Shown: in pieces, positions 1 to 64,000 of the stretch
Layout: every line of letters starts with the position of its first letter
How positions within the stretch are numbered: the stretch's first letter is position 1
Assembly (NCBI GenBank): GCA_964616985.1
Contig: CAZTVF010000002.1
Coordinates: forward strand, 25,114 to 89,113
Direction of reading: 5' to 3'
Origin: an uncultured Planctomycetaceae bacterium
Lineage (GTDB): Bacteria > Planctomycetota > Phycisphaerae > SM23-33
Length of the DNA: 64,000 nucleotides
Translations under genes and position numbers: made by a program
The notes under the pieces: generated by a model
What the model was told of the DNA's origin: nothing
Seen by the model: the letters and a program-made list of their open reading frames with translations, nothing else
Databases searched by the model: none

Positions 1-1
1 G

Positions 2-145
2 ACCGATCCACACGAATTGAACAACGTGATCAGCAGGCCCGAGCACGCCGCCGCCGTCGCGCGGCACAAGGAGGCGCTACTGGCGTTCTTCATCCGCACC
101 AGACAGTTCATTCCCCCGGCCAAGCTTCCCAAGGCCAAGTCGTAG
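2..145 (+). CDS. sulfatase, C-terminal fragment (5' end outside window)
   Basis: Frame 2 reads TDPHELNNVISRPEHAAAV...AKS* and ends at TAG 143-145. The DPxExxN(L/V/I) element is the C-terminal signature also seen in the full sulfatases here (DPHELHDL, DPCEMHNI, DPLEFVNL). Confidence 0.6.
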   Translation, partial: TDPHELNNVISRPEHAAAVARHKEALLAFFIRTRQFIPPAKLPKAKS

Positions 146-284
146 ACAACTCCCGATGGGTGTTGACTTGGCGGCCAATCCTCGGTACGACGCATTCGTG
201 TCTGACTCCAGTATCTGCAGTTGACAGATGAAGACGATAGCCTCCTCAATGATTGCCCGGGTTGAAACTAAGAAGGAGACGGCA

Positions 285-1490
285 ATGAAGCATACGTTCC
301 TTGTTCATGGCGTGACGCTGGTGTGTGCGATGCTGGCCATGGTCCTGGCGGCGTTCGCCCAGGGCAAGACAAGCCAGCCGGCGTCGGCACCCGCCACCCG
401 GCCTGCCTCTGCCACGGCCATGCCGCTGCCGGACTTCGTCAAGAAGGTTCAACTGCACAACTGCGCCGGCGCCGAGGCGACCGAGGACGGTAAGGGCGTG
501 AAGCTCTACAGGCTGCCCAGGGATATCCTCGACCAGATGACCGAGACGAACAAGTCCAGCGGCAAGACCGGCGCGGACCAGATGCTCTACACGCGCCATA
601 GCGAAATCCGCTTCGTGCTCAACGAGGGCGAGAAGCCCGAGAACATCAAGATCCACCTGCAGACCGCCGGTAATGCCGACGTGGCGTTCTTCTGGGGCGA
701 CGTCTTCTGCGGCGACGAGAGGTTCGTGCCCGGCCAGAAGGTCAGACCGATCCAGCTCCGCGGCCACGGTCTGCTCTACAGCCTGATGGACAAGTTCCCC
801 CGCGGTCGGTTCGCCAACCAGGTCTGCCGCATCGTGCTCAACGGCGGCGAGCTGACCTTCATGGGCATCGAGGGGGATGTCCGCCCGCCCAAGCCGGAGG
901 AACTGGCGCCGGTGATGATCAGCTACGGCACCTCGATCAGCCAAGGGGCCATGGCCAGCCGCTGCGACCTGGCCTGGAACGCCCTGGCCGCCCGCACACT
1001 GGGCTACGACTTGCTGAATCTCGGCTGCAGCGGCACGGCCTACTGCGAGCGGGCGGTCGCGGACTACATGGTCAAACAGCCCTGGGACTTGTGCGTGCTG
1101 GAAATCTCCGTGAACATGTTGGGCGCCGAATTCACCACCGAAGACTTCCGCACCCGCGCCGCCTACATGGTCGACGCCTTGGCCAAGAGCCACCCCGGCG
1201 GCCACGTCGTGTGCATCAGCCTGTTCCCCTTCGGGACCGGGGACCTGTGGAAAAATCCCAAGACGAAGGAATACCGCGATGCCCTGGAGGAGATCTGCAA
1301 GGCTTCGCCGCATAAGAACGTTCACTTCGTCAGCGGGCCGGAACTGCTCAGTTGGACCGGCCTCAGCCAAGACCTGCTGCACCCCTCCGATCATGGCATG
1401 ATTGAGATCTCGACGAAGCTCTCGGCACGCATCAGAGAATTTGCCGACAAGAACAAGCCCTCGGCCGCCACAAAGCCGGCCAACCCGTGA
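285..1490 (+). CDS. secreted SGNH/GDSL-type hydrolase (esterase)
   Basis: ORF 228..1490. ATG at 285 follows AAGGAG (273-278) and yields a signal-peptide-like MKHTFLVHGVTLVCAMLAMVLAAFAQG. Block I-like 'YGTSISQG' and block V-like 'DLLHPSDHG' (DxxH) are present. Confidence 0.75.
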   Translation: MKHTFLVHGVTLVCAMLAMVLAAFAQGKTSQPASAPATRPASATAMPLPDFVKKVQLHNCAGAEATEDGKGVKLYRLPRDILDQMTETNKSSGKTGADQMLYTRHSEIRFVLNEGEKPENIKIHLQTAGNADVAFFWGDVFCGDERFVPGQKVRPIQLRGHGLLYSLMDKFPRGRFANQVCRIVLNGGELTFMGIEGDVRPPKPEELAPVMISYGTSISQGAMASRCDLAWNALAARTLGYDLLNLGCSGTAYCERAVADYMVKQPWDLCVLEISVNMLGAEFTTEDFRTRAAYMVDALAKSHPGGHVVCISLFPFGTGDLWKNPKTKEYRDALEEICKASPHKNVHFVSGPELLSWTGLSQDLLHPSDHGMIEISTKLSARIREFADKNKPSAATKPANP

Positions 1491-1541
1491 GCCGGCCGCC
1501 ACTCCATCAATTGAAGTCAGACAGACGACTGGATCACCACG

Positions 1542-2675
1542 ATGAGGTCACACGCCATGAATCCATCGCGTCGGGGCGAGAGGGAAGCGTTGTGGCTTGA
1601 GATGCAGGAGGCGGTTCAGTCCGTCCTCCAGAAAGCGGTCGACAGCGGCGCTGAGCAGGCCGTTCAGATGGCCGTGTATTGGCGGGGCGAGCTTGTCGTC
1701 GACGCATGGGCTGCGCCCGAGGGCTGCCGTATCGACGGCGAGACCTTGTTCCCCGCGTTCTCGACGGGCAAGGGCATCGCGGCCACGGCCATCCACCGCC
1801 TGGTCGAACGGGGGATTCTGTCCTGGGATGAGCCCATCGCGCGGTGGTGGCCGGAGTTTGCCTGCAATGGCAAGGAAGGCATCACGCTGCGCCACGTCCT
1901 GAGCCATGGGGCCGGGCTTCCGCAACTCCCGCAGGAAACGCTGGCCGATCCGTGCAATTGGGACGCCATCTGCCGGGCACTGGCCGAGCTTCGCCCGCTT
2001 CACCCGCCCGGCGAGCGGCGGCACTATCATGCCGTCACCTACGGCTGGCTGCTGGGCGAGCCCGCGCGGCGAGCCCTCGGCCGCGACTGGGGCACGATCC
2101 TCCAGGACGAGGTCTGCCGCCCGCTGGGGATCACCGGCATGTTCTTCGGACTGCCGGAGGGACTGGCCCGGCAGATCGTCGACGTTGTGGCGCCACCGCC
2201 TCCGCCTGCCCAGGGCCCGCCGCCTACGCCCGACCCTGTTGCCGCCGCGGCCATCCCGCCGGCGATGTGGCCGCTGGAAGAGTGGATCAAGCGGCCTGAT
2301 GTGCGGCGGGCGTGCATCCCGGCTTCCAACGGCTTCATGAACGCCCGCAGCATCGCCCGGCACTACGCGGCGCTGCTGGAAGAGGGGGTGGACGGCGTCC
2401 GTCTCCTGTCGCCCCAGACGGTGGAGGCGGCCACTCGACCGGAGCCGGTTGCCTCCGAAACCGACGTCGTGCGTTGGGGGCTCGGCTACAACCTCCGCGG
2501 CGGCGACGATTGCCCCGGCGCCGCCTTCGGGCACGCGGGGTATGGCGGGTCGGTCGGCTTTGCCGACAAACGCCGCCGCCTGGCCGTGGGCGGGGTCAAG
2601 TCCCTCATGACGGGCGAGGCCGTTTTCGCCGCGGCCGTCGAGCTCATCCACCGCAAGATCGGCGACCGAGGGTAA
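1542..2675 (+). CDS. beta-lactamase-family serine hydrolase (class C / family VIII esterase-like)
   Basis: SxxK nucleophile motif 'FSTGKG', a central 'YHAVTYGWLLGE' and a C-terminal 'HAGYGGS' box. Length 377 aa is typical. Confidence 0.8.
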   Translation: MRSHAMNPSRRGEREALWLEMQEAVQSVLQKAVDSGAEQAVQMAVYWRGELVVDAWAAPEGCRIDGETLFPAFSTGKGIAATAIHRLVERGILSWDEPIARWWPEFACNGKEGITLRHVLSHGAGLPQLPQETLADPCNWDAICRALAELRPLHPPGERRHYHAVTYGWLLGEPARRALGRDWGTILQDEVCRPLGITGMFFGLPEGLARQIVDVVAPPPPPAQGPPPTPDPVAAAAIPPAMWPLEEWIKRPDVRRACIPASNGFMNARSIARHYAALLEEGVDGVRLLSPQTVEAATRPEPVASETDVVRWGLGYNLRGGDDCPGAAFGHAGYGGSVGFADKRRRLAVGGVKSLMTGEAVFAAAVELIHRKIGDRG

Positions 2676-2795
2676 CGGCTCTTGGTCCAGCCGCTATCGG
2701 AACAGTCGGCGGCGGCGGAGGGACTTGGCCCTTGCGAGCATGGCCACGCCGGCAGCAGAGTCTGGCAGTGCCCGGCGGATGTCTCTGAAGGTCGT

Positions 2796-4289
2796 TCAAC
2801 CTTGTTTTGCCAGTTCTCGGGCGGCGCGGCTGGCGACACCCTCGATATCGACGATCATTCGCAGTTCGGACTCCATCTGGCGAATCAACTGCTGGGCATT
2901 CGCCTCCGCGTGCAGGTCATGCAGTTCGTGCGGATCGCTCGCCAAGTCGAACATCGCTGGTCGCTGGCCGACGTAATGAACGTACTTGTGCCGGCCGCGC
3001 AAGAGCATGTACCAGCTCTGCTGCAGGAAGATGCCGTGGTACTCGCTGAAGACCGACCGCTGTGTGTCTCCTTCGCAGGTTGCGGTGGCCAGGAGGCTGC
3101 GCCCGGGCAGGCGATGCTCTGAGGGATCGCGGACGAGCCGCGCGCAGTCGAGTATGGTCGTGTACAGATCCACCAGGCTCACCAGCGAGTCGCAGACGGA
3201 GCCAGCGGCGATGCCGGGCCCCCGAATGACTAACGGCACAGCCACCGAGGCCTCGTAGGGGGTGAGTTTGTCGAACAGTCCATGTTCGCCGCCGCCCTCG
3301 CCGTGATCGGAAACGTAGATGACGTACGTGTTCTGGGCGAGGCCCTGGCGATCGATCTCGTCCAGCAGTTCGCCCACCATGCGGTCCATGCAGGTGGCCA
3401 TGCCGTAGTAGGCCGCCAGTATCTGTCGCAGGTGAGGGTCGCCCTCGATCGCCCGGTAGTCGTTGTTCACCCGCTGCAACTGCCGTAGCGCCGGGTGCAG
3501 CGACTCGTTGGGCCGGCGGAAGTCGGCCGGCAATTCGATCGACTCCGGCGGATACAGATCCAGGAATTCCTGGGGGCACACGAACGGCCAATGCGGCTGG
3601 ACGAGGCCGACATGCATCGCCCAGGGGCCTTGGCGGCCGTGGCGTCGCAGTGAATCCAATGCCTCGTCCGTGGTCAGCCGGTCGTGGTCATAGTAGCCGG
3701 TGCAGTAGACGCCGCGTTCATCCCGGACGTGCAGGCGGTCGTGCTGCAAACCGTGAAGGTCCAGCAGATGCTCGCGACAGGAACCGGCGCGGGGCCAGTC
3801 CATGAACCCATCGAATCGCAGGTTCGGGTCGTCGAAAACCCGCCGCTGCGTCAATGGCCAGGGGTTGGCGGCCGAACGCGGAATGGGTTCGCAGAAGTTG
3901 GCGAATCCGACGCTGCCATGCGGACCGGGGACGTCCATCTTGCCGCGACTGATCGTGCGGTAGCCCGCCTCCGTCAGGCGATAGGCCCAGGTGCGGGCCG
4001 CACCATCCCACGGCACGCCATTGCACCACATGCCAATATCATGGACATAGCGGCCGGTCATGAAGCTGATGCGGCTGGGGCCGCAGATGGGGCTGTTGCA
4101 GTATGCGCGGCTGAAGCGTCTGCCACCCGTGGCCAGGCGGTCGATGTTCGGCGTGCGAGCGACCGCATGGCCATAGCAGCCGACGGCGGATCGCTGGTGC
4201 TGGTCGCTACAGATCAACAGAATGTTCGGTCGGTCTACCTGTGTCATAGCAGATACGATGCCGGGAAAGGGCGGTCCCTGTCCAGTCAT
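2796..4289 (-). CDS. Cys-type sulfatase (arylsulfatase family)
   Basis: Formylglycine motif 'CGPSRISFMTGRY', 'NILLICSDQH', 'VSDHGEGGGEHGL', 'DPHELHDL'. Likely start is ATG 4247 (MTQVDRPNILL). No signal peptide seen. Confidence 0.9.
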   Translation of the reverse strand: MTGQGPPFPGIVSAMTQVDRPNILLICSDQHQRSAVGCYGHAVARTPNIDRLATGGRRFSRAYCNSPICGPSRISFMTGRYVHDIGMWCNGVPWDGAARTWAYRLTEAGYRTISRGKMDVPGPHGSVGFANFCEPIPRSAANPWPLTQRRVFDDPNLRFDGFMDWPRAGSCREHLLDLHGLQHDRLHVRDERGVYCTGYYDHDRLTTDEALDSLRRHGRQGPWAMHVGLVQPHWPFVCPQEFLDLYPPESIELPADFRRPNESLHPALRQLQRVNNDYRAIEGDPHLRQILAAYYGMATCMDRMVGELLDEIDRQGLAQNTYVIYVSDHGEGGGEHGLFDKLTPYEASVAVPLVIRGPGIAAGSVCDSLVSLVDLYTTILDCARLVRDPSEHRLPGRSLLATATCEGDTQRSVFSEYHGIFLQQSWYMLLRGRHKYVHYVGQRPAMFDLASDPHELHDLHAEANAQQLIRQMESELRMIVDIEGVASRAARELAKQG

Positions 4290-4320
4290 TACTACACCGG
4301 CGGGGTCACACCATGCACGA

Positions 4321-5868
4321 CTACCCGCTTACGGGTTCGCGTGGATGAGCGTCGCCATCTGTCTTGAACGCCTCGGCTGGCCCGTAGGGCGCCAGGCCCA
4401 CCGTGATGTAGGTGTTCGTGGCGGTATCGTTTTCGCGATGGGCAAACCGCCACATTCTCCCCACCAGGTCGCGTTTGACGGGTTCGTAGGATGCATCAGC
4501 AATGATGTTGTGCATTTCGCAGGGGTCGCGGCGAAGATCGTAGAGCTCGTCATCGTCGAACCCGTTGAACACGTACTTGAAGTCCTTGGTGGTCACAGAT
4601 CGCTGGGTGTAGTACAGCTCGACCCCATTGCACTGTGTGTGCATCTCATCGCGCCAGGCGGCGGGGCTCTGATCGGCCAGGAAGGGCACGAGGCTTTCGC
4701 CGGTGAAGCTGCCGGGGGCGGTCACGCCGGCGATTTCTCTCAGCGTCGGGCCAAAGTCGGCCAGCGAAACAAAGCGATCAACCCGCCGACCGGCGTTCTT
4801 CAGGCCCGCGGGCCAGCGGACGATCGCCGGCACATGGTACGCCCCGCGGAAGCACGGAATCCCCTTGGCGAACAGCCCGTGGTCGCCGCAATAGTCTCCG
4901 TGGTCGGAAGTGTAGAGCACCAGCGTATTCTCGGCCTGGCCGGTGGCTTCCAACGCCGACAGCACCTTGCCGAACAACTCGTCCAGGTACGTGCAGTAGG
5001 CCCAGAAGTGGCGAATCGCCTGGCGGTATTCGTTCGGGGACAGCTGGCCAAAACGGGTGTCCCGCATGCGGCGGTAGATGCGCGGCTTGTCGGCGAGCGT
5101 GTCGGTGAAGGTGGCCGGCAGCTCGATCGTGTTAAGATCGTACATGTCGAGAAATCGCTGGGGCACGAAGTAGGGATCGTGCGGCCCCGTCAGGCCCACA
5201 TACAGCGCCCAGGGTTTGCCTCCGGCGGCGAGTTCGGGCATCGCGCGTAAGGCCTCGGCCACGGTTCGTTCGTCGTGCGGATTGCCCCTATCCTTGGTGC
5301 CGTAGAGGGTATAGGGCCCATAGCCGTCGCGGAGGATCTGGCCCTCGCCGCGTGTCGCCGGCTGCAACTGGACCGCGAGTTGCTGATACCACTGCCACGT
5401 TTGGCCGTGGGAGTCGCCTTTGCTGCCGCTGACGAACAGCTCTCGCCACTTTCGATCCCGTGGCGACTCGTTGACGCTCACGTGCCATTTGCCCGACCAG
5501 GCCAGATTGTAGCCTGCCTCGGCGAGATCCTCGCTCCAGCAACGAACGCCCGGCAGCAGCCCTCGCGAGAGCGCCTGATCGTTGCAGATGTTGTTCCACA
5601 CGCCGTGTCGCGTGGGGTACAGACCCGTGACAAACGTGGCCCGCGAGGGGCAACAGTGTGGCGAGGGGCAGAAGGTTTCCGTGAAGGCGACTCCCTGGTC
5701 GGCCAAGCGGCTGAGATTCGGCGTGATGGCCGGATGCTCCGCCAGGGCCGTGTCGCCACGCTGGTGGTCGGTCATGAAGATCAGGATATTGGGCTGTGCA
5801 GGCATGTTGTGCTTTACTCGCAGATGTGGCCGCAGATAGGGGTTTCTAGACGCGTTCTGGATTGGCAA
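4321..5868 (-). CDS. Cys-type sulfatase
   Basis: 'NILIFMTDHQ', 'CCPSRATFVTGLYPTRHG', 'TSDHGDYCGDHGL', 'DPCEMHNI'. Probable start ATG 5805 (MPAQPNIL). Confidence 0.9.
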   Translation of the reverse strand: MPIQNASRNPYLRPHLRVKHNMPAQPNILIFMTDHQRGDTALAEHPAITPNLSRLADQGVAFTETFCPSPHCCPSRATFVTGLYPTRHGVWNNICNDQALSRGLLPGVRCWSEDLAEAGYNLAWSGKWHVSVNESPRDRKWRELFVSGSKGDSHGQTWQWYQQLAVQLQPATRGEGQILRDGYGPYTLYGTKDRGNPHDERTVAEALRAMPELAAGGKPWALYVGLTGPHDPYFVPQRFLDMYDLNTIELPATFTDTLADKPRIYRRMRDTRFGQLSPNEYRQAIRHFWAYCTYLDELFGKVLSALEATGQAENTLVLYTSDHGDYCGDHGLFAKGIPCFRGAYHVPAIVRWPAGLKNAGRRVDRFVSLADFGPTLREIAGVTAPGSFTGESLVPFLADQSPAAWRDEMHTQCNGVELYYTQRSVTTKDFKYVFNGFDDDELYDLRRDPCEMHNIIADASYEPVKRDLVGRMWRFAHRENDTATNTYITVGLAPYGPAEAFKTDGDAHPREPVSG

Positions 5869-5913
5869 GTCCTTACGTTGTCGATGGCCGAGCGATGCAT
5901 CGTTACGGGAGAT

Positions 5914-7335
5914 TCAAGCCGTCACATCATCCCGGGGACCGTTGTCTGGAATGAAACGGGAATCATTATCTGTCCGCGGCCAGTTGGAGCCCCAGCTGGG
6001 CGCCTCATAGCGAACCGGCGTCTGACCGGTTATCGCGAAGTCGTTCGTGTTTCGCATCCACTGGTCGAGCTTCGCTGCCAAAGTGGCCTTGATACAGGCG
6101 TACTCGGGCTTGTCGGCCAAGTTCACGAACTCCAGGGGATCCTGTTGAATGTCGTACAACTCCTCGGAGGGTCTGGCTCCGTCGAAATCTGCCCAAGGTT
6201 CATCATGGCCTCCCGCAGGGTTGTTCTGACGCCTCAGGAGTTCCCAGGGCAGCAGGCTTCGCTCTCGCAGGTCGGGCTTCATCCAGCGGATGTAGTGGAA
6301 CCTGTCGGCCCGCACCGCGCGGATCGGATCGAAAAGATCGCGGTGCTCCACATCCCCCTTGAGCATTTCGCCGTGGAAGTTCCGCTCTATGAAGACTGCC
6401 TCGTGAGGTTCGTATCGCCCCCCGGTCAGCAGCGGCCAGAGGCTGCGGCCCTGCATATCCGCCGGTACGGGCACCCTCATGGCCTCCAGCACCGTGGGAG
6501 CGAGGTCGATGTTTTGGATCAGGTGGTCGATGACCGTTCCGCCGACGACACCGGGGGCGCGCATCAGCATCGCTGTCTCCACGCCGCGGTCGTAAAGTGT
6601 GCCTTTGGATCTGGGGGCTACGATTCCATGATCGGTGGTGAAGATGACCAGGGAGTTGTCGAACAGGCCCAGCCGCTCCACCGTGTCAAACAGGCGTCCG
6701 ACGTGCTGGTCCATGTCGCGCACGGCGGCTCCGAACATGCCATACTCGCGGCGCGTGCCCGGGGTCTCCGGGACGAACAGCGGAACATGCGTCTGCTCCG
6801 GGGGCAAGCCGCCTCCCCGGTCTGGCGAATACTTCTTGGAGTAGTACGAGCGGTGGGTGCTGGTGATGCCGATGTTCAGGTAGAATCGATGTCCGCACTT
6901 CGCGCGCGACTCGATGTAGGGGATGGCCTTTTCGACAGCCATTTCGGCCATGCCGTCGCCCCAATCACGCTCCTCGTCGATGCGATAGCGATTCTCGCCG
7001 GCATGACGTTCATGGTTGTGGCCGAAATGGGCTGTTTCAATGCCGTGTTTGTTGAATTCGTCGACGACGGTTCGTTGCTCGGCCGGCAAGGGCCAGCCCA
7101 TGTGGGCCAGGCCGATGCCGCCGCTGACGTGGGCGTATTTGCCCGTCATTACGCAGCATCGCGAGGGGCTGCAGCACGGCGAATTGGTGAAGGCATTCGC
7201 GAACCGCACGCCGCCGGCAGCGAAACCGTCGAGGTTGGGCGAGAGGATTGGCTTCCCGTAACAGCCAAGCTCCATTCCGATGTCGTGCACGATGATGAAG
7301 ATGACGTTCTGAATGGAATCCATCCTGGTCTCCAA
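5914..7335 (-). CDS. Cys-type sulfatase
   Basis: 'VIFIIVHDIG', 'CCSPSRCCVMTGKYAH', 'FTTDHG', 'DPLEFVNL'. Confidence 0.9.
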   Translation of the reverse strand: METRMDSIQNVIFIIVHDIGMELGCYGKPILSPNLDGFAAGGVRFANAFTNSPCCSPSRCCVMTGKYAHVSGGIGLAHMGWPLPAEQRTVVDEFNKHGIETAHFGHNHERHAGENRYRIDEERDWGDGMAEMAVEKAIPYIESRAKCGHRFYLNIGITSTHRSYYSKKYSPDRGGGLPPEQTHVPLFVPETPGTRREYGMFGAAVRDMDQHVGRLFDTVERLGLFDNSLVIFTTDHGIVAPRSKGTLYDRGVETAMLMRAPGVVGGTVIDHLIQNIDLAPTVLEAMRVPVPADMQGRSLWPLLTGGRYEPHEAVFIERNFHGEMLKGDVEHRDLFDPIRAVRADRFHYIRWMKPDLRERSLLPWELLRRQNNPAGGHDEPWADFDGARPSEELYDIQQDPLEFVNLADKPEYACIKATLAAKLDQWMRNTNDFAITGQTPVRYEAPSWGSNWPRTDNDSRFIPDNGPRDDVTA

Positions 7336-7380
7336 CGGTTCTAGGGCTAAGCCGATGATGCCCGGGGTCTCTACGCGGGC

Positions 7381-8931
7381 CTATGCCCAGCCGATACGGT
7401 TGTTATCGAAACGGTCTGTGGCGATCATCCGCTGCGAAAGGTCGCACATCATTCTTGCTCCGACCTCGCGATAGCCCGGGTGGTCCCACAGGTTCGTCAG
7501 TTCGTCGGGGTCCTCGTCGACGTCCACGAGGATGCACTCATCGCTGCCGTGGTACTGGGTGAGTTTTAGCGATCCGTCCACCAGGCCTCGCTGACGGATA
7601 AGCGGGCCGGGGTGGCAGTCCTCGTCGTACTCCAGCAGCACCGCGCGGGCGGGCAGCGGCCGGCCGCTCAAGGCCGCACAGAGTGACTGGCCCGGCATGC
7701 CCAGTTTTTCGCTGTCGCCGTACCCACGCTGCGTGAACCAAGTGGGGTCGATCCCCGCCAGTTCGCAGACCGTTGGCACGAAGTCCACCGTGGCCGTGGG
7801 GACGTCGCAATCGCGACTTGAACCGCCAGGCGCCTTCCAGATGAAGGGAATACGCCAGAGACTCTCGAAAGGATAGGCGCCTTTGTGAATCAGGTTGTGG
7901 GCGCCGAGGTATTCGCCGTGGTCAGAGGTCACTATGACGTGGGTAGTCCTGTCCAGTCCCAGACTCTTCAGGGCGTCGAGGATGCGACCGATGTTATGGT
8001 CGACGTGAGTGATCATGCCGTAGGTCTGGGCGATGATCTCCCGCATCAGTTCTTCCGGCGGGGCGTCGTTGCGGCTGAAGAACGGGCGGTACTTCGCGAG
8101 AAACGGTATGAGATCCCGGCGGTCCCCGTAGGTCTGGGGCAGGTCCACCTCGGCGGGGTCATACATCTCGCTGTAGGGTTTGGTGGCGGCGAAGGGATGA
8201 TGGGGATCGGGGAAGCTACAGAACAGGAAGAACGGCCCTGAGGCGCCCTGCAGGAATGAGATCGTCCTGTCGGCAATCCAGTTGTTGTAGTGGAGTTCCG
8301 TGGGCACTTGGAGACGAAAGGTCTCATCTCCTTTGCGGAAGTATGCGCTCTCGCGCCGCCATTGCGCCACGTGCGCGGGATGGTTGTCCTCCAGCCACTG
8401 CATGTAGTGGCCGCTGATGCCGCTGACGTGCCCGCCGGTCCAGTCGGAACTCTGGTAGCCGTAATAGGGCGACGGCAGGGCCGTGAGTTCCCGGCTCTTC
8501 CAGCGGGCGCCTTGCTCCCAGGACTTGCGGCCGTCCCCGGACTGGTTGGGCCCCATCGGCTGGAAATGGAGCTTGCCCACCGAGTGTGTGCGGTAGCCTT
8601 CGTGAATGAGCACCTGGCCGATGGTGGGAACGTGCTGCGGCAGGAACGACCCGTTGGTCAGCAGGCCGTGCTGCCGCGGCGTCAGCCCGGTGATGAACGA
8701 GGCCCGGTTGGGCATGCAGACGGGGTTGGTGCAGTAGCCCCGGGTGAAATTCACCCCCTCGGCTGCCAGGTTGTCCATGTTGGAAGTCTTCACCACCCTA
8801 TTGCCGTTGCAGGCGAGTGAGAAGGCGGACATCTGATCCATGCAGATGACGAGGAAGTTGGGTCGATCGGGCATGTGCTTCAGTCCTATGGTCAGGGTAT
8901 CTCTATTGTTTCCAGTGCTCTGTCCTGCCAT
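7381..8931 (-). CDS. Cys-type sulfatase
   Basis: 'NFLVICMDQ', 'CMPNRASFITGLTPRQHG', 'TSDHGEYLGAHNL', 'DPDELTNL'. Alternative start ATG 8874 (MPDRPNF). Confidence 0.9.
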   Translation of the reverse strand: MAGQSTGNNRDTLTIGLKHMPDRPNFLVICMDQMSAFSLACNGNRVVKTSNMDNLAAEGVNFTRGYCTNPVCMPNRASFITGLTPRQHGLLTNGSFLPQHVPTIGQVLIHEGYRTHSVGKLHFQPMGPNQSGDGRKSWEQGARWKSRELTALPSPYYGYQSSDWTGGHVSGISGHYMQWLEDNHPAHVAQWRRESAYFRKGDETFRLQVPTELHYNNWIADRTISFLQGASGPFFLFCSFPDPHHPFAATKPYSEMYDPAEVDLPQTYGDRRDLIPFLAKYRPFFSRNDAPPEELMREIIAQTYGMITHVDHNIGRILDALKSLGLDRTTHVIVTSDHGEYLGAHNLIHKGAYPFESLWRIPFIWKAPGGSSRDCDVPTATVDFVPTVCELAGIDPTWFTQRGYGDSEKLGMPGQSLCAALSGRPLPARAVLLEYDEDCHPGPLIRQRGLVDGSLKLTQYHGSDECILVDVDEDPDELTNLWDHPGYREVGARMMCDLSQRMIATDRFDNNRIGWA

Positions 8932-8933
8932 TC

Positions 8934-10370
8934 CTACTCGCAGATGTAGCCGCAGATCGGCACCTGGCGGTGGCTTCGCGACAGGCGCTCCAAGATTCGC
9001 AGGCGGAGCTGCGCTCTCACGTCGGCCAGGTCGGCCCGGCCGGCCAAGTTGTGCTGCTCGCCAGGATCGTTCTGACGATCTATCAGGAGGTACAGCTCGC
9101 CGTCGTGATTGACGGCGGCCTTCCAGCGGTCAGTCAGGATCATGACCTCGCCTTCGAACTCGCACAGCGCATCACGGCGATGGGCGGCGGCGGGATTGGC
9201 CAGCGCGGGCGATAGGGATACACCGAACTGCTCCCAGTTCCATCGGGCCCCGGCGAGCTCCGTCAGCGTGGGCCCCAGGTCGATCAACTCGGTTGGGGCC
9301 TGACAGACGCCAGAGATTCCGCTGCTCCGCATGGCCGGCGTTGACACCATCATCGGGATGCGGGCCGCGCCGTCCAGGAAGCAGCTCTTGTACACCAGCC
9401 CGTGATCGCCGTTCATCTCGCCGTGGTCGGAGGTGAAGGCGATGATGGTATTCTCCAGTTCGCCTCGGGATTCAATCACGGCCAGGATGTTGCCGATCTG
9501 CTCGTCGATCAACGCCACCTTGCCGGCGTAGCTTGCGCGGAGCTTGCGGGCCTGGCCTGGCGGCAGCCCTATCCTGGCGGGGTTGGCGAGCATCGCATCG
9601 TACTTGGCGCAGTGTTCATCGAAGCGGCCGGCACATCGCGGCGCCGCATCACCGATCCGCGGCAGCGGCTCGGGCATGTCGTCAGGGTTGAACATGCTGG
9701 CGTAGGGCTCGGGAGCGTCCCACGGCTCGTGCGGGCCGGCGAAGCTCACCCAGCAGAACCATGGCTGATCGCGATCATAGGCCTCCAGATAGGCGGCCGC
9801 CGACTTGCCGACGTAGGCGTCGTAGTGATGCTCGGGCCCCAGCGGAGATGGCTCCGTGATCAGCCCCAGCCCCCATCGACGGCGAATATCATTCTTGTGC
9901 GCTTCGTAGAGCCCCTTGGACTCCCAAAGGTCGGTCATGCGGCAGCGGGTATTGATGGCTGCGTGCGGGCCGGTGATCTCGTCCACGTCATCGAGGCCAT
10001 ATGCGTGGAGCAGGCCCTCTCGCTCTCGCAGATCGTGGCACCCCTCGCCGTGGCGATGCAGGTGCGTCTTGCCAAAGAGGCTGGTGCGGTACCCCGCGTC
10101 GCGGATGGCTGCCATCCACGTTGGCCACTCCGTCGGCATGGTGTAGCCCTTGTTGGTCCACAGGCCGGTGTTGTGGGGATACAAACCGCTGGCGAGCGAC
10201 ACGCGGGCTGGGCAGCAGATGGGCGAGGCGGTCACGCAGTTGGCGAACCGCACGCCCATGGCCGCAAGGCGGTCAAGGTTGGGGGTCTTCGTCCATCGGC
10301 CGGCACAGCCCAGTGCATCAGCACGGAACTGGTCGGCCATGAGGAAGAGGATATTGGGAACACTTGCCAC
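8934..10370 (-). CDS. Cys-type sulfatase
   Basis: 'NILFLMADQ', 'CCPARVSLASGLYPHNTG', 'TSDHGEMNGDHGL', 'DPGEQHNL'. The ORF track extends to 10520, but that part overlaps the 3' end of the upstream sulfatase. GTG 10370 (VASVPNIL) follows GGAG and fits the family N-terminus. Confidence 0.85.
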   Translation of the reverse strand: MASVPNILFLMADQFRADALGCAGRWTKTPNLDRLAAMGVRFANCVTASPICCPARVSLASGLYPHNTGLWTNKGYTMPTEWPTWMAAIRDAGYRTSLFGKTHLHRHGEGCHDLREREGLLHAYGLDDVDEITGPHAAINTRCRMTDLWESKGLYEAHKNDIRRRWGLGLITEPSPLGPEHHYDAYVGKSAAAYLEAYDRDQPWFCWVSFAGPHEPWDAPEPYASMFNPDDMPEPLPRIGDAAPRCAGRFDEHCAKYDAMLANPARIGLPPGQARKLRASYAGKVALIDEQIGNILAVIESRGELENTIIAFTSDHGEMNGDHGLVYKSCFLDGAARIPMMVSTPAMRSSGISGVCQAPTELIDLGPTLTELAGARWNWEQFGVSLSPALANPAAAHRRDALCEFEGEVMILTDRWKAAVNHDGELYLLIDRQNDPGEQHNLAGRADLADVRAQLRLRILERLSRSHRQVPICGYICE

Positions 10371-10383
10371 GGTCGACTCCTTA

Positions 10384-11868
10384 CTATCGATACCAGTTGT
10401 GCGTGGGCAGCCGCAGCGGGATGTCCTTCCAGGGCTTCGGGTTGGCCGGCTGGAACTGGACCAGGCGGCGGGCCAACTCGAGGACCATTTCGGCCCGCGT
10501 GACGGCGCATCGAGGGTCATCGAACCGATTGTTCAGTTCGGCTGGATCGCCGCCCAGGTTATAGAGTTCGCCTTCGCCGGATTCGTGGAGCACCAGCTTC
10601 CAGTCGCCGCAACGCAGCATGCGAGCGGCGCCGGACTGAACCATCGGGTTCAGCTCGTGGAAGTGAATCGGGCAATTGGCTGACCATCTCGCGGGATCGA
10701 AGTCGTCCTCGCCGCTCCAGCGGCGGCCGCCGAATCCCTGCTCGGCCAGAACGCTGGCGAACTCGGCCCGGCTGTAGGTTTCCCCCCGCAGAAGCGGCCA
10801 CAGACTCCGTCCCTGGACATCAGCCGGAAGTGGCAGTCCGGCCGCCTCGCAGAGGGTGGGAAGGACATCGACCAGGCTGACATGCGCGTCGCTGCGGCCT
10901 TGCTTGGTCACCCCGGCGCCACTGCAGATGAAGGGGATGCGCATGAGCGACTCGCTCACTCCCGCTCCTTTGCGCATGAGGCCATAGTCCCCAACATAGT
11001 CCCCGTGATCGGAGACGTAGATGATCAGCGTGTCGTCACGCCGGTTGTGCGTCGTGAGATGATCCAGCAGTCGCGCCACTTGATGATCGATCAGACGCAG
11101 CATGCCATAGTAGTTGGCGCGGTAGCGGTCCATGCGCTGGTCGATGTCGGGCATGCCCAGGTGCTCCAATTTCTGGAGGAGGCGATAGACGTAGCCCTTG
11201 GCGGCCCCTTGCTCGGCGGTGGCTATGACCGGTGGCAAATCGGCCGGGCTAAAGAGGCTGAAATAAGGCTCCGGGACGTAGTAGGGGTTGTGCGGTTCGG
11301 GAATGCTGAGCCACACGAAGAAGGGTTGTCCGTCGATCGTGTCGATCCAACGGCAGGCTTCCGCCACGGCTCGCGCGGGTGGCGTGCATTCGACACTCAT
11401 CGGCGCCGCTTCCATGCCCACGCCGTGTCGCAGCGAAGCCAGGTAAGCGTCCGCATCCGCCTCGCCCCGGCTGTGGCGGGAGTCCTGGCCGTGCGAGCCG
11501 TGGTGCGAGAGCTCGAAATAGTGGTCGAAGTTGTTCACGCCCAGATGCGAGTGGTTCTTGCCGACCAGGGCGGTGGCGTAGCCGCCCCGCCGCAGCAACT
11601 CCGGCAGGTTATCGGCGGCGCGGAAGTCGTACTGCTGATTGGTCTGGCACTGATGTGCGCTGGGGAAACGCCCGGTCATCATGCTGACACGCGCGGGCAG
11701 GCAGATCGGGGCCGTGGTATAGCCGTGGTCGAACCAGACCCCTTCGGCCGCCAGACGGTCCTGACAGGGCGTGGTGTCAAGCGCGAATCCCTCGCGGCAG
11801 CAGGCCCGGGCCTGCTGCTGATCGGTCATGAGGAGGATCATGTTGGGCGGAACCGTCGCTCTGCTCAT
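10384..11868 (-). CDS. Cys-type sulfatase
   Basis: 'NMILLMTDQQ', 'CLPARVSMMTGRFPSAH', 'VSDHGDYVGDYGL', 'DPAELNN'. The ORF track extends to 12018. ATG 11868 (MSRATVPPNMILL) forms an ATGA overlap with the stop of the upstream ORF. Confidence 0.85.
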   Translation of the reverse strand: MSRATVPPNMILLMTDQQQARACCREGFALDTTPCQDRLAAEGVWFDHGYTTAPICLPARVSMMTGRFPSAHQCQTNQQYDFRAADNLPELLRRGGYATALVGKNHSHLGVNNFDHYFELSHHGSHGQDSRHSRGEADADAYLASLRHGVGMEAAPMSVECTPPARAVAEACRWIDTIDGQPFFVWLSIPEPHNPYYVPEPYFSLFSPADLPPVIATAEQGAAKGYVYRLLQKLEHLGMPDIDQRMDRYRANYYGMLRLIDHQVARLLDHLTTHNRRDDTLIIYVSDHGDYVGDYGLMRKGAGVSESLMRIPFICSGAGVTKQGRSDAHVSLVDVLPTLCEAAGLPLPADVQGRSLWPLLRGETYSRAEFASVLAEQGFGGRRWSGEDDFDPARWSANCPIHFHELNPMVQSGAARMLRCGDWKLVLHESGEGELYNLGGDPAELNNRFDDPRCAVTRAEMVLELARRLVQFQPANPKPWKDIPLRLPTHNWYR

Positions 11869-12496
11869 ATGAAATCGATCTCCTTGGTATGCTCCCCGAT
11901 CCCGACCCCGGGAGAATCCTGCTTCAACCGCTGGCCGAAAATGCGGCAGTTCTCGAACCGCACGCCTTGGACGGTGTACGGCTCGTCGTGGCCGAGGACC
12001 CAGACGGGCATGTCGCAAGGGCGTCCTTCTACGCGGACGTTGATGAAGTGGACGTTGCGGATGTTACCGGGAGTCTTCCGCCGCTGCCAGTGATTGATCG
12101 ACGGCTGAATGTGGGCCAGGGGATGTGACTCCTCGGCATGGATGCGGAGGTTCTCAAAGCGAATGTTCTCCATCACCGTATCCTCGCCCGCCTGGATGCA
12201 GAAGACCGGTGCCGGCTCCCAGCCGCCGGCCATCGCCGGGGCGGTCCCCAGCCGAACGTGTAGGGGCTGTTGCCGCTGGGACCGCACTTCGCCGGGCCCG
12301 GCCCTGCCGCGGCGACTTCCTCTGGCATGCGGTACCGGAACGGCCAAAGCATCGCGCACGTGCGCGAGGCGAACAGATCGATCGGCCGCCCATCCACCGT
12401 CACGGCATAGTCGGCTTGCGAGTCGGTCAGCGGCCCCGCCGGCATGGGCAACTGGACCGGCCAGGGCTCGGGAATCATGTCCACTGTTCCTTGCAT
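11865..12496 (-). pseudogene. frameshifted small ORF with a beta-helix-like C-terminus (or an assembly indel)
   Basis: Two overlapping minus-strand ORFs, 12173..12496 and 11865..12359. The first looks like protein up to ...GNSPYTFGWG. The second looks like protein from ...APAMAGGWEPAPVFCIQAGEDTVMENIRFENLRIHAEE... onward. The switch lies near the C-rich run around 12235-12250. The 3' frame ends in an ATGA overlap with the sulfatase start. Confidence 0.45.
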
Positions 12497-12645
12497 CTCA
12501 GCGTCTCACTTCCGGGTGCAGCGGCAGCGGAAGCCCTGCCTGCTGGCGGGGCCAAGCGCGGTGCCGTTTGTGGGAGTGTACCAGTTGAGCGGGCGACGCT
12601 CCAGTTGCCGCTGGATCGAATGCCACGAAATAGAATGGCTCATGG

Positions 12646-12672
12646 GACTCGTAGCGCAGAAGTGTACGAGTC
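12646..12672 (-). terminator. possible hairpin downstream of the giant gene
   Basis: Perfect 8-bp stem GACTCGTA/TACGAGTC with an 11-nt loop, about 30 nt after the TAG at 12702-12704. No U-tract follows, so it is weak as an intrinsic terminator. Confidence 0.25.
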
Positions 12673-12701
12673 GGCGCGGTGGTGCTTTTAGAAGATGGGG
12701 C

Positions 12702-15700
12702 CTAGGCTCGAGGCTCTGCCCATTCATTCAGGAGCGTCAGTGCCTCCGCCGCCAGGGACCAGGCCGCTTCGTCCGTCAGCGTCCTCAGAGAGGCCGAACC
12801 GTCGAACCGAGCGGCGACATCGGCTTCATGACGTCGGGCCAAGCCGCACGACTGCTGTAGCACCGTCATCACGTTCATTGACACCGACTCGTCTGCCGCC
12901 GGAGAATCCGCCCAGACGCACGCGACTTGCTGCAAGAGCGGCGTGTTGGGGCGCGGCAGCGACTCACCGGCAATCACGGCCAGGCTGTCCAGCGTGGGCA
13001 GAGTGTTGGGACGCACAGGGGCGATGGTCCGCGAGAGCGGAGCCAGAGGCAAGCCCATGAGGTCCACAGTGAGGTCGCCCGTGACGGACGACGGCAACGA
13101 ACCGGTCGACGCGGTCGGGGACGGGGCCACAAGGGCGGCGGGCGCGACCACGGCGTCAACGGGTGTCATGACAAGAGCGGCATCGGCCGGGGCGTCAGCG
13201 ACGATAGAGGCTGCCGCGGACTCCTCGAGCAACGGGGCGGGCGGCATGGGCTCCGTGATTTCATCATGGGCGGGCGTATCGACTGGGTCCAGCGCGCCGG
13301 TCAAGACTTCCGGCTGAGGCTGGTCTGCGGCGGGCGTAGGCGCATCGGTTGTCGCCGGTGCCGGCTCGGGAGCGCCCGGGGTGACGGGGTCACCCGTGGT
13401 CGGGGCTAGCTCGTTGGCCGGCACTTCTGGCTGAGGCTGGTCTGCGGCGGGCGTAGGCGCATCGGTTGTCGCCGGTGCCGGCTCGGGCGCAGGCTCAGGA
13501 GCGCCCGGGGTGACGGGGTCACCTGTGGTCGGGGCTGGCTCGTTGGCCGGCACTTCCGGCTGAGGCTGGTCTGCGGCGGGCGTAGGCGCATCGGTTGTCG
13601 CCGGTGTCGGCTCGGGCGCAGGCTCGGGAGCGGCCGGAGTGACAGGGTCACCCGTCGTCGGGGGCTGCGTGTCGGCGACTACCTCCGGCGCGCTGGCTCG
13701 CGGCGGTTGCTCGGCTGCTTCTTGCTGCGATGGCGGCGCAAGCGGGCTCAGGACCTTCAGGTAGTTGGCGCGGAGACGAAGCATATCGACCGCGTCAACA
13801 TCGCCGTCATTGTCCGCGTCGAACGCGGCGTTGTACTTGGGGTCGGCTGACGAGCGCAGGTACGCCGCACGCATGCGCAGCATTTCCAGAGAGTCGACTG
13901 CGCGATTGCCATCGGTGTCGCCGAAGTAGCGATGGAACGCGAAGTGGTAGTCGCCGCCGGCGGCGCCGTTGGCGTTGCCGTCGAGCCAGTTGCCCGCAGC
14001 ATCCGTCACGCCGCTGCCGGTGACAGTAACGTAGTAGTTGCCATCGGGCAGCGAACCGCCCAGCAGGGTGGCGAAGGTCAGGCGGGCCAAGCTGCTGACG
14101 GGATCATAGGTGAGCGCGATGGCCGAGCGATCAATCGCCAACCCGGTGTCGAGGTTGAGGATTTCGATGTCCTCGACCCCCAGACTGCCGCTGACATCCT
14201 CGCTGAACGAGATCGTGATCTCATTCACCATGGAGCGGCCGGCCGCCCCGTTGTTCACGCCCGAAGCCGTCACCGAAGGCGCGAGCACATCGTCCGCCTC
14301 GTCGTCGAGATTGGTCAGTGCGACGGACGCGGCGGCCAGGCCCTGGTAATCCGCATCCGAGCTGGCGGCGGGGCCCACGCTCACGGTGAAGGACTTGTTC
14401 CCATCGCGAACGATGTCATTCGCGCCTGTCACAGTCACAGTCTGCGGCTGGTTCCAGTTGGCGGCGGTGAACGTCAGCAGGTTCGTGGAGACCGTGCCTT
14501 CGGCCGCGTTCGATGAGGTGATCGGCACGGTGACGGTTGTCGACGGTTGGCTCTGCAGCGAGACCGAGAAGCTGGCTGTCCCGCCGCTTTCGGTCACCAC
14601 CAGGCCCGCGGTGGGAGTCACGATGACACCGGCGCCCAGGACGCGGAACTCGCGCACCCAGTCGCCGCCGGCCTGCCCGTCGCTGTTGCCGTCCAGCGCG
14701 CGGCCGGACAGGTCGTGCAGGGCTGCCCCCGCCCCGCCGCGAACGGTCAGGCGGTAGAGGCCTGCGGGGATCGCGCCTTGCGTGAGGTTCAGCACGATGC
14801 TCATGCCGCCAGTTGTGTATTGAGGCAGGAGGGAGATCAGCGTGTCGCCGCTGCCGAACGTGTCGCCGCCGGCCTTGCGGAGTTCGTAATTGCCGCTGGC
14901 AAGGGCGTCGATCTCGTCCACGGCCTCGCTGAGGCCCAAGGTGATCTGCGACATCCGCTGGCCGGTCTGGCCGGACGCGGCGACGACCGACGGCGTCGAA
15001 CCCGAGATCGTCGGGGCGGCGACGTCCAATGTGCTGCCGCGGAACTCGTACGCGCCGATATCGACAATGCCCGCTTGAGTGGCGGTTCGGATGCTGGCGG
15101 CGGCCGTAAGGTTTGACTGCCCGTCATACGGCAGCAGCAGGTAATGGTAACCGGTGCCGTCGGAGATTCCAGCCGTCGGCGCGGGCAGGCTGGCATTGCC
15201 CAGGCCATAGTCGAACTGCACCCGTCCGTCGGTGAAGAGGGTCGCGCTGAAGTTCGCGTCGTTGCCGTTGGCCACCACGGTGGCGTTCCAGCGGATCGTC
15301 ACCTGTCCGGCGACGGAGCTATCGACGTAGATGTCGTCGCCGGCGCCGTTGGTCTTCAGGTCGGCCCACAGCGGCGCGATCATCGGCCTTGCGATCAATT
15401 CGGCCTGAGTGTTCGTCTTATCGAACGACTGGTAATAGTCATTGCCAAAGTATATGAAACCGTTGGTGGAGACCCGGCAGGACGTGTAGACCGCGTCGTA
15501 GAACGAGAACGTGAAGCCGCCCGTGAAGGTCAGCGTCCAATAGGTGTCGTCCGACTTCCAATTCTGGGCCGTGCCGACCATCGCGAACTGGCTGCTGCCG
15601 AGGCTGGCGGCGGTGTAGTCGCCGCTGCCCGCGTTGACGGTGCCGGGGTCATCCAGGCGCGTCTGGCCTGTGATGTCGGCGGCGGGCAGCTTCCACGAGT

Positions 15701-18700
15701 GGCCGCGATCGATGGCGGTGGATCCCGCCGAAAGGTTGAAGTTGTCATCCCTGCCGCCATCCATCAGGCTTCCGCCCATGGGGGCCGCGTAGCCCATGAC
15801 GTTGTCCGCACCGCTGGGGTCAACGAACAGCGGGTTGCCCGTCGCCGAGCGCAGGTCCTGGCCGCTCGCCGCCTGCCACTCGCCCAGCGAGGCCGCCACC
15901 GTGCTGGACCAGCGCCCCGCATTGCCCGAAACGTAGGGCAGGTAGAACAGGTTGTAATCGGCCGCGTAGCCGGTCGTCGTGCCGGGCGTGACACGGATGC
16001 AATAACCGTTGTCCACCTGCAGGATGTTGTTGTACAGGTGGATGTATCGCGCGTTGGTGTCGATGCGGATGGCGTCGCCGACGGGCTGGTAGACCGTATT
16101 GGACACCACGTCCAGAGCATAGCTGCTGCTGGAGCCGGCGGTGAGTTGCAGGCCAAGGTCGTTGTTGGCGTAGATGAGATTGTTCTCGATCCGTCCGCCG
16201 TACGTGTTGGCGCTGTTTATACCCGTGCCGTTGGAATAGATCGTGTTCCGCCGCACCGTGCCACCGGCCATGTTGATGCCCGTGGTGTTGGCGTAGAGGC
16301 GGTTGCCTTCATACACGGCGTTGTCGGTGGTCTTGATGGCCGTCGTGGTGTGGTGGACGATGTTGTCCCGCACGGCGAAACCGTAGCCGGCGATGCCGGT
16401 GCCGCTGCCGTAGACTTCATTGGCGACCACCTCAACCGTCGATGAACTCGTGTAGATCGCCGGGCGATTGACGCCGCCGGCGTTGTTGTACACGGTGTTC
16501 GACTGCACCAGCGTCCAGCCGCTTGCGTAGATGCCGTAGTTGGTCGTGTCGTGGATGACGTTGTTATGCACCAGCGTCTGCACGGTCGAGCCAGCCAGAA
16601 TGTAGAGCCCGAATTCGTTGTTCCACGACTCGTTGAACGAGACCTCGCCACTGCTGCCGCCGTCGAACTGCAGGCCGTAGGCATAGTGGTCGTGGAAACG
16701 GCTGTTGCGGACGATTGTCGAGCCGCTGCCGATGTACAGGCCGTGGTCCTGGTTGACGCCGCTGTATGCGCTGCCATCGGTCTCCACGCCATCGATCGTC
16801 ACGCCCGCATTGCCAGTGCCGATGTAGAGGCCGCGGACGTTGTTGCCGTACAGGCGGCTTGCGGTCAGGGTGAACCGCTCGCTGCCGGCGGAGTCGGCGC
16901 CGTAGATGCCGGTGTCGGCGCCGGTGATGGACACGTCGCGCATCGTCACGTCGTCGGCGCCCGCGAGCTTGAACGCATACAATCCCGCGGTAGTCGCCCC
17001 GCGGTTGAAAATCGCATGCCGGTCGGCGTGGCCGGCGTCGCTATAGCCCAGAATCGTCACGCCGCTGAAGCGGCTGTCCAGCGTGAGGTTCCGCAGGATG
17101 GCATAGGCGCCCGTGTCGACGAAGATGCGATCGCCGGCGGAGGGGGTGTACAGAGCCAGCAAACCCTGCAGGCTGGCCATCGGGGCATCGGCGCTCTTGC
17201 CGCTGTTGAGGTCATTGCCGGGAGCGGTGGTCCAGTCGCCGGGCAGGACGGCCGCGTCGTTGATGTAGTAGTCGTTGCCCGCGGCCACGACCTGGAAGGC
17301 GCGGTCTGATGCATCGGAGACGCCGGTCGCCGCCGAGACGATGCGCAGCTTGGCATTGCTGCTGACGGGCGATTGGACGTTCCAGAGATATTCGCCGCGA
17401 CCGAGACGATCCATCGCCAGGTTCGAGGCGATGGGGGCCCAGGTCTGTCCGTCATCGGTGGAGCCTTCGAGATTGACCGTGGGCGACGCCGCGCCAAGGG
17501 GCTCGGCCGCCAGCACCTCAATGCCGGAAATGATCGCATAGCTCGTGCGGTTGACGAAGGACAGGTGAATGCCCGAGCCGCCCGACGCCGTCACCTGGAA
17601 CTCGCGGACGGTGGCGATGTTCTTGCCACCGGCGGCAGCGGCGATGTCGAAGTTAGACTGCGCCGTCTGGCCCTGGAGCACGATATCGAATTTCCGCGAG
17701 CCGGCCGCGGCGTTGGTCGGATCGGCAAAATGCAGCCGGATTGTGAACGTGCCATCCGGCGTGGGAATGCTGTACGAAAGGTTGGACCAGTAGTTGCCGA
17801 CATACGACGCGTACACGTCGGCCGGGGCGGGGTTGGATACGCCCACGGTCGAGACGGTCGCGGTGTTCATGTAGGCATCGCCGCCGGTGCGGTACACATC
17901 GCTCCAGTAACCGTTCGGAGCGCCGCCCGCATTGCTCTGCACGAGGGCCCTGTAGGAAGACAGCCCCCACGATTGCCACTGCACTTTGACCGTATCGCCC
18001 TGGGTCACTTTCTCCAAGCCATTGAGAGTGAGCAGGCTGACGCCTTGAGCTGCGCTGCCCACCTGCGCTGCCGCCGTGCCGCCCTGATGACCCAGCGTAG
18101 CACGGTTGACGCCACCCAACGCCTGGGCCGGGGCCGCGAGGAAGGGATCGCCCTTGCCGACGGCGGGGGAAGCGGCGGCGAGACTGAAGTTGTCGTCCAG
18201 GCCGCCATCGACGCCGCCGGTGTAGCCCAACACATTGTCGACGCCGTTGGGATCCACGAACAGCGGATCGCCCTGGCCGCTGTGGAAGTCTGATGCGAGC
18301 TTGTAGAACCACTCCTCCACCGTGGCGAACGTTTGCCCCTGCCACAGCCCCACCTTGCCCGTGCCGGTAGTATAGAACAGGTTGTAGTCGCTATCGAAGC
18401 CGACCTGGCTGTCGTCGGACACGCTGACACCGTAGCCCGAGCCGACGTAGATGATGTTGTTCCGCAGGCTGACATTTGTGGACGCGTTCTGCAGGCGAAT
18501 CGCGTCGCCGGCCTGCTGGTAGATCGTGTTGTTGACGATCTGTGACTGGCCGATGCCCACGTTGTCCATCACCAAGGCGGCGGTGGTGTTCGCGTAGATG
18601 AGGTTATTGACGATCCGGCTGGAGTAGTACCCGCCCGACCGAATGCCCACGAGATTGGAGTACACCCGGTTCGCTTCAATCAGGCCGCTGGAGGTGAGGA

Positions 18701-21700
18701 TGCCCGTGTCGCAGAAGTAGACCCGGTTCCCGCGTATCACGAGGCCGCTGCTGCCGGAGCCCTGGATGCCGGTGGTGGAATCATAGACGACGTTGTCAAC
18801 TACGTCGGCATACCAGCCCAGGTACATCGCACTCCCGCCAGCGTGGTGAACGGAGTAGGCGGTATTCCCCGTAACGAACGCCGCGCCGACCTCCATGCCC
18901 TTGTAGGACTGTCCGTGGACAGTATTGCCGCTGACCGTCGTCCAGTTCACCCGATCATTGGCGCCCGACGATGAGTAAATGCCGATCTGGCTGCCGATCA
19001 CCTCGTTGCCCGTGACCGAGCCTCTCTGTCCGTTGTACAAGATGCCGTAGTAGTTGCTGTTGTTCTGGACATGGTTGTCGGCGATGACCGAGTCGGCGCC
19101 GGTGACGTACATCGCGTAGTAAGAGCCGCCGCCGTACATGTCATGCGCGTCGTTGCCGCGAACCTCGGCCCGGTCGCTGGCGATGTAGAGGCCCTTGGGC
19201 TGGCGGATGCCGGCGTAAACCTGCCCATGCAGCGTGCTGTTCAGCACGTTGGCATCCGTGTTGCCGGTGCCCAGGTACACGCCGTAGTCGCTGTTGCCGA
19301 AGAACCAGCAACCCAGGACCGTAAGATTCACGCTGCCGGCGGAGTCGGCCGCGTATACGCCGCGGTAGGCGCCCGCGATGCGGAGGTACTCCAGCGAGAC
19401 GTCGTCCGCGCCGGTGAGCTGGATGGCGTAGCTGGTGGAGGACGTGTTGTTGCGGTTGAGCAGCGCGTAGCGGTCCGTGTGGGCCGGGTCGTTGTAACCC
19501 ACGATGCGGATGCCCGACTGGGCGGCTGCCAGCACGATGTTGCTCGACAGCGTGTAGGCGCCCGCGTCGACGTAGATGATGTCGCCCGCGCCCAGCTGGT
19601 AACTGCTCAACACGCTGGCGATGGTGGCCCGCGGGGTGGCGCGGGTCAGGCCGTCGGCGGCGTCGCTGCCGGCGGCGGTCGTCCAGTCAAAGCCATCGCC
19701 GCCGACGGCGGAGTCGTTGACGTAGTAGACCGCGGCTGCGGGCACGATGCTGAACACATCGCTGAGGCCGACCGTGCTGTCGGTCCGTGTGATGCGGATC
19801 GTATAGCTGTCGCCCTGGGCCAGCTCGCGCGGCAGCGTCCATGCCAGACTGCCTGTGTTGGCGACGCCCGTGGCGATCGTGCGGACGAACGCGCCGCCCG
19901 AAAGCAATTCCACGTCCACCGTACCCGTCGTGTCCTGGCTGCGCCAGCGGATCGTCGAAGACCGGTTGGTCATCCAGGACTCGCCGGCCGACGGCGCAAG
20001 CACCGTCACATACGCCAGTGGGCTCTTGGAGGCCTGCGCCGTGTTGCCATAGGCCCCGATGTTGACGAAGCCGCCGTTGGGCGACGGCTCATTCGAGTAG
20101 GCCTTGGATGCGTCGCCGCGGTCAATCGCCGGCGACTGCTGCGCGTCCAGCGTCCAGTCGCCGCTCGCGGCCGCCGGCAGGCCGGTGCTGACATCGAGCA
20201 TTGCGGCCAGGCTGCCGTTGTGGAAGCTGCCGGTGAGGCTCTGCAGGTGGAAGTCGCCGGCCGAAGCGTTTACGAACAGCGGGTTGACCGCCAGGCTGTT
20301 GGCGTCCTGCAGTGACGCTGCCCGCCACTGGGCAAGCGTCAGTCGGTCGCCACCGTAGTACCCCGCCTTGCCGGTGCCGGTGGCAAAGATCAGGTTGTAG
20401 TCACTGGCGAAGGCCAACTGGCTGTCGTTGGAGACGTAGAGGCCGTAGCCGCCGGCGACCTGGACGATGTTGTTCACCAGTGTCACATGATTGGCCAAGG
20501 CCTCCATACGGATGCCATCGCCCGCGGGCTGGTAGATCGTATTGTTGGCAATCTGGAAGGCGTCATATGACGACGTGGCGCCCTGAAGCAGCAGGCCGAC
20601 CGATGCGTTGCCGGAGATGACGTTGTTCAGTACTTGCGTGGAGTAATATCCATAGGCCCGGATGCCGGTGACGTTGTCGCGAACGACGTTCTGCTCGATC
20701 AAGCCCGATGTCGTCCGGATGCCGATGACGTTGCCGTACACCAGATTGCCGCGGACGGTAAGCCCGGTGTAGTTGCCACTGCGAATGCCCCAGGTATTGT
20801 CATAGACCACGTTGCCGATGATCAGGCCGTTGGCAACGATGGCGCCGACGGCGGCGCCTTCGACCTCCACGTGATGGATGCCATAGACCGTATTGCCAAT
20901 GATGCGGGCGGAGCTGTACGTCTGGATGCCCACAACGCTCTGCCCATGCACGATGTTTCCAGAGACTTCAACCCAGTCAGCCTGGGCCGAGCCATTCCCG
21001 ACGTAGATGCCGCTGATGCCGCCCGAAACCTGATTGCCCCTGGCAATAGACCTCGCGCCCTGCACCTCAATGCCGTTGTAGTTGTCTAGCAGGATGTTGT
21101 TCTCGGCCACCGAATCGACGCCGATCATCTCGATGCCGTTGCGGTACCGCTCATTCAGGTCATGAACGGTATTGCCCGCCACGCTCGCCGCGGCCCCGCC
21201 GGTGTGCACGCCGCCATCCTGCGCGATGCCGCCGGACGACAGGCCGCTGAACTCGTTGCCGGTGACGACCGGGCCGGCAATGCCCGTCCCCAGCCAGATG
21301 CCCCAGTCGGTATTGCCGTAGAAGCGGCCGTTCTCGATCCGGATGCCGCTGCCGACGACGCCATCGGCCGCATAGATGCCCGTGTAGGCGCCGGTGATCC
21401 ACAGGTGCTCCAGCGACGTGTTCGATGCGCCGGAGAATTCGATGCCATAGCTGCCGGCCGCGGTATTACCGCGATTGAGCACGGCGTGACGGTCGCTGTG
21501 CGACGCGTCATGGTAGCCCACGATGCGGATGCCCGACTGGGCCGCTGTCAGGAACAGGTTGGAGTTCAATGCGTACGTGCCGGCATCGACGTAGATGGCG
21601 TCGCCGGCCTGCAGTTCATAGCTGTCGAAGACGGCCTGGATGGATGACTTCGGCGAGTCCGCCGACAGGCCGGAGTTAGCCAGGCTGCCGGCGGCGCGGG

Positions 21701-24700
21701 TCCAGTCGCCCTCGGCCGCTGTGGAATCGTTCACGTAGTAGATGCCCGAGAAGGTCTGGAGTTCGAACGTGTCGCTCACGCCAACGGCAGCGGCGCGTGT
21801 GATGCGGATGGCGTAGCCCGCCGTGGCTGGCAGATCGGCCGGGACGCTCCAGGAGAAACTGCCGGTGTTGGCGACGCCGATGGCGAGGGTTCGCTCGACG
21901 ACGCCCTTGCTCAGCAGTTCGATGTCCACGGTGCCGGTGAAATCCTGGCTGCGCCAGCGGATCGTCGACGAGCGGCCGAGGAAGGCGATGTCGCCCGCCT
22001 TGGGCGACAGGACCATGACGTATGCGTCCTCGCTCTGCGACGCCTGTGGCGTGTTGCCGTAGGCGCCGAGATTCACAAAACCGCCGTTGGGCGCGGGCTC
22101 GAGGTTGAATGCGCTGGCGGCGCTGCCGCGGTCGATCGCCCGTGATTGGGCGGCGTCGGCCTGCAGGTCGCCGCCGTAGGCGTATGGCAAGCCCGAGCCG
22201 TCCAAGAGCACGGCCAGCGTCCCGTCATGGAAACTGCCGCGCGTGCTTTGCTCGTGGTAGTCGCCGCCAGCTGCGTTCACAAACAGCGGATCGGCCCACA
22301 GGCTCATGGGGTCCTTGCCGCTGGCCGAACGCCATTGCGCAAGCGTGGTCTGGGCGCCGGCCCAGTAGCCGACCTTGCCCGTGCCCGTCGTGTAGAACAG
22401 GTTGTAGTCGCTGGCGAAGTCGTCCTGTGAATCGCTGGAGACGTTCACGCCGTAGCCGCTGCCGACGACGATGATGTTATTCAGCAGCGTCACGTCATCG
22501 ACGCCGCCGAGCAGGCGGATGCCGTCGCCGGTGGCCTGGTCGATGGTGTTGTGCGTGAAGCTGATGGCGCCGGTGCTGGCGCCGGTGGCGCGAATGCCCG
22601 CCACCGCGTTGCCGTACAGCACGTTGTGATCGACCGAACCGGCGTAGTACGCCCACAGATCCACGCCGATGTCGTTGCCGTGGATGACGTTTCTTGAGAT
22701 CGCCTCGGTCTCGCGGGCCTTGATGCCCACGCCCGCGTTGTTATAGACCAGATTGCCGGTGAGGGTTCCGCGGGTGTAGGCGATGATGCCGTCGGCATTG
22801 TTGTAGACGGCGTTGTAGTTGGCGCTGGGCTCGCCCAGGGTCAGCGCGCGAGTGAGCGAGATGCCCGTCCCGCCGTGCCCGCTGACCGCGTTGCCTTCAA
22901 CACGCGCCGAGCCTTCGGCCACGATGCCGCTGCCCGTGTTGTCGTGCACACTATTGCCATGGCCCAACGAACCGACGACGGCAGTGGCGCCGCTGACGCT
23001 CATGACCACGGAGATGCCCGATGCGTTCGCGTAGACTTCATTGCCCAGCAGGCTCGCTGCCCCTGCCGTCGGCAGGTTGATGCCCATGCCCGCGTTGTTG
23101 TGTATCACGCTATCGAGGATCGTCGTGTCGGGCGCAGCCGAGTAGATGCCCGCGGCCCCGGCATAGGCCACCGACAGCCCCGTCAATTCGACGGTGGCCG
23201 ACCCGCTCTCCACACGCACGCCTTCGGCGGCTGTTCCGCTGATTTCCAGCGACCGGCCGATGAATCGCGACGAGGTGGCGTGCAGCCACACGCCTCGCTG
23301 CCCGCCCAGCAGCGTGAGGTTTTCGATCGTCACGCCGTCGGCGGAGTCGATGTCGAGGGAATACGTTCCGGCATAGTTGACCGAACGATTGATGATCGCG
23401 TGCGAACCTTGCAGATCCGGGCCGATGATGTGAAGCCCTTCGTCGTCTCCGGCCGAGCCGGGGCCGCCGATGAGCAGGTTGGCCACGTGCACGTAGGAGC
23501 CCGTGTCCACGTAGATCACATCACCGGAGCCAAGGTCGTACATCCGCAGGAAGGCCAGGAGGCTGGCCTTGGGGGCCGCGGCCGACAGCCCGGAGTTGCG
23601 GTTGTCGCCGACGGTGGAGGCATATTGGTCGCCGGCCGTGAAGGCATCGTTGACGTAGAATGTTCCGCCGGCGGGGACGATCGTGAACGTCTCGCGGGAT
23701 TCATCAAACACCGACGGAGTCGCCACGGAAGTGATGCGAACGCGGTAGCCGGCATTGAGGTCGGCGGGCAAGCCGCTGGACTGGGGGCTCCAGATTGCCG
23801 ACAGGGCCGAGGCATCGTAGGTGCCCACGTGCGCGGCCAGCGTGCCGGCGGCGGTGTAGACATCCACCGATATGTCGCCCGTCAGGTTCGTCTGCGACCA
23901 GCGAATCGTGCGGGCGCGGTCCACCTGCCAATCGGCGTGGAAGTCGGGATACTCCAGCCGCAGGTACGAACTCCGCGATGCCGTCGCCAGCACTGTGCCG
24001 CCGTAGGCGCCGATGTCGACCCTGCCGCCGTTGGGCGCCGGTTCGAGGGCTGCGCTGTCGGCGGGGCTGCCGCCATCGACGCTGGTAGAGGAGGCGGCCT
24101 GGCGATAGTCGCCGCCGGGGGCATTGACGAACGCCGGGGCATCGAGCGTCGGAGCGATCCGTGTATAGCCGATCGAATGTGCGTCCTGCAGCGACTCGAT
24201 CTGCCAGTCAAACAGATCGTCGAAAGGCTTCTGGTACCAGACCAGCTTGCCCGCGCCGGACGTGAAGAGGTTATTGTAGTCGCTGGCCAGGCCTGCCTGG
24301 CTGTCATTGGCGACGTAGAGGTCGTAGCCGTCCTGCGTCCAGACGATATTGTTGCGGATCGTGGCGGCGCTGGCGCCGCTCTGCACGTGGATGCCGTCGC
24401 CCGCGGCAGTGACGATCGTGTTGTTCACGACGCTCACGCCCGCAACACCGCTGATCAACACGCCGGTAGCGTTGTTCAACAGCAGGTTGTGATGCACCTG
24501 CGAGGCTGCCCCCGCCTGAACGCCGATGGTGTTGCCCTCGATCTTATTGAAGCGAATGGTCGCGCCGCTCTGGGCCTGCACGCCGACGGCGTTGTCATGG
24601 ACGCGGTTGGGGTCGCTCCAATCGCCGCCGCCCAGCGTAACGTCGGTCACCACGCCCGCGGTGCTGCCGGCGGAGATGTCATTGCCGTAGACCTGCAACG

Positions 24701-27700
24701 ACGCGTTATGGAATTCCATGCCGATGGCGTTGTCGTGAATGGTGTTGTGTCGCGCCGTCCCGCCGGCACTGGCGGACATGTACAGGCCCGTCGCGCCGCC
24801 ATGGATGTCGTTGTCCTCGACGAGGCTGGCCCGCTGGCTGCTGATGTAGACGCCGCCGGCAATGTCGTTATTGCGCAGCGTCATCTCGGCATTGAGAGCG
24901 GAGACGTATACGCCCCATTGGCCGCCGACGATCACGTCGTTGCGAAGGTCGCTCGTCCGTTCCACCGACACGGCCGCCTCGCCGTGAACGTACAGGCCGT
25001 ACTGTGTGCCCTCGATCCGCGGGTTGTCGAAGATAGTGACGGGAGCCGACGAGGGCAGGTCGATGCCGTATTGCCCGCCGGAAATCGTGTTGTCGGTGAT
25101 CGTGTGCATCACGCTGGCCGAGGCGGACAGCAGGAGCGTTCCGGCGATAGTGTTCGACTCGATCGCATGCCCGGCCGCGCCGCTGCCGCTGATGGCCATG
25201 CCGCCGCCGGCGATGGTGTTGCCCGTGATCTCGGCCGCCGCACCGGTGTCTAGGATCAGGCCGCCGGCGCCGATGGTGTTGTCATTGATCATCCCGCCGC
25301 CGAGGAGCGTCGCGTCGATCTGCCGCGCCGTGTTGTCCACGATGCGGCTCGCCTCGGCCACGCCGCCGCTGAGGCGGACCTGGATCACCTGCCCCGTCGC
25401 GTCGTTGTGCTCGATAACGACGCCGGGACCGGCATTGATGTAGATCAGGCCCGTTACCTGGTTGCTCAGCACCTGGTGCGGTGTGCTTGCTTCGCCCGTC
25501 AAGCGAATGCCGCCGACGATGCTGGGCACGTCCGCCTGCCCCGGCACCGCCAGCGGAGCGATGATCGCCGCCTCGGCCAAGTTGGCGTTGATGCCGCCGG
25601 GAGCGGTATTGCCCAGGATGTACGTCGTGTTGTCGCCATTGCCCAACGTGTGGCCTTCCAGATCGAGGATGATCTGGCCGGTCTGTCCCAGGGTGTTCTG
25701 CTCGATGACGGCGGCCGGTCCACCGCGGACCTCGATCGAATGAGAAATCGTGTTGCCGATGATCCGGTGCGGAGTGGGGCTGCTGCCGTAGATCCACAGC
25801 GTACCATTGTTGATCGTGTTGTCCTGAACCTCGGCACGGTCCTTCAGCGTCAGCGTCATGCTGTCGCGGGTCTCGTTCCCTTCAACGCGCGTCACCCACT
25901 CCTGGTCCGCCGGCAGGACACTGGCGGCCAGGTCGATCCTGATGCCGCCGCCCGTCACGATGTTGTCCACGACCGTCGCGCTGGGACCTGCGAGGATGCG
26001 AATGTCGCCCGTGGAGTTCAGCACGTTGTCGTGCACGTAGTGCGGCTGCGAACTCGTGCCGGAGACAACCAACTCGCCCGCGCCCATGATCGTGTTGTGG
26101 TGTATCTCCGCGCCGGCAGGGGCCGAGACGCCGATGCCGCCCAGTTGCCCGCCGCTGTTGCCGTTATCGTAGATCAGCGTGTGGTAGGTCCGGCCCAGGG
26201 GCAGGGCCCACGCATCGCCCAGGACGATGCTCATGCCGCTCTTGATCGTGCGGTTGGAGAAGATGTCCGCGCCGGGCCCGCCCGTCAGCAGCAGGGCGCC
26301 GTCGTAGATGTTGTTTCGCGTGATCACCGTCGGTTCGTCGCCCAAGCCGCTGACGGTGCTGACGACGGCGCCGTGAACAACCTCGTTATCCTCGAATCTC
26401 AGCGGTCCGGCCGATACGGTCGTCACCCCGTCGGCGGCGATGAGATTGTCGTGTATCCAGACGCGGCCGGGCACTTTCACTGTCAGCTTGCCCAGGGACG
26501 ACTCATGGGCGGCGTCGTGTTCCGAAACGATCGTGTGATAGGTCTCGCCCGCTCCCAGCCAGGCCCCCGTCGTCTCGATGTACAGCTGCCCGATGTTGGG
26601 ATTGTCCGATGCGCGCACGCCCGGGCCGCCGACCAAGCGGAGTTCCGTCGGTGCGATGTTGTTGTACAGCACGCTCGCGGGCAGCGTGTTGTCCGGCGCG
26701 TCGGAGATCGTCACCACGATGGAACGGGAGACGGTGTTGTTCTGCACGTCCGCACGCCGGCCGCCGACCAGGGCGATGCCGCCGCCGTTGACGGTGTTGC
26801 GGTCCAACTGCCAATCCTGGCCCGACGGGACAGTCAGGGTCATGTCGCCCTGGTTCACCGTGTTGCCGACGAACGTGCTGATCGGGGCCACGCCGCCGAA
26901 GGCAGATAGTTCCACCGTCAACATGCCGCTGACGACGTTGCCCTCAATGGCGGCATACTGACCGGTGAGCAACTCCACGTCGCCATCGACCACGTTGCCG
27001 ACAAAGGCCGCAAGGCGCTGCTGTGTGGCCTGGCCCACCGACTCGAATACGACGTTGCCCTGGATGTTCGTATTGCCGATCATCGAGGCGACGGTGTTGG
27101 CGCCCACGCCGTGCACCGCGTAGGCCCAGCCGTGGATCAGCGTGTTGTTCTCGATCCGCACGGGAGCGGAACTCTCGATGTAGATCGCCGTGCTGCCGGT
27201 GATGCTGTTTTCCAGCATCATCGCCGTGCCGCTGCCCAGTACCTTCACGGCCGTGTGATTCGACCAGATGTCGTTGAGGCTCAGCGTGCTCGGCCGCGAG
27301 CCTTCAATCTGCACGACCGTGTCGCCCCGCAGGGTGTTGCTCGTCAAGTCGACCCAGGAGTCGCCCGTCACGAGCACGGCCGTGCCGGCCCCGGCGTTGA
27401 CGGTGTTGCCACGCACGGCCACCGAGTTCGTCAGCGGGTTGTTGCCGCCGATGATGATGCCGTCGGCGGTGTTGCCCTCGATAACCATCGAGGCCGGGGA
27501 CTGAATGTCGATGGTGCCGTGGATCGTGTTGGCGATGATCGACTGCGAGAATTCCGGATAGATCTGGGTCGGCTCGATATCCTGCGGCGGGTAGAAGTGC
27601 TGCGGCCAGTTGGCCCGCCAGTCCGACGTTGAGGCTCGCAGGGTCACGCCGCCTTCAATTTCGTTGCCGCGGATGACGTTGCCGCGGTCGGCTGTGAGCA

Positions 27701-30700
27701 GCACGTCGCCCGTGATGTCGTTCTCGGCGAGTTCAACGGCGGATCCATCGCCGCCCCAGACGGCATTGGTGGCGCCGCGGAGGATGTTCTCGTCGATGAC
27801 CGTCGAGAAGCGGCTGGTGGTGGCCACGCCACAGAAGCCGGTGAAGGCGGAGAAGTCATTGCTGGTGATGAAGGCGCTGGTCGTGCCCCCAACGCGGACG
27901 CCGAAGTCGCCGCCGCCGGTGAACACGTTGTCCAGCACGTTAAGCGTCTGGTATCCGTCCGCATCGATGGCGATCCGCGAGTCTTCAAAGCGATTGCCTT
28001 GAATGACGACCTGGCCGTTTGAGACGCGTTCGCCGGTGTTGGGATCTATCGCGCCCATGCCTCGCACGCGGACGGCGGTGCCGGTGCCGTCGCCGTCGAA
28101 GGTCATGCCGCTGATGGAGATACTGCCGGCGTCGTTGATGTCGAAGACCGGGGCGCCGGAGTAGTTGAGTTCGGACCAACCCGTCCCGATAAAGGCGAGA
28201 TTGTCGGTCGTGCATACGGCCGTGCTGGTGATGTTGTAGTTTCCGCTATCGACGAGAACGTAGACGCGGCTCTCGTCGCCCTGCACCATGGGCATGATCG
28301 AGGCGAGAGACCTTCTGGGCGTCGTGGCCGAAAGGCCATCGTTGTCATCGCTGCCGGGGGCGGAAGTGAACAGATCGAGGCCGGGATCATTGTCGTTGAT
28401 GTAGTAGACTTCGGTATGGGTGGCTGCGTTGGACTGCGGGAGGATCGTGATGTTGTCGATCTCATCGGGCGTGAGGACCGCAAGGTAGTACGTTCCATCA
28501 GGCAGGGAGAGTCCCGAGGTGCTCGCCACGCCGTTCTGCCAGGCGGCCGAGTTGTAGAGTCGGTGCCCCTTCTCGTCGAAGACGGCGATGGCCATGTCGT
28601 CGTCGCGGGCCAGGTCAGTCACCTTGAATGCCGTCAACTCCTCCTGGCCGTCGGCTCGCTCGCTGTTGAAGCGGTACCAGGTGACGCCCCTGTCGCTGAG
28701 CCATCCGTCCTTACCGGTGGTGGCGCTGGGAATGACGCCCAAGTCGATGGCGCTGGTGGCGGCGCGGCTGTCCCAACTGATCTGCGTGTCGGGAACGGCG
28801 GCGTGGCGCCCGGCGTCCGAGAGGTCCAGCAGCGTCTTCTTGACCAGCCGCTTGCTGCCCTCCCAGAACAGGGCTTCCCACACGACGCGGATATCGAAGT
28901 AGATCTTGCCGCCGGCGTCGAACAGGTCCAGCAGGTGGTCCGGCAGGTACGAGGCCATCTCATCGAGGTGCAGGCGGTTGTCCCGGTCGAGGTCGACAAT
29001 GTTGATCCACGCGTCCACGCCGATGCCGCCTTCGAGGCGGACCGACACGGCGTACGCATCCACGCCGAAGCCGATGCCGACGTGGCCGTCGAACTTGATC
29101 AGCGAATGCCCCGTGCCGGCGGCGATGTAGAAGCCATTCATGAGGTCTTCGGCCTCGCCGCTTTCGCCGTACATCCGCAGGCCTCGCGTGTCGAAGCCGA
29201 ATGTCGCCTGGGCCGTCACGCCCAGTTCCATGCTGATCGTGATCACCAGCCACGGGTACACCACGGGGATCTTCCACACGTGGTCGACGCCCAAGCTGAG
29301 CTCGGGCGTGGTGTAGGTGATGAGCTCCACGTCGCGGCCCATGAGCAGTTCGACCGCGCGGAACGGGGTCTCCAGCAGGGGCAGATGGATGCCCAGGTCG
29401 TTCAGGTCGCCCAAGAAGCCCGAGAAGACGCCGCCGAGGCCCTGACCCTCGCTGAGCGGATCGCCGGCCTGGAAGGTGCCATCGTTGAGCGCCAGATCGA
29501 GCGGGCCGCTGGCGCCGGCGAGTTCGCCGCTGAACACGTAGCTGCCCAGGTGAACATATTCAGAGTCGAACTGCGGCACGTGGGCAGACAAGTCGATCAG
29601 CGAGGCGAGGTCGGAGATGAATTCGGTCCTGGGGTTGCCGCTGGCGACCAGGCGGGCGAGGTCCAGGATCGTCACATCGTGGCCCATGGCCCCGGAGATG
29701 AACGGCAGGGGGGTGGTAAGCACGGCCAGCACAGGGCGCAGCGGCGCCATGACGTCATTGATGTAGCCAAGGACCGGCCCGATCGTGTCGCTGAGGAACT
29801 CGCCGAGATCCAGGCGGATGTCCTCCAGCGCGACTACCGGCGTCTGGCCCGGCCGCCACGTGGCCACCAGGTTGGCGTCCAGCGACGGGAAGTTGTCGTC
29901 GTAGTAGACTTCGATCTGCATGCTCACGTCGGCGGAGATCGTCGTGTCGACGGCTACGTCGAAGTCCCACCCGCCAAGCTGGTTGAAGTAGACGCGGTAA
30001 TCGGTGCCGCGGCTGTCGAGGTCGACGTTGAACGTGGCGCCGGCGGTGATGAGTTGGCCCGGCAGCTGGTACGCCTTGATCTTCAGGAAGTTGGCCATCG
30101 TGCCATCGGCGTTCAGGCCGGTCACTTCCGCGCCGAGGTTCAACTGCAGGATGTCATCACTGTCGCCGAAACGAAGGTCGGTCTGGAAGCCCTCATTGCC
30201 GGTGATCAGGTAGAAGCCTTGATCTCGGTCCACGCCGAAGGCGAGATTGAAACCCCACGCCAGCTGCGCCTGCGCGTCGGCGGCAATGTCCAGGCCCAGG
30301 CCCGGCAGGCCGAGGTCGAAGTCGATGCTGCCGGCCGCGAACTCGTATGTGTCGGAGAACTGCAGGCGGAATTCGACCGCCTCGCCCACATCGGTCGTCT
30401 CGGCGGCCAGGATCTGTTCCGGCGTCAGCCCGAACATCCGCGCGATGTTGTTCGTCGCCCACGCGAGGTAGTTCAGCGGGTCGTCGTACGCCGTCCAGTT
30501 CGGCAGATCCGCCAGCAGGCCTGTGAGGTAGTCGGCGTTGAGCTGCGTGCCGACGATCGGCAGGGTGATGTCGAACACGTCGCGGCCGAGCAGGTTCTCG
30601 ATCTGCCCCAGCAGCACGCGCAGACCGTCGGTCAGGGCCCGCAGGTCCAGCGAGCCGGGCTCGATGAAGACGGGGTACTCCGCATGCAGGCCACTGAGGC

Positions 30701-33700
30701 CGCCGACGCCATCGACGCCGACCAAGATCGACAGGTCATGATTGGCCGGGTCGGCCGCGAGGAACGGGCCCTGGAACGGCAGCACCAGGTCCACCTGCGC
30801 CCCGAAGCTCGCCTGCATGAGTTGCGGGAGGTTGCCCGAAAGATCGAACCGTTCGGCCACGCCCGCTTCGCCCTGCGGCAGTTGCAGACGGAACCCCGCG
30901 TAGGGGATGTCGGAATCGGCGTAGGCGGCGACGCCTCCGGCCGGGACGCCGCCCACATACAGGTGTCCGCCGACGATCTGCATCCCGACCATGCCGCCAA
31001 GCGAAAGGTTGAAGCCGATGCCCGGTCCCACAACCCGCACGTCACCCGAGATGCCCGTATCGTCGTAGAGGAACGGCGTCAGCGTGTCCAGGTTGATGCC
31101 CATGTTCAGCCGGAAGGTCGCGCCGCCGTCGGCGACGACATTCGCATGGCCGGAGACATCGAGGATGCTCGTGAGGGATTCCATGCCGCTGCCGGCCAGG
31201 GCGTCACCCAGCAACGTCCCCAGATCCAGCCGCAGCGGGATCGTCCTGTTGAACTCCTTCGTCCAGTCGATGGCCATCTGCAGCGCGGCCGGGACGCCGG
31301 CGGCGCCTGGATCGATGCGCATCACGAACTGCGAGGGGTCCAGGTGCAGGATCGCACGGATTCGGGCGGCCAACTGCCCCAGCGTCTGGTTCAAGGCCGA
31401 GGGGCCCTCGATGCGAAGCTGATTGATGAAGGCGGTGAACTCGTCGACGTAGCTCAGCAGGCTATTGAGGTTCAGGCCCGTTCCGGGAATCGTCCAGCCC
31501 AGCGGCCCCTGGAGCCCCTTGAGGCCCTGGAGGTAGTTGCCCAGTGAAGACAGTGCGCTGATGAAATCGGCGCGACCCAACCGCGCCACGTCCAGCAAAT
31601 CATCCAACCCTTGGGTGGTGATGTCCGGGAGGTCCGGCGAGGCGAGGCTCGGCTTGGAGATATCGATCCATCGCGGCTGCTGAAGCAGCCCCAGCGCCGC
31701 CAGCAGTTCCGACGTCAGCGTGACGGTGAAGTGGGTCTGCGCGGCCGCGTCCAGCACCAGCGAGTCGCCCACGAGGCCTTCGACGTCGTCGCGAACCGCC
31801 GCGATGAAATCGGCAAGATAGTAGCGAGTTCCGGGCAGGCCCAGGTGCAGCGAGGCGCTTGCAGGCACACGATTCTGCGGCGTGCTGGCCTCGCCGCCCA
31901 GCGTGGCCCAGCCGTCACTCAACGTCACCGAGCCGACCATGCCCAGGGACGCCTGGCCGCCGGTGCCGCTGCCGCCCGAGGGTAGCTGTGCTTCGAGGTC
32001 GATGGTGGCTTCGGCACTGGCATTTTCGATGAAGAACCGGTTGAGGAAGGACGATTCCGTCGCCTGCGTGGCCACCAGGCCCAGCTGTGCCGCGCCTGCC
32101 CCGGGCGTGATCTTCAGTCGCGGCGGTGACGACAGGTTCAGCGTCCGCAGGCTGACGCGCTCGACGTCGCGGCCATTGACGTTCACGGTGGCTACGCGAG
32201 CCTCGACAACTTGGTCCAGGCCGGCCGTGACCAAGGCCGCATTGATGTCAGCGATGAGGTCGGCCATCATTCGATTGGATGCATCGGCGAGCACGATTAC
32301 GGTGACCGGCGCCCGCCCGCCCACCTCGACCGTGAAGCGAGCGTCCTGCGCCAGGCGCCCCATTCCCGCCGCCGGCCCGCCGGCGACAATCTGTGCCGCC
32401 TCCAACTGGAAAGGCGACAGTGCCACGGCGCCCGCCGCGAAGCCCAGGGCCGCAGCCCCCGCCCCGCCGATCGTCAACTTGCCCGGCACCCAGGGGCCAC
32501 GCGTTTTGAGGATCAGCCGCTCTTCATTGACGCCGCCATTGCTCACGACGATCTTTTGCGCCAGAACCGATTGGCTCAGCCCGGCGGCCAGTAGAGCGAG
32601 ATTCACATCCTCGATGAGATCGTCCACGCTGGCATTGTTTGGGTCGGCCGCGATCGTGACGGTGACTGCCGCCGCATCGCCCACCTGCACGGTGAGCACG
32701 GCGTTCTGGGCCAGCCGTCCTTGGGCGGGCGCCGCTGAGGCGGCCTGGGCCGTGGCGATTAACGTGGGGATATCGAACCCCAGCGTGATCGCCATGTTGG
32801 TGCCCAGCCCGGCATGGAGGCTGCCGGCGGCCGTCAGCGTCAGCGGGCCCTGCGAAAAGTCGTACGAGAAGGCCTTGTCGGCCTCGATCGTGTCGCTGAA
32901 CTCCAGCGTGTAGGTCAGCTGGCCGTTCTGGAAGCCCATGAGGGCGCTGTTGATGCCGTCGCCGCCGATGAAACGGGCCAGCAGGCTCTGGGCGCTATCG
33001 AAGGCCGCCCGCAACGCTCCCTCGCCGGCGGCGAGCTGCTCGGTGACCGCCGTTTCCAGCGTGTTCTGGATCGCCTCGCCCAGCTTGAGCACGTCGGCAA
33101 GGCTCTGGCTGCCGAGCAGGCTCATCTGGCGGAACAGATCGGCGTTCTGCAGCGAGGTGAACGACATGCCCAGCTGGTCCAGCATCTGGAGCACCGTCGT
33201 TGAGTCAATCGCGCAGAAGCCCAGCAGCGATTCGAAATCGGTGTTCACCGCCACCGAGACGGCGTCGGTGAACACGTCGAGGCTGCTCAAGTTGATCTGC
33301 GGCGCCTGCGGCAGGGGGCTGATGTCCAGCGGCAGCATCGCCGTCAAGTTGCCCAGCGGCGTCAGCGAGAACAGCTGGTCCAGCGGCGTCGCCAGCAGCT
33401 GGTTGAGGTGAATCCGGTTCATCACGTCGCCGAACGGATTGAGGAACTCCGCCGGCAGGTCAACCACCATCGCCAACTGCGAGTGCACCAGGTCGATGGC
33501 AGCGTCCAGGAACCCCATTTGCAGCGGAAGCGCCGGCAAGGCTGGGTTGTTCGGCAGCGAGAAGTCAATGCCCAGATCAAACTCACCCAGGTTGATGAAG
33601 AACTGGTCCGCCGCCGGCAGCGTGAGGTCCAGGCCGAACGTCAGTGGCAGGGAAAGAGTAGTGACGGCCTTGCTTAGCAGCGAGCCGACCTCGATCGGAT

Positions 33701-34235
33701 AGTTCGAAAGGACCGATGCCAGGTCCAGAGGCACGTCGAAATCCAGGGCCGTCTCGAACGGGAAGGTGAAACTCAAGGCCGTATCGGTCCAACTGCCCAA
33801 TACAGCCAGGGGATCGACGTTGAAGTCCAGGGGAAGATGGATGCCGCCGATGACGGCGTCGACGAGTCCGTCGAGCCCCTTAAGCGCCTCGACCAGACTG
33901 TCGACCGAGGCCGTGCCTGCCGCCTCCAGCGAGGCCGTAAAACGCTCGACAAAGCCCAAATCGATCATGTCGCCTACGTGGGCCAGTGAGCCCAGCGACG
34001 AGTTTCCCAGCATGGCGAGTCTGGATTGGAAGAGGTCGGCCTGAGAGAGGCTGTCCGCCCATTGCGCGAACTGCTCCAGCCCCTCGGACAACCGGGCGCG
34101 CAGATCGCCACTGAGGGGATCCTGGTTGGAGCTGAGCAGGATGCGAGGTTCCAGCAGTTGCAGATCGAACGTATGCGAGATGGTGTCGTCCTCGAACGGC
34201 AGGTCGACAACACGATTCTGGTCGGCCCGCGACAT
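12702..34235 (-). CDS. giant (7177 aa) multidomain surface protein, LEPR-XLL family, with beta-helix, malectin, NIDO-like, Ig-like, Calx-like and dockerin-like modules
   Basis: A single uninterrupted 21,534-nt ORF with recognisable domain motifs throughout (see sub-features). All long opposite-strand ORFs are low-complexity Arg/Gly/Ala/Val shadows. Confidence 0.92.
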   Translation of the reverse strand: MSRADQNRVVDLPFEDDTISHTFDLQLLEPRILLSSNQDPLSGDLRARLSEGLEQFAQWADSLSQADLFQSRLAMLGNSSLGSLAHVGDMIDLGFVERFTASLEAAGTASVDSLVEALKGLDGLVDAVIGGIHLPLDFNVDPLAVLGSWTDTALSFTFPFETALDFDVPLDLASVLSNYPIEVGSLLSKAVTTLSLPLTFGLDLTLPAADQFFINLGEFDLGIDFSLPNNPALPALPLQMGFLDAAIDLVHSQLAMVVDLPAEFLNPFGDVMNRIHLNQLLATPLDQLFSLTPLGNLTAMLPLDISPLPQAPQINLSSLDVFTDAVSVAVNTDFESLLGFCAIDSTTVLQMLDQLGMSFTSLQNADLFRQMSLLGSQSLADVLKLGEAIQNTLETAVTEQLAAGEGALRAAFDSAQSLLARFIGGDGINSALMGFQNGQLTYTLEFSDTIEADKAFSYDFSQGPLTLTAAGSLHAGLGTNMAITLGFDIPTLIATAQAASAAPAQGRLAQNAVLTVQVGDAAAVTVTIAADPNNASVDDLIEDVNLALLAAGLSQSVLAQKIVVSNGGVNEERLILKTRGPWVPGKLTIGGAGAAALGFAAGAVALSPFQLEAAQIVAGGPAAGMGRLAQDARFTVEVGGRAPVTVIVLADASNRMMADLIADINAALVTAGLDQVVEARVATVNVNGRDVERVSLRTLNLSSPPRLKITPGAGAAQLGLVATQATESSFLNRFFIENASAEATIDLEAQLPSGGSGTGGQASLGMVGSVTLSDGWATLGGEASTPQNRVPASASLHLGLPGTRYYLADFIAAVRDDVEGLVGDSLVLDAAAQTHFTVTLTSELLAALGLLQQPRWIDISKPSLASPDLPDITTQGLDDLLDVARLGRADFISALSSLGNYLQGLKGLQGPLGWTIPGTGLNLNSLLSYVDEFTAFINQLRIEGPSALNQTLGQLAARIRAILHLDPSQFVMRIDPGAAGVPAALQMAIDWTKEFNRTIPLRLDLGTLLGDALAGSGMESLTSILDVSGHANVVADGGATFRLNMGINLDTLTPFLYDDTGISGDVRVVGPGIGFNLSLGGMVGMQIVGGHLYVGGVPAGGVAAYADSDIPYAGFRLQLPQGEAGVAERFDLSGNLPQLMQASFGAQVDLVLPFQGPFLAADPANHDLSILVGVDGVGGLSGLHAEYPVFIEPGSLDLRALTDGLRVLLGQIENLLGRDVFDITLPIVGTQLNADYLTGLLADLPNWTAYDDPLNYLAWATNNIARMFGLTPEQILAAETTDVGEAVEFRLQFSDTYEFAAGSIDFDLGLPGLGLDIAADAQAQLAWGFNLAFGVDRDQGFYLITGNEGFQTDLRFGDSDDILQLNLGAEVTGLNADGTMANFLKIKAYQLPGQLITAGATFNVDLDSRGTDYRVYFNQLGGWDFDVAVDTTISADVSMQIEVYYDDNFPSLDANLVATWRPGQTPVVALEDIRLDLGEFLSDTIGPVLGYINDVMAPLRPVLAVLTTPLPFISGAMGHDVTILDLARLVASGNPRTEFISDLASLIDLSAHVPQFDSEYVHLGSYVFSGELAGASGPLDLALNDGTFQAGDPLSEGQGLGGVFSGFLGDLNDLGIHLPLLETPFRAVELLMGRDVELITYTTPELSLGVDHVWKIPVVYPWLVITISMELGVTAQATFGFDTRGLRMYGESGEAEDLMNGFYIAAGTGHSLIKFDGHVGIGFGVDAYAVSVRLEGGIGVDAWINIVDLDRDNRLHLDEMASYLPDHLLDLFDAGGKIYFDIRVVWEALFWEGSKRLVKKTLLDLSDAGRHAAVPDTQISWDSRAATSAIDLGVIPSATTGKDGWLSDRGVTWYRFNSERADGQEELTAFKVTDLARDDDMAIAVFDEKGHRLYNSAAWQNGVASTSGLSLPDGTYYLAVLTPDEIDNITILPQSNAATHTEVYYINDNDPGLDLFTSAPGSDDNDGLSATTPRRSLASIMPMVQGDESRVYVLVDSGNYNITSTAVCTTDNLAFIGTGWSELNYSGAPVFDINDAGSISISGMTFDGDGTGTAVRVRGMGAIDPNTGERVSNGQVVIQGNRFEDSRIAIDADGYQTLNVLDNVFTGGGDFGVRVGGTTSAFITSNDFSAFTGFCGVATTSRFSTVIDENILRGATNAVWGGDGSAVELAENDITGDVLLTADRGNVIRGNEIEGGVTLRASTSDWRANWPQHFYPPQDIEPTQIYPEFSQSIIANTIHGTIDIQSPASMVIEGNTADGIIIGGNNPLTNSVAVRGNTVNAGAGTAVLVTGDSWVDLTSNTLRGDTVVQIEGSRPSTLSLNDIWSNHTAVKVLGSGTAMMLENSITGSTAIYIESSAPVRIENNTLIHGWAYAVHGVGANTVASMIGNTNIQGNVVFESVGQATQQRLAAFVGNVVDGDVELLTGQYAAIEGNVVSGMLTVELSAFGGVAPISTFVGNTVNQGDMTLTVPSGQDWQLDRNTVNGGGIALVGGRRADVQNNTVSRSIVVTISDAPDNTLPASVLYNNIAPTELRLVGGPGVRASDNPNIGQLYIETTGAWLGAGETYHTIVSEHDAAHESSLGKLTVKVPGRVWIHDNLIAADGVTTVSAGPLRFEDNEVVHGAVVSTVSGLGDEPTVITRNNIYDGALLLTGGPGADIFSNRTIKSGMSIVLGDAWALPLGRTYHTLIYDNGNSGGQLGGIGVSAPAGAEIHHNTIMGAGELVVSGTSSQPHYVHDNVLNSTGDIRILAGPSATVVDNIVTGGGIRIDLAASVLPADQEWVTRVEGNETRDSMTLTLKDRAEVQDNTINNGTLWIYGSSPTPHRIIGNTISHSIEVRGGPAAVIEQNTLGQTGQIILDLEGHTLGNGDNTTYILGNTAPGGINANLAEAAIIAPLAVPGQADVPSIVGGIRLTGEASTPHQVLSNQVTGLIYINAGPGVVIEHNDATGQVIQVRLSGGVAEASRIVDNTARQIDATLLGGGMINDNTIGAGGLILDTGAAAEITGNTIAGGGMAISGSGAAGHAIESNTIAGTLLLSASASVMHTITDNTISGGQYGIDLPSSAPVTIFDNPRIEGTQYGLYVHGEAAVSVERTSDLRNDVIVGGQWGVYVSALNAEMTLRNNDIAGGVYISSQRASLVEDNDIHGGATGLYMSASAGGTARHNTIHDNAIGMEFHNASLQVYGNDISAGSTAGVVTDVTLGGGDWSDPNRVHDNAVGVQAQSGATIRFNKIEGNTIGVQAGAASQVHHNLLLNNATGVLISGVAGVSVVNNTIVTAAGDGIHVQSGASAATIRNNIVWTQDGYDLYVANDSQAGLASDYNNLFTSGAGKLVWYQKPFDDLFDWQIESLQDAHSIGYTRIAPTLDAPAFVNAPGGDYRQAASSTSVDGGSPADSAALEPAPNGGRVDIGAYGGTVLATASRSSYLRLEYPDFHADWQVDRARTIRWSQTNLTGDISVDVYTAAGTLAAHVGTYDASALSAIWSPQSSGLPADLNAGYRVRITSVATPSVFDESRETFTIVPAGGTFYVNDAFTAGDQYASTVGDNRNSGLSAAAPKASLLAFLRMYDLGSGDVIYVDTGSYVHVANLLIGGPGSAGDDEGLHIIGPDLQGSHAIINRSVNYAGTYSLDIDSADGVTIENLTLLGGQRGVWLHATSSRFIGRSLEISGTAAEGVRVESGSATVELTGLSVAYAGAAGIYSAAPDTTILDSVIHNNAGMGINLPTAGAASLLGNEVYANASGISVVMSVSGATAVVGSLGHGNSVHDNTGSGIVAEGSARVEGNAVSGHGGTGISLTRALTLGEPSANYNAVYNNADGIIAYTRGTLTGNLVYNNAGVGIKARETEAISRNVIHGNDIGVDLWAYYAGSVDHNVLYGNAVAGIRATGASTGAISFTHNTIDQATGDGIRLLGGVDDVTLLNNIIVVGSGYGVNVSSDSQDDFASDYNLFYTTGTGKVGYWAGAQTTLAQWRSASGKDPMSLWADPLFVNAAGGDYHEQSTRGSFHDGTLAVLLDGSGLPYAYGGDLQADAAQSRAIDRGSAASAFNLEPAPNGGFVNLGAYGNTPQASQSEDAYVMVLSPKAGDIAFLGRSSTIRWRSQDFTGTVDIELLSKGVVERTLAIGVANTGSFSWSVPADLPATAGYAIRITRAAAVGVSDTFELQTFSGIYYVNDSTAAEGDWTRAAGSLANSGLSADSPKSSIQAVFDSYELQAGDAIYVDAGTYALNSNLFLTAAQSGIRIVGYHDASHSDRHAVLNRGNTAAGSYGIEFSGASNTSLEHLWITGAYTGIYAADGVVGSGIRIENGRFYGNTDWGIWLGTGIAGPVVTGNEFSGLSSGGIAQDGGVHTGGAAASVAGNTVHDLNERYRNGIEMIGVDSVAENNILLDNYNGIEVQGARSIARGNQVSGGISGIYVGNGSAQADWVEVSGNIVHGQSVVGIQTYSSARIIGNTVYGIHHVEVEGAAVGAIVANGLIIGNVVYDNTWGIRSGNYTGLTVRGNLVYGNVIGIRTTSGLIEQNVVRDNVTGIRAYGYYSTQVLNNVISGNASVGLLLQGATSSYDAFQIANNTIYQPAGDGIRMEALANHVTLVNNIVQVAGGYGLYVSNDSQLAFASDYNLIFATGTGKAGYYGGDRLTLAQWRAASLQDANSLAVNPLFVNASAGDFHLQSLTGSFHNGSLAAMLDVSTGLPAAASGDWTLDAQQSPAIDRGDASKAYSNEPSPNGGFVNIGAYGNTAQASKSPLAYVTVLAPSAGESWMTNRSSTIRWRSQDTTGTVDVELLSGGAFVRTIATGVANTGSLAWTLPRELAQGDSYTIRITRTDSTVGLSDVFSIVPAAAVYYVNDSAVGGDGFDWTTAAGSDAADGLTRATPRATIASVLSSYQLGAGDIIYVDAGAYTLSSNIVLAAAQSGIRIVGYNDPAHTDRYALLNRNNTSSTSYAIQLTGADDVSLEYLRIAGAYRGVYAADSAGSVNLTVLGCWFFGNSDYGVYLGTGNTDANVLNSTLHGQVYAGIRQPKGLYIASDRAEVRGNDAHDMYGGGSYYAMYVTGADSVIADNHVQNNSNYYGILYNGQRGSVTGNEVIGSQIGIYSSSGANDRVNWTTVSGNTVHGQSYKGMEVGAAFVTGNTAYSVHHAGGSAMYLGWYADVVDNVVYDSTTGIQGSGSSGLVIRGNRVYFCDTGILTSSGLIEANRVYSNLVGIRSGGYYSSRIVNNLIYANTTAALVMDNVGIGQSQIVNNTIYQQAGDAIRLQNASTNVSLRNNIIYVGSGYGVSVSDDSQVGFDSDYNLFYTTGTGKVGLWQGQTFATVEEWFYKLASDFHSGQGDPLFVDPNGVDNVLGYTGGVDGGLDDNFSLAAASPAVGKGDPFLAAPAQALGGVNRATLGHQGGTAAAQVGSAAQGVSLLTLNGLEKVTQGDTVKVQWQSWGLSSYRALVQSNAGGAPNGYWSDVYRTGGDAYMNTATVSTVGVSNPAPADVYASYVGNYWSNLSYSIPTPDGTFTIRLHFADPTNAAAGSRKFDIVLQGQTAQSNFDIAAAAGGKNIATVREFQVTASGGSGIHLSFVNRTSYAIISGIEVLAAEPLGAASPTVNLEGSTDDGQTWAPIASNLAMDRLGRGEYLWNVQSPVSSNAKLRIVSAATGVSDASDRAFQVVAAGNDYYINDAAVLPGDWTTAPGNDLNSGKSADAPMASLQGLLALYTPSAGDRIFVDTGAYAILRNLTLDSRFSGVTILGYSDAGHADRHAIFNRGATTAGLYAFKLAGADDVTMRDVSITGADTGIYGADSAGSERFTLTASRLYGNNVRGLYIGTGNAGVTIDGVETDGSAYSGVNQDHGLYIGSGSTIVRNSRFHDHYAYGLQFDGGSSGEVSFNESWNNEFGLYILAGSTVQTLVHNNVIHDTTNYGIYASGWTLVQSNTVYNNAGGVNRPAIYTSSSTVEVVANEVYGSGTGIAGYGFAVRDNIVHHTTTAIKTTDNAVYEGNRLYANTTGINMAGGTVRRNTIYSNGTGINSANTYGGRIENNLIYANNDLGLQLTAGSSSSYALDVVSNTVYQPVGDAIRIDTNARYIHLYNNILQVDNGYCIRVTPGTTTGYAADYNLFYLPYVSGNAGRWSSTVAASLGEWQAASGQDLRSATGNPLFVDPSGADNVMGYAAPMGGSLMDGGRDDNFNLSAGSTAIDRGHSWKLPAADITGQTRLDDPGTVNAGSGDYTAASLGSSQFAMVGTAQNWKSDDTYWTLTFTGGFTFSFYDAVYTSCRVSTNGFIYFGNDYYQSFDKTNTQAELIARPMIAPLWADLKTNGAGDDIYVDSSVAGQVTIRWNATVVANGNDANFSATLFTDGRVQFDYGLGNASLPAPTAGISDGTGYHYLLLPYDGQSNLTAAASIRTATQAGIVDIGAYEFRGSTLDVAAPTISGSTPSVVAASGQTGQRMSQITLGLSEAVDEIDALASGNYELRKAGGDTFGSGDTLISLLPQYTTGGMSIVLNLTQGAIPAGLYRLTVRGGAGAALHDLSGRALDGNSDGQAGGDWVREFRVLGAGVIVTPTAGLVVTESGGTASFSVSLQSQPSTTVTVPITSSNAAEGTVSTNLLTFTAANWNQPQTVTVTGANDIVRDGNKSFTVSVGPAASSDADYQGLAAASVALTNLDDEADDVLAPSVTASGVNNGAAGRSMVNEITISFSEDVSGSLGVEDIEILNLDTGLAIDRSAIALTYDPVSSLARLTFATLLGGSLPDGNYYVTVTGSGVTDAAGNWLDGNANGAAGGDYHFAFHRYFGDTDGNRAVDSLEMLRMRAAYLRSSADPKYNAAFDADNDGDVDAVDMLRLRANYLKVLSPLAPPSQQEAAEQPPRASAPEVVADTQPPTTGDPVTPAAPEPAPEPTPATTDAPTPAADQPQPEVPANEPAPTTGDPVTPGAPEPAPEPAPATTDAPTPAADQPQPEVPANELAPTTGDPVTPGAPEPAPATTDAPTPAADQPQPEVLTGALDPVDTPAHDEITEPMPPAPLLEESAAASIVADAPADAALVMTPVDAVVAPAALVAPSPTASTGSLPSSVTGDLTVDLMGLPLAPLSRTIAPVRPNTLPTLDSLAVIAGESLPRPNTPLLQQVACVWADSPAADESVSMNVMTVLQQSCGLARRHEADVAARFDGSASLRTLTDEAAWSLAAEALTLLNEWAEPRA
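13300..13680 (-). repeat. in-frame tandem repeat, 3 copies of 117-129 nt, encoding a Pro/Thr/Ala-rich linker
   Basis: The plus-strand unit 'GGCTGAGGCTGGTCTGCGGCGGGCGTAGGCGCATCGGTTGTCGCCGGTG...' starts at 13312, 13429 and 13558. The protein reads 'TTGDPVTPGAPEPAPEPAPATTDAPTPAADQPQPEVPANEPAP' three times. Confidence 0.9.
13760..13925 (-). other. dockerin-like duplicated Ca-binding (EF-hand-like) repeat
   Basis: 'GDTDGNRAVDSLEMLRMRAAYL' and 'DADNDGDVDAVDMLRLRANYL' are two D-x-D/N-x-D/N-G-x-(V/I)-D-x-x-D/E-(M/L)-L segments separated by about 15 aa. This is the dockerin type-I layout. Confidence 0.65.
14290..14640 (-). other. Calx-beta-like / Ig-like module
   Basis: 'LVVTESGGTASFSVSLQSQPSTTVTVPITSSNAAEGTVSTNLLTFTAANWNQPQTVTVTGANDIVRDGNKSFTVSVGPAASSDADYQG...LTNLDDE'. 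Confidence 0.5.
15125..15610 (-). other. NIDO-like domain
   Basis: 'FTGGFTFSFYDAVYTSCRVSTNGFIYFGNDYYQSFD...IAPLWADLKTNG...VTIRWNAT...' resembles the nidogen-type NIDO pattern (FxFxFYGxxYxxxxVxxNGxxxF...IAPxWxD). Confidence 0.5.
15650..17270 (-). repeat. beta-helix module 5
   Basis: Begins 'DYYINDAAVLPGDWTTAPGNDLNSGKSADAPMASLQGLLALYTPSAGDRIFVDTGAY'. Tail: 'DYNLFYLPYVSGNAGRW...LGEWQAASGQD...PLFVDPSGADN'. Confidence 0.75.
17520..17950 (-). other. malectin-like carbohydrate-binding domain
   Basis: '...YASYVGNYWSNLSYSIPTPDGTFTIRLHFADPTNAAAGSRKFDIVLQGQTAQSNFDIAAAAGGKNIATVREFQVTASGGSGIHLSFVNRTSYAIISGIEVLA' follows the malectin pattern (Y-x-(L/R)-LHFAE...R-x-FD-(I/V)...FDI...G...ISAIE). Confidence 0.75.
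17960..19730 (-). repeat. beta-helix module 4
   Basis: Begins 'VYYVNDSAVGGDGFDWTTAAGSDAADGLTRATPRATIASVLSSYQLGAGDIIYVDAGAY'. Tail: 'DYNLFYTTGTGKVGLWQG...'. Confidence 0.75.
19735..21745 (-). repeat. beta-helix module 3
   Basis: Begins 'IYYVNDSTAAEGDWTRAAGSLANSGLSADSPKSSIQAVFDSYELQAGDAIYVDAGTY'. It has the same tail as module 2 ('DYNLIFATGTGKAGYY...LAQWRAASLQD...EPSPNGGFVNIGAYGNT', 'TIRWRSQDTTGTVDVEL'). Confidence 0.75.
21750..23665 (-). repeat. beta-helix module 2
   Basis: Begins 'FYVNDAFTAGDQYASTVGDNRNSGLSAAAPKASLLAFLRMYDLGSGDVIYVDTGSY'. Ends with the conserved tail 'DYNLFYTTGTGKVGYW...LAQWRSASGKD...PLFVNAAGGDYH...EPAPNGGFVNLGAYGNT' plus an Ig-like 'TIRWRSQDFTGTVDIEL' unit. Confidence 0.75.
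23670..28415 (-). repeat. beta-helix module 1 (very long run of PbH1-type right-handed beta-helix turns)
   Basis: Begins 'VYYINDNDPGLDLFTSAPGSDDNDGLSATTPRRSLASI', followed by dozens of ~22-aa turns of the type 'N(T/D)IxGxxxG(I/V)xxxxxxxxx(I/V)xxN'. A PPC-like beta-sandwich precedes it (28430-28760: 'GVTWYRFNSERADGQEELTAFKVTDL...DGTYYLAVL'). Confidence 0.7.
32060..32740 (-). repeat. two tandem ~105-120 aa protein repeats in the N-terminal region I cannot assign
   Basis: 'GRLAQNAVLTVQVGDAAAVTVTIAADPNNASVDDLIEDVNLALLAAGLSQSVLAQ...ERLILKT...LTIGGAGAAALG' aligns with 'GRLAQDARFTVEVGGRAPVTVIVLADASNRMMADLIADINAALVTAGLDQVVEAR...ERVSLRT...LKITPGAGAAQLG'. Confidence 0.7.
34131..34154 (-). other. LEPR-XLL motif (aa 28-35, 'LEPRILLS')
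   Basis: The N-terminus reads ...FDLQLLEPRILLSSNQDP. This matches the 'LEPR-XLL' motif name used in protein-family annotation of very large planctomycete/verrucomicrobial proteins. No classical signal peptide precedes it. Confidence 0.7.
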
Positions 34236-34268
34236 CAGGCTTCTCCTTTGCAGACCCCGCGATTCCCC

Positions 34269-34883
34269 TTAACGAGGTCTCCGCCTTCGGGCCCCCATGG
34301 CCAGGACGCCACTAGCCAAAAGCAGAATGGTCATAGGTTCCGGGACGACGATCAGCGATGCCTTCTGGAAACTGATGCTGTTGTCCACGTCTTCAATTTG
34401 AGAGGTCACGAAATTCGACATGTTGGGAAAGAACTTGCCCAAGGACAACTCGTAGGTGCCCGCCTGTGTCCCTGCCGTGAAGTTGAATGTGCCCAGCCAG
34501 GTAGACGTGTAACCTTCGGTGAACGGATCCATAGACAATAGCAGGTTGCCAAAGTATCCCGCATAGCCGGCTGAGACTTCCTTCAATGCAGGAGCCCCGC
34601 TGCCGTCTTCCGCCAGCGACGCCGGCAGGACGATTGCGGAAGCATTCGAGACAGCCCCCGCCGCGGGGGCGAAAGTCATCTCGACGCCCTCACTGTACAA
34701 TCCCATTGAGAATCCCTGCAGCCCATCTTGTGCCGGGGCCGTGTCCACGAATATCTGGATCGCGATCGTCTGGCCCGGCGACACAGTATATGTATCCTGG
34801 TCTGGCTTCACGAGAATGGATGCTGCTGCCGGCTGAGCGTATGCCGATAGCAGGACCACCAGAGATAGAGCGAACGATCGCAT
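34269..34883 (-). CDS. PEP-CTERM-anchored secreted protein with a cohesin-like beta-sandwich (tentative)
   Basis: Signal peptide MRSFALSLVVLLSAYAQPAAA. C-terminus 'VVPEPMTILLLASGVLAMGARRRRPR' is VPEP + TM helix + Arg cluster, i.e. a PEP-CTERM sorting signal. The stop lies 33 nt upstream of the giant gene's ATG on the same strand. Confidence 0.85.
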   Translation of the reverse strand: MRSFALSLVVLLSAYAQPAAASILVKPDQDTYTVSPGQTIAIQIFVDTAPAQDGLQGFSMGLYSEGVEMTFAPAAGAVSNASAIVLPASLAEDGSGAPALKEVSAGYAGYFGNLLLSMDPFTEGYTSTWLGTFNFTAGTQAGTYELSLGKFFPNMSNFVTSQIEDVDNSISFQKASLIVVPEPMTILLLASGVLAMGARRRRPR

Positions 34884-35288
34884 GGTTACCTCGCTTTTGA
34901 AAAAGGGCGAAAGACCTGTACGAAACCCTTGGTTGGCATTATCGCCGACGATTGCCTAATCGCCAAGCGCAAAACTCATAGATTCTGATGGGTACATCCT
35001 AACGAGTTGCTGATGTCAAGCCAGACGATCAATACGCCCCAAGATCAACAGACGAGCCGAGTTAGGATTGGCCATTGCTGAAGGCAAGAGAAGGAGTTCC
35101 CCGCACTTACCAATCGGGTTCTGGGCCCTGAAAGCAGACTCGCGGTTGTCAGGATATGCCGCCCAAGCTGTGATAGGAGGAAATCCTGGGAACCCAAGCA
35201 TGGGCAATCGCCCAGTTCCTCGCACGCGGTGGCTGGGTAGCGCGCGGCCTGAAGGAAACCTGAAGCGAATTGCGTTTCCTCGTTCGGG

Positions 35289-36188
35289 TCAGCGGACCAG
35301 GTGCGACCGCATGAAGGCGGCCAGGTGTTCGACGGCTTGGCGGCTCTCGGGCAGCCCGTGGATCTGGAACACGTGGACCATGCCCGGCCAGACCTCCAGC
35401 GTCACATCGACCCCATCCGCCTTGGCTTTAGCGGCGAGGCGAACGCTGTCGTCGCGAAGCATCTCGTGCTGGCCGACCTGCATCAGCAGCGGGGGGATGC
35501 CGGTGAAGTCGGCGAAGATCGGAGAAGCCAGCGGATGACGGCGATCGGCCTTGCCAAGATACAGATCAGTGAATACGGGCATGGCCCGCGCGCTGCAGAT
35601 GGGGTCCTTCTCGGTCTGCATCGACTCGCTGGCCAGCGTCAGGTCTGTGCAGGCCGACAGGGGCATCGCGGCTCTCGGCAAGGGCAGGCGGCGATCGCGC
35701 AGTGCCAGCAGTGTCGCCAGCGTCAGGCCTCCCCCCGCCGAATCCCCCGCGATGAACGTGGCATGCGCGGGCCCCGAGCCGCACGGTCCGCAGACGCGCA
35801 TCCACTCATGGGCGCGAACGCAATCCTCTATTGCCGCGGGGAATGGGTGTTCGGGCGCCAGCCTGTAGTCCGGCAGCAGAACCGCGCACCGTGCGGCCGC
35901 GGAAACATCGGCCGCCAGAGGAAGGTAGTTTCCCGCCGATCCAGAGACGAATCCGCCGCCATGCAGATACAGAAGTCGCACATCCGCATCCGCTCCGGGT
36001 GCCATGACCCATTCGCACGGCAGGCCGTCGATCTCCACTCGCGTGCATTTGACATCGCGACTGGCGGGTTCATGTCGAGCGCCCATACCCGCACGCAGTC
36101 CTTCGAGGTTGAACTCGTTGCCCGGATCGCCGAATGCCGGGTGTTTGCGCAGTTCCTGCAGCAATGCACGACCTTCCGGTGAGACCAT
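35289..36188 (-). CDS. alpha/beta hydrolase, hormone-sensitive-lipase-like (family IV) esterase
   Basis: Oxyanion 'LYLHGGGFVSGS', nucleophile elbow 'IAGDSAGGGL', C-terminal 'PGMVHVF' His region. Confidence 0.85.
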   Translation of the reverse strand: MVSPEGRALLQELRKHPAFGDPGNEFNLEGLRAGMGARHEPASRDVKCTRVEIDGLPCEWVMAPGADADVRLLYLHGGGFVSGSAGNYLPLAADVSAAARCAVLLPDYRLAPEHPFPAAIEDCVRAHEWMRVCGPCGSGPAHATFIAGDSAGGGLTLATLLALRDRRLPLPRAAMPLSACTDLTLASESMQTEKDPICSARAMPVFTDLYLGKADRRHPLASPIFADFTGIPPLLMQVGQHEMLRDDSVRLAAKAKADGVDVTLEVWPGMVHVFQIHGLPESRQAVEHLAAFMRSHLVR

Positions 36189-36487
36189 TGAATCTCTCCT
36201 TCACAGCAATACTGTTGGCATTCCTTGTTCCTGGAACTCGCGGCCGAGCATCGACTTCATGCATCACCTTCCATAGGACGGGCCGCGATGTCAAGACGGA
36301 ATCGTCGAAGCAGTATCGTGCCAAGCCGTGCCGCTTCCTGATCTGTGCCTGCCGACAGGGTGGCCCTCGACCAATCTGCGTTGCCGCCGGGGGTCGTTCA
36401 CTTCGCCGCCATACTACGTCGAGGTCGTCCGTCGCAACATGCAGGTCGAGGCCCGCCGCGCGCGGAAATGATCGGCAAGCCCGATGG

Positions 36488-37954
36488 TTACGAGGGCTCG
36501 CCAGCAGCCATTCGCTTGGTCGCCCGGTAGTAGAACGGGCTGGCGACGGGGCCTTTAAGAAGCGGGTCGTTGGTCTGCTTCATCCACGTGCCGAGACGCT
36601 GGCGCATCTGGCCCAGCAAGGCCGCGTGCTCGGGCTTCTTCACCAGGTTTCTTGTCTCCCGGGGATCCTGCTGGAGGTCGAACAACTCCTCGGCCGGGCG
36701 CGTGGTGTAACGCTGGGCCAGCTCGATGTCGCTCCCCATGTGGTGGATGTCCGAGGGCGTCTCGTACAGGCCATTCTTCTCGAAGTAGCACACATACTTG
36801 TAGCGGCCGGTGCGGATGCAGCGGATGGGGTCATACCAGTCGTGGAAGGTCTTCTCTGCGAAGACCTGCTCGTTGGGCTGGTAGCTGGCGGAGTTCAGCA
36901 GGCCGGCGAAGCTCCGACCCTGGATGCTGGACGGAATGCTGATGCCGCAGGCCTCGAGCAGTGTGGGCAGGATATCGATATTTGAGATCAGTTCCTCGCA
37001 CTGCCGTCCGCCCGTCCACTTGCCCCCCGGCCAGCGGATCATCAGCATCGTCTCGATACCCGGGTCGTACAGCGTGCTCTTGGCGCGGGGCATGGCGATG
37101 CCGTGGTCCGTGGTGACCACGAAGATCGTGTTATCGGCGACGCCCTGAGCTTCCAGTAGTTCCATCAACATGCCCAGCCCCTGGTCGAAACGGCGGACCA
37201 TTCCCTGGAACTGGGCCAGTTCGACGCGGGTGAGGGGGCCGTCGTTGAGATAGGGCGGTACGTGCACGCCGAGCGAATCATCCGGCTGTGTGCCGAAGGT
37301 CTCCCAGCCGCGGTGCGTCTCAAACCCGCCCACCTGGCAGAAGAACGGTTTGCCGCGGTCGCGGCCCTCCAGCACCGGTTGCAGATGCTTGGGCAGGTCC
37401 AAGAGGTGATGATTGTCGTCGATGACGTCGAAGCCAAGCTTCTTGGAGTCGGGCGATTCGTGCTGTCCCGCCAGCAGCCACGTGGCGTACCCGGCCGCGC
37501 CGAACAGCTTCGCCGCCGGCTTTTCGTCGTCGTGCATCTCCCAGCCGAAGTCGCCATGCACCAGACCCATCACTCCGTTGGAGTGCGGGTAGCGACCGGT
37601 GACGATGGCCGCCCGGCTGGGGCTGCACAAGGGGCCTGTGCAGAAGCTGTTCTTGAACAGGACGCCTTGGCCCGCGAGCTTCTCGCAGTTGGGCGTGTGC
37701 ACCGTCTTGATGCCGTAAGGGCTGATGTGCCTGCCGGTATCGTGCGTGATCAGCAGCACGACGTTCGGCCGGCTGCCTGCGGGCCCGGTCGTGGCGGCGG
37801 CCGGCCGGCCGGTGGCCTCCGGTTCGTCCTGCCGCGTACACGCCAGCCCTGCCGTCGCCAACGCCGCCGCTGCACCGACTGTTGCCTTCATGAAATGCCT
37901 CCTGCTGATTCTTGTATTGCCCATAGGGTCACGGTTCCTCCGAATCCCAGCCAT
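36488..37954 (-). CDS. Cys-type sulfatase with twin-arginine signal
   Basis: Tat-like 'ISRRHFMKATVGAAAALATAGLA', 'NVVLLITHDTG', 'CSPSRAAIVTGRYPHSNG', 'VTTDHG', 'DPRETRNL'. Confidence 0.9.
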   Translation of the reverse strand: MAGIRRNRDPMGNTRISRRHFMKATVGAAAALATAGLACTRQDEPEATGRPAAATTGPAGSRPNVVLLITHDTGRHISPYGIKTVHTPNCEKLAGQGVLFKNSFCTGPLCSPSRAAIVTGRYPHSNGVMGLVHGDFGWEMHDDEKPAAKLFGAAGYATWLLAGQHESPDSKKLGFDVIDDNHHLLDLPKHLQPVLEGRDRGKPFFCQVGGFETHRGWETFGTQPDDSLGVHVPPYLNDGPLTRVELAQFQGMVRRFDQGLGMLMELLEAQGVADNTIFVVTTDHGIAMPRAKSTLYDPGIETMLMIRWPGGKWTGGRQCEELISNIDILPTLLEACGISIPSSIQGRSFAGLLNSASYQPNEQVFAEKTFHDWYDPIRCIRTGRYKYVCYFEKNGLYETPSDIHHMGSDIELAQRYTTRPAEELFDLQQDPRETRNLVKKPEHAALLGQMRQRLGTWMKQTNDPLLKGPVASPFYYRATKRMAAGEPS

Positions 37955-38071
37955 CCTGTCCGCCGCCGGACTCCGCGAGCACGCCCGCCAGCAGGTTCAT
38001 GGGCGGCATGCCGATGACATGGGCAACGAAGGCGTCGGCCGGTGGACGGCAAACCGTTATTCGGATCACTG

Positions 38072-39472
38072 TCATGAGACTTTGTTTCTGTTTGCCGCCC
38101 GCGCGGCGGTGTATTCCGCCTGCATGTTCTCAAACCATGCCTCCAGGTCGCAAAGCATCCGTGAGGCGCGATCGGGATGCTGGGCCGCCAGGTCGCTTTT
38201 CTCGAGCGGATCGGCGGCAAGGTTGAACAGTTGCGGCGGCGGGGGCGGGGGAACGGTTCGCGGAGGATCGTCCCCGTCGTCGATGCCGTTGTGGATGAAG
38301 TGTTCCGGCCCGTACATCGACACCCATAGCCAGTGGAGGTCGGGCACCGTGAAGGCCTCCGCGATGCCGGGACGGACAAGCTTCCAGTCGCCGTCGCGGA
38401 CGGCGGCGTTGCAGGTGACCAGCGGCGTGTAGCGGTTCCACTGCCAGTAGCGGTGCGTGCAGGTGCGGCCCTTCTCGCCGCGAAGCGCCGGCAGCACGCT
38501 CACGCCGTCGAGCGGCAGGCTATCTGGCGGCCGTTGAATGCCGGCCATCTCAAGCAACGTGGGATACCAGTCGGTGAAATGCACCATTTCGTCGACGACC
38601 CGGCCGCGGTCCAGTCCCGCCGGCCAGCGGAGGATGCCCGGCACGCGGATGCCACCTTCGAGCACGCTGCCCTTGGCGCCATTGAATTGACAGTTGAATC
38701 GGGTGGTGCACTGTTCCCCCGAGCCCCCGAACTGCGGTCCGTTGTCGCTGGAGAACAGCACGATGGTGTTGTCCTCCAATCCGTGCCGGTTGAGCGTCTC
38801 CAGGATGCGGGCGATGCCCTTGTCCATGCGATGGATCATGGCGTAGATAGTGGCCACAGCGCGGTTGTGCTTGGCGGGATCAACGAAGGGCAATATCTCG
38901 TCGGCGGGGGCCTGCAGCGGCGTGTGGGGGGCATTGAACGTGACGTGCAGGAAGAAGGGCCGCGAGCGGTTGCGGTCGATGAATTCGCACGCTTCCTGCG
39001 TCCAGACATCGGTGAGGTAGCGGCCGTCGGTGCGACGGACGCTCTGGCCGAACTCCACGCGCCATTGATAGTAGTCGTGCATCCCCCCGCGGAAGCAGAC
39101 GGTCTCGTCGAATCCTCGCTGGTCGGGGTGGTACCGCGGATCGAACGCGCCGAGGTGCCATTTGCCCACCAGGCCGGTGCGATAGCCCGCACCTCGCAGC
39201 GCGTCGGCCAGTGTTCGCTCGCGCAGGCTCAGTCGCTCCAGCCCGCGCCACTCCAGTGTGTCGACCGATCCCGTGCGGTGCGGGTACCGCCCCGTCAGCA
39301 GCGCCGCGCGCGAGGGATTGCACACCGGCGAGGCGGTGTACTGCTGCGTCAGGCACACTCCTTGGTCCATGAGCGCATCGAGTGTCGGTGTTCTGGAGGC
39401 GCCCCCATTGAAGCGAGAGAAGTCGCCATATCCCATGTCGTCAGCGAGGATCACGATGATATTTGGACGCAT
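38072..39472 (-). CDS. Cys-type sulfatase
   Basis: 'NIIVILADDMGYGD', 'CNPSRAALLTGRYPHRTG', 'FSSDNGPQFGG', 'DPLEKSDL'. The ORF track extends to 39655. ATG 39472 (MRPNIIVIL) fits the family N-terminus. Confidence 0.85.
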   Translation of the reverse strand: MRPNIIVILADDMGYGDFSRFNGGASRTPTLDALMDQGVCLTQQYTASPVCNPSRAALLTGRYPHRTGSVDTLEWRGLERLSLRERTLADALRGAGYRTGLVGKWHLGAFDPRYHPDQRGFDETVCFRGGMHDYYQWRVEFGQSVRRTDGRYLTDVWTQEACEFIDRNRSRPFFLHVTFNAPHTPLQAPADEILPFVDPAKHNRAVATIYAMIHRMDKGIARILETLNRHGLEDNTIVLFSSDNGPQFGGSGEQCTTRFNCQFNGAKGSVLEGGIRVPGILRWPAGLDRGRVVDEMVHFTDWYPTLLEMAGIQRPPDSLPLDGVSVLPALRGEKGRTCTHRYWQWNRYTPLVTCNAAVRDGDWKLVRPGIAEAFTVPDLHWLWVSMYGPEHFIHNGIDDGDDPPRTVPPPPPPQLFNLAADPLEKSDLAAQHPDRASRMLCDLEAWFENMQAEYTAARAANRNKVS

Positions 39473-39651
39473 TCGCTTGCTCCTGTGTGCCGGCCTGCGC
39501 GACGGACCGACACACTTGAAGGGCCATCGGTCGCGAGTCTCGTCCGCCGGCTTCATCTTGGCGCCTGGGCTGGCGGCACTCGCTTCGTTTGCCTTTTCGG
39601 GCGACCCAACGGGGCCTTTCGGATTCGTCTTGTTGACCTTCCGACAGCGGA

Positions 39652-40000
39652 TCAACTTCCGCCGCTCATCGCGAACGGCCCGCTGCGCGTCGCGGCAGCG
39701 GTGAAGGCATAGCCGCGGACCTTCGCCGTCTTGCCCGTGATTACCCGCAAAAGGCTGCGGCCGTCAAGCCCATCCGGGACGACCACGCCCGCCAACTTGC
39801 GGGCAGTCGGGTAGATGTCGTAGAGATACGCGAAGTTCGGGAGCCGTCTTCGGGGGATGCCAGGGCCGCCAGACACCAGCGGCACGTGCATGCCGCGTGG
39901 AGGTTGCTGCCGAGCAGGGCATGCTCGCCGAGCGAGAGCCCGCTGTCGCCACGATATTGCGACGGTGGCTGCGTATGTCACTGAGGTCACGCGGGGCCGG
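39652..40000 (-). pseudogene. decayed sulfatase remnant
   Basis: One frame gives 'HVPLVSGGPGIPRRRLPNFAYLYDIYPTARKLAGVVVPDGLDGRSLLRVITGK', a typical sulfatase C-terminal half. The expected upstream 'GDSGLSLGEHALLGSNL' (SDxGxxLGEH box) is in a different frame and is preceded by stop codons. No N-terminal catalytic half is present. Confidence 0.55.
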
Positions 40001-40187
40001 AAGGATCACACGGGGTCGGCCGTCCCCCGCCGCACGGGGACACGAACCGTTCCGCTATCCAATCACCAGGCACTGGTGGATCGATTCGCAGTGCACCGTG
40101 GTTCCCGTTTCAGGCGCATCTCCCGCCGGCTCCGCTCCTGGTGTTCTGTGTTCCGCCCCGGGCGAAGGCAGATCGGATTGTGGGGTA

Positions 40188-41318
40188 TCAGCCATTGCCG
40201 CACAGTTCACGGCAGCAATCGACGACGAACTTCGTCTGCTCTACGGTTCGGTTCGGGTAGCCCGCCAGGCCCAGGATGAAGTGGTCCCATGGCGCTGCTT
40301 CCCGGATCATCTGATGGATGCCTGCCCGCACTGCGGCGCGATCGTCCATCGGGCCGGCCAGTTGACCGACCCCGGCCATGATCGTGATGCGGCCGCCCAG
40401 TGCCTTGCGCCCCTGGGCCACCGTGACATTACCGAGGGGGGGAGTCGTGAAGGCATGCACCGCGTCCATCTTCGTGCGGCGGTACAGCGGCAGCAGGTCG
40501 CGGATCAGGCCGCAGGAGTGGTGGAAGTAGATCTTGCCGGCGGCATGCGACGCATCGACGCGGGCGTCGGTCAGAGCCAGATTGCATTCCTCGAACATCG
40601 CCGGCGAGATCGCCGTCGTGGAGGTGTCGTCCACACTGACCACCACATCGATGTCGGACTGCACCCCGACCTTAAGGCGCTGCAGGTAGTTCGCCTCCAT
40701 CACGGCGAAGCAGTCGCGCAGGGCATTGGGCGCGTCGGCCCAGAGATACGCCAGGGCCGCCACGCCCGAATAGATGCGGAACATCATGCCCAGCGGTGTG
40801 CCATCCATCGATCCCAGGATCAGGCCATCTTCGCCGATGAGTTTACGGCGATCGTGGGTCCTGGCGATCGCGTCGGGATTGGCCTCGATGACCTCGTCCT
40901 CGAAGATCGATGCCAAGGGCGGCAGGTCTGCAGGCCCTTTCACCAGGTGCTCGGTCCAATTGCTGGAGACCGCGCCGCTGCTGTCGCGGCAGACCTGGAT
41001 GACCTCGCGCAGATCGCCCTTGGGGGTGTGCCAGACGTGGGTGGTGACGTCACCCTCGGCGCGACTCTCGACCGTGACATTTCGCCGCGTGATGCGATAC
41101 GGCAGCCCGTACCAGTCCATGATGTCCAGGCCGAAATACCGCGAGAAGGTTACCGTGGCTGTGTCGCCCCAATGCACCTCGCCCAGCGCGGCGACCAGGG
41201 CGGGGTCCATGCCTTCGCGGCTGGGTTGGTTATAGGGATCGCAGTGCCCGGCGACCGGAATCCACTCCGGCGTCTCGTGACGGAAGATTTTCAACAGGTT
41301 CTCACGGGGAGTAGTCAT
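40188..41318 (-). CDS. uroporphyrinogen-decarboxylase (URO-D)/MtaA-family protein
   Basis: 376 aa with overall URO-D-family layout: N-terminal 'LLKIFRHETPEWIPV', central 'VVVSVDDTSTTAISPAMFEE', 'IYFHHSCGLIRDLLPLY'. Assigned by pattern recall, not by search. Confidence 0.6.
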   Translation of the reverse strand: MTTPRENLLKIFRHETPEWIPVAGHCDPYNQPSREGMDPALVAALGEVHWGDTATVTFSRYFGLDIMDWYGLPYRITRRNVTVESRAEGDVTTHVWHTPKGDLREVIQVCRDSSGAVSSNWTEHLVKGPADLPPLASIFEDEVIEANPDAIARTHDRRKLIGEDGLILGSMDGTPLGMMFRIYSGVAALAYLWADAPNALRDCFAVMEANYLQRLKVGVQSDIDVVVSVDDTSTTAISPAMFEECNLALTDARVDASHAAGKIYFHHSCGLIRDLLPLYRRTKMDAVHAFTTPPLGNVTVAQGRKALGGRITIMAGVGQLAGPMDDRAAVRAGIHQMIREAAPWDHFILGLAGYPNRTVEQTKFVVDCCRELCGNG

Positions 41319-41482
41319 ACGCCCTTCCCTTCTTCGCTTTCAGGCCGTCGGGCGCGCCTGGAATATGACGCCCCGGCCGTTCGAGCGTCTGCACCAACTC
41401 GCCAGGCGCGGGCCTCACGGCCGGTCCGGACATTCCACTCCATCGGCGTGGATCGCTGCGCGTTCATCAGCCGCTCTCCCGG

Positions 41483-42643
41483 TCACACTTCCTTGTTCTT
41501 CGTCACCGTGGCGCGGTCGGGCATGGCATCCCATTGGGGCACGTCGACGATGAAGACCTGGCCATATCCCTGTGCATCGGCGGCGTAGAGCACCTTCGTG
41601 CCATCGGCGTGAACGCAGGGGTGAACGTGAAGGGTTTGGGTGTGGAATGAGCCGCGATGCCACGCCAGCACCTTGGGCCCCTGGAGTACGCCATCCTTCA
41701 TTCGCCAAGCCAGCAGGTAGGGCTCCTGCGCGTTCCCATCGCCGATGATCAGATCGAGTCTGTGGCTGTGAAAATGCCAGCAATGGCCATTGAAACTGGA
41801 CTCGACGTGATCCGTGTTGTCGTAGCGGATCATGCCGAAGATCCCGCCTTTGGCATTGCCCCCGTGATAGCCGATGTGCTCGCCGTCGGGCATCCAGCAC
41901 TCGTGTCCGACGTATTCGCCAGGCAGCTTGGGACGGATCTTCCATGCCTTGCCGGTATTGATGTCGAGCCCCCAGATGCGGTTGTCTACCTTGTGCCACG
42001 GGCCTTCGTGACAGAACGTGACGATGTTCGGCAATCTGGGTGACGCGTTGAAATGGCCCAGCCAGTAACGCTCCTCATGGATAAGCTGCGACTCACCGCC
42101 GTCCACCGGAATCTTCCAGACCGTCGAGTGTGGCTTCGCTGCCCATATCTCGTTGAAGCCGATGTACCCGTTGAGCAGATCGACCTGGAAACGGCTGGAC
42201 AGATCCTCGCTGAACCCTGTGCAGACATGCTTGCCGTCGGCCGTCGCATCCGCCAGGTTTCCGGTGTAACCATCCGGGCACTTGAGCAGCGGCCGTGACT
42301 TGAGCGTTGCGAGGTCCAGCGCCGTGATCGTGTTGTCATAGAGGAAGTAGATCTCTTCGCGAACCGGATTCTTGCTGAGGCTGTGACGGTTCACCACCTT
42401 CGCCGGGTCCCAATCGGTGAGTTGCGTCATCTCGCCCGAGACCAGATCCACGCCATACAAGTTGATGCGGTTCCCGCGATCCGAGGCGATCACAAGCTTG
42501 CGTCCCTGGTCATACCAGCAGGGATATGTGAAGTAGGAGTGATTGCTGTGGGCGCGGTAGTTGGTCAGTTGTCGTACCGTGGCGCCGCTGACCGGGTCTT
42601 TGCTGACTCCCAATTCCGAGGGCCATCGTGTTCCAGTTCCCAT
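41483..42643 (-). CDS. oligogalacturonate-lyase-like (PL22) beta-propeller protein
   Basis: 386 aa. 'DPVSGATVRQLTNYRAHSNHSYFTYPCWYDQGRKLVIASDRGNRINLYGVDLVSGEMTQLTD' and 'WLGHFNASPRLPNIVTFCHEGPWHKVDNRIWGLD' match my recollection of the Ogl family signature (...FCHEGPH...RMW...). Confidence 0.65.
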   Translation of the reverse strand: MGTGTRWPSELGVSKDPVSGATVRQLTNYRAHSNHSYFTYPCWYDQGRKLVIASDRGNRINLYGVDLVSGEMTQLTDWDPAKVVNRHSLSKNPVREEIYFLYDNTITALDLATLKSRPLLKCPDGYTGNLADATADGKHVCTGFSEDLSSRFQVDLLNGYIGFNEIWAAKPHSTVWKIPVDGGESQLIHEERYWLGHFNASPRLPNIVTFCHEGPWHKVDNRIWGLDINTGKAWKIRPKLPGEYVGHECWMPDGEHIGYHGGNAKGGIFGMIRYDNTDHVESSFNGHCWHFHSHRLDLIIGDGNAQEPYLLAWRMKDGVLQGPKVLAWHRGSFHTQTLHVHPCVHADGTKVLYAADAQGYGQVFIVDVPQWDAMPDRATVTKNKEV

Positions 42644-42807
42644 GCGGTTTCCTTATCTTTGCGGACGATAGAACAGCGGGAAGTACTCTATTGGGCCAGT
42701 TCGTGAGAGTCGCGTCAAGCACCATTCGGCACGGCTGCCTCTGGTTTGCCCAAGCTACGTTCCATCGTGTTCCTTAGCCGGTCGTTTCCTTCCTCGTCTG
42801 ATCTTGT

Positions 42808-43752
42808 CTATGCGAACACCGCGAGGTCATCCCAGTAGATCTGCGTCACGCCGCCGCGGCTGCGAACATAGTCGACCAGCGCCGCCGAGGTATAGAGCTT
42901 CATCGGGTTCCAGCCATATAGCGGCTGGGGCTGGGGCGACCGTGGGTTGTAGGTCCAGTTGGTTACGTTGAAAATGCTCACCACATCGCCACCGGCGGGT
43001 CGGACCCGGAAGGTGAAGCGGCCTGTCTGGGCATCGCCCATGCGATAGCCGGTCTCGCATTCCAGCCAGACGCCGATGGGCACAGGGAAATCGCGGTGTA
43101 CACTCTCCCACGTGGGCAGGTCCCACCCGGGGTATTCGGGAAAAACGGGTGTTCCGTCTCTGGCGATTGGCTGGCCGTGAACGCTGAAATGCAGATCCTT
43201 CGTGCCGGCGCCGGGCTCACGGTGCAGGCCCAGCGTGATGCGGAAGGACAGCTTCCCGCCCTCCCAGCCTGGGTCGAACCAGAATTCCTGCAAGGTCAGC
43301 CATCGGAAGCCGACTTCCCAATCTCGCAAGACCGCCAGATCCGGGTGCAGGTACATCCTCAGACGACAGCTCATCGCTGCCAGATTCCTGTTCTGGTAGA
43401 TGTCGGCCTGTACTCGCGCTTTCGAACCGCCGGGGTAGTTTTCGTTGGCGCGAGAGATGCTGAACTGCAACACGTGATTCCCGCTCGACGTGGGGTCGTC
43501 GATAATCCGGGCGAAGCGATCTGCGACCGTGCCGCCCAAGTACGCAATATCGAAGAACCCCAGCTGCGGCTCACCCCCGGGAGTCGCCAACTCGCCGGGC
43601 CGCGACCAGGGATGCGGCAGGCGCTGATGGAAGACCGCCCAGTCATTCGGCGGCGCGACCGAGTGATCCACGCCGGTGAAAACCTCATGCGCGTCAGTGG
43701 GCAGGCCGCAGGTATGGGCTTCAAAACCAGTCTGGAACAACAGGTTGCTCAT
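42808..43752 (-). CDS. hypothetical protein, possibly a jelly-roll polysaccharide-lyase-like enzyme
   Basis: ATG 43752 follows AGGAGG. No signal peptide. Beta-rich sequence ('KARVQADIYQNRN', 'FRWLTLQEFWFDPGW', 'FRITLGL'). The function is guessed from context only. Confidence 0.35.
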   Translation of the reverse strand: MSNLLFQTGFEAHTCGLPTDAHEVFTGVDHSVAPPNDWAVFHQRLPHPWSRPGELATPGGEPQLGFFDIAYLGGTVADRFARIIDDPTSSGNHVLQFSISRANENYPGGSKARVQADIYQNRNLAAMSCRLRMYLHPDLAVLRDWEVGFRWLTLQEFWFDPGWEGGKLSFRITLGLHREPGAGTKDLHFSVHGQPIARDGTPVFPEYPGWDLPTWESVHRDFPVPIGVWLECETGYRMGDAQTGRFTFRVRPAGGDVVSIFNVTNWTYNPRSPQPQPLYGWNPMKLYTSAALVDYVRSRGGVTQIYWDDLAVFA

Positions 43753-43836
43753 GGTGTTGTGGCCTCCTTGGAGGGGTGGGGAATCCTGCTTCGGATCCCG
43801 GGGGTATCGCCTCGGTTGTCCGGTCATCGCGAGGCC

Positions 43837-46035
43837 TCACTTGCTTCTCAAGTGGAGAACCAAGGTCTTCTTGGCGGGCACATCCAAGATCACTTCGTCC
43901 ACATTTGTCGCCAGCACTTCGCCGGTAAAGATCTCCGTCACCTGCGGCGCCACCCGCGGAAAATGCAGGCGCTTCGTCCCGGCCTGGCGGGTGTGGATCA
44001 TCAGGAACTCGCCGCTGGCATAGAGGGCATCGTCGGTTTCAGAGTAGAGGTGCACGCCTGCGAGGCGGGCGGCCAGCTTGTACAGCGCGGGCGAAGCCGC
44101 CGGCACGGCGGAGAGGATGATCCTGCCCTTGCCGCGTGTGACCATAGCTGCCGCCACGGCGCCATCGGCGTAGCGGGCCAGCGGGGTGGCGTGGGGATCG
44201 TTGATGACGTAGCGGAAGTGCTCGGTCTTGAGGTTACCGATCTGGCGTGCCTCGGGCTCGATCCCGTGCTCGTCGGCCGCCGCGTCGTCAATCATCGCAG
44301 CCAGCACGCCGGGGCCGTCAACCCGCACCTTCATCCCTAGCAATTGCTCCATGTTGTCGAGCGAAGCCGTCTCGCCATCGACCATGCCCGCGGCGTAGAG
44401 GAACAGTGCCGTAGCGCCGGCCTCGACACGGCGATGGATGGCCGCCCGAGTCGTGGGCTCGCAGAGGAACGAGAAGGGGAAGATCATCAGTTTGTAGTCG
44501 CCCACGTCCGGGCGCAGGAAGTCCTCGGCCACGATCGCATCGTTGGGCGCGCCCAGGCGCATGAGCTTCTCGATGTTGTCCTGCGTCATGTCGCTCAGAA
44601 GTTGCTGATTGGGACCGCTCCAGACGGTCTTAGGTGCAAGCCGATGGTCGGCCAGCCCGAAATACTTCCATGAGCGGTTCTCCAGCACGACGAGGGTCTC
44701 GGCGACGCTCGTGTGGGGCACGTCCAGCATGGCCTGCCCAACCCGCATCTGGCGGGAAAGCTCCGCGAGCAGTTCCGGGCGGTCGAACCAGCCGCCGGGC
44801 ATGTCGAAGTACCAGATCCCTTGCCGCTGACAGAGAAGCATCGCGGCGAACTCGCGCCGCATGGAGCCAATCGCGTCGTCGATGGAGGCCTCGTCCCACC
44901 CGTCATTGGCCGTCGAGGGGCGGATGTCGGCCTCGCCGATATTGAGCTTGCCATGCAGTTCCAGGGATCTGCCGGCCGTGTTCATGTAGACCGAGACTCC
45001 GCCTGCCTTGCGATCACAATACGTCAGGCAGCAGACGACGAATCCCAGGGCTGAGTGTTCTAGCACGGACAGGAACTTGCCGGGCATCGTCTGCACGCCG
45101 CTGAAGGCGGTGTTCATCGTGGCCAGGTGGAAGATGCCGTGGAAAAGGGGCGGTCCATCCTTTGCCATGCGATCGAAAATGGATAGGAGCATCCCCGTGG
45201 GGTGGTCGTTGTAGCAGTCGAGGAAATCCTGGATCCAGCGAGAGCCAGGTTGCGACGGGTCGCGGAAGCCGCCGACATCGCTGACCGTCCGCTCTTCGAT
45301 CCCCGGCAAGGGCGGGTTGGTGAACTCAGCGGTTGGACTGCCCCAAGCCGCGCGCAGGTTCTCGACGGTGCCGTACGTCTTCTGCAGGAACCGGCCGAAC
45401 TCGCGGGTCACGGCCGGACAGATGTCCATCATCAGTCCCCAGGCGCCTCCCGGGTTGCCCCAGTTCCACTCGAAGCCGGCGCCGCAGATCACCGTGCCGA
45501 TGATGCGAGCGGCATACGGCTGTGCCGCGAGGTGTTCGAGTATCCTCGCCATGGCCGCGGGTGCATAGTCGCGGTAGGTCTCGGAGAACAGCGAGATCTG
45601 GTCAAATACTTGGCAAGCCTTGGCGTCGGAGGTGTCGCCGGGCCGGCGCGAGACTTGGATCTGCTCGTCCTTCGGCAGCGGCGGCGGGGGGATGATGACG
45701 CGAAGAATGAACCACCCTTCGGGACCTACCTCGATCAATCGCCGCATCACGGTGTCAAAATGGCTGAAGTCGAATTCCCCGTTCGGCCCGTAGCCGATCT
45801 CCGGCATGCACGGCTGAAAGATGCGGATGCCGGCCGAGTAGACGCGCCCGATCTGCTCGTAGACAACGTCATTGGCATAGTCGTAGCCGGGCGTGCCGCG
45901 TGCCACGTAATGCGTTCGTGCAAAGGCGAAGATCAACGGCAAATGCCGCTCGCCGTTGATGGTCAGGGCCATCGCTCCGCCGGTCCGTTCCAGCCGCACG
46001 GCGGGAAAGGACTTACTGCCCGTCGTCTCATTCAT
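43837..46035 (-). CDS. putative glycoside hydrolase (GH42-like layout)
   Basis: 732 aa from ATG 46035 (MNETTG...). 'GPNGEFDFSHFDTVMRRLIEVGPEGWFILRV' and 'IIGTVICGAGFEWNWG' resemble the GH42 TIM-barrel N-terminal region. Not verified. Confidence 0.4.
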   Translation of the reverse strand: MNETTGSKSFPAVRLERTGGAMALTINGERHLPLIFAFARTHYVARGTPGYDYANDVVYEQIGRVYSAGIRIFQPCMPEIGYGPNGEFDFSHFDTVMRRLIEVGPEGWFILRVIIPPPPLPKDEQIQVSRRPGDTSDAKACQVFDQISLFSETYRDYAPAAMARILEHLAAQPYAARIIGTVICGAGFEWNWGNPGGAWGLMMDICPAVTREFGRFLQKTYGTVENLRAAWGSPTAEFTNPPLPGIEERTVSDVGGFRDPSQPGSRWIQDFLDCYNDHPTGMLLSIFDRMAKDGPPLFHGIFHLATMNTAFSGVQTMPGKFLSVLEHSALGFVVCCLTYCDRKAGGVSVYMNTAGRSLELHGKLNIGEADIRPSTANDGWDEASIDDAIGSMRREFAAMLLCQRQGIWYFDMPGGWFDRPELLAELSRQMRVGQAMLDVPHTSVAETLVVLENRSWKYFGLADHRLAPKTVWSGPNQQLLSDMTQDNIEKLMRLGAPNDAIVAEDFLRPDVGDYKLMIFPFSFLCEPTTRAAIHRRVEAGATALFLYAAGMVDGETASLDNMEQLLGMKVRVDGPGVLAAMIDDAAADEHGIEPEARQIGNLKTEHFRYVINDPHATPLARYADGAVAAAMVTRGKGRIILSAVPAASPALYKLAARLAGVHLYSETDDALYASGEFLMIHTRQAGTKRLHFPRVAPQVTEIFTGEVLATNVDEVILDVPAKKTLVLHLRSK

Positions 46036-46243
46036 CGTCACGTCACCTGTTCCTATGGTGAGGTTCCAGTGTTGCGTCTTTGGCCTTGGCGAGACATAGC
46101 AGATCGCCCGGCGTTCGGCAACACCATGCATCATCTCCAACCCCTCTTTCGGTCCGGCCAGGGTAGTCCCTCATGCCTTTCCGCCCATAGGATCTAGCCC
46201 AATCCCATCACCTCCGCCGGCGGCAGCACATGCACGGCGCATG

Positions 46244-46909
46244 TCATCCATGGAGCAACACCTGAACTTCGTTCTGCATGTTCGCCCTTGCCTGGCCTTC
46301 GAGCTCTGCTCGACACTGTGGGGTCCAGAATATCGTCGGTTTCTCGAGCATGACTCGGAGGAACTGTGCGCGACGCGGGCGAAACTCCACCGGCGGCAAT
46401 CCCGCTTCGGCTTCGATTTGCCGAGCGTATTCGTCATATCGAGGCCGCGGGGACGCAAGGATGGCCAGATCGCAGTCGCAGACCAACCTGGCATCGCCTA
46501 AGGGCGGCTCGAATTTGTGTGTTGTCGCCAAGACCATCTTCGCTATCTGCGCCACCGTAGCTGTTCTGAGCCCCAAGTCCATCAGCGTCTTTCGAGCCAT
46601 ATCCGCGCTGCGCTGTTCGTTGTCGGCATCGCCGATCACGTACACCGCATCATGGAAGAAGATCGCCACTTCCACGGCCGGCAGGTCTAAGGCCAAGTCA
46701 CTGTGGGCCCTGGCCTGCTCCAGGCACTCGTCGAGATGCTGGAGATTGTGGTAGCAGCGATGAGGTTGTTCGTAGCATTTGATCAACTCTCGCCCAACCT
46801 CCTGGGACTTCTCGCCCAGCCCGAGCGTCCGTGACAAAGACAACCACTGGCGGAGTATGCTCTCTTTGCCAGAGCCGCCTTCAATCGGTGAGGGTCTATC
46901 ATCAACCAT
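46244..46909 (-). CDS. HD-superfamily phosphohydrolase-like protein (COG4339-like)
   Basis: 'YEQPHRCYHNLQHLDECL' and 'AIFFHDAVY' give an RxYHNxxH...FHD pattern. The start is uncertain (ATG 46909 or 46963). The 47089 start overlaps the upstream membrane-protein gene. Confidence 0.55.
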   Translation of the reverse strand: MVDDRPSPIEGGSGKESILRQWLSLSRTLGLGEKSQEVGRELIKCYEQPHRCYHNLQHLDECLEQARAHSDLALDLPAVEVAIFFHDAVYVIGDADNEQRSADMARKTLMDLGLRTATVAQIAKMVLATTHKFEPPLGDARLVCDCDLAILASPRPRYDEYARQIEAEAGLPPVEFRPRRAQFLRVMLEKPTIFWTPQCRAELEGQARANMQNEVQVLLHG

Positions 46910-47069
46910 TACTTCCTCGGTTTCACTCCAGCATACCAGCCATGTCCGTTGCTCATTTAGCATCCGACACGCGACAACCGTATGGCGATCCCCGTGCCGC
47001 CGCGAAGCTCTCCATGAGAAGGGACAAGGGATATCGGAGAAGCCCCTCCCACCGCAGGGCCGAGCCTGA

Positions 47070-47528
47070 TCAGGCGGGGATTCGGTCAATGTACTTTCGC
47101 CCGATTGCGGCCAGGACCATGCCGACCACGGCGCCCAGCATCGCGACCGAAAGATAGCTGGCGATGATGAAAGTCTTCGCCTCTTCGAGATGGTTCGACT
47201 TGATGAGCGCCGTCAGCACGGGAAGCAGTGCCGAGCCAACTCCGATTCCCGCCCCGATAAGCATGCCGTCGACCAGCGTGCCCGGGCCCTGGGGGCTGCG
47301 ATGTTTGCACAGCCACGCGTTGACGCCATAGCGATTCATGTACGCCCCGATTGGAGCGCCAACGACAAGACACAGGCCGAGGCGAAGCAGGTACACCTCG
47401 CGGAACGGAATGAGGAGAAGCATGGCGGCAAACCACACCATCACGGGGACTGCACAGAACATCGCGCCGATCCATCCCGCATGCCGGATGTAGAACTCAC
47501 ACAGACGTTTCATGCCGAAGCCTCCCAC
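47070..47528 (-). CDS. small integral membrane protein (4 predicted TM helices)
   Basis: Hydrophobic segments WIGAMFCAVPVMVWFAAMLLLI, LGLCLVVGAPIGAY, MLIGAGIGVGSALLPVL and VAMLGAVVGMVLAAI. Confidence 0.5.
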   Translation of the reverse strand: MGGFGMKRLCEFYIRHAGWIGAMFCAVPVMVWFAAMLLLIPFREVYLLRLGLCLVVGAPIGAYMNRYGVNAWLCKHRSPQGPGTLVDGMLIGAGIGVGSALLPVLTALIKSNHLEEAKTFIIASYLSVAMLGAVVGMVLAAIGRKYIDRIPA

Positions 47529-47603
47529 ATTGGCCAGAGCGGACGCGTGAAGATGCCGATTGGAGAACCCGTCGCCCGCATGGTACCGCCGATGGCGGTC
47601 AAG

Positions 47604-49115
47604 TCAACCATGATGGTATGCGTCGGTTCGGAGTTGGGCCACGACCTGCGGGCACAAACCCTTCCATGCCTCGTAGCCGCCGTAGATCACGCGCACTTTC
47701 CGATGACCAGCCATCGCGAGCCGATACCCCGCCTCGAACGAGAAGATCCCGGTGGTGCACATGAAGATGACCTCGCGGTCGCGGGGGATCTCCCTGAAGT
47801 GCTTCTCCAGGCCGATGTGCGACCAGACCTTCGCCGACGGGATGCCTGGTGAGAGGATTCGCTCATACGACAACCGCAGATCGACGATGAAGGCGGCGGC
47901 AATGCGATCCCGCGTGAGGTGCTCCGGCGGCATCCAGGCGAGACCCTCGGGGTCGCCGCGGAGCACTCGCTGGAGCGCCCAGAGGAAGTATTTCACGTCG
48001 GCGGCCACCGTCGTCGTGCCCATGCTGATGCGGATCGAAGACAGGGCATCCTCGGCCGATAGCCCCATGCCCAGCAGCACGTGCGAGGGCTCGATGCGGT
48101 CGGCCGTGCAAGCCGAACCGATGGACACGGCGACCTGGTGACAATCGAGCCCGGCCAGGATGCTCAGCCCGCTGGCCCCGGGAAACGTGGCATTGACCGA
48201 GCCAGGCAACTGCCACGGCTCGGGGGCCTCGTTGATGCGGACCTGCGGGCACAGGCGGCGCATGCCGTCGATCATCATCTGCCGCAACCCTCGCAGCCGC
48301 TGCCGCTGCGTATCCATTCGCTCAGACGCCAAGGTCGCCGCGACGCCGAGGCCGACGATCTGATGCACCGCCTCGGTGCCCGTGCGCATCCGTCGCTCCT
48401 GGTCTCCGCCGGCGATCAGGGGCAGCCACTTGGCCCCGCCGCGCCAGTACAAGGCACCGGCGCCCTTGGGGCCGTTGATCTTGTGGGCAGTCAGCGTGAG
48501 GAACTCGCATCCCAGATCGTCGACGTTTGTCGGCAGTTTGCCGAACGTCTGCACGGCGTCGGTGTGCATCGGCACGTGGGAACGGCGGGCGATCTCGGCG
48601 ATCTCCTTCACCGGCTGGATGACCCCCGTCTCGTTGTTGGCGTGCATGACGGAGATCAGGACCGTGTCGGGCCCGATGGCCGAGGCGATGTCCTGGGGCC
48701 TCATGCGGCCGTCGGCGCCGGCGGGCACGTATGTCACGCGGGCGCCCTGTTTCTGGGCCTGCTCGCAGGCGCCCAACACCGAATCGTGTTCGATCCGCGT
48801 GGTGATGACGTGCCCGCCGCCGACCGCTTGAGGCGAATGAAGTGTGGACGCCGCCAGCACTCCCTTGATCACAGCGTTGTTGGCCTCCGTGCCGCCGGAG
48901 GTCAAGTAGACGTCATGCGCCTCGCAGCCCAGCACAGCCGCTACGGCGCGGCGGGCCTGCTCGACCGCGCCCCGTGCCGTACGGCCGGCAATGTGGAGCG
49001 AGGAGGGGTTGCCGTGAACCTTCCTGAGACACGCCGCCATCGCGCGGCGGACCTGCGGCGCCACGGGCGTCGTCGCGTTATGGTCCAGGTACGTTCGTCG
49101 TGGCCAGCGGATCAT
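47604..49115 (-). CDS. cysteine desulfurase (NifS/IscS class V aminotransferase) fused to a C-terminal rhodanese domain
   Basis: 'LDHNATTP', 'GNPSSLH', 'TSGGTEANN', 'HTDAVQ', 'LTAHKINGPKGAGAL' (PLP Lys), 'SIGSACTA' (catalytic Cys loop). A rhodanese follows with active-site loop 'VIFMCTTGIFS'. GGAG lies 7 nt before the ATG, which is 9 nt after the upstream stop. Confidence 0.85.
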   Translation of the reverse strand: MIRWPRRTYLDHNATTPVAPQVRRAMAACLRKVHGNPSSLHIAGRTARGAVEQARRAVAAVLGCEAHDVYLTSGGTEANNAVIKGVLAASTLHSPQAVGGGHVITTRIEHDSVLGACEQAQKQGARVTYVPAGADGRMRPQDIASAIGPDTVLISVMHANNETGVIQPVKEIAEIARRSHVPMHTDAVQTFGKLPTNVDDLGCEFLTLTAHKINGPKGAGALYWRGGAKWLPLIAGGDQERRMRTGTEAVHQIVGLGVAATLASERMDTQRQRLRGLRQMMIDGMRRLCPQVRINEAPEPWQLPGSVNATFPGASGLSILAGLDCHQVAVSIGSACTADRIEPSHVLLGMGLSAEDALSSIRISMGTTTVAADVKYFLWALQRVLRGDPEGLAWMPPEHLTRDRIAAAFIVDLRLSYERILSPGIPSAKVWSHIGLEKHFREIPRDREVIFMCTTGIFSFEAGYRLAMAGHRKVRVIYGGYEAWKGLCPQVVAQLRTDAYHHG

Positions 49116-49124
49116 GTGCGGCTC

Positions 49125-49751
49125 CTAGAAGACACCTGGGATGAAACGGTATCGGACCTTCGTCATGTATTCTCGGTATTCGGGAAAGCGGCAGAGGAAC
49201 CGTTCTTCGAGCACCGCCCGGTAGACATAGCAGGCGGTGGCGAAGGCCAGCATCGCCGCATTCCACAGGTACGGCAGGAACAGCAGCATGCCCACCTTCC
49301 AGAGGATGTCCGTCAGGTACATCGGGTGGCGCACGATCGAGTACATCCAGTCGGTCGTGATCTTCCGGGCTGCGATCAAGATGCCGAAGCTCCTGCCGAG
49401 GTTCAGCAGCGCCCCCGTGCCCAGCACCACGGCCAGGCCGATCACCGCCTGCGAGCACGTCCGCAGGATCGGGTCCTCGGTGGGTCTGCCGCCAAAGGCC
49501 AGGCCCGAATAGAACGCCGCCAGCGCCACGGCTTGGTGAAAGAGATTCGTGTCGACGGCGACGTGGGGGCGACGCACGAGGAAGATCACCAGCCAGATCA
49601 CGTTGTGGATGAGAAACGCGATCTGGACGAAGTTCAGCAGTTCGCCATCTCGCCAGCGGCACCACGTGTACCATGCGATCCACGCGCCGATGGACAGGAA
49701 TGCGCCCAGGTTAATCAGGAGGTGCTTGTGCCTGTTGATGAAGTCGTTCAT
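49125..49751 (-). CDS. ICMT/PEMT-family integral membrane methyltransferase
   Basis: Multi-TM protein with 'TDWMYSIVRHPMYL' and 'VLEERFL...FPEYREYMTKVRYRFIPGVF' signatures. ATG 49751 forms an ATGA overlap with the upstream stop. Confidence 0.75.
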   Translation of the reverse strand: MNDFINRHKHLLINLGAFLSIGAWIAWYTWCRWRDGELLNFVQIAFLIHNVIWLVIFLVRRPHVAVDTNLFHQAVALAAFYSGLAFGGRPTEDPILRTCSQAVIGLAVVLGTGALLNLGRSFGILIAARKITTDWMYSIVRHPMYLTDILWKVGMLLFLPYLWNAAMLAFATACYVYRAVLEERFLCRFPEYREYMTKVRYRFIPGVF

Positions 49752-51121
49752 CGCCTTCCCCCCATCACGTTGTGGCGGCAGGCGGGCGCGAGCCTGCCGT
49801 CGGCCTGCGGGTAGGCGTTGCAGCACCGGCGGAGGCGGGCGAGATCAAACGTATCGGCGTCCTGGAATGCGTGGATGAAGACCGACTTGATCCTTCGTTC
49901 GGCCGTGGCGAAGGTCTTGCGGGCGTCGAAGCACGCACAGTTCATCTCGGCCAGGACATTGCGAAGGGTCGCCAACACGGCCTGTCCGTCGGGGGCGGCT
50001 CCCACGGGGCCGCTCCACAGATCGTACACCATGTCCTTGAGGCGGTCGTGCTCCTGTTCATCCAGGCCAAACACCGTGCGGTTACTGAGTGTATCCATCA
50101 GCCCATCGGCCTGCACGAGGCGGTTGACCGCCGCCCGGCCGCCGCCATCGAGCATCAGGAAATATGCCAGCGAGAAGCACAGCGGATGGCTGCACGGCAG
50201 CGGCGCAAAGTCTTCCGCCGCCACCTTGCCCGTCGCGGCCAGAAGGCGGATCACGTCGGGAATCGTCAGGCGGCTCGCGCGGCCGGTCATGGCGGCGCCC
50301 CGGCCGGCGAAGGCAAGCGGCTGGATCATCAAGCTCACCACGTGCGGCTGTGAGAAGAAGTAATCCAACGTGGGCGAGAGTTCTTGCTCGTTCACGCCGC
50401 CCGCAAGCGTCATCGTGAGCGAGGTGGCAACGCCAGCCGAGGCGAGCAGATCGAGTACCCGCCGCTTGTCGTCCAGCATCGGCCGGCCTCGCAGCGTTTG
50501 GCAGGCGGCGTCATCGAACCCGTCGAACTGAAGCGAGATCACGACGTTTCGTTCCGCCAGCGCCGGCAGCAATTCGCGGTCGCGCAGCAGCGCCAGCCCG
50601 TTGGTCGAGATGCTCGTGCGGACAATCTCCGGCCGCTTGGCCGCCTCGTCCACCAGTCTCAGCAGGTGCGGGTGCATCAGCGGTTCCCCGCCGGACAGTG
50701 CGAGGATGTCCACCTGTCGTTCGGCCCGCAGCAGGCCGTCGAGCACACGGCGGAAAACCTCGACAGGCATATCCCAATCGCCGCCGGCCTGCGCGATGCA
50801 GATGGGGCAGGCCAGGTCGCATCGCCCCGTCACTTCGACGATGGGCATGCATAGATGCTGCTCGTGGCGCGTGCACATGCCGCAGCCATCGGGGCAGGGA
50901 GCCTTGGCATCGCCGGCGAATTTCAGGGGGGTCCACGCGGGCTTCACGAACCGCTGCGCCCGCAGGTACTGCTGCACGTCGGCATAGACGTACGTTCGCT
51001 GGCGGCCATGATCGGGGCAGAACTTGTCGAAGTAAACCTTGCCGTCGTCGGTCACCACCTTGGCCGGGACGATCTGCCGACAGACGCCGCACACGGATTG
51101 TGTCATGCCCAGCGTGTTCAT
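49748..51121 (-). CDS. radical-SAM enzyme with N-terminal Cys4/zinc-ribbon and extra Cys cluster (MJ0619/COG1964-like architecture)
   Basis: 'CGVCRQIV...KFCPDHG', 'CPDGCGMCTRHEQHLC', then the radical-SAM 'GRCDLACPIC' and 'LSGGEPL'. ATG 51121 forms an ATGA overlap with the upstream stop. Confidence 0.8.
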   Translation of the reverse strand: MNTLGMTQSVCGVCRQIVPAKVVTDDGKVYFDKFCPDHGRQRTYVYADVQQYLRAQRFVKPAWTPLKFAGDAKAPCPDGCGMCTRHEQHLCMPIVEVTGRCDLACPICIAQAGGDWDMPVEVFRRVLDGLLRAERQVDILALSGGEPLMHPHLLRLVDEAAKRPEIVRTSISTNGLALLRDRELLPALAERNVVISLQFDGFDDAACQTLRGRPMLDDKRRVLDLLASAGVATSLTMTLAGGVNEQELSPTLDYFFSQPHVVSLMIQPLAFAGRGAAMTGRASRLTIPDVIRLLAATGKVAAEDFAPLPCSHPLCFSLAYFLMLDGGGRAAVNRLVQADGLMDTLSNRTVFGLDEQEHDRLKDMVYDLWSGPVGAAPDGQAVLATLRNVLAEMNCACFDARKTFATAERRIKSVFIHAFQDADTFDLARLRRCCNAYPQADGRLAPACRHNVMGGRR

Positions 51122-52146
51122 GTTCGCGGCCTCACGGAGGTGAAGAACTCGCGGAACTGCCTCCAGCGAGGCGGCTTGTGCATGCATTCGGCAAACCCGC
51201 GGCAGCTGGTCCAGCACTGGGCGCAGGGCCGTGCGCGCTGCACACCCAGCAGGCGGTCGCGCAGGCCCGTCACGTCGTCGGACAGGATGTTGCCCACGGG
51301 CTCATCCAGCGTTTCGGTGCAACGGGCGACGTTGCCGTGGTTGTCGATGTTCATCAACAGGCGGCCGGTCTGGCAGTCGCCGATCCCGCCGACGGCGATC
51401 GCCCGGTCGAACTGTTCGATGTAGCTCGTGAGGGTGATGAACTCGGGATACTTCCGTTTGAGCCCCAGCAGGTGCTCCGTCACGCGGTCACTGGGCAGGC
51501 GCGGGCTCTTGGTGCCGCGGTTCCAGGAGTACAGGTTGACCATGTAGGTCACGCCGATCTGGCGGGCCAGTTGAATCAGCGGTTCGACATCCTGGAGGTT
51601 ATCGTCCATCAGCACGCTGATCATGTGAACCCGGTTTCGCTTGTCGGGCCGGTTCTTGTGCAGAAGTTCCAGTGCGCGCACGGCGCGGTCCCACGCGCCC
51701 ACGCGGCCGCGCTGGGCATCGTGGCGGGCGGGGTCGACATAGTCGACGGACACCGAGATCTCCTGCAGCCCGGCCTTGAGCAGGTCCTTGGCCTTGGCCT
51801 CGTCGACGAACCAGCCGTTGGTGATGAGGATGGGGAAGTGGTTCGCCTGGTTGAGGATTGTGATGATCTCGGGCAGGTCGTCACGGATCAGCGGCTCGCC
51901 CCCGGCCAGCGAAATGATCAACGTGCCCAGGCGGTTGAGCCTCGTGCCGATGACGCGGAAATCGTCCAGCGAGAGCTCGTCGGTGTTCTGGTAGTCCGGC
52001 TTCCAGAAGTCGCAGATCTGGCACTGGAAGTTGCAGCGATACGTGACCTGGAGATTGCAGTGCAGCATCCGCTTGAGCAGGAGGTTTCGCGCCAGCCGCA
52101 GGCAGCGATACTGGTAATGCACTTCCTTTCGCACAGCCGTCAGCAT
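51118..52146 (-). CDS. radical-SAM enzyme with SPASM-like C-terminal Cys motifs
   Basis: 'LQVTYRCNFQCQIC', 'LAGGEPL'. C-terminal 'GDCQTGRLLMNIDNHGNVARC' fits C-x12-G-x4-C, followed by 'CAQCWTSCRGFAEC'. ATG 52146 overlaps the upstream stop by 7 nt. Confidence 0.8.
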   Translation of the reverse strand: MLTAVRKEVHYQYRCLRLARNLLLKRMLHCNLQVTYRCNFQCQICDFWKPDYQNTDELSLDDFRVIGTRLNRLGTLIISLAGGEPLIRDDLPEIITILNQANHFPILITNGWFVDEAKAKDLLKAGLQEISVSVDYVDPARHDAQRGRVGAWDRAVRALELLHKNRPDKRNRVHMISVLMDDNLQDVEPLIQLARQIGVTYMVNLYSWNRGTKSPRLPSDRVTEHLLGLKRKYPEFITLTSYIEQFDRAIAVGGIGDCQTGRLLMNIDNHGNVARCTETLDEPVGNILSDDVTGLRDRLLGVQRARPCAQCWTSCRGFAECMHKPPRWRQFREFFTSVRPRT

Positions 52147-53153
52147 GATCGTCTCCAGTCTTTCAGTTCGCCCAGGGCCGCCAGCGGATGACGCTGAAGG
52201 AGCGACAGGGCCATGTGACAGAAGATGCGGCACTGGCCGCGGCAACCCGGCATCATCGTCCGCTCGATTCGTTCGGGCGTGAGCAGATCTCGATACCGCC
52301 CGGCCGGCGGGATAGCCAACTGCTCCTGCGGCCGCTCCAGGCAGGGCAGGTTGACCGTGCCGTCGGGGCGGATAGTGGGCATCAACAGCGGATGGCACGC
52401 GTAGTCGCTCCCGTCGCGGATGCCCCGCAGGTACCGGCCGATGCCGAGCACCGCGGCCCCGGCCACCTTGGCGGCAATCGCCTCATCGACGAGCGATCGA
52501 AACTCCTCGTTGTCCCGCAGGGCCGGATGCACTGCCGTGCCGACGATTTGCGGCGACAGTTGAAACCCCAGCTTGTGTCGCACCGCCAGGCGAAGCACGT
52601 CGCGGACATCCGACAGGTTGTCCGGCATGGCCACGGCCGACAGCGCGATCTGCGCGGAATAGTGCGATCGGTTTTCGATGACCCAGGCAAGCGAGGCGAG
52701 AGTATCCGCCGCGGCGGCAGCATCGCCGCCGATGAGGGCGGCCAGGCGGTCGGGGTCCAGAGAATCGATGCTGAGCACAAGCACGTCCGAAAGCCGCATG
52801 AGCTGGGGCCTTTGGGGTAGGTGCGGGCCCTTGGTGTTCAGCACCGTGCGGAAGCCGACGCCACGGGCACAGGTCAGCAGATCCTCCAGGTCCGCGCGGA
52901 GCAGCGGCTCGCCGCCGGTGAAGTCCAGCGTATCGCCATCGCGCCGCAATATGCGGATGAGGGCCTTCGCCTCCGCCGTAGTCAATTCCGCGACAGCATC
53001 TTCCTTGAACGGCCTGCCGCGGCCGTCGCTGCAGTGCCGGCAAGCCAGAGGGCAGCGGTGCGTGACATAGTAGGAGAACAGCAGCGGCCGCGTTGGCGGA
53101 CGGCCCATCGCGATCGCCGAGAGGTTCCGGACGTAGTTCACCACAAAGCCCAT
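52140..53153 (-). CDS. radical-SAM enzyme with SPASM/twitch-like C-terminal Cys motifs
   Basis: 'YYVTHRCPLACRHC', 'FTGGEPL'. C-terminal 'YACHPLLMPTIRPDGTVNLPC' and 'PGCRGQCRIFC'. ATG 53153 follows AGGAGG and shares 1 nt with the upstream TGA (TGATG). Confidence 0.8.
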   Translation of the reverse strand: MGFVVNYVRNLSAIAMGRPPTRPLLFSYYVTHRCPLACRHCSDGRGRPFKEDAVAELTTAEAKALIRILRRDGDTLDFTGGEPLLRADLEDLLTCARGVGFRTVLNTKGPHLPQRPQLMRLSDVLVLSIDSLDPDRLAALIGGDAAAAADTLASLAWVIENRSHYSAQIALSAVAMPDNLSDVRDVLRLAVRHKLGFQLSPQIVGTAVHPALRDNEEFRSLVDEAIAAKVAGAAVLGIGRYLRGIRDGSDYACHPLLMPTIRPDGTVNLPCLERPQEQLAIPPAGRYRDLLTPERIERTMMPGCRGQCRIFCHMALSLLQRHPLAALGELKDWRRSC

Positions 53154-53722
53154 CAGGCCTTGCCCTCCTTGGGCCCAAGGGGCCTGGCCGGCACGCCGCC
53201 CACGGTCGCATGGTCGGCCACGTCGCTCACGACGACGCTGCCCAGGCCGGTGGTGACGCCCTCGCCGACCGTCACGCCGCATCGCACGATCGACCACGCC
53301 CCAACCACGGAGCCCTTGCCGATCTGCACGCGACCCAGGCGAAAAAACCCGGCGGTGTATTCGTGCGTCAGCAGCCGGCAGCCGATGCCCAGGAAGCAGC
53401 CGTCCTGCAGTTCGATGAGTTGCGGGTAGAACGCGTCGATGAACACGCCCGGGGCGATGTAGACGCCCTTGCCGATCCGCACGCCCATCCGCCGGTACAG
53501 CCAAACCTTCGCGTGCGACCACGGCAGGCGGCTGACCAAGTACATGATCGCGAATCGCAGGTTGAACGTCAGGTCGATCCAGACCGTGGGGAACAGGATC
53601 TTGCACACGCCGTAGTTCTCGTGGCGATGCAGAACGAACGGGCGGGCCCTGTCGCCGGCCCACCAGTCGGCATAGGCCTGCCGCTCTGTTCTGAGTTGCT
53701 GCTGGTCCTGTTCACTCAACAT
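53153..53722 (-). CDS. hexapeptide-repeat (LbH) acyl/acetyltransferase with a hydrophobic N-terminal segment
   Basis: 'GVRIGKGVYIAPGVFID...IELQDGCFLGIGCRLL...VQIGKGSVVGAWSIVRCGVTVGEGVTTGLGSVVVSDV...VGGVPARPL'. The start overlaps the upstream stop by 11 nt. Confidence 0.8.
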   Translation of the reverse strand: MLSEQDQQQLRTERQAYADWWAGDRARPFVLHRHENYGVCKILFPTVWIDLTFNLRFAIMYLVSRLPWSHAKVWLYRRMGVRIGKGVYIAPGVFIDAFYPQLIELQDGCFLGIGCRLLTHEYTAGFFRLGRVQIGKGSVVGAWSIVRCGVTVGEGVTTGLGSVVVSDVADHATVGGVPARPLGPKEGKA

Positions 53723-55127
53723 AGAATCGCTCGTCCTGCATGCGGTAGAAGAGGTTGTAGGTGCACGCCGGCACCAGTCGTCCCGGCTGGCAGGGAACCT
53801 GATCGGGGCACATCATGGCGCGGGAACAATCGAAGGTGCCTTCATCCATGTGCGAATGAACGTACACCGTCCGGACGCACGACTCGGCCGCCCGGTGCCG
53901 CTCGAACACGCCCAGCGTGCGGTCCGCGGGGTACAGTTTCTCCAACACGCTGCGCAGAACCTGCAGGTGCTCGGTGCTTCCCTTGGCATACAGGTCGTTG
54001 ATCGCGTCGGTGAAGAATTCCTGCCCGCCCTGCGGCCGCAGCAGGTAGGAATCGCCCAGCAACTCCGTCAGCCGCTCGCGCGGTCCCAGCCTCGCCAGCG
54101 GCAGCATGCCCGACGGCGTCTTGAGGGCATAGCACAGCAGATAGCACAGCGGATGCGCCGAGGGGCGGGTGAGGAAATCATCGAATGCCAGTTCGCCATT
54201 CGTCTGCTCACAGACGATGCGGGCGGCCTCGTCCACGGGAATGTGGTCGGCGCGGGGAAAGCGCCCTCCGCCCTGGCCTGTGTAGGTCATGGTCTGCACG
54301 GTCAGGCTCCCGATGGCATCGTTCTGTCGCATCAGCGACCACAGGGGGGCGATGGCGGATTCGTTCACGCCGCGCACCATCACGTTCAGCAGCGTCATCC
54401 GCACGCCGGCCGCCGTGAGGTTGTCGATCGCCTTGAGCTTCGTCGCCACCAGGTCCCGGCCATGAAGCTGAACGCTGACTGCGGGGTCGAATGTATTGAA
54501 CGACAGGATCACGCTGACCCCGCGCTGGGCGAGCTGGCGGCAGAGTTCCTTGTCCTGGGCCAGTCGCAGGCCGTTGGAGTTCATCGTGATGCGGCCGATC
54601 TCGTCGCGGCGGCAGCAGTCGAGGAGATCCAGGATCTGCGGGTGCAGCGTGGGCTCGCCGCCGGTGATGTTGATCAGGTCCACGCTGCCGGAGGACTCGA
54701 TGATCCAGTCCACCGTTCGCCGCATCTCGTCGATGGGCATGTGGTGCAGCCGGTCGGCGCGGTTGTAGGTGAAGCAGATCGGGCATCGCAACTCGCATGC
54801 GTTCGTCACCGAAAGCACGGGCAGTTGGCAGGGCGATGCATGAAACGCGCACGGGCCGCAATCATGCGGACATCCGCGGGAGGGCTGGCGGCTGTGCGGC
54901 AGCGGCGAACGGTCCGGCATCGCCTTGAGCACCGAAGACATGTACCAGTTCGGGTCCGCGGCGATGAGCGCTGGCGCGTTCTCGCACGTGGGGCAAAGTG
55001 CCTGCTGCCACACCTTCCACTGGCGGAAAAACACCCGCGCGGGCACGACCTGGCGGCACGTGCGGCACATGCCCCGCACGGTCGTGAAGTACGTATAGTC
55101 ACGTTCGGTCAGTCGCGCCATGGTCAC
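53712..55127 (-). CDS. radical-SAM enzyme with N-terminal Cys4/zinc-ribbon and extra Cys cluster (paralog type of 49748..51121)
   Basis: 'CRTCRQVV...LCPTCE', 'CPHDCGPCAFHASPC', radical-SAM 'TNACELRCPIC', 'ITGGEPT'. GTG 55127 forms a GTGA overlap with the upstream stop (alternative ATG at 55121). Confidence 0.8.
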   Translation of the reverse strand: MTMARLTERDYTYFTTVRGMCRTCRQVVPARVFFRQWKVWQQALCPTCENAPALIAADPNWYMSSVLKAMPDRSPLPHSRQPSRGCPHDCGPCAFHASPCQLPVLSVTNACELRCPICFTYNRADRLHHMPIDEMRRTVDWIIESSGSVDLINITGGEPTLHPQILDLLDCCRRDEIGRITMNSNGLRLAQDKELCRQLAQRGVSVILSFNTFDPAVSVQLHGRDLVATKLKAIDNLTAAGVRMTLLNVMVRGVNESAIAPLWSLMRQNDAIGSLTVQTMTYTGQGGGRFPRADHIPVDEAARIVCEQTNGELAFDDFLTRPSAHPLCYLLCYALKTPSGMLPLARLGPRERLTELLGDSYLLRPQGGQEFFTDAINDLYAKGSTEHLQVLRSVLEKLYPADRTLGVFERHRAAESCVRTVYVHSHMDEGTFDCSRAMMCPDQVPCQPGRLVPACTYNLFYRMQDERFYVE

Positions 55128-55585
55128 TCCCGCCCCTGTGCCAGCGGCCGGTGGATCTGCGAGAACAAGACCCTCAGGTCATCAGGATCGTGGAAGTCCG
55201 CCAGGGCCGCCGGAATGGCGAGGCACCCCTTGCCCGTGGCGATCGTTCGCCCCGAGGAGGAGGCTACCCCGTGGAACACGACGCCGTCGCTGCGATAACT
55301 CGCGACCTGGACATCCATATGAAGGCTTTGCCCGGGCCCCAGCGGCTCGTGAAAACGAACCTCTTCGAATCGGACCAGCAGGCCCATCTGCGTGAAGTCC
55401 GACGACAGGACGATCAGCCAATTGCCCAGTTGGAACAGGGCCTCCATCAACAGGCTTTCGGGCAGCGAAGCCTCGCGGCCCATCCGGCTGCGCAGGCAGT
55501 ATTCCTCGAGCGACAGGGCCTTGATGCCCGCGATGCTCCGCTGCATCTGCCAATCGAGGATCCTGTCCACCATGCGGAACTTCAT
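55124..55585 (-). CDS. hot-dog-fold protein (FabA/FabZ-like but lacking the canonical HFP His motif)
   Basis: 'MKFRMVDRILDW...IAGIKALSLEE...LPESLLMEALFQLGNWL...RFEEVRFHEPLGPGQSL'. It aligns in layout with the FabZ at 59733..60185, but 'DHFPxxPVMPG' is replaced by 'RMGREASLPES'. The ORF-track extension to 56236 is an out-of-frame overlap with the reductase gene. Confidence 0.65.
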   Translation of the reverse strand: MKFRMVDRILDWQMQRSIAGIKALSLEEYCLRSRMGREASLPESLLMEALFQLGNWLIVLSSDFTQMGLLVRFEEVRFHEPLGPGQSLHMDVQVASYRSDGVVFHGVASSSGRTIATGKGCLAIPAALADFHDPDDLRVLFSQIHRPLAQGRE

Positions 55586-56319
55586 CAGATGCCCCCGTCG
55601 ACGAAGATCGACTGCGCGTTGATGTAGCTGCTGCGGCCGCTGGCCAGGAACGCCACCAGTTCGGCGACCTCGGCCGGCTCGCCCGCGCGAGACAGGCAGC
55701 AGAAGTCGTTGTACTTTTCCCGCTGGCGGGGCGGCACGTTCTCGCTGACTCCGCCGCTGAGCATGCCCGGCACGACGGCGTTGACGCGGATGTTGTACCG
55801 CCCCAGCTCGCGGGCAAGCGAAAGCGTGAAGCCCATCACGGCGCTCTTGGCGGTGGCGTAATGAACCGGAACCTCCAGCACGCGCATGCCCGCCAGCGAC
55901 CCCAGATTGACGATGTTGCCGCTCTTGCGGCGGATCATGCCGCGCGCGAATGCCTTGGTGGCCAGGAACATGCCTTTGACGTTCACGTCCATCACCAGGT
56001 CCCAGTCCTTCTCCTCGATCATGGCGAAGGGCATGACCTGCGTGGCGCCGGCGTTGTTGACCAGCACGTCGACGCGGCCCATGTCCTGCTCGATCGTCTG
56101 GGCCAGGGCCTGGCAGGCCGTGGCGTCCAGCACGTCCAGCGGATAGGCGCGAACCGTCCCGCCGGCGTCGAGGCACTGCTGCTGGAGCGCCTGGGCCCGG
56201 TCGGCATGCGAATGGTACGAGAATGCGACGCGGCAATGCTCGCGGACCAGCACGCGCACGATGGCTGAGCCCACGGCCCCGCTGCCGCCGGTCACAAAGG
56301 CAACCTTCCCCTCAAGCAT
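55585..56319 (-). CDS. 3-oxoacyl-ACP reductase-like SDR (FabG-like)
   Basis: 'GKVAFVTGGSGAVGSAI' (TGxxxGxG), 'NNAG', 'YATAKSAV' (YxxxK), 'PGMLSGG'. ATG 56319 overlaps the ACP stop by 8 nt. Confidence 0.85.
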   Translation of the reverse strand: MLEGKVAFVTGGSGAVGSAIVRVLVREHCRVAFSYHSHADRAQALQQQCLDAGGTVRAYPLDVLDATACQALAQTIEQDMGRVDVLVNNAGATQVMPFAMIEEKDWDLVMDVNVKGMFLATKAFARGMIRRKSGNIVNLGSLAGMRVLEVPVHYATAKSAVMGFTLSLARELGRYNIRVNAVVPGMLSGGVSENVPPRQREKYNDFCCLSRAGEPAEVAELVAFLASGRSSYINAQSIFVDGGI

Positions 56320-56725
56320 CGACGGCCTCCTGCGGCTTGGCCGCAAGCTTGCGCTGGATGAGATGCACGAACACCGCCACGTTGAGGACCGACGGCACCT
56401 CGATCTTCTTCATTCCCGGCCGCAGTGTCTCCGGCGGCACCTCGGGCAGGGCCTTGCGCAGCTCCGCCACGGCCAGCGAGGTCAGGCAGCCGTCGCGCTC
56501 ATACTCGCCGCTGGGCACCTGCCCGCTCGCCTGGCGTTCAAACTCGTCGGCCTCGATCGTGATGCCGAAGCTCTCCTCGATCAGGAAGCTCAGGTCGAGC
56601 AGGTCGATGGACTCGGCCCCCAGGTCCGCCATCAGGTTGCTCGTCATCGCCACCTGGTGGGCCTTGGCACCCGTGACCTCGCGGATCAGCGGCAAGAGCT
56701 TGTCAAATACCTCGGTCTCAGTCAT
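56312..56725 (-). CDS. acyl carrier protein with a ~60-aa C-terminal extension
   Basis: 'VFDKLLPLIREVTGAKAHQVAMTSNLMADLGAESIDLLDLSFLIEESFGITIEADEFE' has an ACP four-helix layout with the phosphopantetheine Ser in 'LGAESID'. A further ~60 residues follow (...EVPPETLRPGMKKIEVPSVLNVAVFVHLIQRKLAAK...). Confidence 0.75.
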   Translation of the reverse strand: MTETEVFDKLLPLIREVTGAKAHQVAMTSNLMADLGAESIDLLDLSFLIEESFGITIEADEFERQASGQVPSGEYERDGCLTSLAVAELRKALPEVPPETLRPGMKKIEVPSVLNVAVFVHLIQRKLAAKPQEAVDA

Positions 56726-56729
56726 GGAT

Positions 56730-57338
56730 TCACCTGTATTCCACAATGTGCTCAACGGACTTCCTTCGGGGCGGCGGTGTTGTCTCGGTCGCGTAGCCCA
56801 CGGCTACAAGGCACGTGGGCTCAAACCCGGCCGGCAGGTCCAGCGACTGCCAGACTTCACCTGCCAGCAGCGGGGCGGTCATGACGCACGCGCCGAGCCC
56901 AAGCACGTGGGCTGCCAGCAGCATGTTCTGCACGGCCATCGCGGTGCTGATCGCCTCGCTGCTGGCGCGTCGCGGGTCGGCGCCGACCAGGGACTTGCCG
57001 ATCGCGGGGCTCTTCTTGCTCATGGCCAGGACCACCACGGGGGCGGCCTCGAACACCGTCGCGAAATGCAGAAGCTCCTGCCCTTGAGCAGCCAGCAGGC
57101 CCTGTGTTCCCGCGAGGCTCTCGCCCAGGCCGTGGCGCACCTGCTGGGCCAGCTGGCGAATCTGGGCCGCATCGCGAAACACCAGGAACTTCCACCCCTG
57201 GCGGTTGTGGTTCGACGGCGCCCACCGGGCCGCCTCGATCAGCTTGTCGAGCATGGCCTGTTCGGGCCGGCGATCCGTGAACGCCCGCACCGAACGTCGC
57301 GAGCGAAGCACCTCGAAGAATGCCTCTTCCTGCGTCAC
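56730..57338 (-). CDS. nitroreductase-family (FMN) oxidoreductase
   Basis: 'LRSRRSVRAFTDRRPEQAMLDKLIEAARWAPSNHNRQGWKFLVF'. GTG 57338 is preceded by GGGAGG and forms a GTGA overlap with the KAS stop. The ORF-track extension to 57464 overlaps the KAS gene. Confidence 0.75.
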   Translation of the reverse strand: MTQEEAFFEVLRSRRSVRAFTDRRPEQAMLDKLIEAARWAPSNHNRQGWKFLVFRDAAQIRQLAQQVRHGLGESLAGTQGLLAAQGQELLHFATVFEAAPVVVLAMSKKSPAIGKSLVGADPRRASSEAISTAMAVQNMLLAAHVLGLGACVMTAPLLAGEVWQSLDLPAGFEPTCLVAVGYATETTPPPRRKSVEHIVEYR

Positions 57339-58591
57339 GAGCACCTCCCGAAGATCAGCGTGGCGTTCTGCCCGCCGAAACCGAATGAGTTCGACAACAC
57401 CGTGCGGCCCTCGAACGGCCGGGCGGTGAGCGGAACATAATCGAGGTCGCACTGGGGATCGCACGCGTGGAGGTTGATCGTGGGCGGCACGCGCCGGTGT
57501 CGAAGGGTCAGTGCTGCCGCAGCCGCCTCGACCGCGCCGCTGGCGGCAATCATGTGGCCGGTCATCGACTTCACCGCGTGCACCGGCACGCGGTACGCTC
57601 GCGGGCCCAGCACTTCCTTGATGGCCGCCGTCTCGACGGCGTCGTTCTTCACCGTGCCCGTCCCGTGGGCGCTGACGCAGTCGATCTGCTCCGGCGACAG
57701 GTTGGCATCAGCCAAGGCCATGGTCATGCTCTGCACCGCGCCCCTGCCGCTGGGCTCGGGGTCCGATACGCGGAAGCCGTCCATCGAGCAGCCGTAGCCG
57801 AGTACCTCCGCATACGGCGCGACGCCGCGGGCCAGCGCGTCATCGAGACGCTCGAGGACCATGAACGCGGCACCCTCGCCCAGGACCGTGCCTTTACGCG
57901 TGGCATCGAAAGGTCGGCACGCGAGATGCGGCGTGTCATTCTCGGCCGAGAGCACGCGGAGCAGGCCAAACCCGCCCAGGCCCAGCGGGTTGAGCATGCT
58001 ATCGATGGCACCGGCCAACGCAACTGTCGCCTCGCCGCGGCGAAGCAGGCGCAGCGCCTCGCCCACCGCCTGGGCGCCGGCGGCGCACGCGGCACAATTC
58101 GTGAACCGCCCGCCGAGGAAGCCGTAGCTTCCGCCAAGGATTTCCGCCGTTGTGTCCAGCGGCGTCTGCAGGAGCTTGCCCGCCAGCAAGGCCGGAAGCT
58201 GCGACGCAATCGCCTGCCCGATGTCGTCGGCCTGCGCAAATGCCGTCAAGTCCTCCAGGCACAGCATCTCCAGCCCGACGCCCACGTGCAGCGATGCGTC
58301 CTGCAAGGTGGCCTCGGCAAGGCCGCTGTCGCCGATAGCGTCACGGGCGGCCTCCAGGCCGAGCAGCACCTTGCGGTCGCGGCAGGGCGCCGCCTGCCCG
58401 AACGCCTGGATCACAGACGCCGCATCGAAGTCGTTCACCTGCCCACCGATCCGCACGGGGAATTCCGACGCGTCGAAGTGAGTGATGGGCCCCAGGCCGC
58501 AGCGCCCGCCAGAGAGTCCCCGCCAGAAGCCGTCGCGCCCGTTGCCCACGGGGCTCAGCACGCCAATGCCGGTGACGACGATCCGGATCAT
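57335..58591 (-). CDS. beta-ketoacyl-ACP synthase II-like (active KS)
   Basis: 'MIRIVVTGIGVLSPVG', active-site 'NCAACAAGAQA', 'VSAHGTGTVKND', 'VKSMTGHMIAASG', 'SNSFGFGGQNATLIF'. ATG 58591 forms an ATGA overlap. The ORF-track extension to 59584 is an Arg/Pro/Gly shadow over the CLF gene. Confidence 0.9.
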   Translation of the reverse strand: MIRIVVTGIGVLSPVGNGRDGFWRGLSGGRCGLGPITHFDASEFPVRIGGQVNDFDAASVIQAFGQAAPCRDRKVLLGLEAARDAIGDSGLAEATLQDASLHVGVGLEMLCLEDLTAFAQADDIGQAIASQLPALLAGKLLQTPLDTTAEILGGSYGFLGGRFTNCAACAAGAQAVGEALRLLRRGEATVALAGAIDSMLNPLGLGGFGLLRVLSAENDTPHLACRPFDATRKGTVLGEGAAFMVLERLDDALARGVAPYAEVLGYGCSMDGFRVSDPEPSGRGAVQSMTMALADANLSPEQIDCVSAHGTGTVKNDAVETAAIKEVLGPRAYRVPVHAVKSMTGHMIAASGAVEAAAAALTLRHRRVPPTINLHACDPQCDLDYVPLTARPFEGRTVLSNSFGFGGQNATLIFGRCS

Positions 58592-59718
58592 ACGCCCTCC
58601 AGCAGCAAAGCGCCTTGCTGGCTGCCGTGGCCAAAGCAGTGGGCCAGCACGTGTTTGCCCGCCCCTGCACCATGGGCCATCGTGGCGGCCAGCGCCACCT
58701 GGACGGCGGCGGCCGCGGCAAACAGGTTGCCCAGGTATCGCTTGGGATGCACTCGCCGGCCGACGAGCAGCGATGCCCGCGCGATCGCTTCTGTTTCCGC
58801 CTGGGCGATGAAACGGTCGCCATCGCCCGCCGGGACGAGATCCACTGCGCCGCCTGCCCCGATGTCGCCGATCACGTTGCGGAACGTCGCCGCTAGGTCT
58901 GCGGGCGTGGGGGCGGTTCGCATCACATGCCGGGCCACCCTGGCATATATTCGGGCGCCGCGCGCCCGTGCTTGCCGTTCCTCCTCCAGCACGAGGAAGG
59001 CGGCGCCCTCGCCGGGAATGGAGCCCTCGCCGTGCTGTGCCCACGAGCGGAACGCCCCGATCTGCTGCAGGCTGACGAAGGCGAATTCGTGCGTCCGCAC
59101 ATCGCTCCCGCCCACCAGCGCGCACGCAACGCGGCCCTCCTGGATTTCCCGCACCCCGGCGGCGATCGCCTGCACGCCTTGCCCTTCCCACGGTGTATAG
59201 ATGCCGTTGGGGCCGCGAATGTTCGCGAAGATCGAGACGAAGCAGATCGGCATGTTGGCCAGGATCTTGAACGATAGCACCGGCCGGACGCGCTTGAGCG
59301 CCACGCGGCCGAATTGGGCCAGGTCCAGCCCGCCTTGGGCGTCGGCTGAGTGCTTGACCAGCGAACTGACCTCCTCGGCCGCCATACCGGTCAGGCCGGT
59401 GGCGCCGAAAAGTGCGATGGCCTGGGACGGATACGTCTGGCCCGGCTGGAGGTCGGCGTCGGCTAACGCCAGGCGCGCCGCCGCCACGGCCAGTTGCGCG
59501 TCGCGACTCATGAGCCGCAGGGATTTGCCGTCTTCGACATATTGCTCGGGGTGAAACTCTGCGATCGGGGCGACGGACTTGCACAGCAGCGACGTCGTAT
59601 CGAACGCCGGCCGCCGCGAGGCCGACTCGCCCCGCGCGATCCGCTCCAGCACCGCCGCCGGCGTGGCGCCCAGCGGCGTCACCAGCCCCAGTCCCGTTAT
59701 GACCACCTTTTCGTACAT
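58588..59718 (-). CDS. ketosynthase-like protein lacking the catalytic triad (chain-length-factor / KS-beta-like)
   Basis: 'MYEKVVITGLGLVTPLG' gives a KS fold throughout. The Cys position reads 'IYTPWEGQGVQA' (C to E). No 'HGTGT' is present (the region reads 'LVPAGDGDRF'). 'KxxxGH' is replaced by 'KRYLGNLFAAAAA'. Confidence 0.8.
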   Translation of the reverse strand: MYEKVVITGLGLVTPLGATPAAVLERIARGESASRRPAFDTTSLLCKSVAPIAEFHPEQYVEDGKSLRLMSRDAQLAVAAARLALADADLQPGQTYPSQAIALFGATGLTGMAAEEVSSLVKHSADAQGGLDLAQFGRVALKRVRPVLSFKILANMPICFVSIFANIRGPNGIYTPWEGQGVQAIAAGVREIQEGRVACALVGGSDVRTHEFAFVSLQQIGAFRSWAQHGEGSIPGEGAAFLVLEEERQARARGARIYARVARHVMRTAPTPADLAATFRNVIGDIGAGGAVDLVPAGDGDRFIAQAETEAIARASLLVGRRVHPKRYLGNLFAAAAAVQVALAATMAHGAGAGKHVLAHCFGHGSQQGALLLEGV

Positions 59719-59732
59719 GCCGCCCTTCTCGC

Positions 59733-60185
59733 TTACGGCTGCATCCAGAGCTTCATCATCGTCTTTCGCTTCTGGGCCAACTGCGGATCGTCCACGTACA
59801 TGAACGCGAAGGCCATGCCGGAACTGACCACCGGTTCCCCGTCCCGCAGGGCCTGCACGGCCACCTTGCCGCCGTTTTCGTTCAGGGCCGTCACCTCGGT
59901 CCTGTACGTGAGCGTGTCGCCCGGCCGGACGAACTCGCGAAACTTCGTCCGCTCCAGCAGCGTCAGCACCGCCTTGGCATCCCTGGCGTATTTGTCCAGC
60001 AGGCTCGCCTCCAGCAGCAGGCCCGACACCTGCGCCATCCCCTCGATCATCAGCACGCCCGGCATGACGGGCCGACGCGGGAAGTGGTCGTCGAAGAAAT
60101 CCTCGCTCAAGGCGACGTTCTTGATCGCCTCTGCCGAGCGGCCCACCTCCCACCGCGTGATTCGGTCAATCAGAAAGAATCGCAT
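59733..60185 (-). CDS. 3-hydroxyacyl-ACP dehydratase, FabZ-type
   Basis: 'MRFFLIDRI...EDFFDDHFPRRPVMPGVLMIEGMAQVSG' is the canonical FabZ motif. GGAGGAGG lies 4 nt upstream of ATG 60185. Confidence 0.85.
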   Translation of the reverse strand: MRFFLIDRITRWEVGRSAEAIKNVALSEDFFDDHFPRRPVMPGVLMIEGMAQVSGLLLEASLLDKYARDAKAVLTLLERTKFREFVRPGDTLTYRTEVTALNENGGKVAVQALRDGEPVVSSGMAFAFMYVDDPQLAQKRKTMMKLWMQP

Positions 60186-60835
60186 TTGCCTCCTCCATGG
60201 CCTTGTTGCTGGCCGCTGGCGGCGAGGAATTGCCGCACGATTTCGTCCATCTCCCCCAGGTTGGTGGTGATCGCATATCCCTTGGCCCACAAGGGGGGAG
60301 CAATCTGGGCGAGACGCCTTCTGAGGGCATGTTCCGTGGTGGCGCGCACCCGTCGGGCGGCGAGCTCCGGCGAGTGGTTCGGCCAGGCCTCCACCACCAG
60401 GACCAGGTGGTCGGGCTGGATTCTCTTCTCGATCAGCTTCCAGCCGTGCTCGGCGGCCAAGTTCCCCAAGGCTTTCTCCAGATCCTTTCGGGCCTCGCGC
60501 TGGAGCACAGGCCGCAGGCCTTGCGTCGCCAGGACCAGGCCATACTGAACACGATGCAGGACGCCCTCGTCCGTCTTTGCGAATTCGTGGAGTTTGCGTT
60601 TGATGCGGCTGATAAGAGAGGGGCGGCCCAGGACGGTGATGGATCGCGGCTGATCCGGCAGCTTGGTGAGGTATCCCTTTCTTTCCAGGGCGGCCACGTG
60701 CCCTCGGACCGCGCTGACGTTGGTCAGCCCCACCGCCTCGCCGATCTCCCGCAGGCTGGGGGCATACCCGCGATGTTGCCCGAAGTCTGACACAAAGCTC
60801 AAGATGGCTTGCTGCCTCGGTGTCAACGGCCTCAT
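60170..60835 (-). CDS. transcription factor: LexA-type winged-helix DNA-binding domain fused to an IS200/Y1-transposase-like domain
   Basis: N-terminus 'MRPLTPRQQAILSFVSDFGQHRGYAPSLREIGEAVGLTNVSAVRGHVAALERKGYLTKL' matches the LexA DBD. The C-terminus 'YGLVLATQGLRPVL...HGWKLIEKRIQPDHLVLVVEAWPNHSPELAARRVRATTEHALRR...LWAKGYAITTNLG..EIVRQFL' follows the IS200 TnpA layout, with HUH degenerated to 'DHLVLV'. There is no S24 peptidase domain. The stop overlaps the FabZ start by 16 nt. Confidence 0.7.
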   Translation of the reverse strand: MRPLTPRQQAILSFVSDFGQHRGYAPSLREIGEAVGLTNVSAVRGHVAALERKGYLTKLPDQPRSITVLGRPSLISRIKRKLHEFAKTDEGVLHRVQYGLVLATQGLRPVLQREARKDLEKALGNLAAEHGWKLIEKRIQPDHLVLVVEAWPNHSPELAARRVRATTEHALRRRLAQIAPPLWAKGYAITTNLGEMDEIVRQFLAASGQQQGHGGGKCDSF

Positions 60836-60864
60836 ATGTCCACCTGATTAGTGCTGGTGCTAAT

Positions 60865-60892
60865 ACTATAGGTGCGCATACTAATGCGTCAA
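60865..60892 (-). promoter_or_regulatory. sigma70-like promoter of the lipid operon
   Basis: The minus strand reads TTGACG (60892-60887), a 16-nt spacer, then TATAGT (60870-60865). AGGTGGA lies 4-5 nt before ATG 60835. The element sits in the only AT-rich stretch of this region. Confidence 0.5.
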
Positions 60893-61090
60893 TATCGATG
60901 TATAAAATAAAAGAATGCCGCTCTGCCAGACGGGTCACCCGTGCGAATCCAGCCGGTTCTGCCCCCGATCAGATTGCCCCTGTACGGGTTAACCTGAAGG
61001 GCGTACATAGCGGCGAGCTATATGATAATCAGTACACCAGCAATTTACGGTCGTACAACCATGCAGGAGCATGCGGGAACAGAAGAGATG

Positions 61091-61117
61091 GTGACAGGAG
61101 TGCAGGCCTGCTATACT
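61091..61117 (+). promoter_or_regulatory. possible divergent promoter for the small ORF / efflux genes
   Basis: GTGACA (61091-61096), a 15-nt spacer, then TATACT (61112-61117). The spacer is short, so this is weak. Confidence 0.3.
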
Positions 61118-61125
61118 AATGCACT

Positions 61126-61527
61126 GTGATGGACATGAAGCGAGCATCTGAGATATCCCGAGCGGTAGCCGGCATCGCCATGATCGTGCTGATGACCGTG
61201 GCATCGATGCATGGGCGGTGCCAGACCGACGACGAAACGGCCGTTAAGGAGTCGCTGGGGCTAGGCCTCGTGCCGGCTCCGTGCACGCCGAGCTCGGTCT
61301 CCGGCAGCCACTCGCATTGCTCCTGTTCCCCCTGTGGCGATCCCCCCCTCAAGGCCTCGACCGTTTCATGGCAAGCCAAGAAGTCGCACCGCGAAAGCCA
61401 GCAAGCCACTCCTGCCCCCTTGGCGCGCGTGGCCCGACTATCGCAGCCGAGCAATGACAGCCATCTTCGCCGCCTCGATCTTCCCCCGATTAACTCAGCC
61501 CTTCATAGCACGGTCCTCGTAATCTGA
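61126..61527 (+). CDS. small hypothetical membrane/secreted protein with a Cys/His-rich patch
   Basis: ORF of 133 aa. Hydrophobic 'VAGIAMIVLMTVASM', then 'SGSHSHCSCSPCGD'. The start is uncertain (61126, 61129 or 61135). No family recognised. Confidence 0.3.
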   Translation: MMDMKRASEISRAVAGIAMIVLMTVASMHGRCQTDDETAVKESLGLGLVPAPCTPSSVSGSHSHCSCSPCGDPPLKASTVSWQAKKSHRESQQATPAPLARVARLSQPSNDSHLRRLDLPPINSALHSTVLVI

Positions 61528-61636
61528 CCGCCCCGGTTTCTTTCGCCTAAGATTCTGTCTGGCACGCAAGTGCTTGCACTTTGCACGCACTTGCTGTTGT
61601 CCCCCGTTTACCCCAGATCTGGACAAGGAGACTCGC

Positions 61637-63043
61637 ATGACAGGCAAGCCCACAGGCGGGCCGCTGATGCTCGCAGTCCTGGCGACTATGGCCGGCTGCA
61701 CCGCAGACATAGTGGATAAGGGCTGGCAGCCGATGAGGCCGCTGGGCAAGGACCTGGCCACCATGCGCCCACCGGTCGACTCCAAAGCGGATGCTCAGCC
61801 GGAGGTGGTCTCCGAGCCAACCGGCGCGCTGAACTTACGGCAAGCGCTGGCCTTGGCGATGCTCCACAGCCCCGACCTGGCCGGCGCATCATGGGACGTG
61901 CGGATGGCGGAGGCCCGGGCGATACAAGCCAGCCTGCCGCCCAATCCTGAGATTGGCCTTGATCTGGAATCGGTCGCCAGCCCTCGCGTCGTCGAAACCG
62001 TACTGTCGCTGGGGCAGGTTGTCTTTCTCAGCGACAAGCTGGCACGGCAGAAGCAGGTCGCCCTGCTCGACCGCGACATGAGCGGCTGGGACTGGGAAGC
62101 CCGCCGCGTCCGCGTCTACTCGGAAACCACCAAGGCATTCGTGGCACTGGTGGCCGCACAGGAGCGGCTGGCTTTGACCGAGGACGTCGTGGGCATCTCG
62201 CAGAAGTTCCTGGGCACCGCCGGCGAGCGGGTCCGCAGCGGCAAAACATCTCCCCTGGAAGAGATGAAATCCAAGGTGGAATTGAGCACACTGCGCGCGG
62301 ATATGGAGCAGGCGCGGCAGGCCGTGCTGGCGGCCAGGCAGCGGCTGGCGGCAACATGGGGAGGCACGAGCCCCACGTTCACCATGGCGGAAGGACGGCT
62401 TGAGGTGAAGGGCGCGATTCCCACCGTGGATCAAGTGTTCTGTCTGATGGAGCAGAGCCCCGAGGTTGCTCGCTGGACGACGGAGATGCAGCGTCGCCGG
62501 GCGGTCGCCCGACTGGAGGTGCGAAAGGCGATCCCTGACCTGACCATCGGCGGCGGCTTGAAGCGAGAGAAAGCGGACGGCGAGGCGGCAGTCAAGGGGC
62601 TCACGGTTGGCGCCTCGATCCCGATCCCGATCTTTGACCGCAACCAAGGCGGTATCAAGGAATCCCGCTATAGCCTGGCCAAGGGGCACGAGGAGCAGCG
62701 GGCAACAAGGGTCCGTGTCTTGACGGAGATCGCGGACGCATATCAATCGATGGCTTCGGCCCACGCTCGCTCGGCCATCCTGGGCAACGAGGTTGTTCCC
62801 GAGGCACAGAAGGCGTTTGACGCGGCGTCGGCGGGATATAACGAAGGCAAGTACCCATACCTGGATGTCTTGGACGCGCAGCGTACCGTTTTCGGCGCGC
62901 GGGCTCAGCACCTCGAGGCCCTGGCCGAATACCTGAGGGCCGTCGCTGACATCGAGGGGCTGGTCGGGCAGAGCATCGAGAGCATTGTGAACACCAAGGT
63001 AACCACACAGCACGCGACGACTCAGAAGTCGCAGGAGAAGTAG
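61637..63043 (+). CDS. TolC/CzcC-family outer-membrane efflux lipoprotein
   Basis: ATG 61637 follows AAGGAG (61625-61630). Lipobox 'LAVLATMAGC'. Two coiled-coil repeat halves have typical 'L.LRQALALA..HSPDL', 'IPIFDRNQG', 'Y..GK..YLDVLDAQR' elements. Confidence 0.8.
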   Translation: MTGKPTGGPLMLAVLATMAGCTADIVDKGWQPMRPLGKDLATMRPPVDSKADAQPEVVSEPTGALNLRQALALAMLHSPDLAGASWDVRMAEARAIQASLPPNPEIGLDLESVASPRVVETVLSLGQVVFLSDKLARQKQVALLDRDMSGWDWEARRVRVYSETTKAFVALVAAQERLALTEDVVGISQKFLGTAGERVRSGKTSPLEEMKSKVELSTLRADMEQARQAVLAARQRLAATWGGTSPTFTMAEGRLEVKGAIPTVDQVFCLMEQSPEVARWTTEMQRRRAVARLEVRKAIPDLTIGGGLKREKADGEAAVKGLTVGASIPIPIFDRNQGGIKESRYSLAKGHEEQRATRVRVLTEIADAYQSMASAHARSAILGNEVVPEAQKAFDAASAGYNEGKYPYLDVLDAQRTVFGARAQHLEALAEYLRAVADIEGLVGQSIESIVNTKVTTQHATTQKSQEK

Positions 63044-63044
63044 C

Positions 63045-64000
63045 ATGACCATCAACCGGAAACATCTCGGGCTTGGCGTCGCGGCAGTCGTGGCCGTTGC
63101 GGCCATCGTCGCTTGGATGAGCGGAGCATCTTCAGGCGGAACACGGCAGTGGCCAACCACGCCCCAGGCTGCCGAGGCGCAATGCGACTCGCATGGGTGT
63201 GAAGACCATGGGCAAGAGACCAAGGCCAAGCATGGTGACGATGACGGCCATGGGCACGGTCACGCCGATGCCACGGCCAATCTTGATCCAGAAGAGATCG
63301 AGAAGAAGATGTGCGAGCACAAGATCCGGCAGGTTGAATGCGATGAATGCCGGTACGAGTTGGGCGTGGTGAAGGTGGATCCGTCCGTGACCGGCGCTTT
63401 GACCAGGACGGCAGCAGTCCAGGAAGGCGATCTGGGCAAGACGTTGCGTCTGACGGGCGAGGTCCAATACGACCAGACGATGCTGGTAGACGTGTTGCCC
63501 GCTGCCGCAGGCAAGGTCGTGACCGTAAAGGCGCGGCTGGGCCAGAAGGTGCAGGCCGGCGAGGTCTTGGCGGTGATTCACTCCGGCGATTTCGGCCAGG
63601 CCAAGGCGGCATACCTGGAGGCGCATGCGGCGGCGAAGGTCTCACAGCAGGAAGAGAGCCGGCAGGCGGCGATCGCTTCCGCCCTGGAAAGGTTCGTCGC
63701 CTCTGCGAAGGACGGTCCGGAATCGGGCATCCCCGTTGAAACGCTGGGGGAATGGAAGTCCAAGCTGATCGGCGCGGTGGCGCGGCTGCGCCAGGCCAAG
63801 ACTGTCCTGGAGCGAGAGAAGTCGCTCGTGGCCAAGCAGGCATCGAGCAAGGCGGAACTGGAGACGGCCGAACGCGAGATGCAGACGGCGCAGGCGGACT
63901 ACGTCGCCCTCTTTGAGGAGATCCAGCTCAACGTCAAGCTCGACCGTCTGAAGACGGAGAGCGCGGCCAGACTGGCCGATGCCAGGTTGAACGCGGCCGA
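63045..64000 (+). CDS. RND efflux periplasmic adaptor (CzcB/CusB-like), 3' end outside window
   Basis: Open frame from ATG 63045, 1 nt after the upstream TAG, to the window end. It is absent from the ORF track because it has no stop. TM anchor 'LGLGVAAVVAVAAIVAW', His/Asp-rich 'CDSHGCEDHGQETKAKHGDDDGHGHGH', 'CEHKIRQVECDECRY', then the barrel-sandwich 'AAGKVVTVKARLGQKVQAGEVLAVIHS' and a coiled-coil hairpin. Confidence 0.8.
   Translation, partial: MTINRKHLGLGVAAVVAVAAIVAWMSGASSGGTRQWPTTPQAAEAQCDSHGCEDHGQETKAKHGDDDGHGHGHADATANLDPEEIEKKMCEHKIRQVECDECRYELGVVKVDPSVTGALTRTAAVQEGDLGKTLRLTGEVQYDQTMLVDVLPAAAGKVVTVKARLGQKVQAGEVLAVIHSGDFGQAKAAYLEAHAAAKVSQQEESRQAAIASALERFVASAKDGPESGIPVETLGEWKSKLIGAVARLRQAKTVLEREKSLVAKQASSKAELETAEREMQTAQADYVALFEEIQLNVKLDRLKTESAARLADARLNAA

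Follow-up and report, generated by a model that had tools for sequence, protein, structure and literature searches.

The archaeal Tes/GDGT-MAS enzyme (MJ0619; PDB 7TOL; NCBIfam NF045702) joins two sp3 carbons through an intermediate in which carbon is bonded to a cluster sulfur (PMC9433317). GDGT-MAS makes an S-C bond with its C-terminal cluster, and the stalled enzyme gives off a thiolated lipid (PMC9433317). In Acidobacteria and Planctomycetes, tes-gms clusters have been proposed to carry out brGDGT/brGMGT synthesis (PMC8941075, PMC11214058, PMC11868695), and the accessible published tes-gms analyses make no mention of a link between Tes and ketosynthase (KS)/partner cassettes. A further described system, the candidate ladderane Cluster I of anammox bacteria, is made up of amxACP, amxFabZ, amxFabF2, amxFabFmut, a PDH-like protein, and a B12-radical-SAM (rSAM) enzyme. 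In the window examined here (the whole 64,000-nucleotide stretch of DNA that was analyzed), GC3 frame analysis revealed continuous minus-strand coding from 60835 to 47604, and the following features were assigned there and at its flanks:

60865..60892, minus strand: candidate promoter-like site TTGACG-16-TATAGT, a consensus match 30 nt upstream of g1
60856-60868 and 60871-60883: tandem 13-mers GGTGC(T/G)(A/C)ATACTA (direct repeat D1), overlapping the promoter-like site
60170..60835, minus strand: g1, regulator with a LexA-type winged-helix DNA-binding domain and an IS200/Y1-transposase-like domain (Pfam LexA_DNA_bind+Y1_Tnp; NCBIfam)
59733..60185, minus strand: g2, FabZ-type 3-hydroxyacyl-ACP dehydratase (Pfam FabA/FabZ, NCBIfam)
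58588..59718, minus strand: g3, KS-like, chain-length-factor-like partner (Pfam, KS N-domain only)
57335..58591, minus strand: g4, FabF-like ketosynthase with a full KS domain (Pfam, NCBIfam)
56730..57338, minus strand: g5, nitroreductase-fold FMN protein (Pfam Nitroreductase, NCBIfam)
56312..56725, minus strand: g6, dedicated acyl carrier protein of 137 aa (Pfam PP-binding, NCBIfam)
55585..56319, minus strand: g7, FabG-like SDR ketoreductase (Pfam adh_short, NCBIfam)
55124..55585, minus strand: g8, second hot-dog (FabZ-like) protein (Pfam FabA-like, NCBIfam)
53712..55127, minus strand: g9, Tes-A, rSAM of the Tes/GDGT-MAS superfamily (Pfam Radical_SAM, NCBIfam, alignment)
53153..53722, minus strand: g10, hexapeptide-repeat acyl/acetyltransferase (Pfam Hexapep, NCBIfam; 25 orthologues)
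52140..53153, minus strand: g11, small rSAM with CX3CX2C at residues 34-41 and a Cys-rich C-terminus (Pfam, NCBIfam)
51118..52146, minus strand: g12, small rSAM with a SPASM/twitch-like Cys-rich C-terminus (Pfam, NCBIfam)
49748..51121, minus strand: g13, Tes-B, rSAM of the Tes/GDGT-MAS superfamily (Pfam Radical_SAM, NCBIfam, alignment)
49125..49751, minus strand: g14, ICMT/PEMT-family integral-membrane methyltransferase (Pfam, NCBIfam, hydropathy)
47604..49115, minus strand: g15, NifS/IscS-type cysteine desulfurase-rhodanese fusion (Pfam Aminotran_5+Rhodanese, NCBIfam)
47070..47513, minus strand: g16, small conserved membrane protein, 147 aa from a conserved MKxLC start (hydropathy)

Every domain assignment of the original prediction was upheld by the Pfam and NCBIfam searches, and its 15 minus-strand genes and 14 junctions were all reproduced by GC3 frame analysis and start-codon mapping. 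From g1 to g15 the junctions are a 16-nt overlap (g1/g2), 14-nt gap, ATGA, GTGA, 4-nt gap, 8-nt overlap, TGATG, GTGA, 11-nt overlap, TGATG, 7-nt overlap, ATGA, ATGA, and 9-nt gap. The g2 start on which the 16-nt overlap depends is supported by its N-terminal sequence, MRFFLID, which 52 orthologues conserve. Sulfatase genes that share a strand in other parts of the window are, by comparison, separated by 31, 45, and 45 nt, and the base composition of the operon does not differ from that of the rest of the window. A total of 15 genes did not hold, since other genomes conserve g16 (47513-47070) together with the cluster; on this comparative evidence g16 belongs to the operon, giving 16 genes in total. 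The promoter-like site is a sigma-70-like match (10/12), the best in 46000-61800, and the two 13-mers represent a candidate operator. The operon would be under the control of g1, in which the transposase-like domain is dead, having lost its HUH motif (PDHLVLVV) along with its catalytic Tyr; a g1 homologue (46-66% identity) is present upstream of FabZ in 8 Planctomycetota loci.

Approximately 50 species-level metagenome-assembled genomes (MAGs) from Planctomycetota, Verrucomicrobiota, and Riflebacteria contain collinear clusters with the same gene order; four more phyla (Aquicultor, Elusimicrobia, Fibrobacterota, and Myxococcota) have complete sets in a rearranged order. All cluster-bearing relatives are MAGs. 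Loci L065 and L069 are collinear from g1 to g13. Across 51 loci overall, Tes-A follows the FAS cassette in 28 of the 36 informative loci and Tes-B in 25 of 33. The cluster is thus a tightly coupled unit conserved across phyla, widespread in uncultured anaerobic bacteria rather than a one-off. Because the rSAM genes accompany the FAS-like genes from phylum to phylum, they are not unrelated housekeeping maturases. The cluster is carried by Planctomycetota other than anammox bacteria, by Verrucomicrobiota and Riflebacteria, and by further groups.

In no case did one of the 15 proteins reach the curated cut-off of an NCBIfam model. The dehydratase g2 scored 110.8 against a FabZ equivalog cut-off of 155, g4 392.9 against 493.75 (fabF), g6 33.9 against 70.45 (ACP), and g7 210.8 against 297.75 (FabG). 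By these scores the FAS-like proteins are divergent paralogues of housekeeping enzymes that form a private module. The active-site set of g4 is complete (Cys in AACAAG, His in SAHGTGT, and His in TGHMIAASG), and its intact residues mark it as an active KS. The predicted inactivity of g3 was borne out by pairwise alignment with g4 and by a 24-sequence alignment, in which no Cys/His/His triad is present and the Cys site is occupied by the invariant motif YTPWEG(Q/H/N)G; g3 has more than 1000 metagenomic homologues. These two would pair in the manner of a KS/chain-length factor, with malonyl-ACP as primer. The chain would then grow on g6, which keeps its phosphopantetheine Ser (GAESID) and carries a C-terminal extension of about 60 aa with conserved motifs (41 orthologues), malonyl loading presumably being borrowed from housekeeping FabD. 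Each round of beta-keto reduction would fall to g7. Dehydration is attributed to g2, in which the catalytic His and Glu are invariant across 52 orthologues, probably as a heterodimer with g8; the latter lacks the catalytic His in 33/33 orthologues while keeping the Glu, and is a probable non-catalytic or partner subunit. Pfam and NCBIfam searches detected no FabD, FabH, or FabI among the operon proteins and no FabI/K/L/V enoyl reductase, malonyl transferase, thioesterase, cyclase, ammonia lyase, LolA, or MMPL in the 15 genes. The flavoprotein g5, present in 34 of 51 loci and related to the FbiB C-terminal domain, albonoursin synthase, BluB, and IYD, is a candidate enoyl reductase or desaturase that may replace the absent reductase or fix the unsaturation pattern.

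The top NCBIfam matches of the large rSAMs were Tes and TrsS. According to alignment, g9 and g13 are Tes/GDGT-MAS relatives that keep all metal sites and constitute their own paired subfamilies. Across 37 Tes-A and 31 Tes-B orthologues, conservation covers the rubredoxin site, both CX3CX2C motifs (the N-terminal one and the radical-SAM one), and three Cys at the C-terminus. In g9 the rubredoxin-like site has four Cys, in g13 it is a Zn_ribbon_HMPTM/rubredoxin CX2C..CX2H site, and g13 aligns end to end with the GDGT-MAS structure 7TOL (E=1.6e-48). Tes-A and Tes-B share 30% identity, are always found as a diverged pair, and form one lineage apart from stand-alone bacterial Tes homologues. The labile Met439, which defines the C-terminal cluster site of GDGT-MAS and which every archaeal homologue keeps, is replaced by an invariant His in both Tes-A and Tes-B; at the Tyr459 position g13 retains Tyr and g9 has Val. 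The Met439 replacement, together with the loss of Tyr459 in Tes-A, suggests that the reaction may differ from C-C coupling. By analogy, g9 and g13 likely use GDGT-MAS radical logic on inert lipid carbons, and their substrate may be either ACP-bound chains or finished membrane lipids. Each would cleave SAM and abstract hydrogen from unactivated chain carbons, keep the radical at the C-terminal [4Fe-4S] cluster in the manner of GDGT-MAS, and then form one or more C-C bonds, either coupling chains tail to tail into a long one that is dicarboxylic or spans the membrane, or closing a ring. The small SPASM-type rSAMs could introduce more skeleton changes; g11 is present in eight loci (L064, L065, L067, L069, L091, L104, L106, and L107), while g12 is conserved more strongly than any other protein of the cluster (69-86% within Planctomycetota and 44-49% in Elusimicrobia and Aquicultor).

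The remaining genes, g10, g14, and g16, would finish the product or place it at the membrane. The nearest family to g10 is heptaprenylglyceryl-phosphate O-acetyltransferase, at a score well below cut-off (80 versus 300 bits). Hydropathy indicates that g14 and g16 are polytopic; g14 has orthologues in L001, L091, L106, and L107. No Pfam or NCBIfam match was obtained for g16, which has three hydrophobic stretches, of which the first could accommodate two helices. Copies 46-70% identical adjoin the cluster in L001, L058, L059, L076, L088, L106, and L107, in varying position and orientation. Sulfur for the many Fe-S clusters would come from g15, in which the PLP Lys (AHK), desulfurase Cys (GSACT), and rhodanese Cys (MCTTG) are all present and whose orthologues occur in L001, L081, L088, L091, L106, and L107.

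Taken together, we lean towards a reading in which these genes form a single operon that works as a unit on a specialised lipid, probably bound to the membrane, and in which a private FAS-like module would feed Tes-like rSAMs. The product is most likely a modified membrane lipid, so far undescribed, and the best reading by analogy is that the Tes-like rSAMs form C-C, possibly C-S, bonds on the acyl chain; catalytic roles beyond the domain level are inferred from sequence. The proposal of a candidate pathway for an undescribed modified lipid is supported by the cross-phylum linkage of rSAM and FAS-like genes, and a search of the full-text literature and of NCBIfam yielded no syntenic cluster, paper, or curated family with an assigned product.

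A tentative, rather unlikely alternative is sulfur insertion, in which the Tes-like rSAMs halt at the C-S stage of the GDGT-MAS intermediate and thiolate the private acyl chain, much as LipA acts on octanoyl chains. A desulfurase-rhodanese relay would replace the sulfur and the ICMT enzyme would methylate the thiol or carboxylate, giving a thio- or methylthio-lipid or a lipoate-like cofactor. A rhodanese with a catalytic Cys is the sole accessory feature common to both cluster layouts, as g15 in the window and in L001, L091, L106, and L107, and as a rhodanese-membrane protein in 22 other loci; this recurrence agrees with sulfur incorporation no less than with upkeep of the Fe-S clusters. The S-C bond made by GDGT-MAS, the thiolated lipid it releases when stalled, and the altered cluster ligand in both paralogues point the same way, as does the best NCBIfam match of g13, the selenoprotein family TrsS rather than Tes. 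However, LipA, BioB, and MiaB-type domains are absent from the operon (Pfam and NCBIfam), four multi-cluster rSAMs are in themselves reason enough for a dedicated cysteine desulfurase, no function is assigned to the rhodanese-membrane protein, and the ICMT gene occurs in only a minority of clusters.

It is improbable that the locus is two unrelated neighboring modules, an extra FAS cassette beside genes of Tes type whose role is to remodel the bulk lipids of the membrane, for instance by brGDGT-type coupling of ordinary iso-fatty acids. The FAS cassette does lie without adjacent Tes genes in 8 of 36 loci, L054 has the whole cassette with Tes-A as a fragment, partial cassettes occur in L086 and L094 (FabZ-partner-KS only) and in L091 (without NTR and KR), and stand-alone Tes homologues are common in Planctomycetota (PMC11868695). 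Against this, the hot-dog gene overlaps Tes-A (GTGA) like other junctions, the linkage is kept in at least seven phyla despite rearrangement, and the cluster-linked Tes-A/B lineage is distinct from the stand-alone homologues. Equally improbable is an aryl-polyene-like or other polyene pigment, in which a conjugated polyenoyl-ACP would be made because a true enoyl reductase is missing, and the rSAMs would merely decorate it. The KS with its dead partner, single KR, active and His-less hot-dog pair, dedicated ACP, and lack of FabI/K/L/V are of aryl-polyene/ishigamide type, FabZ orthologues match PF22818 (ApeI-like), and matches to the cispentacin AmcE/AmcF models are weak. Yet aryl-starter enzymes, ammonia lyase, LolA/MMPL export genes, and glycosyltransferases are absent, the nearest solved structure to g4 is ordinary FabF 1e5m (322 bits, versus 258 for actinorhodin KS and 207 for Iga11), the conserved flavoprotein is a possible enoyl reductase, and the carriers come from dark, anoxic habitats. 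A ladderane-type pathway homologous to anammox Cluster I is already disfavoured and highly implausible: the general recipe (private ACP, FabZ, active and inactive FabF, rSAM) is shared and the anammox FabF pair was recently shown to be a KS/CLF-like heterodimer (bioRxiv 10.64898/2026.05.19.726425), but g2 matches amxFabZ structures at 43-59 bits versus 73 bits for ordinary FabZ, amxACP (chain of 7QV0) is not in the 59 ACP matches of g6, and the carriers are non-anammox, while Cluster I has been reported to occur in anammox bacteria alone (PMC10139942).

Compared with known systems, the operon resembles Cluster I in its private ACP, FabZ, active KS with inactive partner, and rSAM, the pathway being a proposal in both, but differs in its non-anammox taxa, its rSAMs without a B12 domain, and its lack of a phytoene-dehydrogenase-like enzyme. 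The ladderane analogy drawn in the original prediction thus survives as a generic recipe, and neither the FabZ nor the ACP comparison gave a specific match to the anammox proteins. LipA/BioB sulfur-inserting systems share an ACP-made chain, auxiliary-cluster rSAMs, and a dedicated sulfur-mobilising enzyme, a functional analogy only, as the operon shows neither sequence kinship to LipA, BioB, or MiaB nor a carrier domain of the lipoyl or biotinyl kind. Reducing type II PKS systems (ApeO/ApeC, ApeI/ApeP; ishigamide Iga10-16; cispentacin Amc) likewise have a KS/CLF-like heterodimer, one KR, paired hot-dog dehydratases, a dedicated ACP, and no FabI-type reductase. In contrast to APE clusters, the operon lacks aryl-starter, export, and glycosyl/acyl-transfer genes and adds a nitroreductase-fold flavoprotein and up to four rSAMs; its KS lies nearer to FabF than to the ketosynthases of PKSs, and Amc models were matched only well below cut-offs. 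Archaeal Tes matches g9 and g13 over the whole domain architecture, from the N-terminal rubredoxin-like site (Pfam Zn_ribbon_HMPTM) and the N-terminal CX3CX2C through the radical-SAM core to the C-terminal Cys-ligated cluster, and both proteins align end to end with 7TOL, but they score 168 and 212, far below the equivalog cut-off of 450, and are a bacterial, diverged pair within a FAS-like operon, whereas Tes acts on isoprenoid ether lipids. Stand-alone bacterial Tes and tes-gms, with a proposed role in joining fatty-acid-derived tails, belong to the same superfamily, phyla, and anoxic habitats; unlike g9 and g13, the stand-alone Tes are single genes (27-32% mean identity) that have Thr or Gln where Met439 would be and whose surroundings contain neither KS nor ACP nor any further FAS-like gene, and g11 and g12 are without the N-terminal COG4001 domain of about 100 aa that defines Gms. 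Judged by sequence comparison, the informative relatives of the large rSAMs are Tes/GDGT-MAS, and those of the KS/partner and dehydratase pair are reducing type II systems of the aryl-polyene type; the operon ties a dedicated fatty-acid-building module to relatives of the archaeal enzyme that joins lipid tails.

Minus-strand coding was unbroken from ~60.8 to 47.6 kb of the window, with a clean frame switch at every gene boundary in a third-position GC scan. Start-codon mapping at the frame switches resolved 15 genes and 14 junctions, comprising ten overlaps (1-16 nt) and four gaps (4-14 nt), exactly as listed in the original prediction. For g2, the start that makes it overlap g1 by an unusual 16 nt is backed by the N-terminus MRFFLID, which 52 orthologues share. 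Sulfatase genes on the same strand elsewhere in the window are spaced by 31-45 nt, so tight packing is a property of this operon. A search inside the operon yielded no convincing terminator, and its base composition is that of the remaining window. The operon comprises 16 genes, one beyond the 15 originally counted: a regulator (g1), FabZ (g2), a ketosynthase (KS)-like partner (g3), a KS (g4), a flavoprotein (g5), an ACP (g6), an SDR (g7), a hot-dog protein (g8), the radical-SAM protein Tes-A (g9), a hexapeptide transferase (g10), two small radical-SAM proteins (g11 and g12), a second Tes-like protein, Tes-B (g13), an ICMT-type methyltransferase (g14), a NifS-rhodanese fusion (g15) and a membrane protein (g16). 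The next gene, g17 (46963-46244, minus strand), just downstream of g16, has H..HD-like motifs (HNLQHLDE, FFHDAVY); it had no Pfam or NCBIfam match, is not conserved beside the cluster elsewhere, and was left out. The features surrounding the operon were as follows.

2796-12018 and 36488-39655, minus strand: sulfatase array with six Pfam-confirmed members (Sulfatase and SGSH_C)
12702-34235, minus strand: one uninterrupted reading frame, 7,177 codons long, GC3 0.86 (coding-type)
60856-60883: two tandem 13-mers, GGTGC(T/G)(A/C)ATACTA, at 15 bp spacing, overlapping the promoter-like site upstream of g1 at its -10 region
61574-63043, plus strand: TolC-like outer-membrane factor, divergent from the cluster
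downstream of the TolC-like gene and running off the window end at 64000, plus strand: membrane-fusion CzcB-like protein with a His-rich stretch (HGDDDGHGHGH)

Of all sigma-70-like matches in 46-61.8 kb, the best is TTGACG-16-TATAGT, located 30 nt upstream of g1, and the tandem 13-mers are a possible operator for the g1 product. A further motif near the promoter, CATTAGTAT, was discarded, its 2 occurrences being no more than expected by chance. No riboswitch, tRNA or other Rfam element was detected in the whole window. The regulator itself (60170-60835, minus strand) joins a winged helix of the LexA type to an IS200/Y1-transposase-like domain in which the catalytic Tyr and the second His of the HUH motif are gone. 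The latter looks like a domesticated transposase domain. Regulators of this type head the cluster only in Planctomycetota (the window and loci L054, L059, L061, L065, L068 and L069 of other genomes).

The TolC-like gene was considered as an exporter for the cluster; its His-rich CzcB-like neighbor places it in what looks like a czcCBA-type metal-efflux operon (61574-64000) separate from the cluster and unconnected with its lipid genes. An OEP/MacB pair follows the cluster in L056 and is not conserved in other related loci. On the other side, the 7,177-codon frame encodes many right-handed beta-helix/NosD repeats together with Malectin, Kre9_KNH Ig-like, Big_5 and DUF5123 domains, and is probably a giant secreted or surface protein that binds or degrades carbohydrate. 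Two further ORFs of similar size, candidate sulfatases, lie between the six confirmed by Pfam, and GDSL lipase, beta-lactamase-fold, URO-D-like and GH42-like proteins are encoded nearby. The sulfatase array and its neighbors fit a polysaccharide-degrading planctomycete.

Pfam and NCBIfam upheld the domain label originally given to each gene. None of the 15 proteins reached the curated NCBIfam cut-off of any model, with scores against cut-offs of 392.9/493.75 for FabF, 110.8/155.15 for FabZ, 210.8/297.75 for FabG and 33.9/70.45 for ACP, and no FabD, FabH or FabI-type gene was found in the operon with either database. Judged by these scores, the FAS-like proteins are divergent paralogues and not housekeeping type II fatty-acid synthase enzymes. 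The Cys/His/His triad is kept in g4; all three residues are lost in g3, which carries an invariant YTPWEG(Q/H/N)G at the Cys site. The FabZ His and Glu are kept in g2 and its orthologues (52/52) and the catalytic His is absent from g8 and its orthologues (33/33), suggesting that the two form an active/inactive hot-dog pair. The ACP retains its Ser and has a conserved C-terminal tail of ~60 residues. The flavoprotein g5 has a nitroreductase fold, and may act as a reductase; its solved relatives that reduce or introduce C=C bonds include the FbiB C-terminal domain and albonoursin synthase.

In NCBIfam, g9 and g13 both matched best to two families, the synthase of tetraether lipids (Tes) and its relative TrsS. 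Scores against the Tes model NF045702 were 168.4 bits for g9 and 211.6 bits for g13, both below the cut-off of 450 bits, and the TrsS scores (182 and 262; cut-off 490) exceeded the Tes scores while also remaining below cut-off. The Pfam model Zn_ribbon_HMPTM scored 58.6 bits on g13 and 21.7 bits on g9, and g13 aligned end to end with the GDGT-MAS structure 7TOL (E=1.6e-48). GDGT-MAS couples two inert sp3 lipid-tail carbons via a C-S bond to the C-terminal [4Fe-4S] cluster (PMC9433317). Its N-terminal rubredoxin-like site has the pattern CX2C-X20-CX2H. A labile Met439, conserved in 1000 archaeal homologues, is a ligand of the C-terminal cluster (PMC9433317).

Residue conservation was followed in an alignment of 37 Tes-A and 31 Tes-B orthologues. 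The three Cys of the radical-SAM CX3CX2C are invariant in all of these and in g9 and g13, as is the Cys triad belonging to the auxiliary cluster at the N-terminus (CX3CX2C) in Tes-A and Tes-B, and three C-terminal Cys are conserved throughout both sets. The rubredoxin-like site reads CX2C..CX2H in g13 and CX2C..CX2C in g9, the fourth Cys being found in 25 of the 37 Tes-A. At the Met439 column, assigned by MAFFT alignment to a 7TOL sequence re-typed from a pairwise alignment, His occupies 67 of 68 cluster-linked orthologues as well as g9 and g13; stand-alone bacterial Tes homologues have Thr or Gln. Tyr459 is kept in g13 and in every Tes-B (31/31), and is Val in g9 and 33/37 Tes-A. The two proteins are 30% identical to each other and form one lineage apart from the stand-alone homologues in a quick neighbor-joining tree (no bootstrap). 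On the evidence of scores, residue changes and tree, g9 and g13 belong to the Tes superfamily but not to the Tes equivalog, and were accordingly named Tes-A and Tes-B. The stand-alone homologues (L007-L035, L037-L042) are ~33-36% identical to g13, have no FAS-like neighbors, and occur in Pirellulales, Gemmataceae, Solirubrobacterales and Tundrisphaera sp. TA3, among others.

The remaining radical-SAM proteins, g11 and g12, are small (337 and 342 aa) with Cys-rich, SPASM/twitch-like C-termini, and matched no known subfamily; against the AhbD model (cut-off 500) they scored 50 and 81.5 bits. The GMGT synthase Gms is an AhbD-like SPASM radical-SAM enzyme whose N-terminus bears a lipid-binding COG4001 domain of ~100 aa (bioRxiv 10.1101/2023.10.20.563219). 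The CX3CX2C of g11 and g12 starts at residues 34 and 38, leaving no room for that domain, and Gms identity was rejected for their length and the missing N-terminal extension.

To establish the distribution of the cluster, homologues of the KS-like partner were collected. Among the candidates scored, 1028 were homologous at E<=1e-10, the best 120 being 49-73% identical over their full length. Both peptide-pattern scans of species-representative genomes with the partner returned MAGs only and no cultured carrier, giving 51 loci with a partner of >=40% identity. Carriers belong to Planctomycetota (Phycisphaerae, Pirellulales, Planctomycetales, Thermoguttaceae, Tepidisphaerales), many Verrucomicrobiota, and Riflebacteria. 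Gene order in the relatives is in essence that of the window (FabZ, partner, KS, flavoprotein, ACP, SDR, hot-dog, Tes-A, sometimes the hexapeptide transferase, Tes-B), with an extra FabG between KS and flavoprotein in Verrucomicrobiota. Genes g1-g13 are matched gene for gene in L065 and L069, and in one MAG from Lac Pavin the cluster is split over two contigs, L061 with g1-g5 and L001 with g5-g16, at 50-86% identity. Two MAGs, one of an Aquicultor (Actinomycetota) and one of Elusimicrobiaceae, have rearranged sets that are recognizably complete, including homologues of g11, g12, ICMT, NifS and g16; the set of a Fibrobacterota MAG is partial, with g12 present and g11, g14, g15 and g16 absent (all three within L106-L108). 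The cluster is real, as originally proposed, and is not confined to the window: it is a widespread multi-phylum family, so far seen only in MAGs, and its arrangement of a Tes pair with a FAS-type line is met again in uncultured anaerobes of at least seven phyla.

The end of the cluster comes in two layouts. Behind Tes-B, 22 loci encode an uncharacterized protein that combines rhodanese with 6-7 transmembrane helices and a Cys-rich loop (C..LSLC..CIK....CGLRR), the N-terminal rhodanese domain sometimes being missing.

L056:17996-19300: example of the rhodanese-membrane protein, directly after Tes-B
L055-L058, L064, L065, L069-L071, L073-L075, L077-L079, L084, L087, L098-L102: loci with the rhodanese-membrane protein

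No homologue of the rhodanese-membrane protein occurs anywhere in the window; there, and in L001, L091, L106 and L107, an ICMT-type methyltransferase, a NifS-rhodanese fusion and g16 are encoded in its stead. What the two layouts share is thus a rhodanese domain with its catalytic Cys. Identity of the rhodanese-membrane protein with TsoB was rejected, NCBIfam giving only a generic rhodanese match. The small membrane protein g16 matches no known family. Copies with 46-70% identity to it occur in seven loci, and their retention in varying position and orientation argues for functional linkage.

Taken together, the results support the reading of the operon as a candidate pathway for an undescribed modified lipid, with corrections concerning the Tes relationship, the sixteenth gene and the wide distribution. 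From the observed anatomy, family relationships, residue conservation and co-conservation we infer every catalytic step as follows. A g3/g4 heterodimer, g7, the g2/g8 pair and g5 would assemble a chain on the dedicated ACP. The Tes-A/Tes-B pair, together with g11 and g12 in clusters that encode them, would then form C-C bonds on unactivated carbons by radical chemistry, resulting in tail coupling or ring closure. The desulfurase-rhodanese g15 would feed sulfur to the many Fe-S clusters, and the products of g10 (hexapeptide transferase), g14 (ICMT-type) and g16 would finish the lipid at the membrane. Such C-C-type skeleton chemistry within one pathway is the reading that we moderately favor.

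The main rival, to which a minor but appreciable probability is given, is that the Tes-like pair halts at the C-S stage and yields a sulfur-containing lipid or cofactor; the recurrence of a rhodanese domain across layouts and the changed ligand of the C-terminal cluster both fit it. Improbable is the division of the operon into two independent modules. Where enough sequence was available, Tes-A follows the cassette of FAS-like genes in 28/36 loci and Tes-B in 25/33, so that the radical-SAM genes are co-conserved with the FAS-like genes, as the prediction of a joint pathway had supposed. Separations do occur. L054 (Phycisphaerales MAG chromosome CP070723.1) has the regulator and whole FAS cassette with only a fragment matching ~10% of Tes-A, and in L086 and L094 the cluster is reduced to FabZ, partner and KS. 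In L003 and L004 (Labilithrix and Byssovorax MAGs, Myxococcota) and L036 (Planctomycetota) the cluster is rearranged: the Tes-like, SDR and g12-like genes, divergent in L003, lie apart from the FAS-like genes, Tes-like genes number two or three, and there are additional SDRs and a radical-SAM gene of g12 type (25-48% identity).

To our knowledge, no catalysts apart from the radical enzymes of the Tes family join two inert lipid carbons. Bacterial Tes homologues are the leading putative makers of branched tetraether lipids, which serve as palaeoclimate proxies, and we know of no identified producers of these lipids in anoxic waters. There is a real chance that the operon encodes unrecognized lipid chemistry. 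A bolder and rather improbable reading is a so far unrecognized bacterial route to cross-linked lipids, in which a private FAS-like line would build a tailored chain and Tes-A/Tes-B would weld it, in uncultured anaerobic Planctomycetota, Verrucomicrobiota and allies, giving cores that span the membrane by tail-to-tail joining (of a brGDGT-like or overly branched GDGT-like kind) or else sulfur-bridged or cyclized chains. Should this hold, the cluster would serve as a genetic marker of one long-sought bacterial source of the orphan lipids, tetraether or other, that occur in anoxic lakes, sediments and digesters, and Tes-family enzymes would be shown to work with carrier-protein-made substrates. 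The operon presents one Tes-type lineage duplicated into a fixed pair and tied to its own fatty-acid-type line and to sulfur-mobilizing and membrane finishing enzymes. As an expressible gene set of ~13.8 kb, it makes a direct test of bacterial Tes-like function possible, and the YTPWEG motif of the dead KS partner is a sequence marker for tracing carriers in metagenomes. Were the product ordinary, this would still be a clean case of a reducing type II system in which a nitroreductase-fold protein replaces the enoyl reductase.

Among known systems, the anammox candidate ladderane Cluster I had been offered as the closest analogy. Its recipe of an active FabF with a dead FabF partner, a private ACP and FabZ is shared by the operon, in kind only. 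Cluster I also has a B12-radical-SAM enzyme and a phytoene-dehydrogenase-like flavoenzyme, both lacking here, with no B12-binding or amine-oxidase/PDH domain in the 16 proteins by Pfam. The amxFabZ entries 8AYD, 8AYC, 8AYB, 8AYI and 7QV0 scored 59-43 bits against g2, below an ordinary FabZ (73 bits), and no amxACP chain was among 59 ACP hits for g6. Cluster I is reported as exclusive to anammox bacteria (PMC10139942), whereas carriers of the window-type cluster are non-anammox (Phycisphaerae, Pirellulales, Thermoguttaceae; Verrucomicrobiota; Riflebacteria; others). PDB 9s5h, which has two different FabF-like chains and may be an anammox heterodimer, was kept out of this comparison. The analogy therefore holds for the generic recipe and not for specific relatedness; ladderane homology is rejected for the absent B12-radical-SAM and PDH genes and the lack of specific amxFabZ/amxACP similarity, and a ladderane-type pathway is highly unlikely.

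The FAS half resembles aryl-polyene and other reducing type II systems in its KS/CLF pair, KR, paired hot-dog dehydratases and dedicated ACP without an enoyl reductase (g5 may reduce), and orthologues show ApeI-like Pfam matches. In contrast to those systems, no aryl-starter enzymes, LolA-like/MMPL export or aryl-polyene glycosyl- or acyltransferases were found in the operon, nor do the gene families conserved near 55 related loci include any of them. A polyene pigment is accordingly an improbable product. Published surveys (PMC8941075, PMC11214058, PMC11868695) record homologues of Tes and of Gms in Planctomycetes, for which they suggest functions in making branched tetraethers. Full-text literature searches turned up no description of Tes-like genes joined to a KS/partner cassette and no syntenic cluster with an assigned product, in agreement with the expectation of an undescribed product. 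The idea of a modified-lipid pathway is supported, and its closest enzymology is that of Tes/GDGT-MAS and not the ladderane cluster.

Follow-up and report, generated by a model that had tools for sequence, protein, structure and literature searches.

A proposed acyl-chain operon with Tes-like radical-SAM enzymes in uncultured bacteria

The archaeal tetraether synthase GDGT-MAS (MJ0619), whose mechanism and lipid pocket have been described (PMC9433317), is an archaeal cousin of two of the enzymes considered here. [quoted passage not shown] Here, we analyze the window, a stretch of 64,000 nucleotides from an uncultured Planctomycetaceae bacterium. A sequence-only reading of this DNA had placed a quartet of rSAM genes at 49748-55127, with characteristic cysteine motifs in the outer two. 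An ORF check located all four genes on the minus strand at those coordinates; each matches Pfam Radical_SAM (E 1e-14 to 5e-24) and keeps both SAM-binding motifs, CX3CX2C and GGEP. They do not form an unbroken run, as a hexapeptide-repeat acyltransferase gene separates rSAM_A from rSAM_B.

Two pairs of radical-SAM enzymes

In the outer pair, rSAM_A carries C21-x2-C24...C45-x2-C48, C86-x3-C90-x2-C93-x2-H96-x3-C100 and C111-x3-C115-x2-C118, and rSAM_D carries C11-x2-C14...C35-x2-H38, C76-x3-C80-x2-C83-x2-H86-x4-C91 and C101-x3-C105-x2-C108. These residues are 85-100% conserved across 51 A-type and 55 D-type orthologues, so the motifs are not chance. The MJ0619/COG1964/Tes-type architecture proposed for the pair was confirmed by Pfam (Zn_ribbon_HMPTM, 58.6 bits for rSAM_D and weak for rSAM_A), by NCBIfam, in which Tes and TrsS are the top matches, by full-length alignment of both proteins to 7TOL, the crystal-structure sequence of GDGT-MAS, and by Foldseek, which ranked 7TOL first (E 4e-20; second match 2e-8). 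Each enzyme has a rubredoxin-like site (Cys4 in rSAM_A, Cys3His in rSAM_D), the rSAM cluster and two more clusters, an auxiliary one in the N-terminal part and another in the C-terminal part. Both keep every ligand of the four metal sites of GDGT-MAS, and C9/C12/C33, C73/C77/C80/H83, C98/C102/C105 and C338/C455/C470 are 98-100% conserved among 106 orthologues. The AlphaFold2 (AF2) model of rSAM_D is poor (pLDDT 57), and the start codon of rSAM_A could be the ATG at 55121 instead of the GTG at 55127.

Neither enzyme is a Tes orthologue. Their scores against NCBIfam Tes and TrsS lie far under the cut-offs, and both fall into clades of their own, outside the Met439 clade; Met439, invariant in archaeal Tes, is an invariant His in both, and Tes Tyr459 is kept in rSAM_D but is Val in rSAM_A. 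As the M439A and Y459F/L variants of GDGT-MAS remain active (PMC9433317), these positions mark the family and tell little about mechanism. We read the outer pair as paralogous subfamilies, bacterial cousins of Tes. Given this non-orthology, their chemistry may be other than C-C coupling; that they act on a lipid is something we infer.

The auxiliary cysteines of the inner pair are C258-x12-G-x4-C276 with C308-x2-C311-x3-C315 in rSAM_C, and C253-x11-G-x5-C271 with C304-x3-C308-x3-C312 in rSAM_B, all 96-100% conserved. The C-x12-G-x4/5-C pattern proposed earlier thus fits rSAM_C (x12, x4), while the first spacing in rSAM_B is x11. Similarly, a twitch/SPASM-type C-terminal cluster domain was recovered, but with five auxiliary cysteines only rather than the seven-Cys SPASM signature, and neither protein matches Pfam SPASM. 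The inner pair are therefore small enzymes of twitch-like or partial SPASM type. Because they have five auxiliary cysteines and no B12 domain, a GrsA-like identity was ruled out. The 120 best matches listed for rSAM_C are 69-87% identical, and its AF2 model (pLDDT 78) has BlsE, MoaA, SkfB and SuiB as closest folds. Placement within the anSME or peptide-maturase families, which would have spoken against a lipid enzyme, was not seen; both pairs match these at the generic rSAM level only (TM 0.5-0.7, 14-20% identity).

A conserved, translationally coupled operon

The operon spans about 13.7 kb (16 genes, 47070-60835, minus strand), in the order regulator, FabZ-like dehydratase (DH1), chain-length-factor-like protein (CLF), ketosynthase (KS), nitroreductase, long ACP, ketoreductase (KR), second dehydratase-like protein (DH2), rSAM_A, hexapeptide acyltransferase, rSAM_B, rSAM_C, rSAM_D, ICMT-like methyltransferase, NifS-rhodanese and a small membrane protein (Table 1). 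At nearly all junctions the stop codon of one gene overlaps or adjoins the start codon of the next: the regulator gene runs 16 nt into DH1, the KS gene shares 4 nt with the CLF stop, and the ICMT-like ATG comes straight after the rSAM_D stop. One promoter-like site, a weak consensus match, lies upstream of the whole operon. The four rSAM genes form the core of this translationally coupled operon. Its flanks encode unrelated polysaccharide-degrading enzymes.

Table 1. Operon features, with the matches behind each annotation
Feature	Position	Strand	Evidence
Promoter-like site TTGACG-16-TATAGT, upstream of first gene	60865..60892	-	10/12 consensus matches
LexA DNA-binding + IS200-like Y1 transposase domain fusion, 221 aa	60170..60835	-	LexA_DNA_bind 72, Y1_Tnp 46 bits (Pfam)
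DH1, FabZ-like 3-hydroxyacyl-ACP dehydratase	59733..60185	-	Pfam FabA 88 bits
CLF, chain-length-factor-like degenerate ketosynthase	58588..59718	-	ketoacyl-synt N-terminal domain match only
KS, FabF-like ketosynthase	57335..58591	-	Pfam ketoacyl-synt N- and C-terminal domains
Nitroreductase-superfamily flavoprotein (BluB/FbiB-C-like)	56730..57344	-	Pfam Nitroreductase 119 bits; start codon uncertain
Dedicated ACP, 137 aa	56312..56725	-	Pfam PP-binding
KR, FabG-like 3-oxoacyl-ACP reductase	55585..56319	-	adh_short_C2 187 bits; FabG subfamily 213, cut-off 222
DH2, FabZ/FabA-like hotdog protein	55124..55585	-	Pfam FabA 31.6 bits
rSAM_A, Tes-like radical-SAM enzyme	53712..55127	-	7TOL E 1.3e-37; TrsS 182, Tes 168 bits
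Hexapeptide-repeat (left-handed beta-helix) acyl/acetyltransferase	53153..53722	-	Pfam Hexapep
rSAM_B, twitch-type radical-SAM enzyme	52140..53153	-	rSAM Cys 34/38/41; auxiliary Cys 253/271/304/308/312
rSAM_C, twitch-type radical-SAM enzyme	51118..52146	-	very high conservation
rSAM_D, Tes-like radical-SAM enzyme	49748..51121	-	7TOL E 1.6e-48; TrsS 262, Tes 212 bits
ICMT/PEMT-like integral-membrane carboxyl O-methyltransferase	49125..49751	-	Pfam PEMT, ICMT
NifS-type cysteine desulfurase + C-terminal rhodanese domain	47604..49115	-	Aminotran_5 233, Rhodanese 30, NifS 386 bits
TM152, small hydrophobic protein	47070..47513	-	no Pfam match

A genome scan recovered 60 loci, all from metagenome-assembled genomes (MAGs), most of which repeat this gene order; two independent look-ups recovered it as well. 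The MAGs are labelled Planctomycetota, Verrucomicrobiota, Victivallales, Elusimicrobiota, Desulfobacterales, Nitrospirae and Riflebacteria (about seven phyla). Victivallis vadensis is a natural carrier. Among the loci, 39 extend 8.5 kb or more upstream of rSAM_D; every one of these has rSAM_A beside rSAM_D, accompanied by the ACP in 36, the KS in 33, the nitroreductase in 33 and the acyltransferase in 30. rSAM_C was found in 16 of the 24 loci with both flanks; as they are absent from about a third of loci, B and C may be accessory.

Within the acyl-chain module, the KS has its catalytic Cys in a NCAACAAG motif, its catalytic residues, including His-Lys-His, are invariant (35 orthologues), and it scores 380 bits against NCBIfam fabF (cut-off 494) and, in the PDB, 323 bits against FabF 1e5m and 207 against the ishigamide KS 6kxd. 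The best PDB score of the CLF is 66 bits against the 323 of the KS; the two KS catalytic His are replaced by Ala and Asn/Asp (20 orthologues), and a Glu appears to occupy the catalytic Cys position, where the alignment is uncertain. DH1 scores 111 bits against NCBIfam fabZ, below the cut-off; 37 orthologues keep its catalytic motif DHFPxxPxMPGVLxxEGMAQ, and the orthologue adjoining P0040 also matches Pfam ApeI-like. DH2 lacks the catalytic His (the HF position is never His in 43 orthologues) and is probably a partner subunit of DH1. The ACP, which the earlier reading had correctly set near the quartet, carries about 60 extra aa at its C-terminus, conserved like its DLGAeS.DLLDL Ser motif (length 131-144 aa in 40 orthologues). 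The flavoprotein scores about 67-69 bits against NCBIfam BluB and FbiB C-terminal, below their cut-offs. Genes for an enoyl reductase, a thioesterase or a precursor peptide are absent from the operon's gene list.

The LexA/Y1 fusion, a putative regulator of the cluster, recurs at about 50% identity in four loci: it immediately precedes DH1 in L004, L006 and L037, whereas in L044 it stands two genes upstream of DH1. The hexapeptide protein best matches NCBIfam heptaprenylglyceryl phosphate O-acetyltransferase (80 bits, cut-off 300). The ICMT-like protein shares conserved RHPMY and EE.FL motifs with its orthologues (17 compared). TM152, probably a multi-pass membrane protein, has homologues in about 20 loci (43-71% identity), where they either closely precede DH1 or follow NifS. 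Of 44 loci, 31 have a gene with a rhodanese domain downstream of rSAM_D; this is a NifS-rhodanese fusion or, immediately following rSAM_D, a rhodanese joined to a Cys-rich membrane domain.

Proposed function and its alternatives

We propose, as the most likely reading, though one for which we consider the chances evenly balanced, that the operon directs ACP-dependent synthesis of a special acyl chain, on which Tes-type radical chemistry then forms a cross-link or a ring. The KS/CLF heterodimer, KR, catalytic DH1 with its His-less partner DH2, and the long ACP would produce the acyl-ACP. Because the cluster has no enoyl reductase, the chain would probably be unsaturated; the nitroreductase-type flavoprotein is a possible ene-reductase, and as a housekeeping FabI could act in trans, the chain need not be a polyene. 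rSAM_A and rSAM_D would take up the hydrophobic chain or chains and, as in GDGT-MAS, generate a 5'-deoxyadenosyl radical twice in succession. The radical first formed on the substrate would be held at the C-terminal [4Fe-4S] cluster, as a C-S adduct, until the second closes a C-C bond, either as a ring within one chain or as a cross-link between two. B and C may perform further radical steps, the membrane-associated acyltransferase, methyltransferase and small membrane protein could finish or place the product, and NifS-rhodanese would feed or repair sulfur for roughly ten Fe-S clusters. No published account of the 16-gene operon was found in the literature searched, where, as first suspected, no described bacterial pathway matches it.

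Alternatively, A and D could be functional equivalents of Tes/Mss that couple the tails of two ordinary or branched fatty acyl chains in membrane glycerolipids, with the FAS-like genes only supplying a suitable chain; the Tes-like enzymes might even act on ordinary membrane lipids and be simply co-located with those genes. The metal-site architecture of Tes is fully kept in both, bacterial Tes homologues have been hypothesised to make brGDGTs (PMC8941075), 110 of 684 anoxic Black Sea Planctomycetota MAGs carry Tes homologues (PMC11868695), and carriers of the operon come from peat, lake sediment, groundwater and anoxic water. However, brGDGT-linked Acidobacteria have the closest bacterial Tes homologues on record, which share 40-42% identity with archaeal Tes (PMC8941075), and A and D score far lower and lie outside the Met439 clade. 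We consider this explanation unlikely, as genes of glycerolipid, ether-forming (Ger, ElbD) or Mss type are missing from the cluster, and coupling bulk membrane-lipid tails needs no dedicated KS/CLF, long ACP or carboxyl methyltransferase.

In LipA, BioB and AbmM, an auxiliary cluster serves as sulfur donor. The Tes-like and/or twitch enzymes could work in the same way to give a thiolated or thioether-bridged acyl product, with NifS-rhodanese as the dedicated source of the sulfur. Among the accessory features of the loci none is as constant as the rhodanese domain, although it was not seen within the flank in 13 of 44, and a load of about ten Fe-S clusters accounts for the desulfurase equally well. 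The best PDB sequence match of rSAM_B is AbmM (8WM2, E 6e-6), a sulfur-inserting enzyme, but the similarity is limited to the generic rSAM core. The reaction of GDGT-MAS itself passes through a true C-S(cluster) intermediate with the substrate, and a lipid that contains sulfur is set free under limiting SAM (PMC9433317). On balance, sulfur insertion seems rather improbable.

FAS-like clusters with rSAM genes have been proposed to make ladderanes or polyunsaturated precursors in anammox bacteria, and genome-mining tools give ladderane-type annotations elsewhere too. Our operon resembles the clusters of Rattray et al. (PMC2649909) in outline (FAS-like genes, a KS/CLF-like pair, rSAM genes), and several of the non-anammox phyla that have it also show 'Ladderane' calls (PMC9902471). 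This reading is nevertheless disfavoured and very unlikely: ladderanes are known from anammox bacteria only, both Cluster I enzymes named above are absent from the window, and the genome scan recovered no true anammox genome, the two loci labelled Kuenenia and Brocadiaceae having 61% GC and probably being mislabelled.

Peptide or cofactor maturation (a RiPP, PQQ/mycofactocin-like or pterin-methylation pathway), suggested by the twitch/SPASM fold that B and C share with peptide maturases and by the old MJ0619 name '7,8-dihydro-6-hydroxymethylpterin dimethyltransferase' on rSAM_D homologues in JGI, is scarcely credible, as the overlapping genes leave no space for a precursor-peptide ORF, the cluster has no RRE, protease, transporter or pterin gene, the constant partners of the quartet are ACP, KS, KR and DH, and the pterin function of MJ0619 was not reproducible, the enzyme demonstrated being a lipid synthase (PMC9433317).

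Under the proposed acyl-chain pathway, the end product would be an undescribed lipid-like molecule, encoded by an operon that is conserved across many uncultured anaerobic bacteria.

Organisation and distribution of the operon

The four radical-SAM (rSAM) genes, rSAM_A to rSAM_D (hereafter A to D), belong to a 16-gene operon; at almost every junction a gene's start overlaps or directly adjoins the stop of the gene before it. A single promoter-like site lies upstream of it. A terminator scan gave no convincing terminator within the operon, and a total near the expectation from shuffled sequence. The sequence-only reading had presented the four genes as one contiguous quartet, with an outer pair (A and D) flanking an inner pair (B and C). 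This contiguity does not hold, as a hexapeptide acyltransferase gene sits between A and B.

The sixteen genes of the operon and the surrounding features, in window positions
Feature	Product or content	Position	Strand
Promoter-like site	Sole such site upstream of the operon	60892-60865	
Operon	16 genes	47070-60835	minus
Gene 1	LexA-HTH/Y1-transposase fusion	60170-60835	minus
Gene 2	DH1, FabZ-like dehydratase; catalytic His and Glu retained		minus
Gene 3	CLF (chain-length-factor-like), dead ketosynthase; two catalytic His replaced by Ala and Asn/Asp		minus
Gene 4	KS, FabF-like ketosynthase		minus
Gene 5	Nitroreductase-family flavoprotein		minus
Gene 6	ACP, acyl carrier protein; 137 aa, conserved C-terminal extension	56312-56725	minus
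Gene 7	KR, FabG-like ketoreductase		minus
Gene 8	DH2, dehydratase without catalytic His		minus
Gene 9	rSAM_A	53712-55127	minus
Gene 10	Hexapeptide acyltransferase	53153-53722	minus
Gene 11	rSAM_B	52140-53153	minus
Gene 12	rSAM_C	51118-52146	minus
Gene 13	rSAM_D	49748-51121	minus
Gene 14	ICMT/PEMT-like methyltransferase		minus
Gene 15	NifS-rhodanese		minus
Gene 16	Small hydrophobic membrane protein, ~147 aa, no Pfam family	47070-47513	minus
Flank, above the operon	TolC-like gene	above 61574	opposite to the operon
Flank, below the operon	Sulfatases (two, one with a TAT signal); oligogalacturonate-lyase-like, URO-D-like and GH42-like proteins	36488-46140	minus
Giant ORF	Single 7177-aa ORF	12702-34235	minus

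The sulfatase, oligogalacturonate lyase and GH42-like genes below 47070 are unrelated to the operon and look like a polysaccharide-utilisation neighbourhood. Further along, the 7177-aa ORF combines many right-handed beta-helix/NosD repeats with malectin, Big_5, dockerin and Kre9/KNH-like domains, and looks like a giant surface protein of a type known from Planctomycetota.

At a GC content of ~65%, long spurious ORFs are plentiful in the window. The four minus-strand ORFs are real genes: they give strong Pfam Radical_SAM matches, all four carry CX3CX2C and GGEP motifs (read as GGEPT and GGEPL in the outer pair), and they have hundreds of close public relatives. D returned 612 matches at E <= 1e-3, at most 79% identical, and C returned 686 at E <= 1e-5; the best 120 of the latter are 69-87% identical and come in part from MAGs named Sumerlaeota, Riflebacteria and Ozemobacter. 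The cysteine motifs quoted from the outer pair are present and are conserved at 85-100% in 51 A-type and 55 D-type orthologues, and those of the inner pair at 96-100% (24 B-type and 36 C-type orthologues).

One scan of species-representative genomes yielded 60 loci, all in MAGs. Loci labelled Planctomycetota come from Phycisphaerae, Pirellulales, Gemmataceae and Thermoguttaceae, and the other labels include Verrucomicrobiota, Elusimicrobiota, Desulfobacterales, 'Deltaproteobacteria', Nitrospirae and Riflebacteria/Ozemobacter; the Victivallales-labelled loci include two Victivallis vadensis MAGs. Searching with 14 window proteins by tblastn showed that most of the 60 loci share the gene order, and two independent look-ups gave matching gene arrangements. 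A adjoins D in all 39 loci with enough upstream sequence, and the same 39 frequently hold the ACP (36), the KS (33), the nitroreductase (33) and the acyltransferase (30). C was found in 16 of the 24 loci having both flanks; its sequence conservation is unusually high for an accessory enzyme, yet it is missing from about a third of loci.

Downstream of D, 31 of 44 loci have either the ICMT and NifS-rhodanese genes or a fusion gene that joins a rhodanese to a Cys-rich multi-pass membrane domain. The fusion gene directly follows D in 20 loci without ICMT and NifS (for example L014 16649-17929 and L008 11390-12697). Its product combines a signal-anchor and a rhodanese domain with ~280 aa of multi-pass membrane domain, which belongs to no Pfam family and carries a conserved C.A..LC..C.KY..VPC motif. 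We compared this membrane domain with the ICMT-like protein as a possible homologue and found no homology. The ~147-aa membrane protein recurs in ~20 loci at one of two places, immediately ahead of DH1 or following NifS.

Other features vary between loci. A LexA-Y1 fusion recurs at ~50% identity, directly upstream of DH1 in L004 (254-853), L006 (253-840) and L037 (173-841) and two genes upstream of it in L044 (1921-2541); it may be a domesticated transposase serving as a cluster regulator. Many loci (for example L011, L015, L016, L026-L030) have a second SDR/KR between the KS and the nitroreductase that the window lacks, so the assembly module may come in two or more sub-types. L028, L030 (13468-14793) and L053 carry a B12-binding rSAM gene a few kb beyond the downstream end of the operon, and such genes may be the source of 'GrsA homologue' matches in Planctomycetota MAGs.

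Two loci bear anammox names, L017 ('Candidatus Kuenenia stuttgartiensis') and L044 ('candidatus Brocadiaceae'). Their contigs have ~61% GC, and since true anammox genomes have ~41-45%, the labels are probably wrong. Presence of the operon in true anammox bacteria, which would depend on these two doubtful labels, was set aside.

Comparison of the outer pair with archaeal Tes

An architecture of the type seen in MJ0619 (Tes, also called GDGT-MAS) had been suggested for the outer pair by the sequence-only reading, and the searches bear this out. Tes joins two lipid tails at their terminal carbons and has a hydrophobic tunnel leading to the 5'-dA site. The Pfam model Zn_ribbon_HMPTM, which describes the MJ0619 N-terminal ribbon, scored 58.6 bits with D and matched A weakly. 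The best two NCBIfam models for both proteins are TrsS and Tes. In a sequence search of the entire PDB the sole strong match was the MJ0619 structure 7TOL, aligned from the ribbon through the C-terminal cysteines (E 1.6e-48 for D, 1.3e-37 for A), with MoaA second at ~6e-9. An AF2 model of D, poor at pLDDT 57 and used for fold search only, placed 7TOL/7TOM first in Foldseek (E 4e-20) and MoaA next (2e-8). Tes (7TOL/7TOM) falls in InterPro superfamily IPR034474. A and D themselves are 30% identical over their full length.

To compare the metal sites, the MJ0619 sequence was rebuilt from printed alignments and aligned with the 106 outer-pair orthologues, taking the description in Lloyd et al. (PMC9433317) as reference. 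The four-domain layout and the ligands of Tes are shared by A and D. The rubredoxin-like site C9-X2-C12-X20-C33-X2-H36 (MJ0619 numbering) is kept, with C9, C12 and C33 at 98-100%; position 36 is His in D-type proteins (85%) and Cys in A-type proteins (90%). In both types conservation is complete for the N-terminal auxiliary [4Fe-4S] ligands (C73, C77, C80 and His83), for the rSAM cluster (C98, C102 and C105) and for C338, C455 and C470 of the C-terminal domain. From the alignment we infer that these last three would be ligands of the C-terminal auxiliary cluster, which the paper does not state.

The two families depart from Tes at further positions. Met439, a labile ligand in GDGT-MAS that is fully conserved across 1000 archaeal homologues (PMC9433317), is replaced by His in every A-type and D-type sequence. 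Tyr459, likewise fully conserved in the archaeal homologues, is kept in 100% of D-type proteins but is Val in 98% of the A-type. D retains the CC pair of Tes along with this tyrosine, whereas A has Pro-x-x-Val where Tes has Cys456 and Tyr459. Each family also has invariant cysteines of its own (C100 in A; C91 and C310 in D).

A HMMER search of the whole library gave 362 representatives (50% identity) at E <= 1e-30, and a rough NJ tree, built on 103 full-length members, separated A-type and D-type proteins into two clades, both outside the Met439 clade of MJ0619. On this evidence A and D share the Tes architecture but are not orthologues of Tes. Their scores with the NCBIfam Tes model (NF045702; D 212 and A 168 bits) are below its equivalog cut-off of 450. 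The best model, TrsS (NF045646), matches over the whole length at 262 bits for D and 182 for A, again short of the cut-off (490). No selenocysteine was noticed in the A or D sequences, unlike the TrsS (seleno)protein family, and as TrsS has no assigned function the match transfers none to A or D. The setting differs from that of Tes as well: A and D are an obligate bacterial pair, and their neighbours are an ACP/KS/CLF module, not isoprenoid lipid genes.

The inner pair as twitch-type enzymes

B and C are 27% identical and have the rSAM core alone in common. Both combine a hairpin motif, CX(11-12)GX(4-5)C, with a CX(2-3)CX3C group, giving five conserved auxiliary cysteines arranged 2 + 3. The motif C-x12-G-x4/5-C, which had been ascribed to both, is correct for C; B reads C-x11-G-x5-C. 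Of the proposed SPASM/twitch-like signature the twitch half stands and the full SPASM half does not. The SPASM signature tested (CX9-15GX4C ... CX2CX5CX3C ... C, two auxiliary clusters) has seven to eight auxiliary cysteines against the five found here, and Pfam SPASM (PF13186) gave no match.

For C, an AF2 model at pLDDT 78 gave BlsE (TM 0.68), SkfB (0.64) and MoaA (0.60) as best folds and also matched SuiB, DesII and anSME, with identities of 14-20% across the fold matches. Judged by the cysteine motifs and the predicted fold of C, B and C fall in the twitch/SPASM class in general. With twitch enzymes of the BlsE, MoaA, SkfB and BtrN type they share the rSAM core, the C-terminal beta-hairpin motif and a second cysteine group, although identity is only 15-20% and the substrates of those enzymes (nucleotides, sugars and peptides) are without counterpart in the operon. 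A GrsA-like identity was also considered. GrsA and GrsB are B12-rSAM enzymes with an N-terminal B12-binding Rossmann domain and without an auxiliary Fe-S cluster (reviewed in PMC13459092), whereas B and C lack a B12 domain, have an rSAM motif beginning at residues 34-45 and contain auxiliary cysteines; the identity was rejected. No Gms- or Mss-named NCBIfam model was among the best 25 matches listed for the rSAM proteins.

A proposed acyl-chain pathway and its alternatives

The assembly module resembles type II polyene synthases. Polyene type II systems (Ape; ishigamide Iga11/12) and anammox amxFabF2/amxFabFmut pair a KS with a catalytically dead KS-like partner, as the operon does. The likeness extends to a dedicated ACP, a FabG-like KR, the lack of an enoyl reductase and a pair of FabZ-like hotdog proteins of which one is non-canonical. 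The core set is present, but the Ape accessories (aryl-starter ligase, LolA-like proteins, MMPL exporter and thioesterase) are missing both in the window and across the 60 loci, so the operon was not assigned to the Ape type; the glycosyl-/acyltransferase set of Ape clusters is lacking as well. The KS scores 323 bits against FabF and 207 against the ishigamide KS, which makes FabF the closer of the two. Polyene clusters are not known to carry Tes-like rSAM enzymes.

Domain content, metal-ligand conservation and strict genetic linkage are established directly. That the pathway as a whole remodels an ACP-built acyl chain by Tes-type radical chemistry has, in our judgement, about an even chance. 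The KS/CLF, KR and DH1/DH2 system would assemble a dedicated acyl-ACP, whose chain is probably unsaturated since the cluster has no enoyl reductase. The obligate pair of A and D would then carry out a Tes-type double H-abstraction, storing the first radical on the C-terminal cluster, and form a C-C bond within one chain or between chains. B and C may contribute further radical steps, while the acyltransferase, the carboxyl methyltransferase and the membrane proteins would complete the product at the membrane. More tentatively, the product could represent a new bacterial class of lipid or natural product, in which a chain on a dedicated ACP is cyclised or cross-linked, possibly thiolated, with an Fe-S cluster holding the first radical.

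Of the two main rivals, a genuine membrane-spanning brGDGT-type synthesis seems doubtful. A role in brGDGT synthesis was proposed by Zeng et al. (2022), who reported 456 bacterial Tes homologues (PMC8941075); homologues of GDGT-MAS in bacteria, without an assigned function, were also pointed out by Lloyd et al. (2022; PMC9433317). A Black Sea study, working at BLAST E < 1e-30 and identity of at least 30%, reported a Tes homologue in 110 and a GrsA homologue in 94 of its 684 Planctomycetota MAGs (PMC11868695); D would probably pass these thresholds. These three papers leave the gene neighbourhood of the bacterial homologues undiscussed. Our literature search returned no relevant paper joining Tes/GDGT-MAS homologues with ACP/ketosynthase clusters, or ladderane with GDGT-MAS. 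Sulfur insertion, the other main rival, we regard as distinctly improbable; in the acyl-chain scheme the NifS-rhodanese would supply the roughly ten Fe-S clusters.

A ladderane role is unlikely. The anammox 'ladderane' Cluster I (KustE3603-3608) includes amxACP, amxFabZ and FabF2/FabFmut, together with a phytoene-desaturase homologue and a B12-dependent rSAM, and is restricted to anammox bacteria (PMC10139942; bioRxiv 2026.05.19.726425). Membership of Cluster I was rejected, as the operon has neither phytoene desaturase nor B12-rSAM and its carriers are non-anammox. Rattray et al. (2009) described clusters that combine FAS-like and rSAM genes, kuste3339-3343 in K. stuttgartiensis and DP1853/DP1855 in Desulfotalea psychrophila (PMC2649909). 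By description their outline is similar (FabZ, ACP and FabG, then two rSAM genes; a non-canonical FabF without the active-site Cys; an 'oxidoreductase' also listed), but the gene order is different and phytoene desaturase, phenylacetyl-CoA ligase and SAM methylases are added. These clusters may be related to the operon. A Desulfobacterales A-type query had no Desulfotalea among its best 120 matches, which were MAG and metagenome sequences only. A peptide or cofactor role is likewise unlikely.

The finding is real and non-trivial. Bacterial Tes homologues have been known since 2022, brGDGTs are widely used palaeoclimate biomarkers, and a 2026 review describes rSAM lipid modification as nearly all restricted to isoprenoid lipids (PMC13459092). 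Here, in MAGs labelled with about seven phyla, two Tes-like enzymes are tightly linked to an ACP-dependent module of fatty-acid/polyketide type, and this linkage yields a concrete hypothesis that can be tested, in which their substrate would be the acyl chain carried by the adjacent ACP. Victivallis vadensis indicates a cultivable carrier lineage. The operon is widespread and uncharacterised, and it places the Tes-like enzymes of bacteria in a concrete biochemical setting.

Should the product turn out to be a lipid that is cross-linked or cyclised, cluster-mediated Csp3-Csp3 coupling would extend to bacterial fatty-acyl chemistry and producers of orphan sedimentary lipids would be named. In that case 'Tes homologue' matches defined by E-value and identity, such as those of the Black Sea Planctomycetota, should be read with caution, as they may include A/D-type paralogues in place of true Tes. 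The new product class, if true, would mean that Tes-type C-C (or C-S) coupling acts for the first time on ketoacyl instead of isoprenoid substrates, and could be a source of the orphan ring-bearing or membrane-spanning lipids of anoxic peat, lake and marine settings.

Follow-up and report, generated by a model that had tools for sequence, protein, structure and literature searches.

A LexA-type DNA-binding head fused to a catalytically dead TnpA-like domain in a conserved Planctomycete family: a predicted local repressor of lipid operons

Introduction

LexA joins an N-terminal winged helix to a C-terminal S24 autopeptidase whose RecA-stimulated self-cleavage releases the protein from DNA. Overlapping tandem LexA boxes are also found in colicin promoters, and non-cleavable LexA variants control metabolism, as cyanobacterial LexA does on fatty-acid synthesis genes. 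In these variants the LexA-type head works outside the DNA-damage response, fab genes included, and an S24-like C-terminal domain is retained. The TnpA transposases of the IS200/IS605 family, among them those of IS608 and ISDra2 and the Sulfolobus protein 2f4f, are obligate dimers of the Y1 HUH type. Their relatives, the RAYT (TnpA-REP) proteins, are domesticated and kept by their hosts in single copy but are still catalytic: they retain the HUH motif and the Tyr, and their substrates are flanking REP hairpins. From the same transposon superfamily come the TldR proteins, nuclease-dead TnpB-like repressors that target DNA by means of a guide RNA (bioRxiv 10.1101/2023.11.30.569447).

The regulator described here, encoded in a 64-kb stretch of Planctomycete DNA (the window), can be compared with each of these systems. 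Like a RAYT, it is a Y1-transposase relative kept by its host in single copy. As in TldR, a protein of the IS200/IS605 superfamily has lost catalysis and has, on our reading, been turned into a transcriptional repressor; TldR, however, derives from the RNA-guided nuclease TnpB, whereas this regulator derives from TnpA and would read DNA with a fused LexA head. It shares with the non-cleavable LexA variants a LexA-type head placed outside the DNA-damage response but, unlike them, has no S24-like domain. An earlier note on this DNA had not recognised the fusion as a described regulator class, and we could find no description of a LexA-TnpA fusion in full-text literature searches, which included IS200 domestication in regulators; it is likewise absent from a mobile-element exaptation review, from the ladderane-cluster paper and from a 2026 KS/CLF preprint.

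Results

The regulator is the first gene of a lipid operon

The regulator coding sequence (60170..60835, minus strand) was defined from the open reading frame list and the sequence; it encodes 221 amino acids and starts with an ATG preceded on its 5' side by the Shine-Dalgarno sequence AGGTGGA (60839..60845, minus strand), which was also supported by orthologue comparison. The second gene encodes a FabZ/ApeI-like dehydratase (59733..60185, minus strand). Its ATG (60185-60183) lies upstream of the regulator stop codon (60172-60170), so that the two genes overlap by 16 nt, as the earlier note had stated and the coordinates confirm; this overlap implies translational coupling. Pfam scans of the rest of the presumed regulated operon (47604..59722, minus strand) identified a KS/CLF-like pair, a nitroreductase, a FabA-like protein, four radical-SAM enzymes, a PEMT/ICMT-like methyltransferase and a NifS-rhodanese protein. 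FabZ/KS-CLF/radical-SAM clusters of this kind resemble the proposed anammox ladderane 'Cluster I' and the Desulfotalea hydrocarbon cluster (PMC2649909), and we read the operon as a "ladderane-like" FabZ/KS/radical-SAM lipid cluster. No terminator was found on the regulator/FabZ strand. The same downstream gene order is present 3' of the regulator in loci L001, L003, L005, L009, L012, L022, L085 and L087, and among the regulator loci it is only this downstream synteny that is conserved, the upstream neighbours being variable. Taken together, the overlap, the lack of a terminator and the conserved downstream order make the regulator gene a member of the operon.

The earlier note had left room for an assembly frameshift that merged two separate genes. 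This is excluded, as the identical 221-amino-acid frame, with the same neighbours, is intact in four independent SRA assemblies and the two-domain layout recurs in 109 homologues. Regarding other elements at the locus, an Rfam search of the 800-bp intergenic region and a search with the PADLOC defence models gave no match, matches in PHROGs were limited to generic families of repressors and transposases, and no conserved hairpin was found near the regulator gene apart from the operators described below.

The fusion defines a conserved Planctomycete family

The 109 full-length homologues with the same two-domain layout come nearly all from uncultured Planctomycetota, and the LexA-TnpA fusion thus constitutes a conserved Planctomycete family that we could not find described in the literature searched. 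Databases name its members 'transposase', 'REP element-mobilizing transposase RayT' (or simply 'RayT') or 'LexA repressor'. A species-level scan found one copy in most genomes; in at least one MAG there are two paralogues, L002 and L023, which head separate operons. The regulator is always the first gene of its operon, a position typical of local regulators, and the operons headed by the family concern lipids or the envelope, not DNA repair.

No named anammox genus occurs among the 24 family loci. One locus, L004, is labelled 'Brocadiaceae'; a different gene separates its regulator from FabZ, and it seems GC-rich by eye, judging from Ala/Arg/Gly-rich reading frames in every frame. We do not claim that the protein is the regulator of anammox ladderane synthesis. 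Grouping by downstream operon was only partial in a neighbour-joining tree, and nothing firm can be said about subfamilies that would track the operon.

The N-terminal domain is a LexA-type head without the LexA peptidase

Residues 1-64 (60644..60835, minus strand) form a LexA-type winged-helix DNA-binding domain. LexA_DNA_bind (PF01726) scores 72.4 bits over these residues against a gathering cut-off of 23.7 (E 2.5e-20), the LexA structures 3k2z, 1lea and 3jso were retrieved by PDB sequence and fold searches, and in Foldseek the N-terminal domain of the AlphaFold model matches 1lea, the LexA DNA-binding domain, with a TM score of 0.89. The alignment with LexA runs residue for residue and without gaps over positions 1-70. 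The recognition helix (N39-V-S-A-V-R-G-H46) differs, since S39, N41, E44 and E45 of the E. coli protein correspond to N39, S41, R44 and G45; A42, R44, G45 and H46 are invariant (109/109).

Beyond the head the likeness to LexA ends. TIGR00498 (LexA) reaches 63 bits against a cut-off of 110.95, with an alignment confined to residues 1-70, and the S24 peptidase model PF00717 gave no match even at E values up to 10; the Ser-Lys dyad is missing. The linker (residues 65-93; 60557..60643, minus strand), in which the Ala-Gly cleavage site is absent, is highly conserved in the homologue alignments, notably at S76, K79, L82, H83 (109/109), T88, D89 and G91. The AlphaFold model places a helix at 74-87, with low confidence, and pLDDT falls below 50 at residues 85-92. 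In the absence of an S24 domain and of a cleavage site, RecA-stimulated self-cleavage cannot release the regulator from DNA, and its induction differs in this respect from that of LexA.

The C-terminal domain is a dead IS200/IS605 TnpA

The C-terminal half (residues 94-212; 60200..60556, minus strand) was identified by Pfam and Foldseek as a TnpA-like Y1 HUH domain. Y1_Tnp (PF01797) scores 45.7 bits over residues 94-203 (cut-off 23, E 8.3e-12), so that both Pfam models of the proposed fusion are significant and above their gathering scores, and the fold matches agree. In the AlphaFold model, which resembles both LexA heads and the IS200, IS608 and ISDra2 TnpA structures, this domain matches the IS200-type TnpA 2fyx with a TM score of 0.81; the Foldseek matches to 2fyx, 2f4f, 2xm3 and 2vjv lie at TM 0.7-0.8, with E values of about 1e-8 to 1e-7 for the first three. 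The predicted structure thus bears out the fusion of a LexA head with a degenerate IS200/Y1 domain that the earlier note had proposed. Fold and order of secondary-structure elements are those of the IS200/IS605 TnpAs; also kept are the 'LW..SY..T' strand motif and, on the HUH strand, the Asp and the first His.

By contrast, the residues needed for catalysis are gone. The HUH remnant D142-H143-L144-V145 (60401..60412, minus strand) aligns with D-H64-I-H66 of IS608; when 'PDHLVLVV' is set against 'PDHIHLFV' and 'DKDHIHIL' of transposases, H143 takes the place of the first HUH His and V145 that of the second, and a profile-to-PDB alignment likewise pairs H66 of IS608 with V145. The second His, whose loss the earlier note had already stated, occurs in none of the 109 homologues, whereas the first His (90/109) and the preceding Asp (99/109) are mostly retained. 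Alignment to 2a6m and 2f4f puts F203 (codon 60227..60229, minus strand) at the position of the catalytic Tyr, Y127 in IS608. The segment 'LWAKGYAITT', to which the earlier note had assigned that position, in fact aligns with the conserved TnpA beta-strand 'LWTRSYFVAT'. This correction strengthens the inference that the domain is non-catalytic, as the true position holds Phe here and Leu (57) or Phe (44) in 101 of the 109 relatives, with Tyr in only 3. Four residues later, the metal ligand Q131 of IS608 corresponds to S207. Divergent family members also have neither the second HUH His nor the catalytic Tyr. These comparisons show the C-terminal half to be an exapted IS200/IS605 TnpA domain without the second HUH His, the catalytic Tyr and the Gln ligand, losses that make DNA cutting in the manner of a Y1 transposase impossible.

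The family has also gained features that IS200/IS605 TnpAs do not have, namely the conserved linker and the invariant motifs EHGW and WPNHS. The latter, W151-P-N-H154-S155 (60371..60385, minus strand), emerged as a family-specific invariant motif from the conservation counts and is absent from active TnpAs; H154 and W132 are present in 109/109 homologues. From strand topology we infer that this motif, E129-H130-G-W132 and H94 probably lie together at one end of the sheet. Conservation over the 109 homologues indicates strong purifying selection on both domains.

These data bear on the idea that an IS200-like transposase, still active or active until recently, or else a RAYT, acquired an additional DNA-targeting domain and inserted itself before the operon. 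Its relatives are indeed annotated as transposases or RayT, and the NCBIfam model transpos_IS200 (NF033573), with 53 bits, narrowly misses its cut-off of 55. The RAYT model NF047646, however, reaches only 11.7 bits against a cut-off of 80, and the three catalytic residues are missing family-wide. Nor does the context fit a mobile element: the gene is single-copy in the window, its GC content is host-like (63.7% vs 64.7%), no repeated ends surround it and no REP-like repeats flank it, its stop codon overlaps the FabZ start, and its linkage to the downstream operon is retained at 40-73% protein identity. The surroundings expected of a mobile IS200/IS605 TnpA, with several copies, subterminal hairpins and often tnpB, are thus not those seen in the window, and we regard this explanation as effectively refuted. 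Single copy, host-like composition and synteny conserved downstream only support instead the view of the earlier note that the domain was domesticated; unlike in the transposases, it is fused to a double-strand-DNA-binding head.

Tandem palindromes cover the promoter of the regulator

A sigma-70-type promoter (60865..60892, minus strand) precedes the gene, with a -35 element TTGACG (60892-60887), a 16-nt spacer and a -10 element TATAGT (60870-60865). It matches the consensus at 10 of 12 positions and is the sole promoter-like site in 60100-61700; homologous loci have a near-consensus promoter at the equivalent place. A pattern search predicted two operator boxes on it. Box 1, AGTATgcgcacctATAGT (60865..60882, minus strand), lies over the spacer and the -10 element, and box 2, AGTATtagcaccaGCACT (60850..60867, minus strand), over the end of the -10 element and the predicted transcription start. 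They overlap by 3 nt, equivalent to a phasing of 15 bp, and each has one mismatch to the pattern. The box is an 18-bp palindrome with the pattern A-S-T-R-T-N8-A-Y-A-S-T and the family consensus AGTGTAC-N4-GTACACT.

In the promoters of the family the pattern was matched 38 times in 2,200 bp, at 21 of 22 loci, against 26 times in 261,768 bp elsewhere, an enrichment of about 170-fold. It should be noted that the enrichment was counted in the very promoters that had served to derive the pattern. Its construction made no use of the 15-bp phasing, of the constant position or of the resemblance to SOS boxes: adjacent boxes are exactly 15 bp apart in 21/21 pairs, and relative to the family promoters they always cover the -10 element and the predicted transcription start. 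In orthologues that are 70-73% identical the half-sites are preserved and the intervening spacers vary. In L085 and L087 a third box lies over the Shine-Dalgarno site; read by eye, the third box of the window is degenerate, with 3 mismatches. The operators share with those of LexA their palindromic form and 16-bp-core geometry, and several copies, such as ACTGTATATAAATACAGT in L018, contain CTGT-N8-ACAG, which we take to be the core of the E. coli SOS box. The binding of LexA-type heads to these 18-bp palindromes, arrayed in tandem over the regulator's own promoter, is inferred with strong comparative support, and the tandem SOS-box-like palindromes over the -10 element are the main functional evidence for the autoregulation that, as with LexA, is implied here in silico only.

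A second copy of GCATTAGTAT is found at 61113-61122, 235 bp upstream of the copy in box 1. TTAGTAT occurs twice in 64 kb, for 0.34 expected; read by eye, a 9-nt spacer is needed for the full site to fit the box, and the site is not kept in L085 and L087, whose upstream neighbours differ. It may be an auxiliary site or a chance match.

A strong sigma-70-type promoter whose spacer, -10 element and predicted start are all covered by boxes shows the classic layout of repression. In the absence of expression data it could still be argued that the protein is an activator, or a structural fusion without regulatory role, and an action other than repression at promoters already near consensus is conceivable in principle. 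Such a promoter needs no activator, though, and strong purifying selection on both domains speaks against a purely structural fusion; with the box layout also against it, we hold this explanation to be very unlikely.

We also considered a global role, in which the protein would replace LexA in Planctomycetes or act as its partner, with many boxed promoters across the genome among which its own operon would be only one target. The invariance of A42, R44, G45 and H46 in the recognition helix, a box consensus that is identical whatever operon follows the regulator, and the presence of a single copy in most genomes would all agree with this. The distribution of the boxes does not: the only other match with one mismatch in the window, at 22935, lies inside a 7,177-amino-acid reading frame and was treated as a chance occurrence, and in the fetched flanks (at most 8 kb per side) the only perfect box outside the family promoters is situated about 1.2 kb upstream of the gene in L022. 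The constant position as first gene of the operon, and the two paralogues with separate operons in one MAG, also fit a local role better. A global role thus appears unlikely, although only 64 kb of the genome are covered and further targets elsewhere are not excluded.

Discussion

We propose that the protein is a local, RecA-independent, autoregulated repressor of its own lipid operon, held together by a TnpA-like dimeriser, a reading to which, without binding or expression data, we give a probability of about three in four. Two copies of the winged helix would occupy each 18-bp palindrome, and the bound protein would shut off the regulator together with the translationally coupled FabZ/KS/radical-SAM lipid operon. 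The TnpA-like domain would replace the S24 autopeptidase of LexA in holding the two heads together; its role as a dimerisation module is inferred because TnpA is an obligate dimer, the structure having been predicted for the monomer only. The inducing signal might be received at the newly conserved His/Trp-rich site formed by H83, H94, H130, W132 and W151-P-N-H154-S, a function of the C-terminal domain that remains speculative. As relatives with the same conserved site head quite different operons, a general cellular cue or partner is likelier than an intermediate of the lipid pathway.

One may ask whether the dead domain has instead kept the ability of IS200/IS605 TnpA and RAYT proteins to bind structured single-stranded DNA or RNA hairpins. 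This could serve as input, a direct, RecA-independent single-stranded DNA sensor joined to the LexA head, or as a second action on the operators or the mRNA leader. In its favour, the domain has kept its fold well in comparison with TnpA-DNA complexes (TM 0.7-0.8), the first HUH His and the Asp before it are still there in most homologues, the operators, being near-perfect palindromes, could form extruded hairpins, and the head is of LexA type with SOS-like boxes. Against this, the operators are the only conserved hairpin-forming candidates near the gene, the controlled operons have no connection with DNA repair, and active TnpAs have nothing equivalent to the most conserved residues, W132 and W151-P-N-H154-S, a sign that a function was gained rather than kept. 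Hairpin binding is therefore a possibility that we rate low, slightly above that of a global regulator.

Returning to the autoregulated repressor, a bolder version of it would make the TnpA (Y1 HUH) domain more than a dimerisation scaffold, the first such domain to act as effector or sensor of a bacterial transcription factor, either by keeping structure-specific nucleic-acid binding or by binding a metal or ligand at the new His/Trp site. We put this forward very tentatively and consider it improbable, if a little less so than hairpin binding alone. If true, the regulator would be a RecA-independent switch for SOS-box-type operators of Planctomycete envelope and "ladderane-like" lipid operons.

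The database names 'transposase', 'RayT' and 'LexA repressor' are all misleading for this family. With it, one transposon family has a second path to a regulator: TnpB gave rise to TldR, and TnpA, having lost its chemistry, to the fusion with a LexA head. The geometry of LexA operators, with a 16-bp core and overlapping tandem boxes, survives the exchange of the dimerisation and cleavage domain for an unrelated fold, and the family is thereby a natural experiment on how far DNA recognition by LexA depends on the S24 domain. For FabZ/KS-CLF/radical-SAM clusters the family supplies a predicted operator and what is likely their on/off switch, one that could aid their heterologous expression.

The predicted regulator combines a LexA head with an IS200 TnpA-like domain

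The regulator is a 221-aa protein encoded on the minus strand (60170..60835), its start ATG being preceded by AGGTGGA. The earlier note, made from sequence alone, had proposed a LexA head fused to an IS200/Y1 domain, to be checked with the PF01726 and PF01797 profiles and by structure prediction. Both Pfam profiles scored above their cut-offs, LexA_DNA_bind over residues 1-64 (72.4 bits versus 23.7, E 2.5e-20) and Y1_Tnp over residues 94-203 (45.7 bits versus 23, E 8.3e-12). With the NCBIfam models, the LexA equivalog gave 63 bits against a cut-off of 111, its alignment being confined to residues 1-70, the IS200 transposase model 53 bits against 55, and the RAYT model 11.7 bits against 80. No S24 peptidase was found in the regulator, even with E up to 10. 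The AlphaFold model, for which 43 relatives served as input, had a mean pLDDT of 87.6; its N-terminal domain resembles LexA heads (1lea, TM 0.89) and its C-terminal domain the TnpA structures of IS200, ISDra2 and IS608 (2fyx, TM 0.81, E about 5e-8). The profiles, the model and the structure matches therefore confirm the fusion.

The same ORF and neighbours were found in four independent read-set assemblies. The fusion is thus not an artefact, and a frameshift merging two genes, named beforehand as what would refute it, can be set aside. A search of 5.8 billion proteins returned more than 110 clusters with this two-domain layout (about 208-230 aa), from Planctomycetota or Phycisphaerae wherever the sources name an organism, under the conflicting product names 'transposase', 'RayT', 'repressor LexA' and 'hypothetical'. 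The family is compact, as only 30 clusters reached E 1e-30 or better among 1.84 billion 50%-identity representatives. In GTDB (one genome per species), members occur at 24 loci, all in MAGs; most are labelled Planctomycetota, Phycisphaerae, Pirellulales or Planctomycetales and three Deltaproteobacteria or Desulfobacteraceae. Two of the loci, L002 and L023, are paralogues within a single MAG.

Transposase residues are lost and family-specific motifs are conserved

A profile of the C-terminal half of the regulator was aligned to solved TnpAs. The first HUH histidine (IS608 H64) corresponds to H143, the second (H66) to V145, the catalytic tyrosine (Y127) to F203 and the metal ligand Q131 to S207. 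The loss of the second histidine, already suspected, extends to the whole family, as none of the 109 full-length homologues has it, V, A, I or L occupying the position instead. At the tyrosine position, 57/109 have L, 44/109 F and 3/109 Y; the glutamine position is unconserved among them, and the most divergent members (23-35% identity) often lack the first histidine too. By contrast, the placement of 'LWAKGYAITT' at the Tyr helix did not hold: it is the counterpart of the TnpA strand motif 'LWTRSYFVAT', so that the loss is more complete than had been thought. Judged by these residues, the transposase chemistry is gone from the family. In addition, the window contains just one copy of the gene, without repeated ends and with a GC content of 63.7% (window, 64.7%). 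An active transposase or RAYT is hardly tenable, being contradicted by the residue, copy-number and synteny tests. That the dead domain retains hairpin or single-strand nucleic-acid binding is attractive but unlikely and has no direct support.

The family has invariant features of its own, E129-H130-G-W132 and W151-P-N-H154-S155, together with a conserved linker (S76, K79, L82, H83, T88, D89, G91, H94); H83, W132 and H154 are identical in 109/109 homologues. From the strand order of the model and the HUH beta-alpha-beta-beta-alpha-beta topology, we infer, without the use of coordinates, that the three motif groups should cluster at one end of the sheet.

The regulator heads a lipid gene cluster and other operons

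The TGA of the regulator (60172-60170) and the ATG of the next gene (60185-60183) overlap by 16 nt, as originally described. This gene, encoding a FabZ/ApeI-like dehydratase with its own ribosome site (GGAGGAGG), opens a 'ladderane-like' lipid cluster (47604-60185, minus strand) that continues with a divergent ketosynthase (KS) and a ketosynthase, forming a KS/CLF-like pair, a nitroreductase, a FabA-like protein, four radical-SAM enzymes (one with an HMPTM zinc ribbon), a PEMT/ICMT-like methyltransferase and a NifS-rhodanese protein. It is similar to the ladderane 'Cluster I' proposed for anammox bacteria and to the related Desulfotalea psychrophila hydrocarbon cluster (PMC2649909; bioRxiv 10.64898/2026.05.19.726425); in neither paper is a regulator mentioned. 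Despite this likeness, it lies here in a non-anammox genome of 65% GC. Elsewhere in the window, a giant single ORF of 7,177 aa occupies 12702-34235 (minus strand).

The FabZ-KS-KS cluster lies directly downstream of the regulator at L001, L003, L005, L009, L012, L022 and the orthologous loci L085 and L087. A FabZ match follows directly at L002 and about 0.5-0.8 kb downstream at L004, with an intervening membrane-protein ORF, and L016; gene order is rearranged at L020 and L021. Since this downstream linkage recurs while the upstream genes vary among the loci checked, the regulator belongs to the operon, as had been claimed. Other members head operons for a VIT-VWA protein and a rhomboid (L007, L011, L013, L014, L015, L023), beta-helix proteins (L006, L010), DUF2339 membrane proteins (L008, L018) or a 2,006-aa ORF (L019). 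The first of these is a conserved three-gene unit of regulator, VIT-VWA protein (about 730 aa) and rhomboid-family protease, which may serve to process surface proteins under the control of a regulator of this type.

Putative operators overlie the family promoters

A near-consensus promoter (TTGACA-16/18-TAtAcT) precedes nearly every family member. That of the window (minus strand), TTGACG (60892-60887), a 16-nt spacer and TATAGT (60870-60865), is the only promoter-like site within 1.6 kb. Palindromes of the form A-S-T-R-T-N8-A-Y-A-S-T overlie these promoters, with 38 matches (at most one mismatch) in 2,200 bp of promoter DNA (21/22 loci) versus 26 in 261,768 bp of flanking DNA. It should be noted that the pattern was derived from the promoters in which it was counted, making this enrichment partly circular. 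Within a set of 45 boxes from the family promoters, the window, L085 and L087 (symmetrised consensus tAtAGTGTAcatatgTACACTaTa), all 21 adjacent pairs are spaced by exactly 15 bp, neighbours having 3 nt in common. The E. coli SOS-box core is CTGT-N8-ACAG, and it occurs inside several boxes, such as ACTGTATATAAATACAGT (L018) and ACTGTACAAGTGTACAGT (L007). None of three features, the exact phasing, the constant placement with respect to the -10 element and the resemblance to LexA boxes, had entered the definition of the pattern; there is sequence-based evidence that the palindromes are real sites.

In the window (minus strand), box 1 (AGTATgcgcacctATAGT, 60882-60865) covers the spacer and the -10 element, and box 2 (AGTATtagcaccaGCACT, 60867-60850) the end of the -10 element and the predicted transcription start. 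This placement speaks against an activator, or a protein without regulatory role, either of which is very unlikely. In the orthologues (70-73% protein identity), the half-sites are kept and the eight bases between them changed, the signature of a protein-binding site; a third box covers the ribosome-binding site at L085 and L087. Control of a global regulon is rather improbable, the sole other box match in the window falling within the giant ORF, although 64 kb alone cannot exclude it.

GCATTAGTAT recurs without change at 61113-61122, 235 bp upstream of its copy in box 1 (TTAGTAT occurs only twice in 64 kb versus 0.34 expected). To match the box, the full site needs a 9-nt spacer; it is not conserved in the orthologues and could be auxiliary or a chance match. 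Alone among the family loci, L022 has no box near the start codon; there (4220-4486), a box-like AGTATACATTCGAGTACT (at 4236) is separated from the regulator start by degenerate tandem repeats (GGTTGTGGGATCGTGCGGTTG...) spanning about 250 bp. A further box-like sequence, GCTGTCATTYAAGATACT, recurs within the divergent KS gene (L009 2224, L012 9578, L003 9597); it seems to code for the conserved peptide LSFKIL, so its recurrence probably reflects conservation of the protein sequence and not a binding site. The region between the regulator and a divergent outer-membrane efflux gene (OEP, 61574/61637-63043) is unusually long (60836-61636, about 800 bp) and of lower GC (57%). It gave no Rfam match and contains a 133-aa ORF (61126-61527) with a signal-peptide-like start, uncalled in public assemblies.

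Proposed mechanism and relation to known systems

Taken together, the regulator is most likely a repressor of LexA type whose Y1 transposase domain has been exapted and is dead, with a clear predicted operator. Each palindrome would be read by a regulator dimer through two LexA-type heads, and two or three dimers filling the array would block RNA polymerase at the strong promoter, repressing the regulator itself and the downstream operon. As TnpA is an obligate dimer, the dead TnpA domain would most plausibly supply the dimer. RecA-stimulated self-cleavage is excluded, as both the S24 domain and a cleavage site are lacking. The His/Trp site and linker are equally conserved in members heading lipid, VIT-VWA, beta-helix and DUF2339 operons, and the recognition helix is likewise invariant across the family; because these elements are the same across differing operons, a pathway intermediate is a less likely input than a common cellular cue, metal or partner.

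The regulator is like LexA at its DNA end, but without the defining S24 domain it is not a LexA family member; its fold is that of TnpA, yet it satisfies none of the criteria for catalysis or mobility. Conceptually it comes closest to TldR, a repressor that arose from a nuclease-dead TnpB (10.1101/2023.11.30.569447) and thus from the second gene of that transposon family. No description of a LexA-head/Y1 fusion was found in open-access full texts and preprints or in a mobile-element exaptation review, which is absence of evidence only. Separately, the LexA head was matched twice in many unrelated proteins of 140-350 aa (P0139, P0141, P0142, P0144, P0146-P0148 and others). These appear to be single chains with LexA-type winged helices in tandem, a further non-canonical use of this DNA-binding domain.
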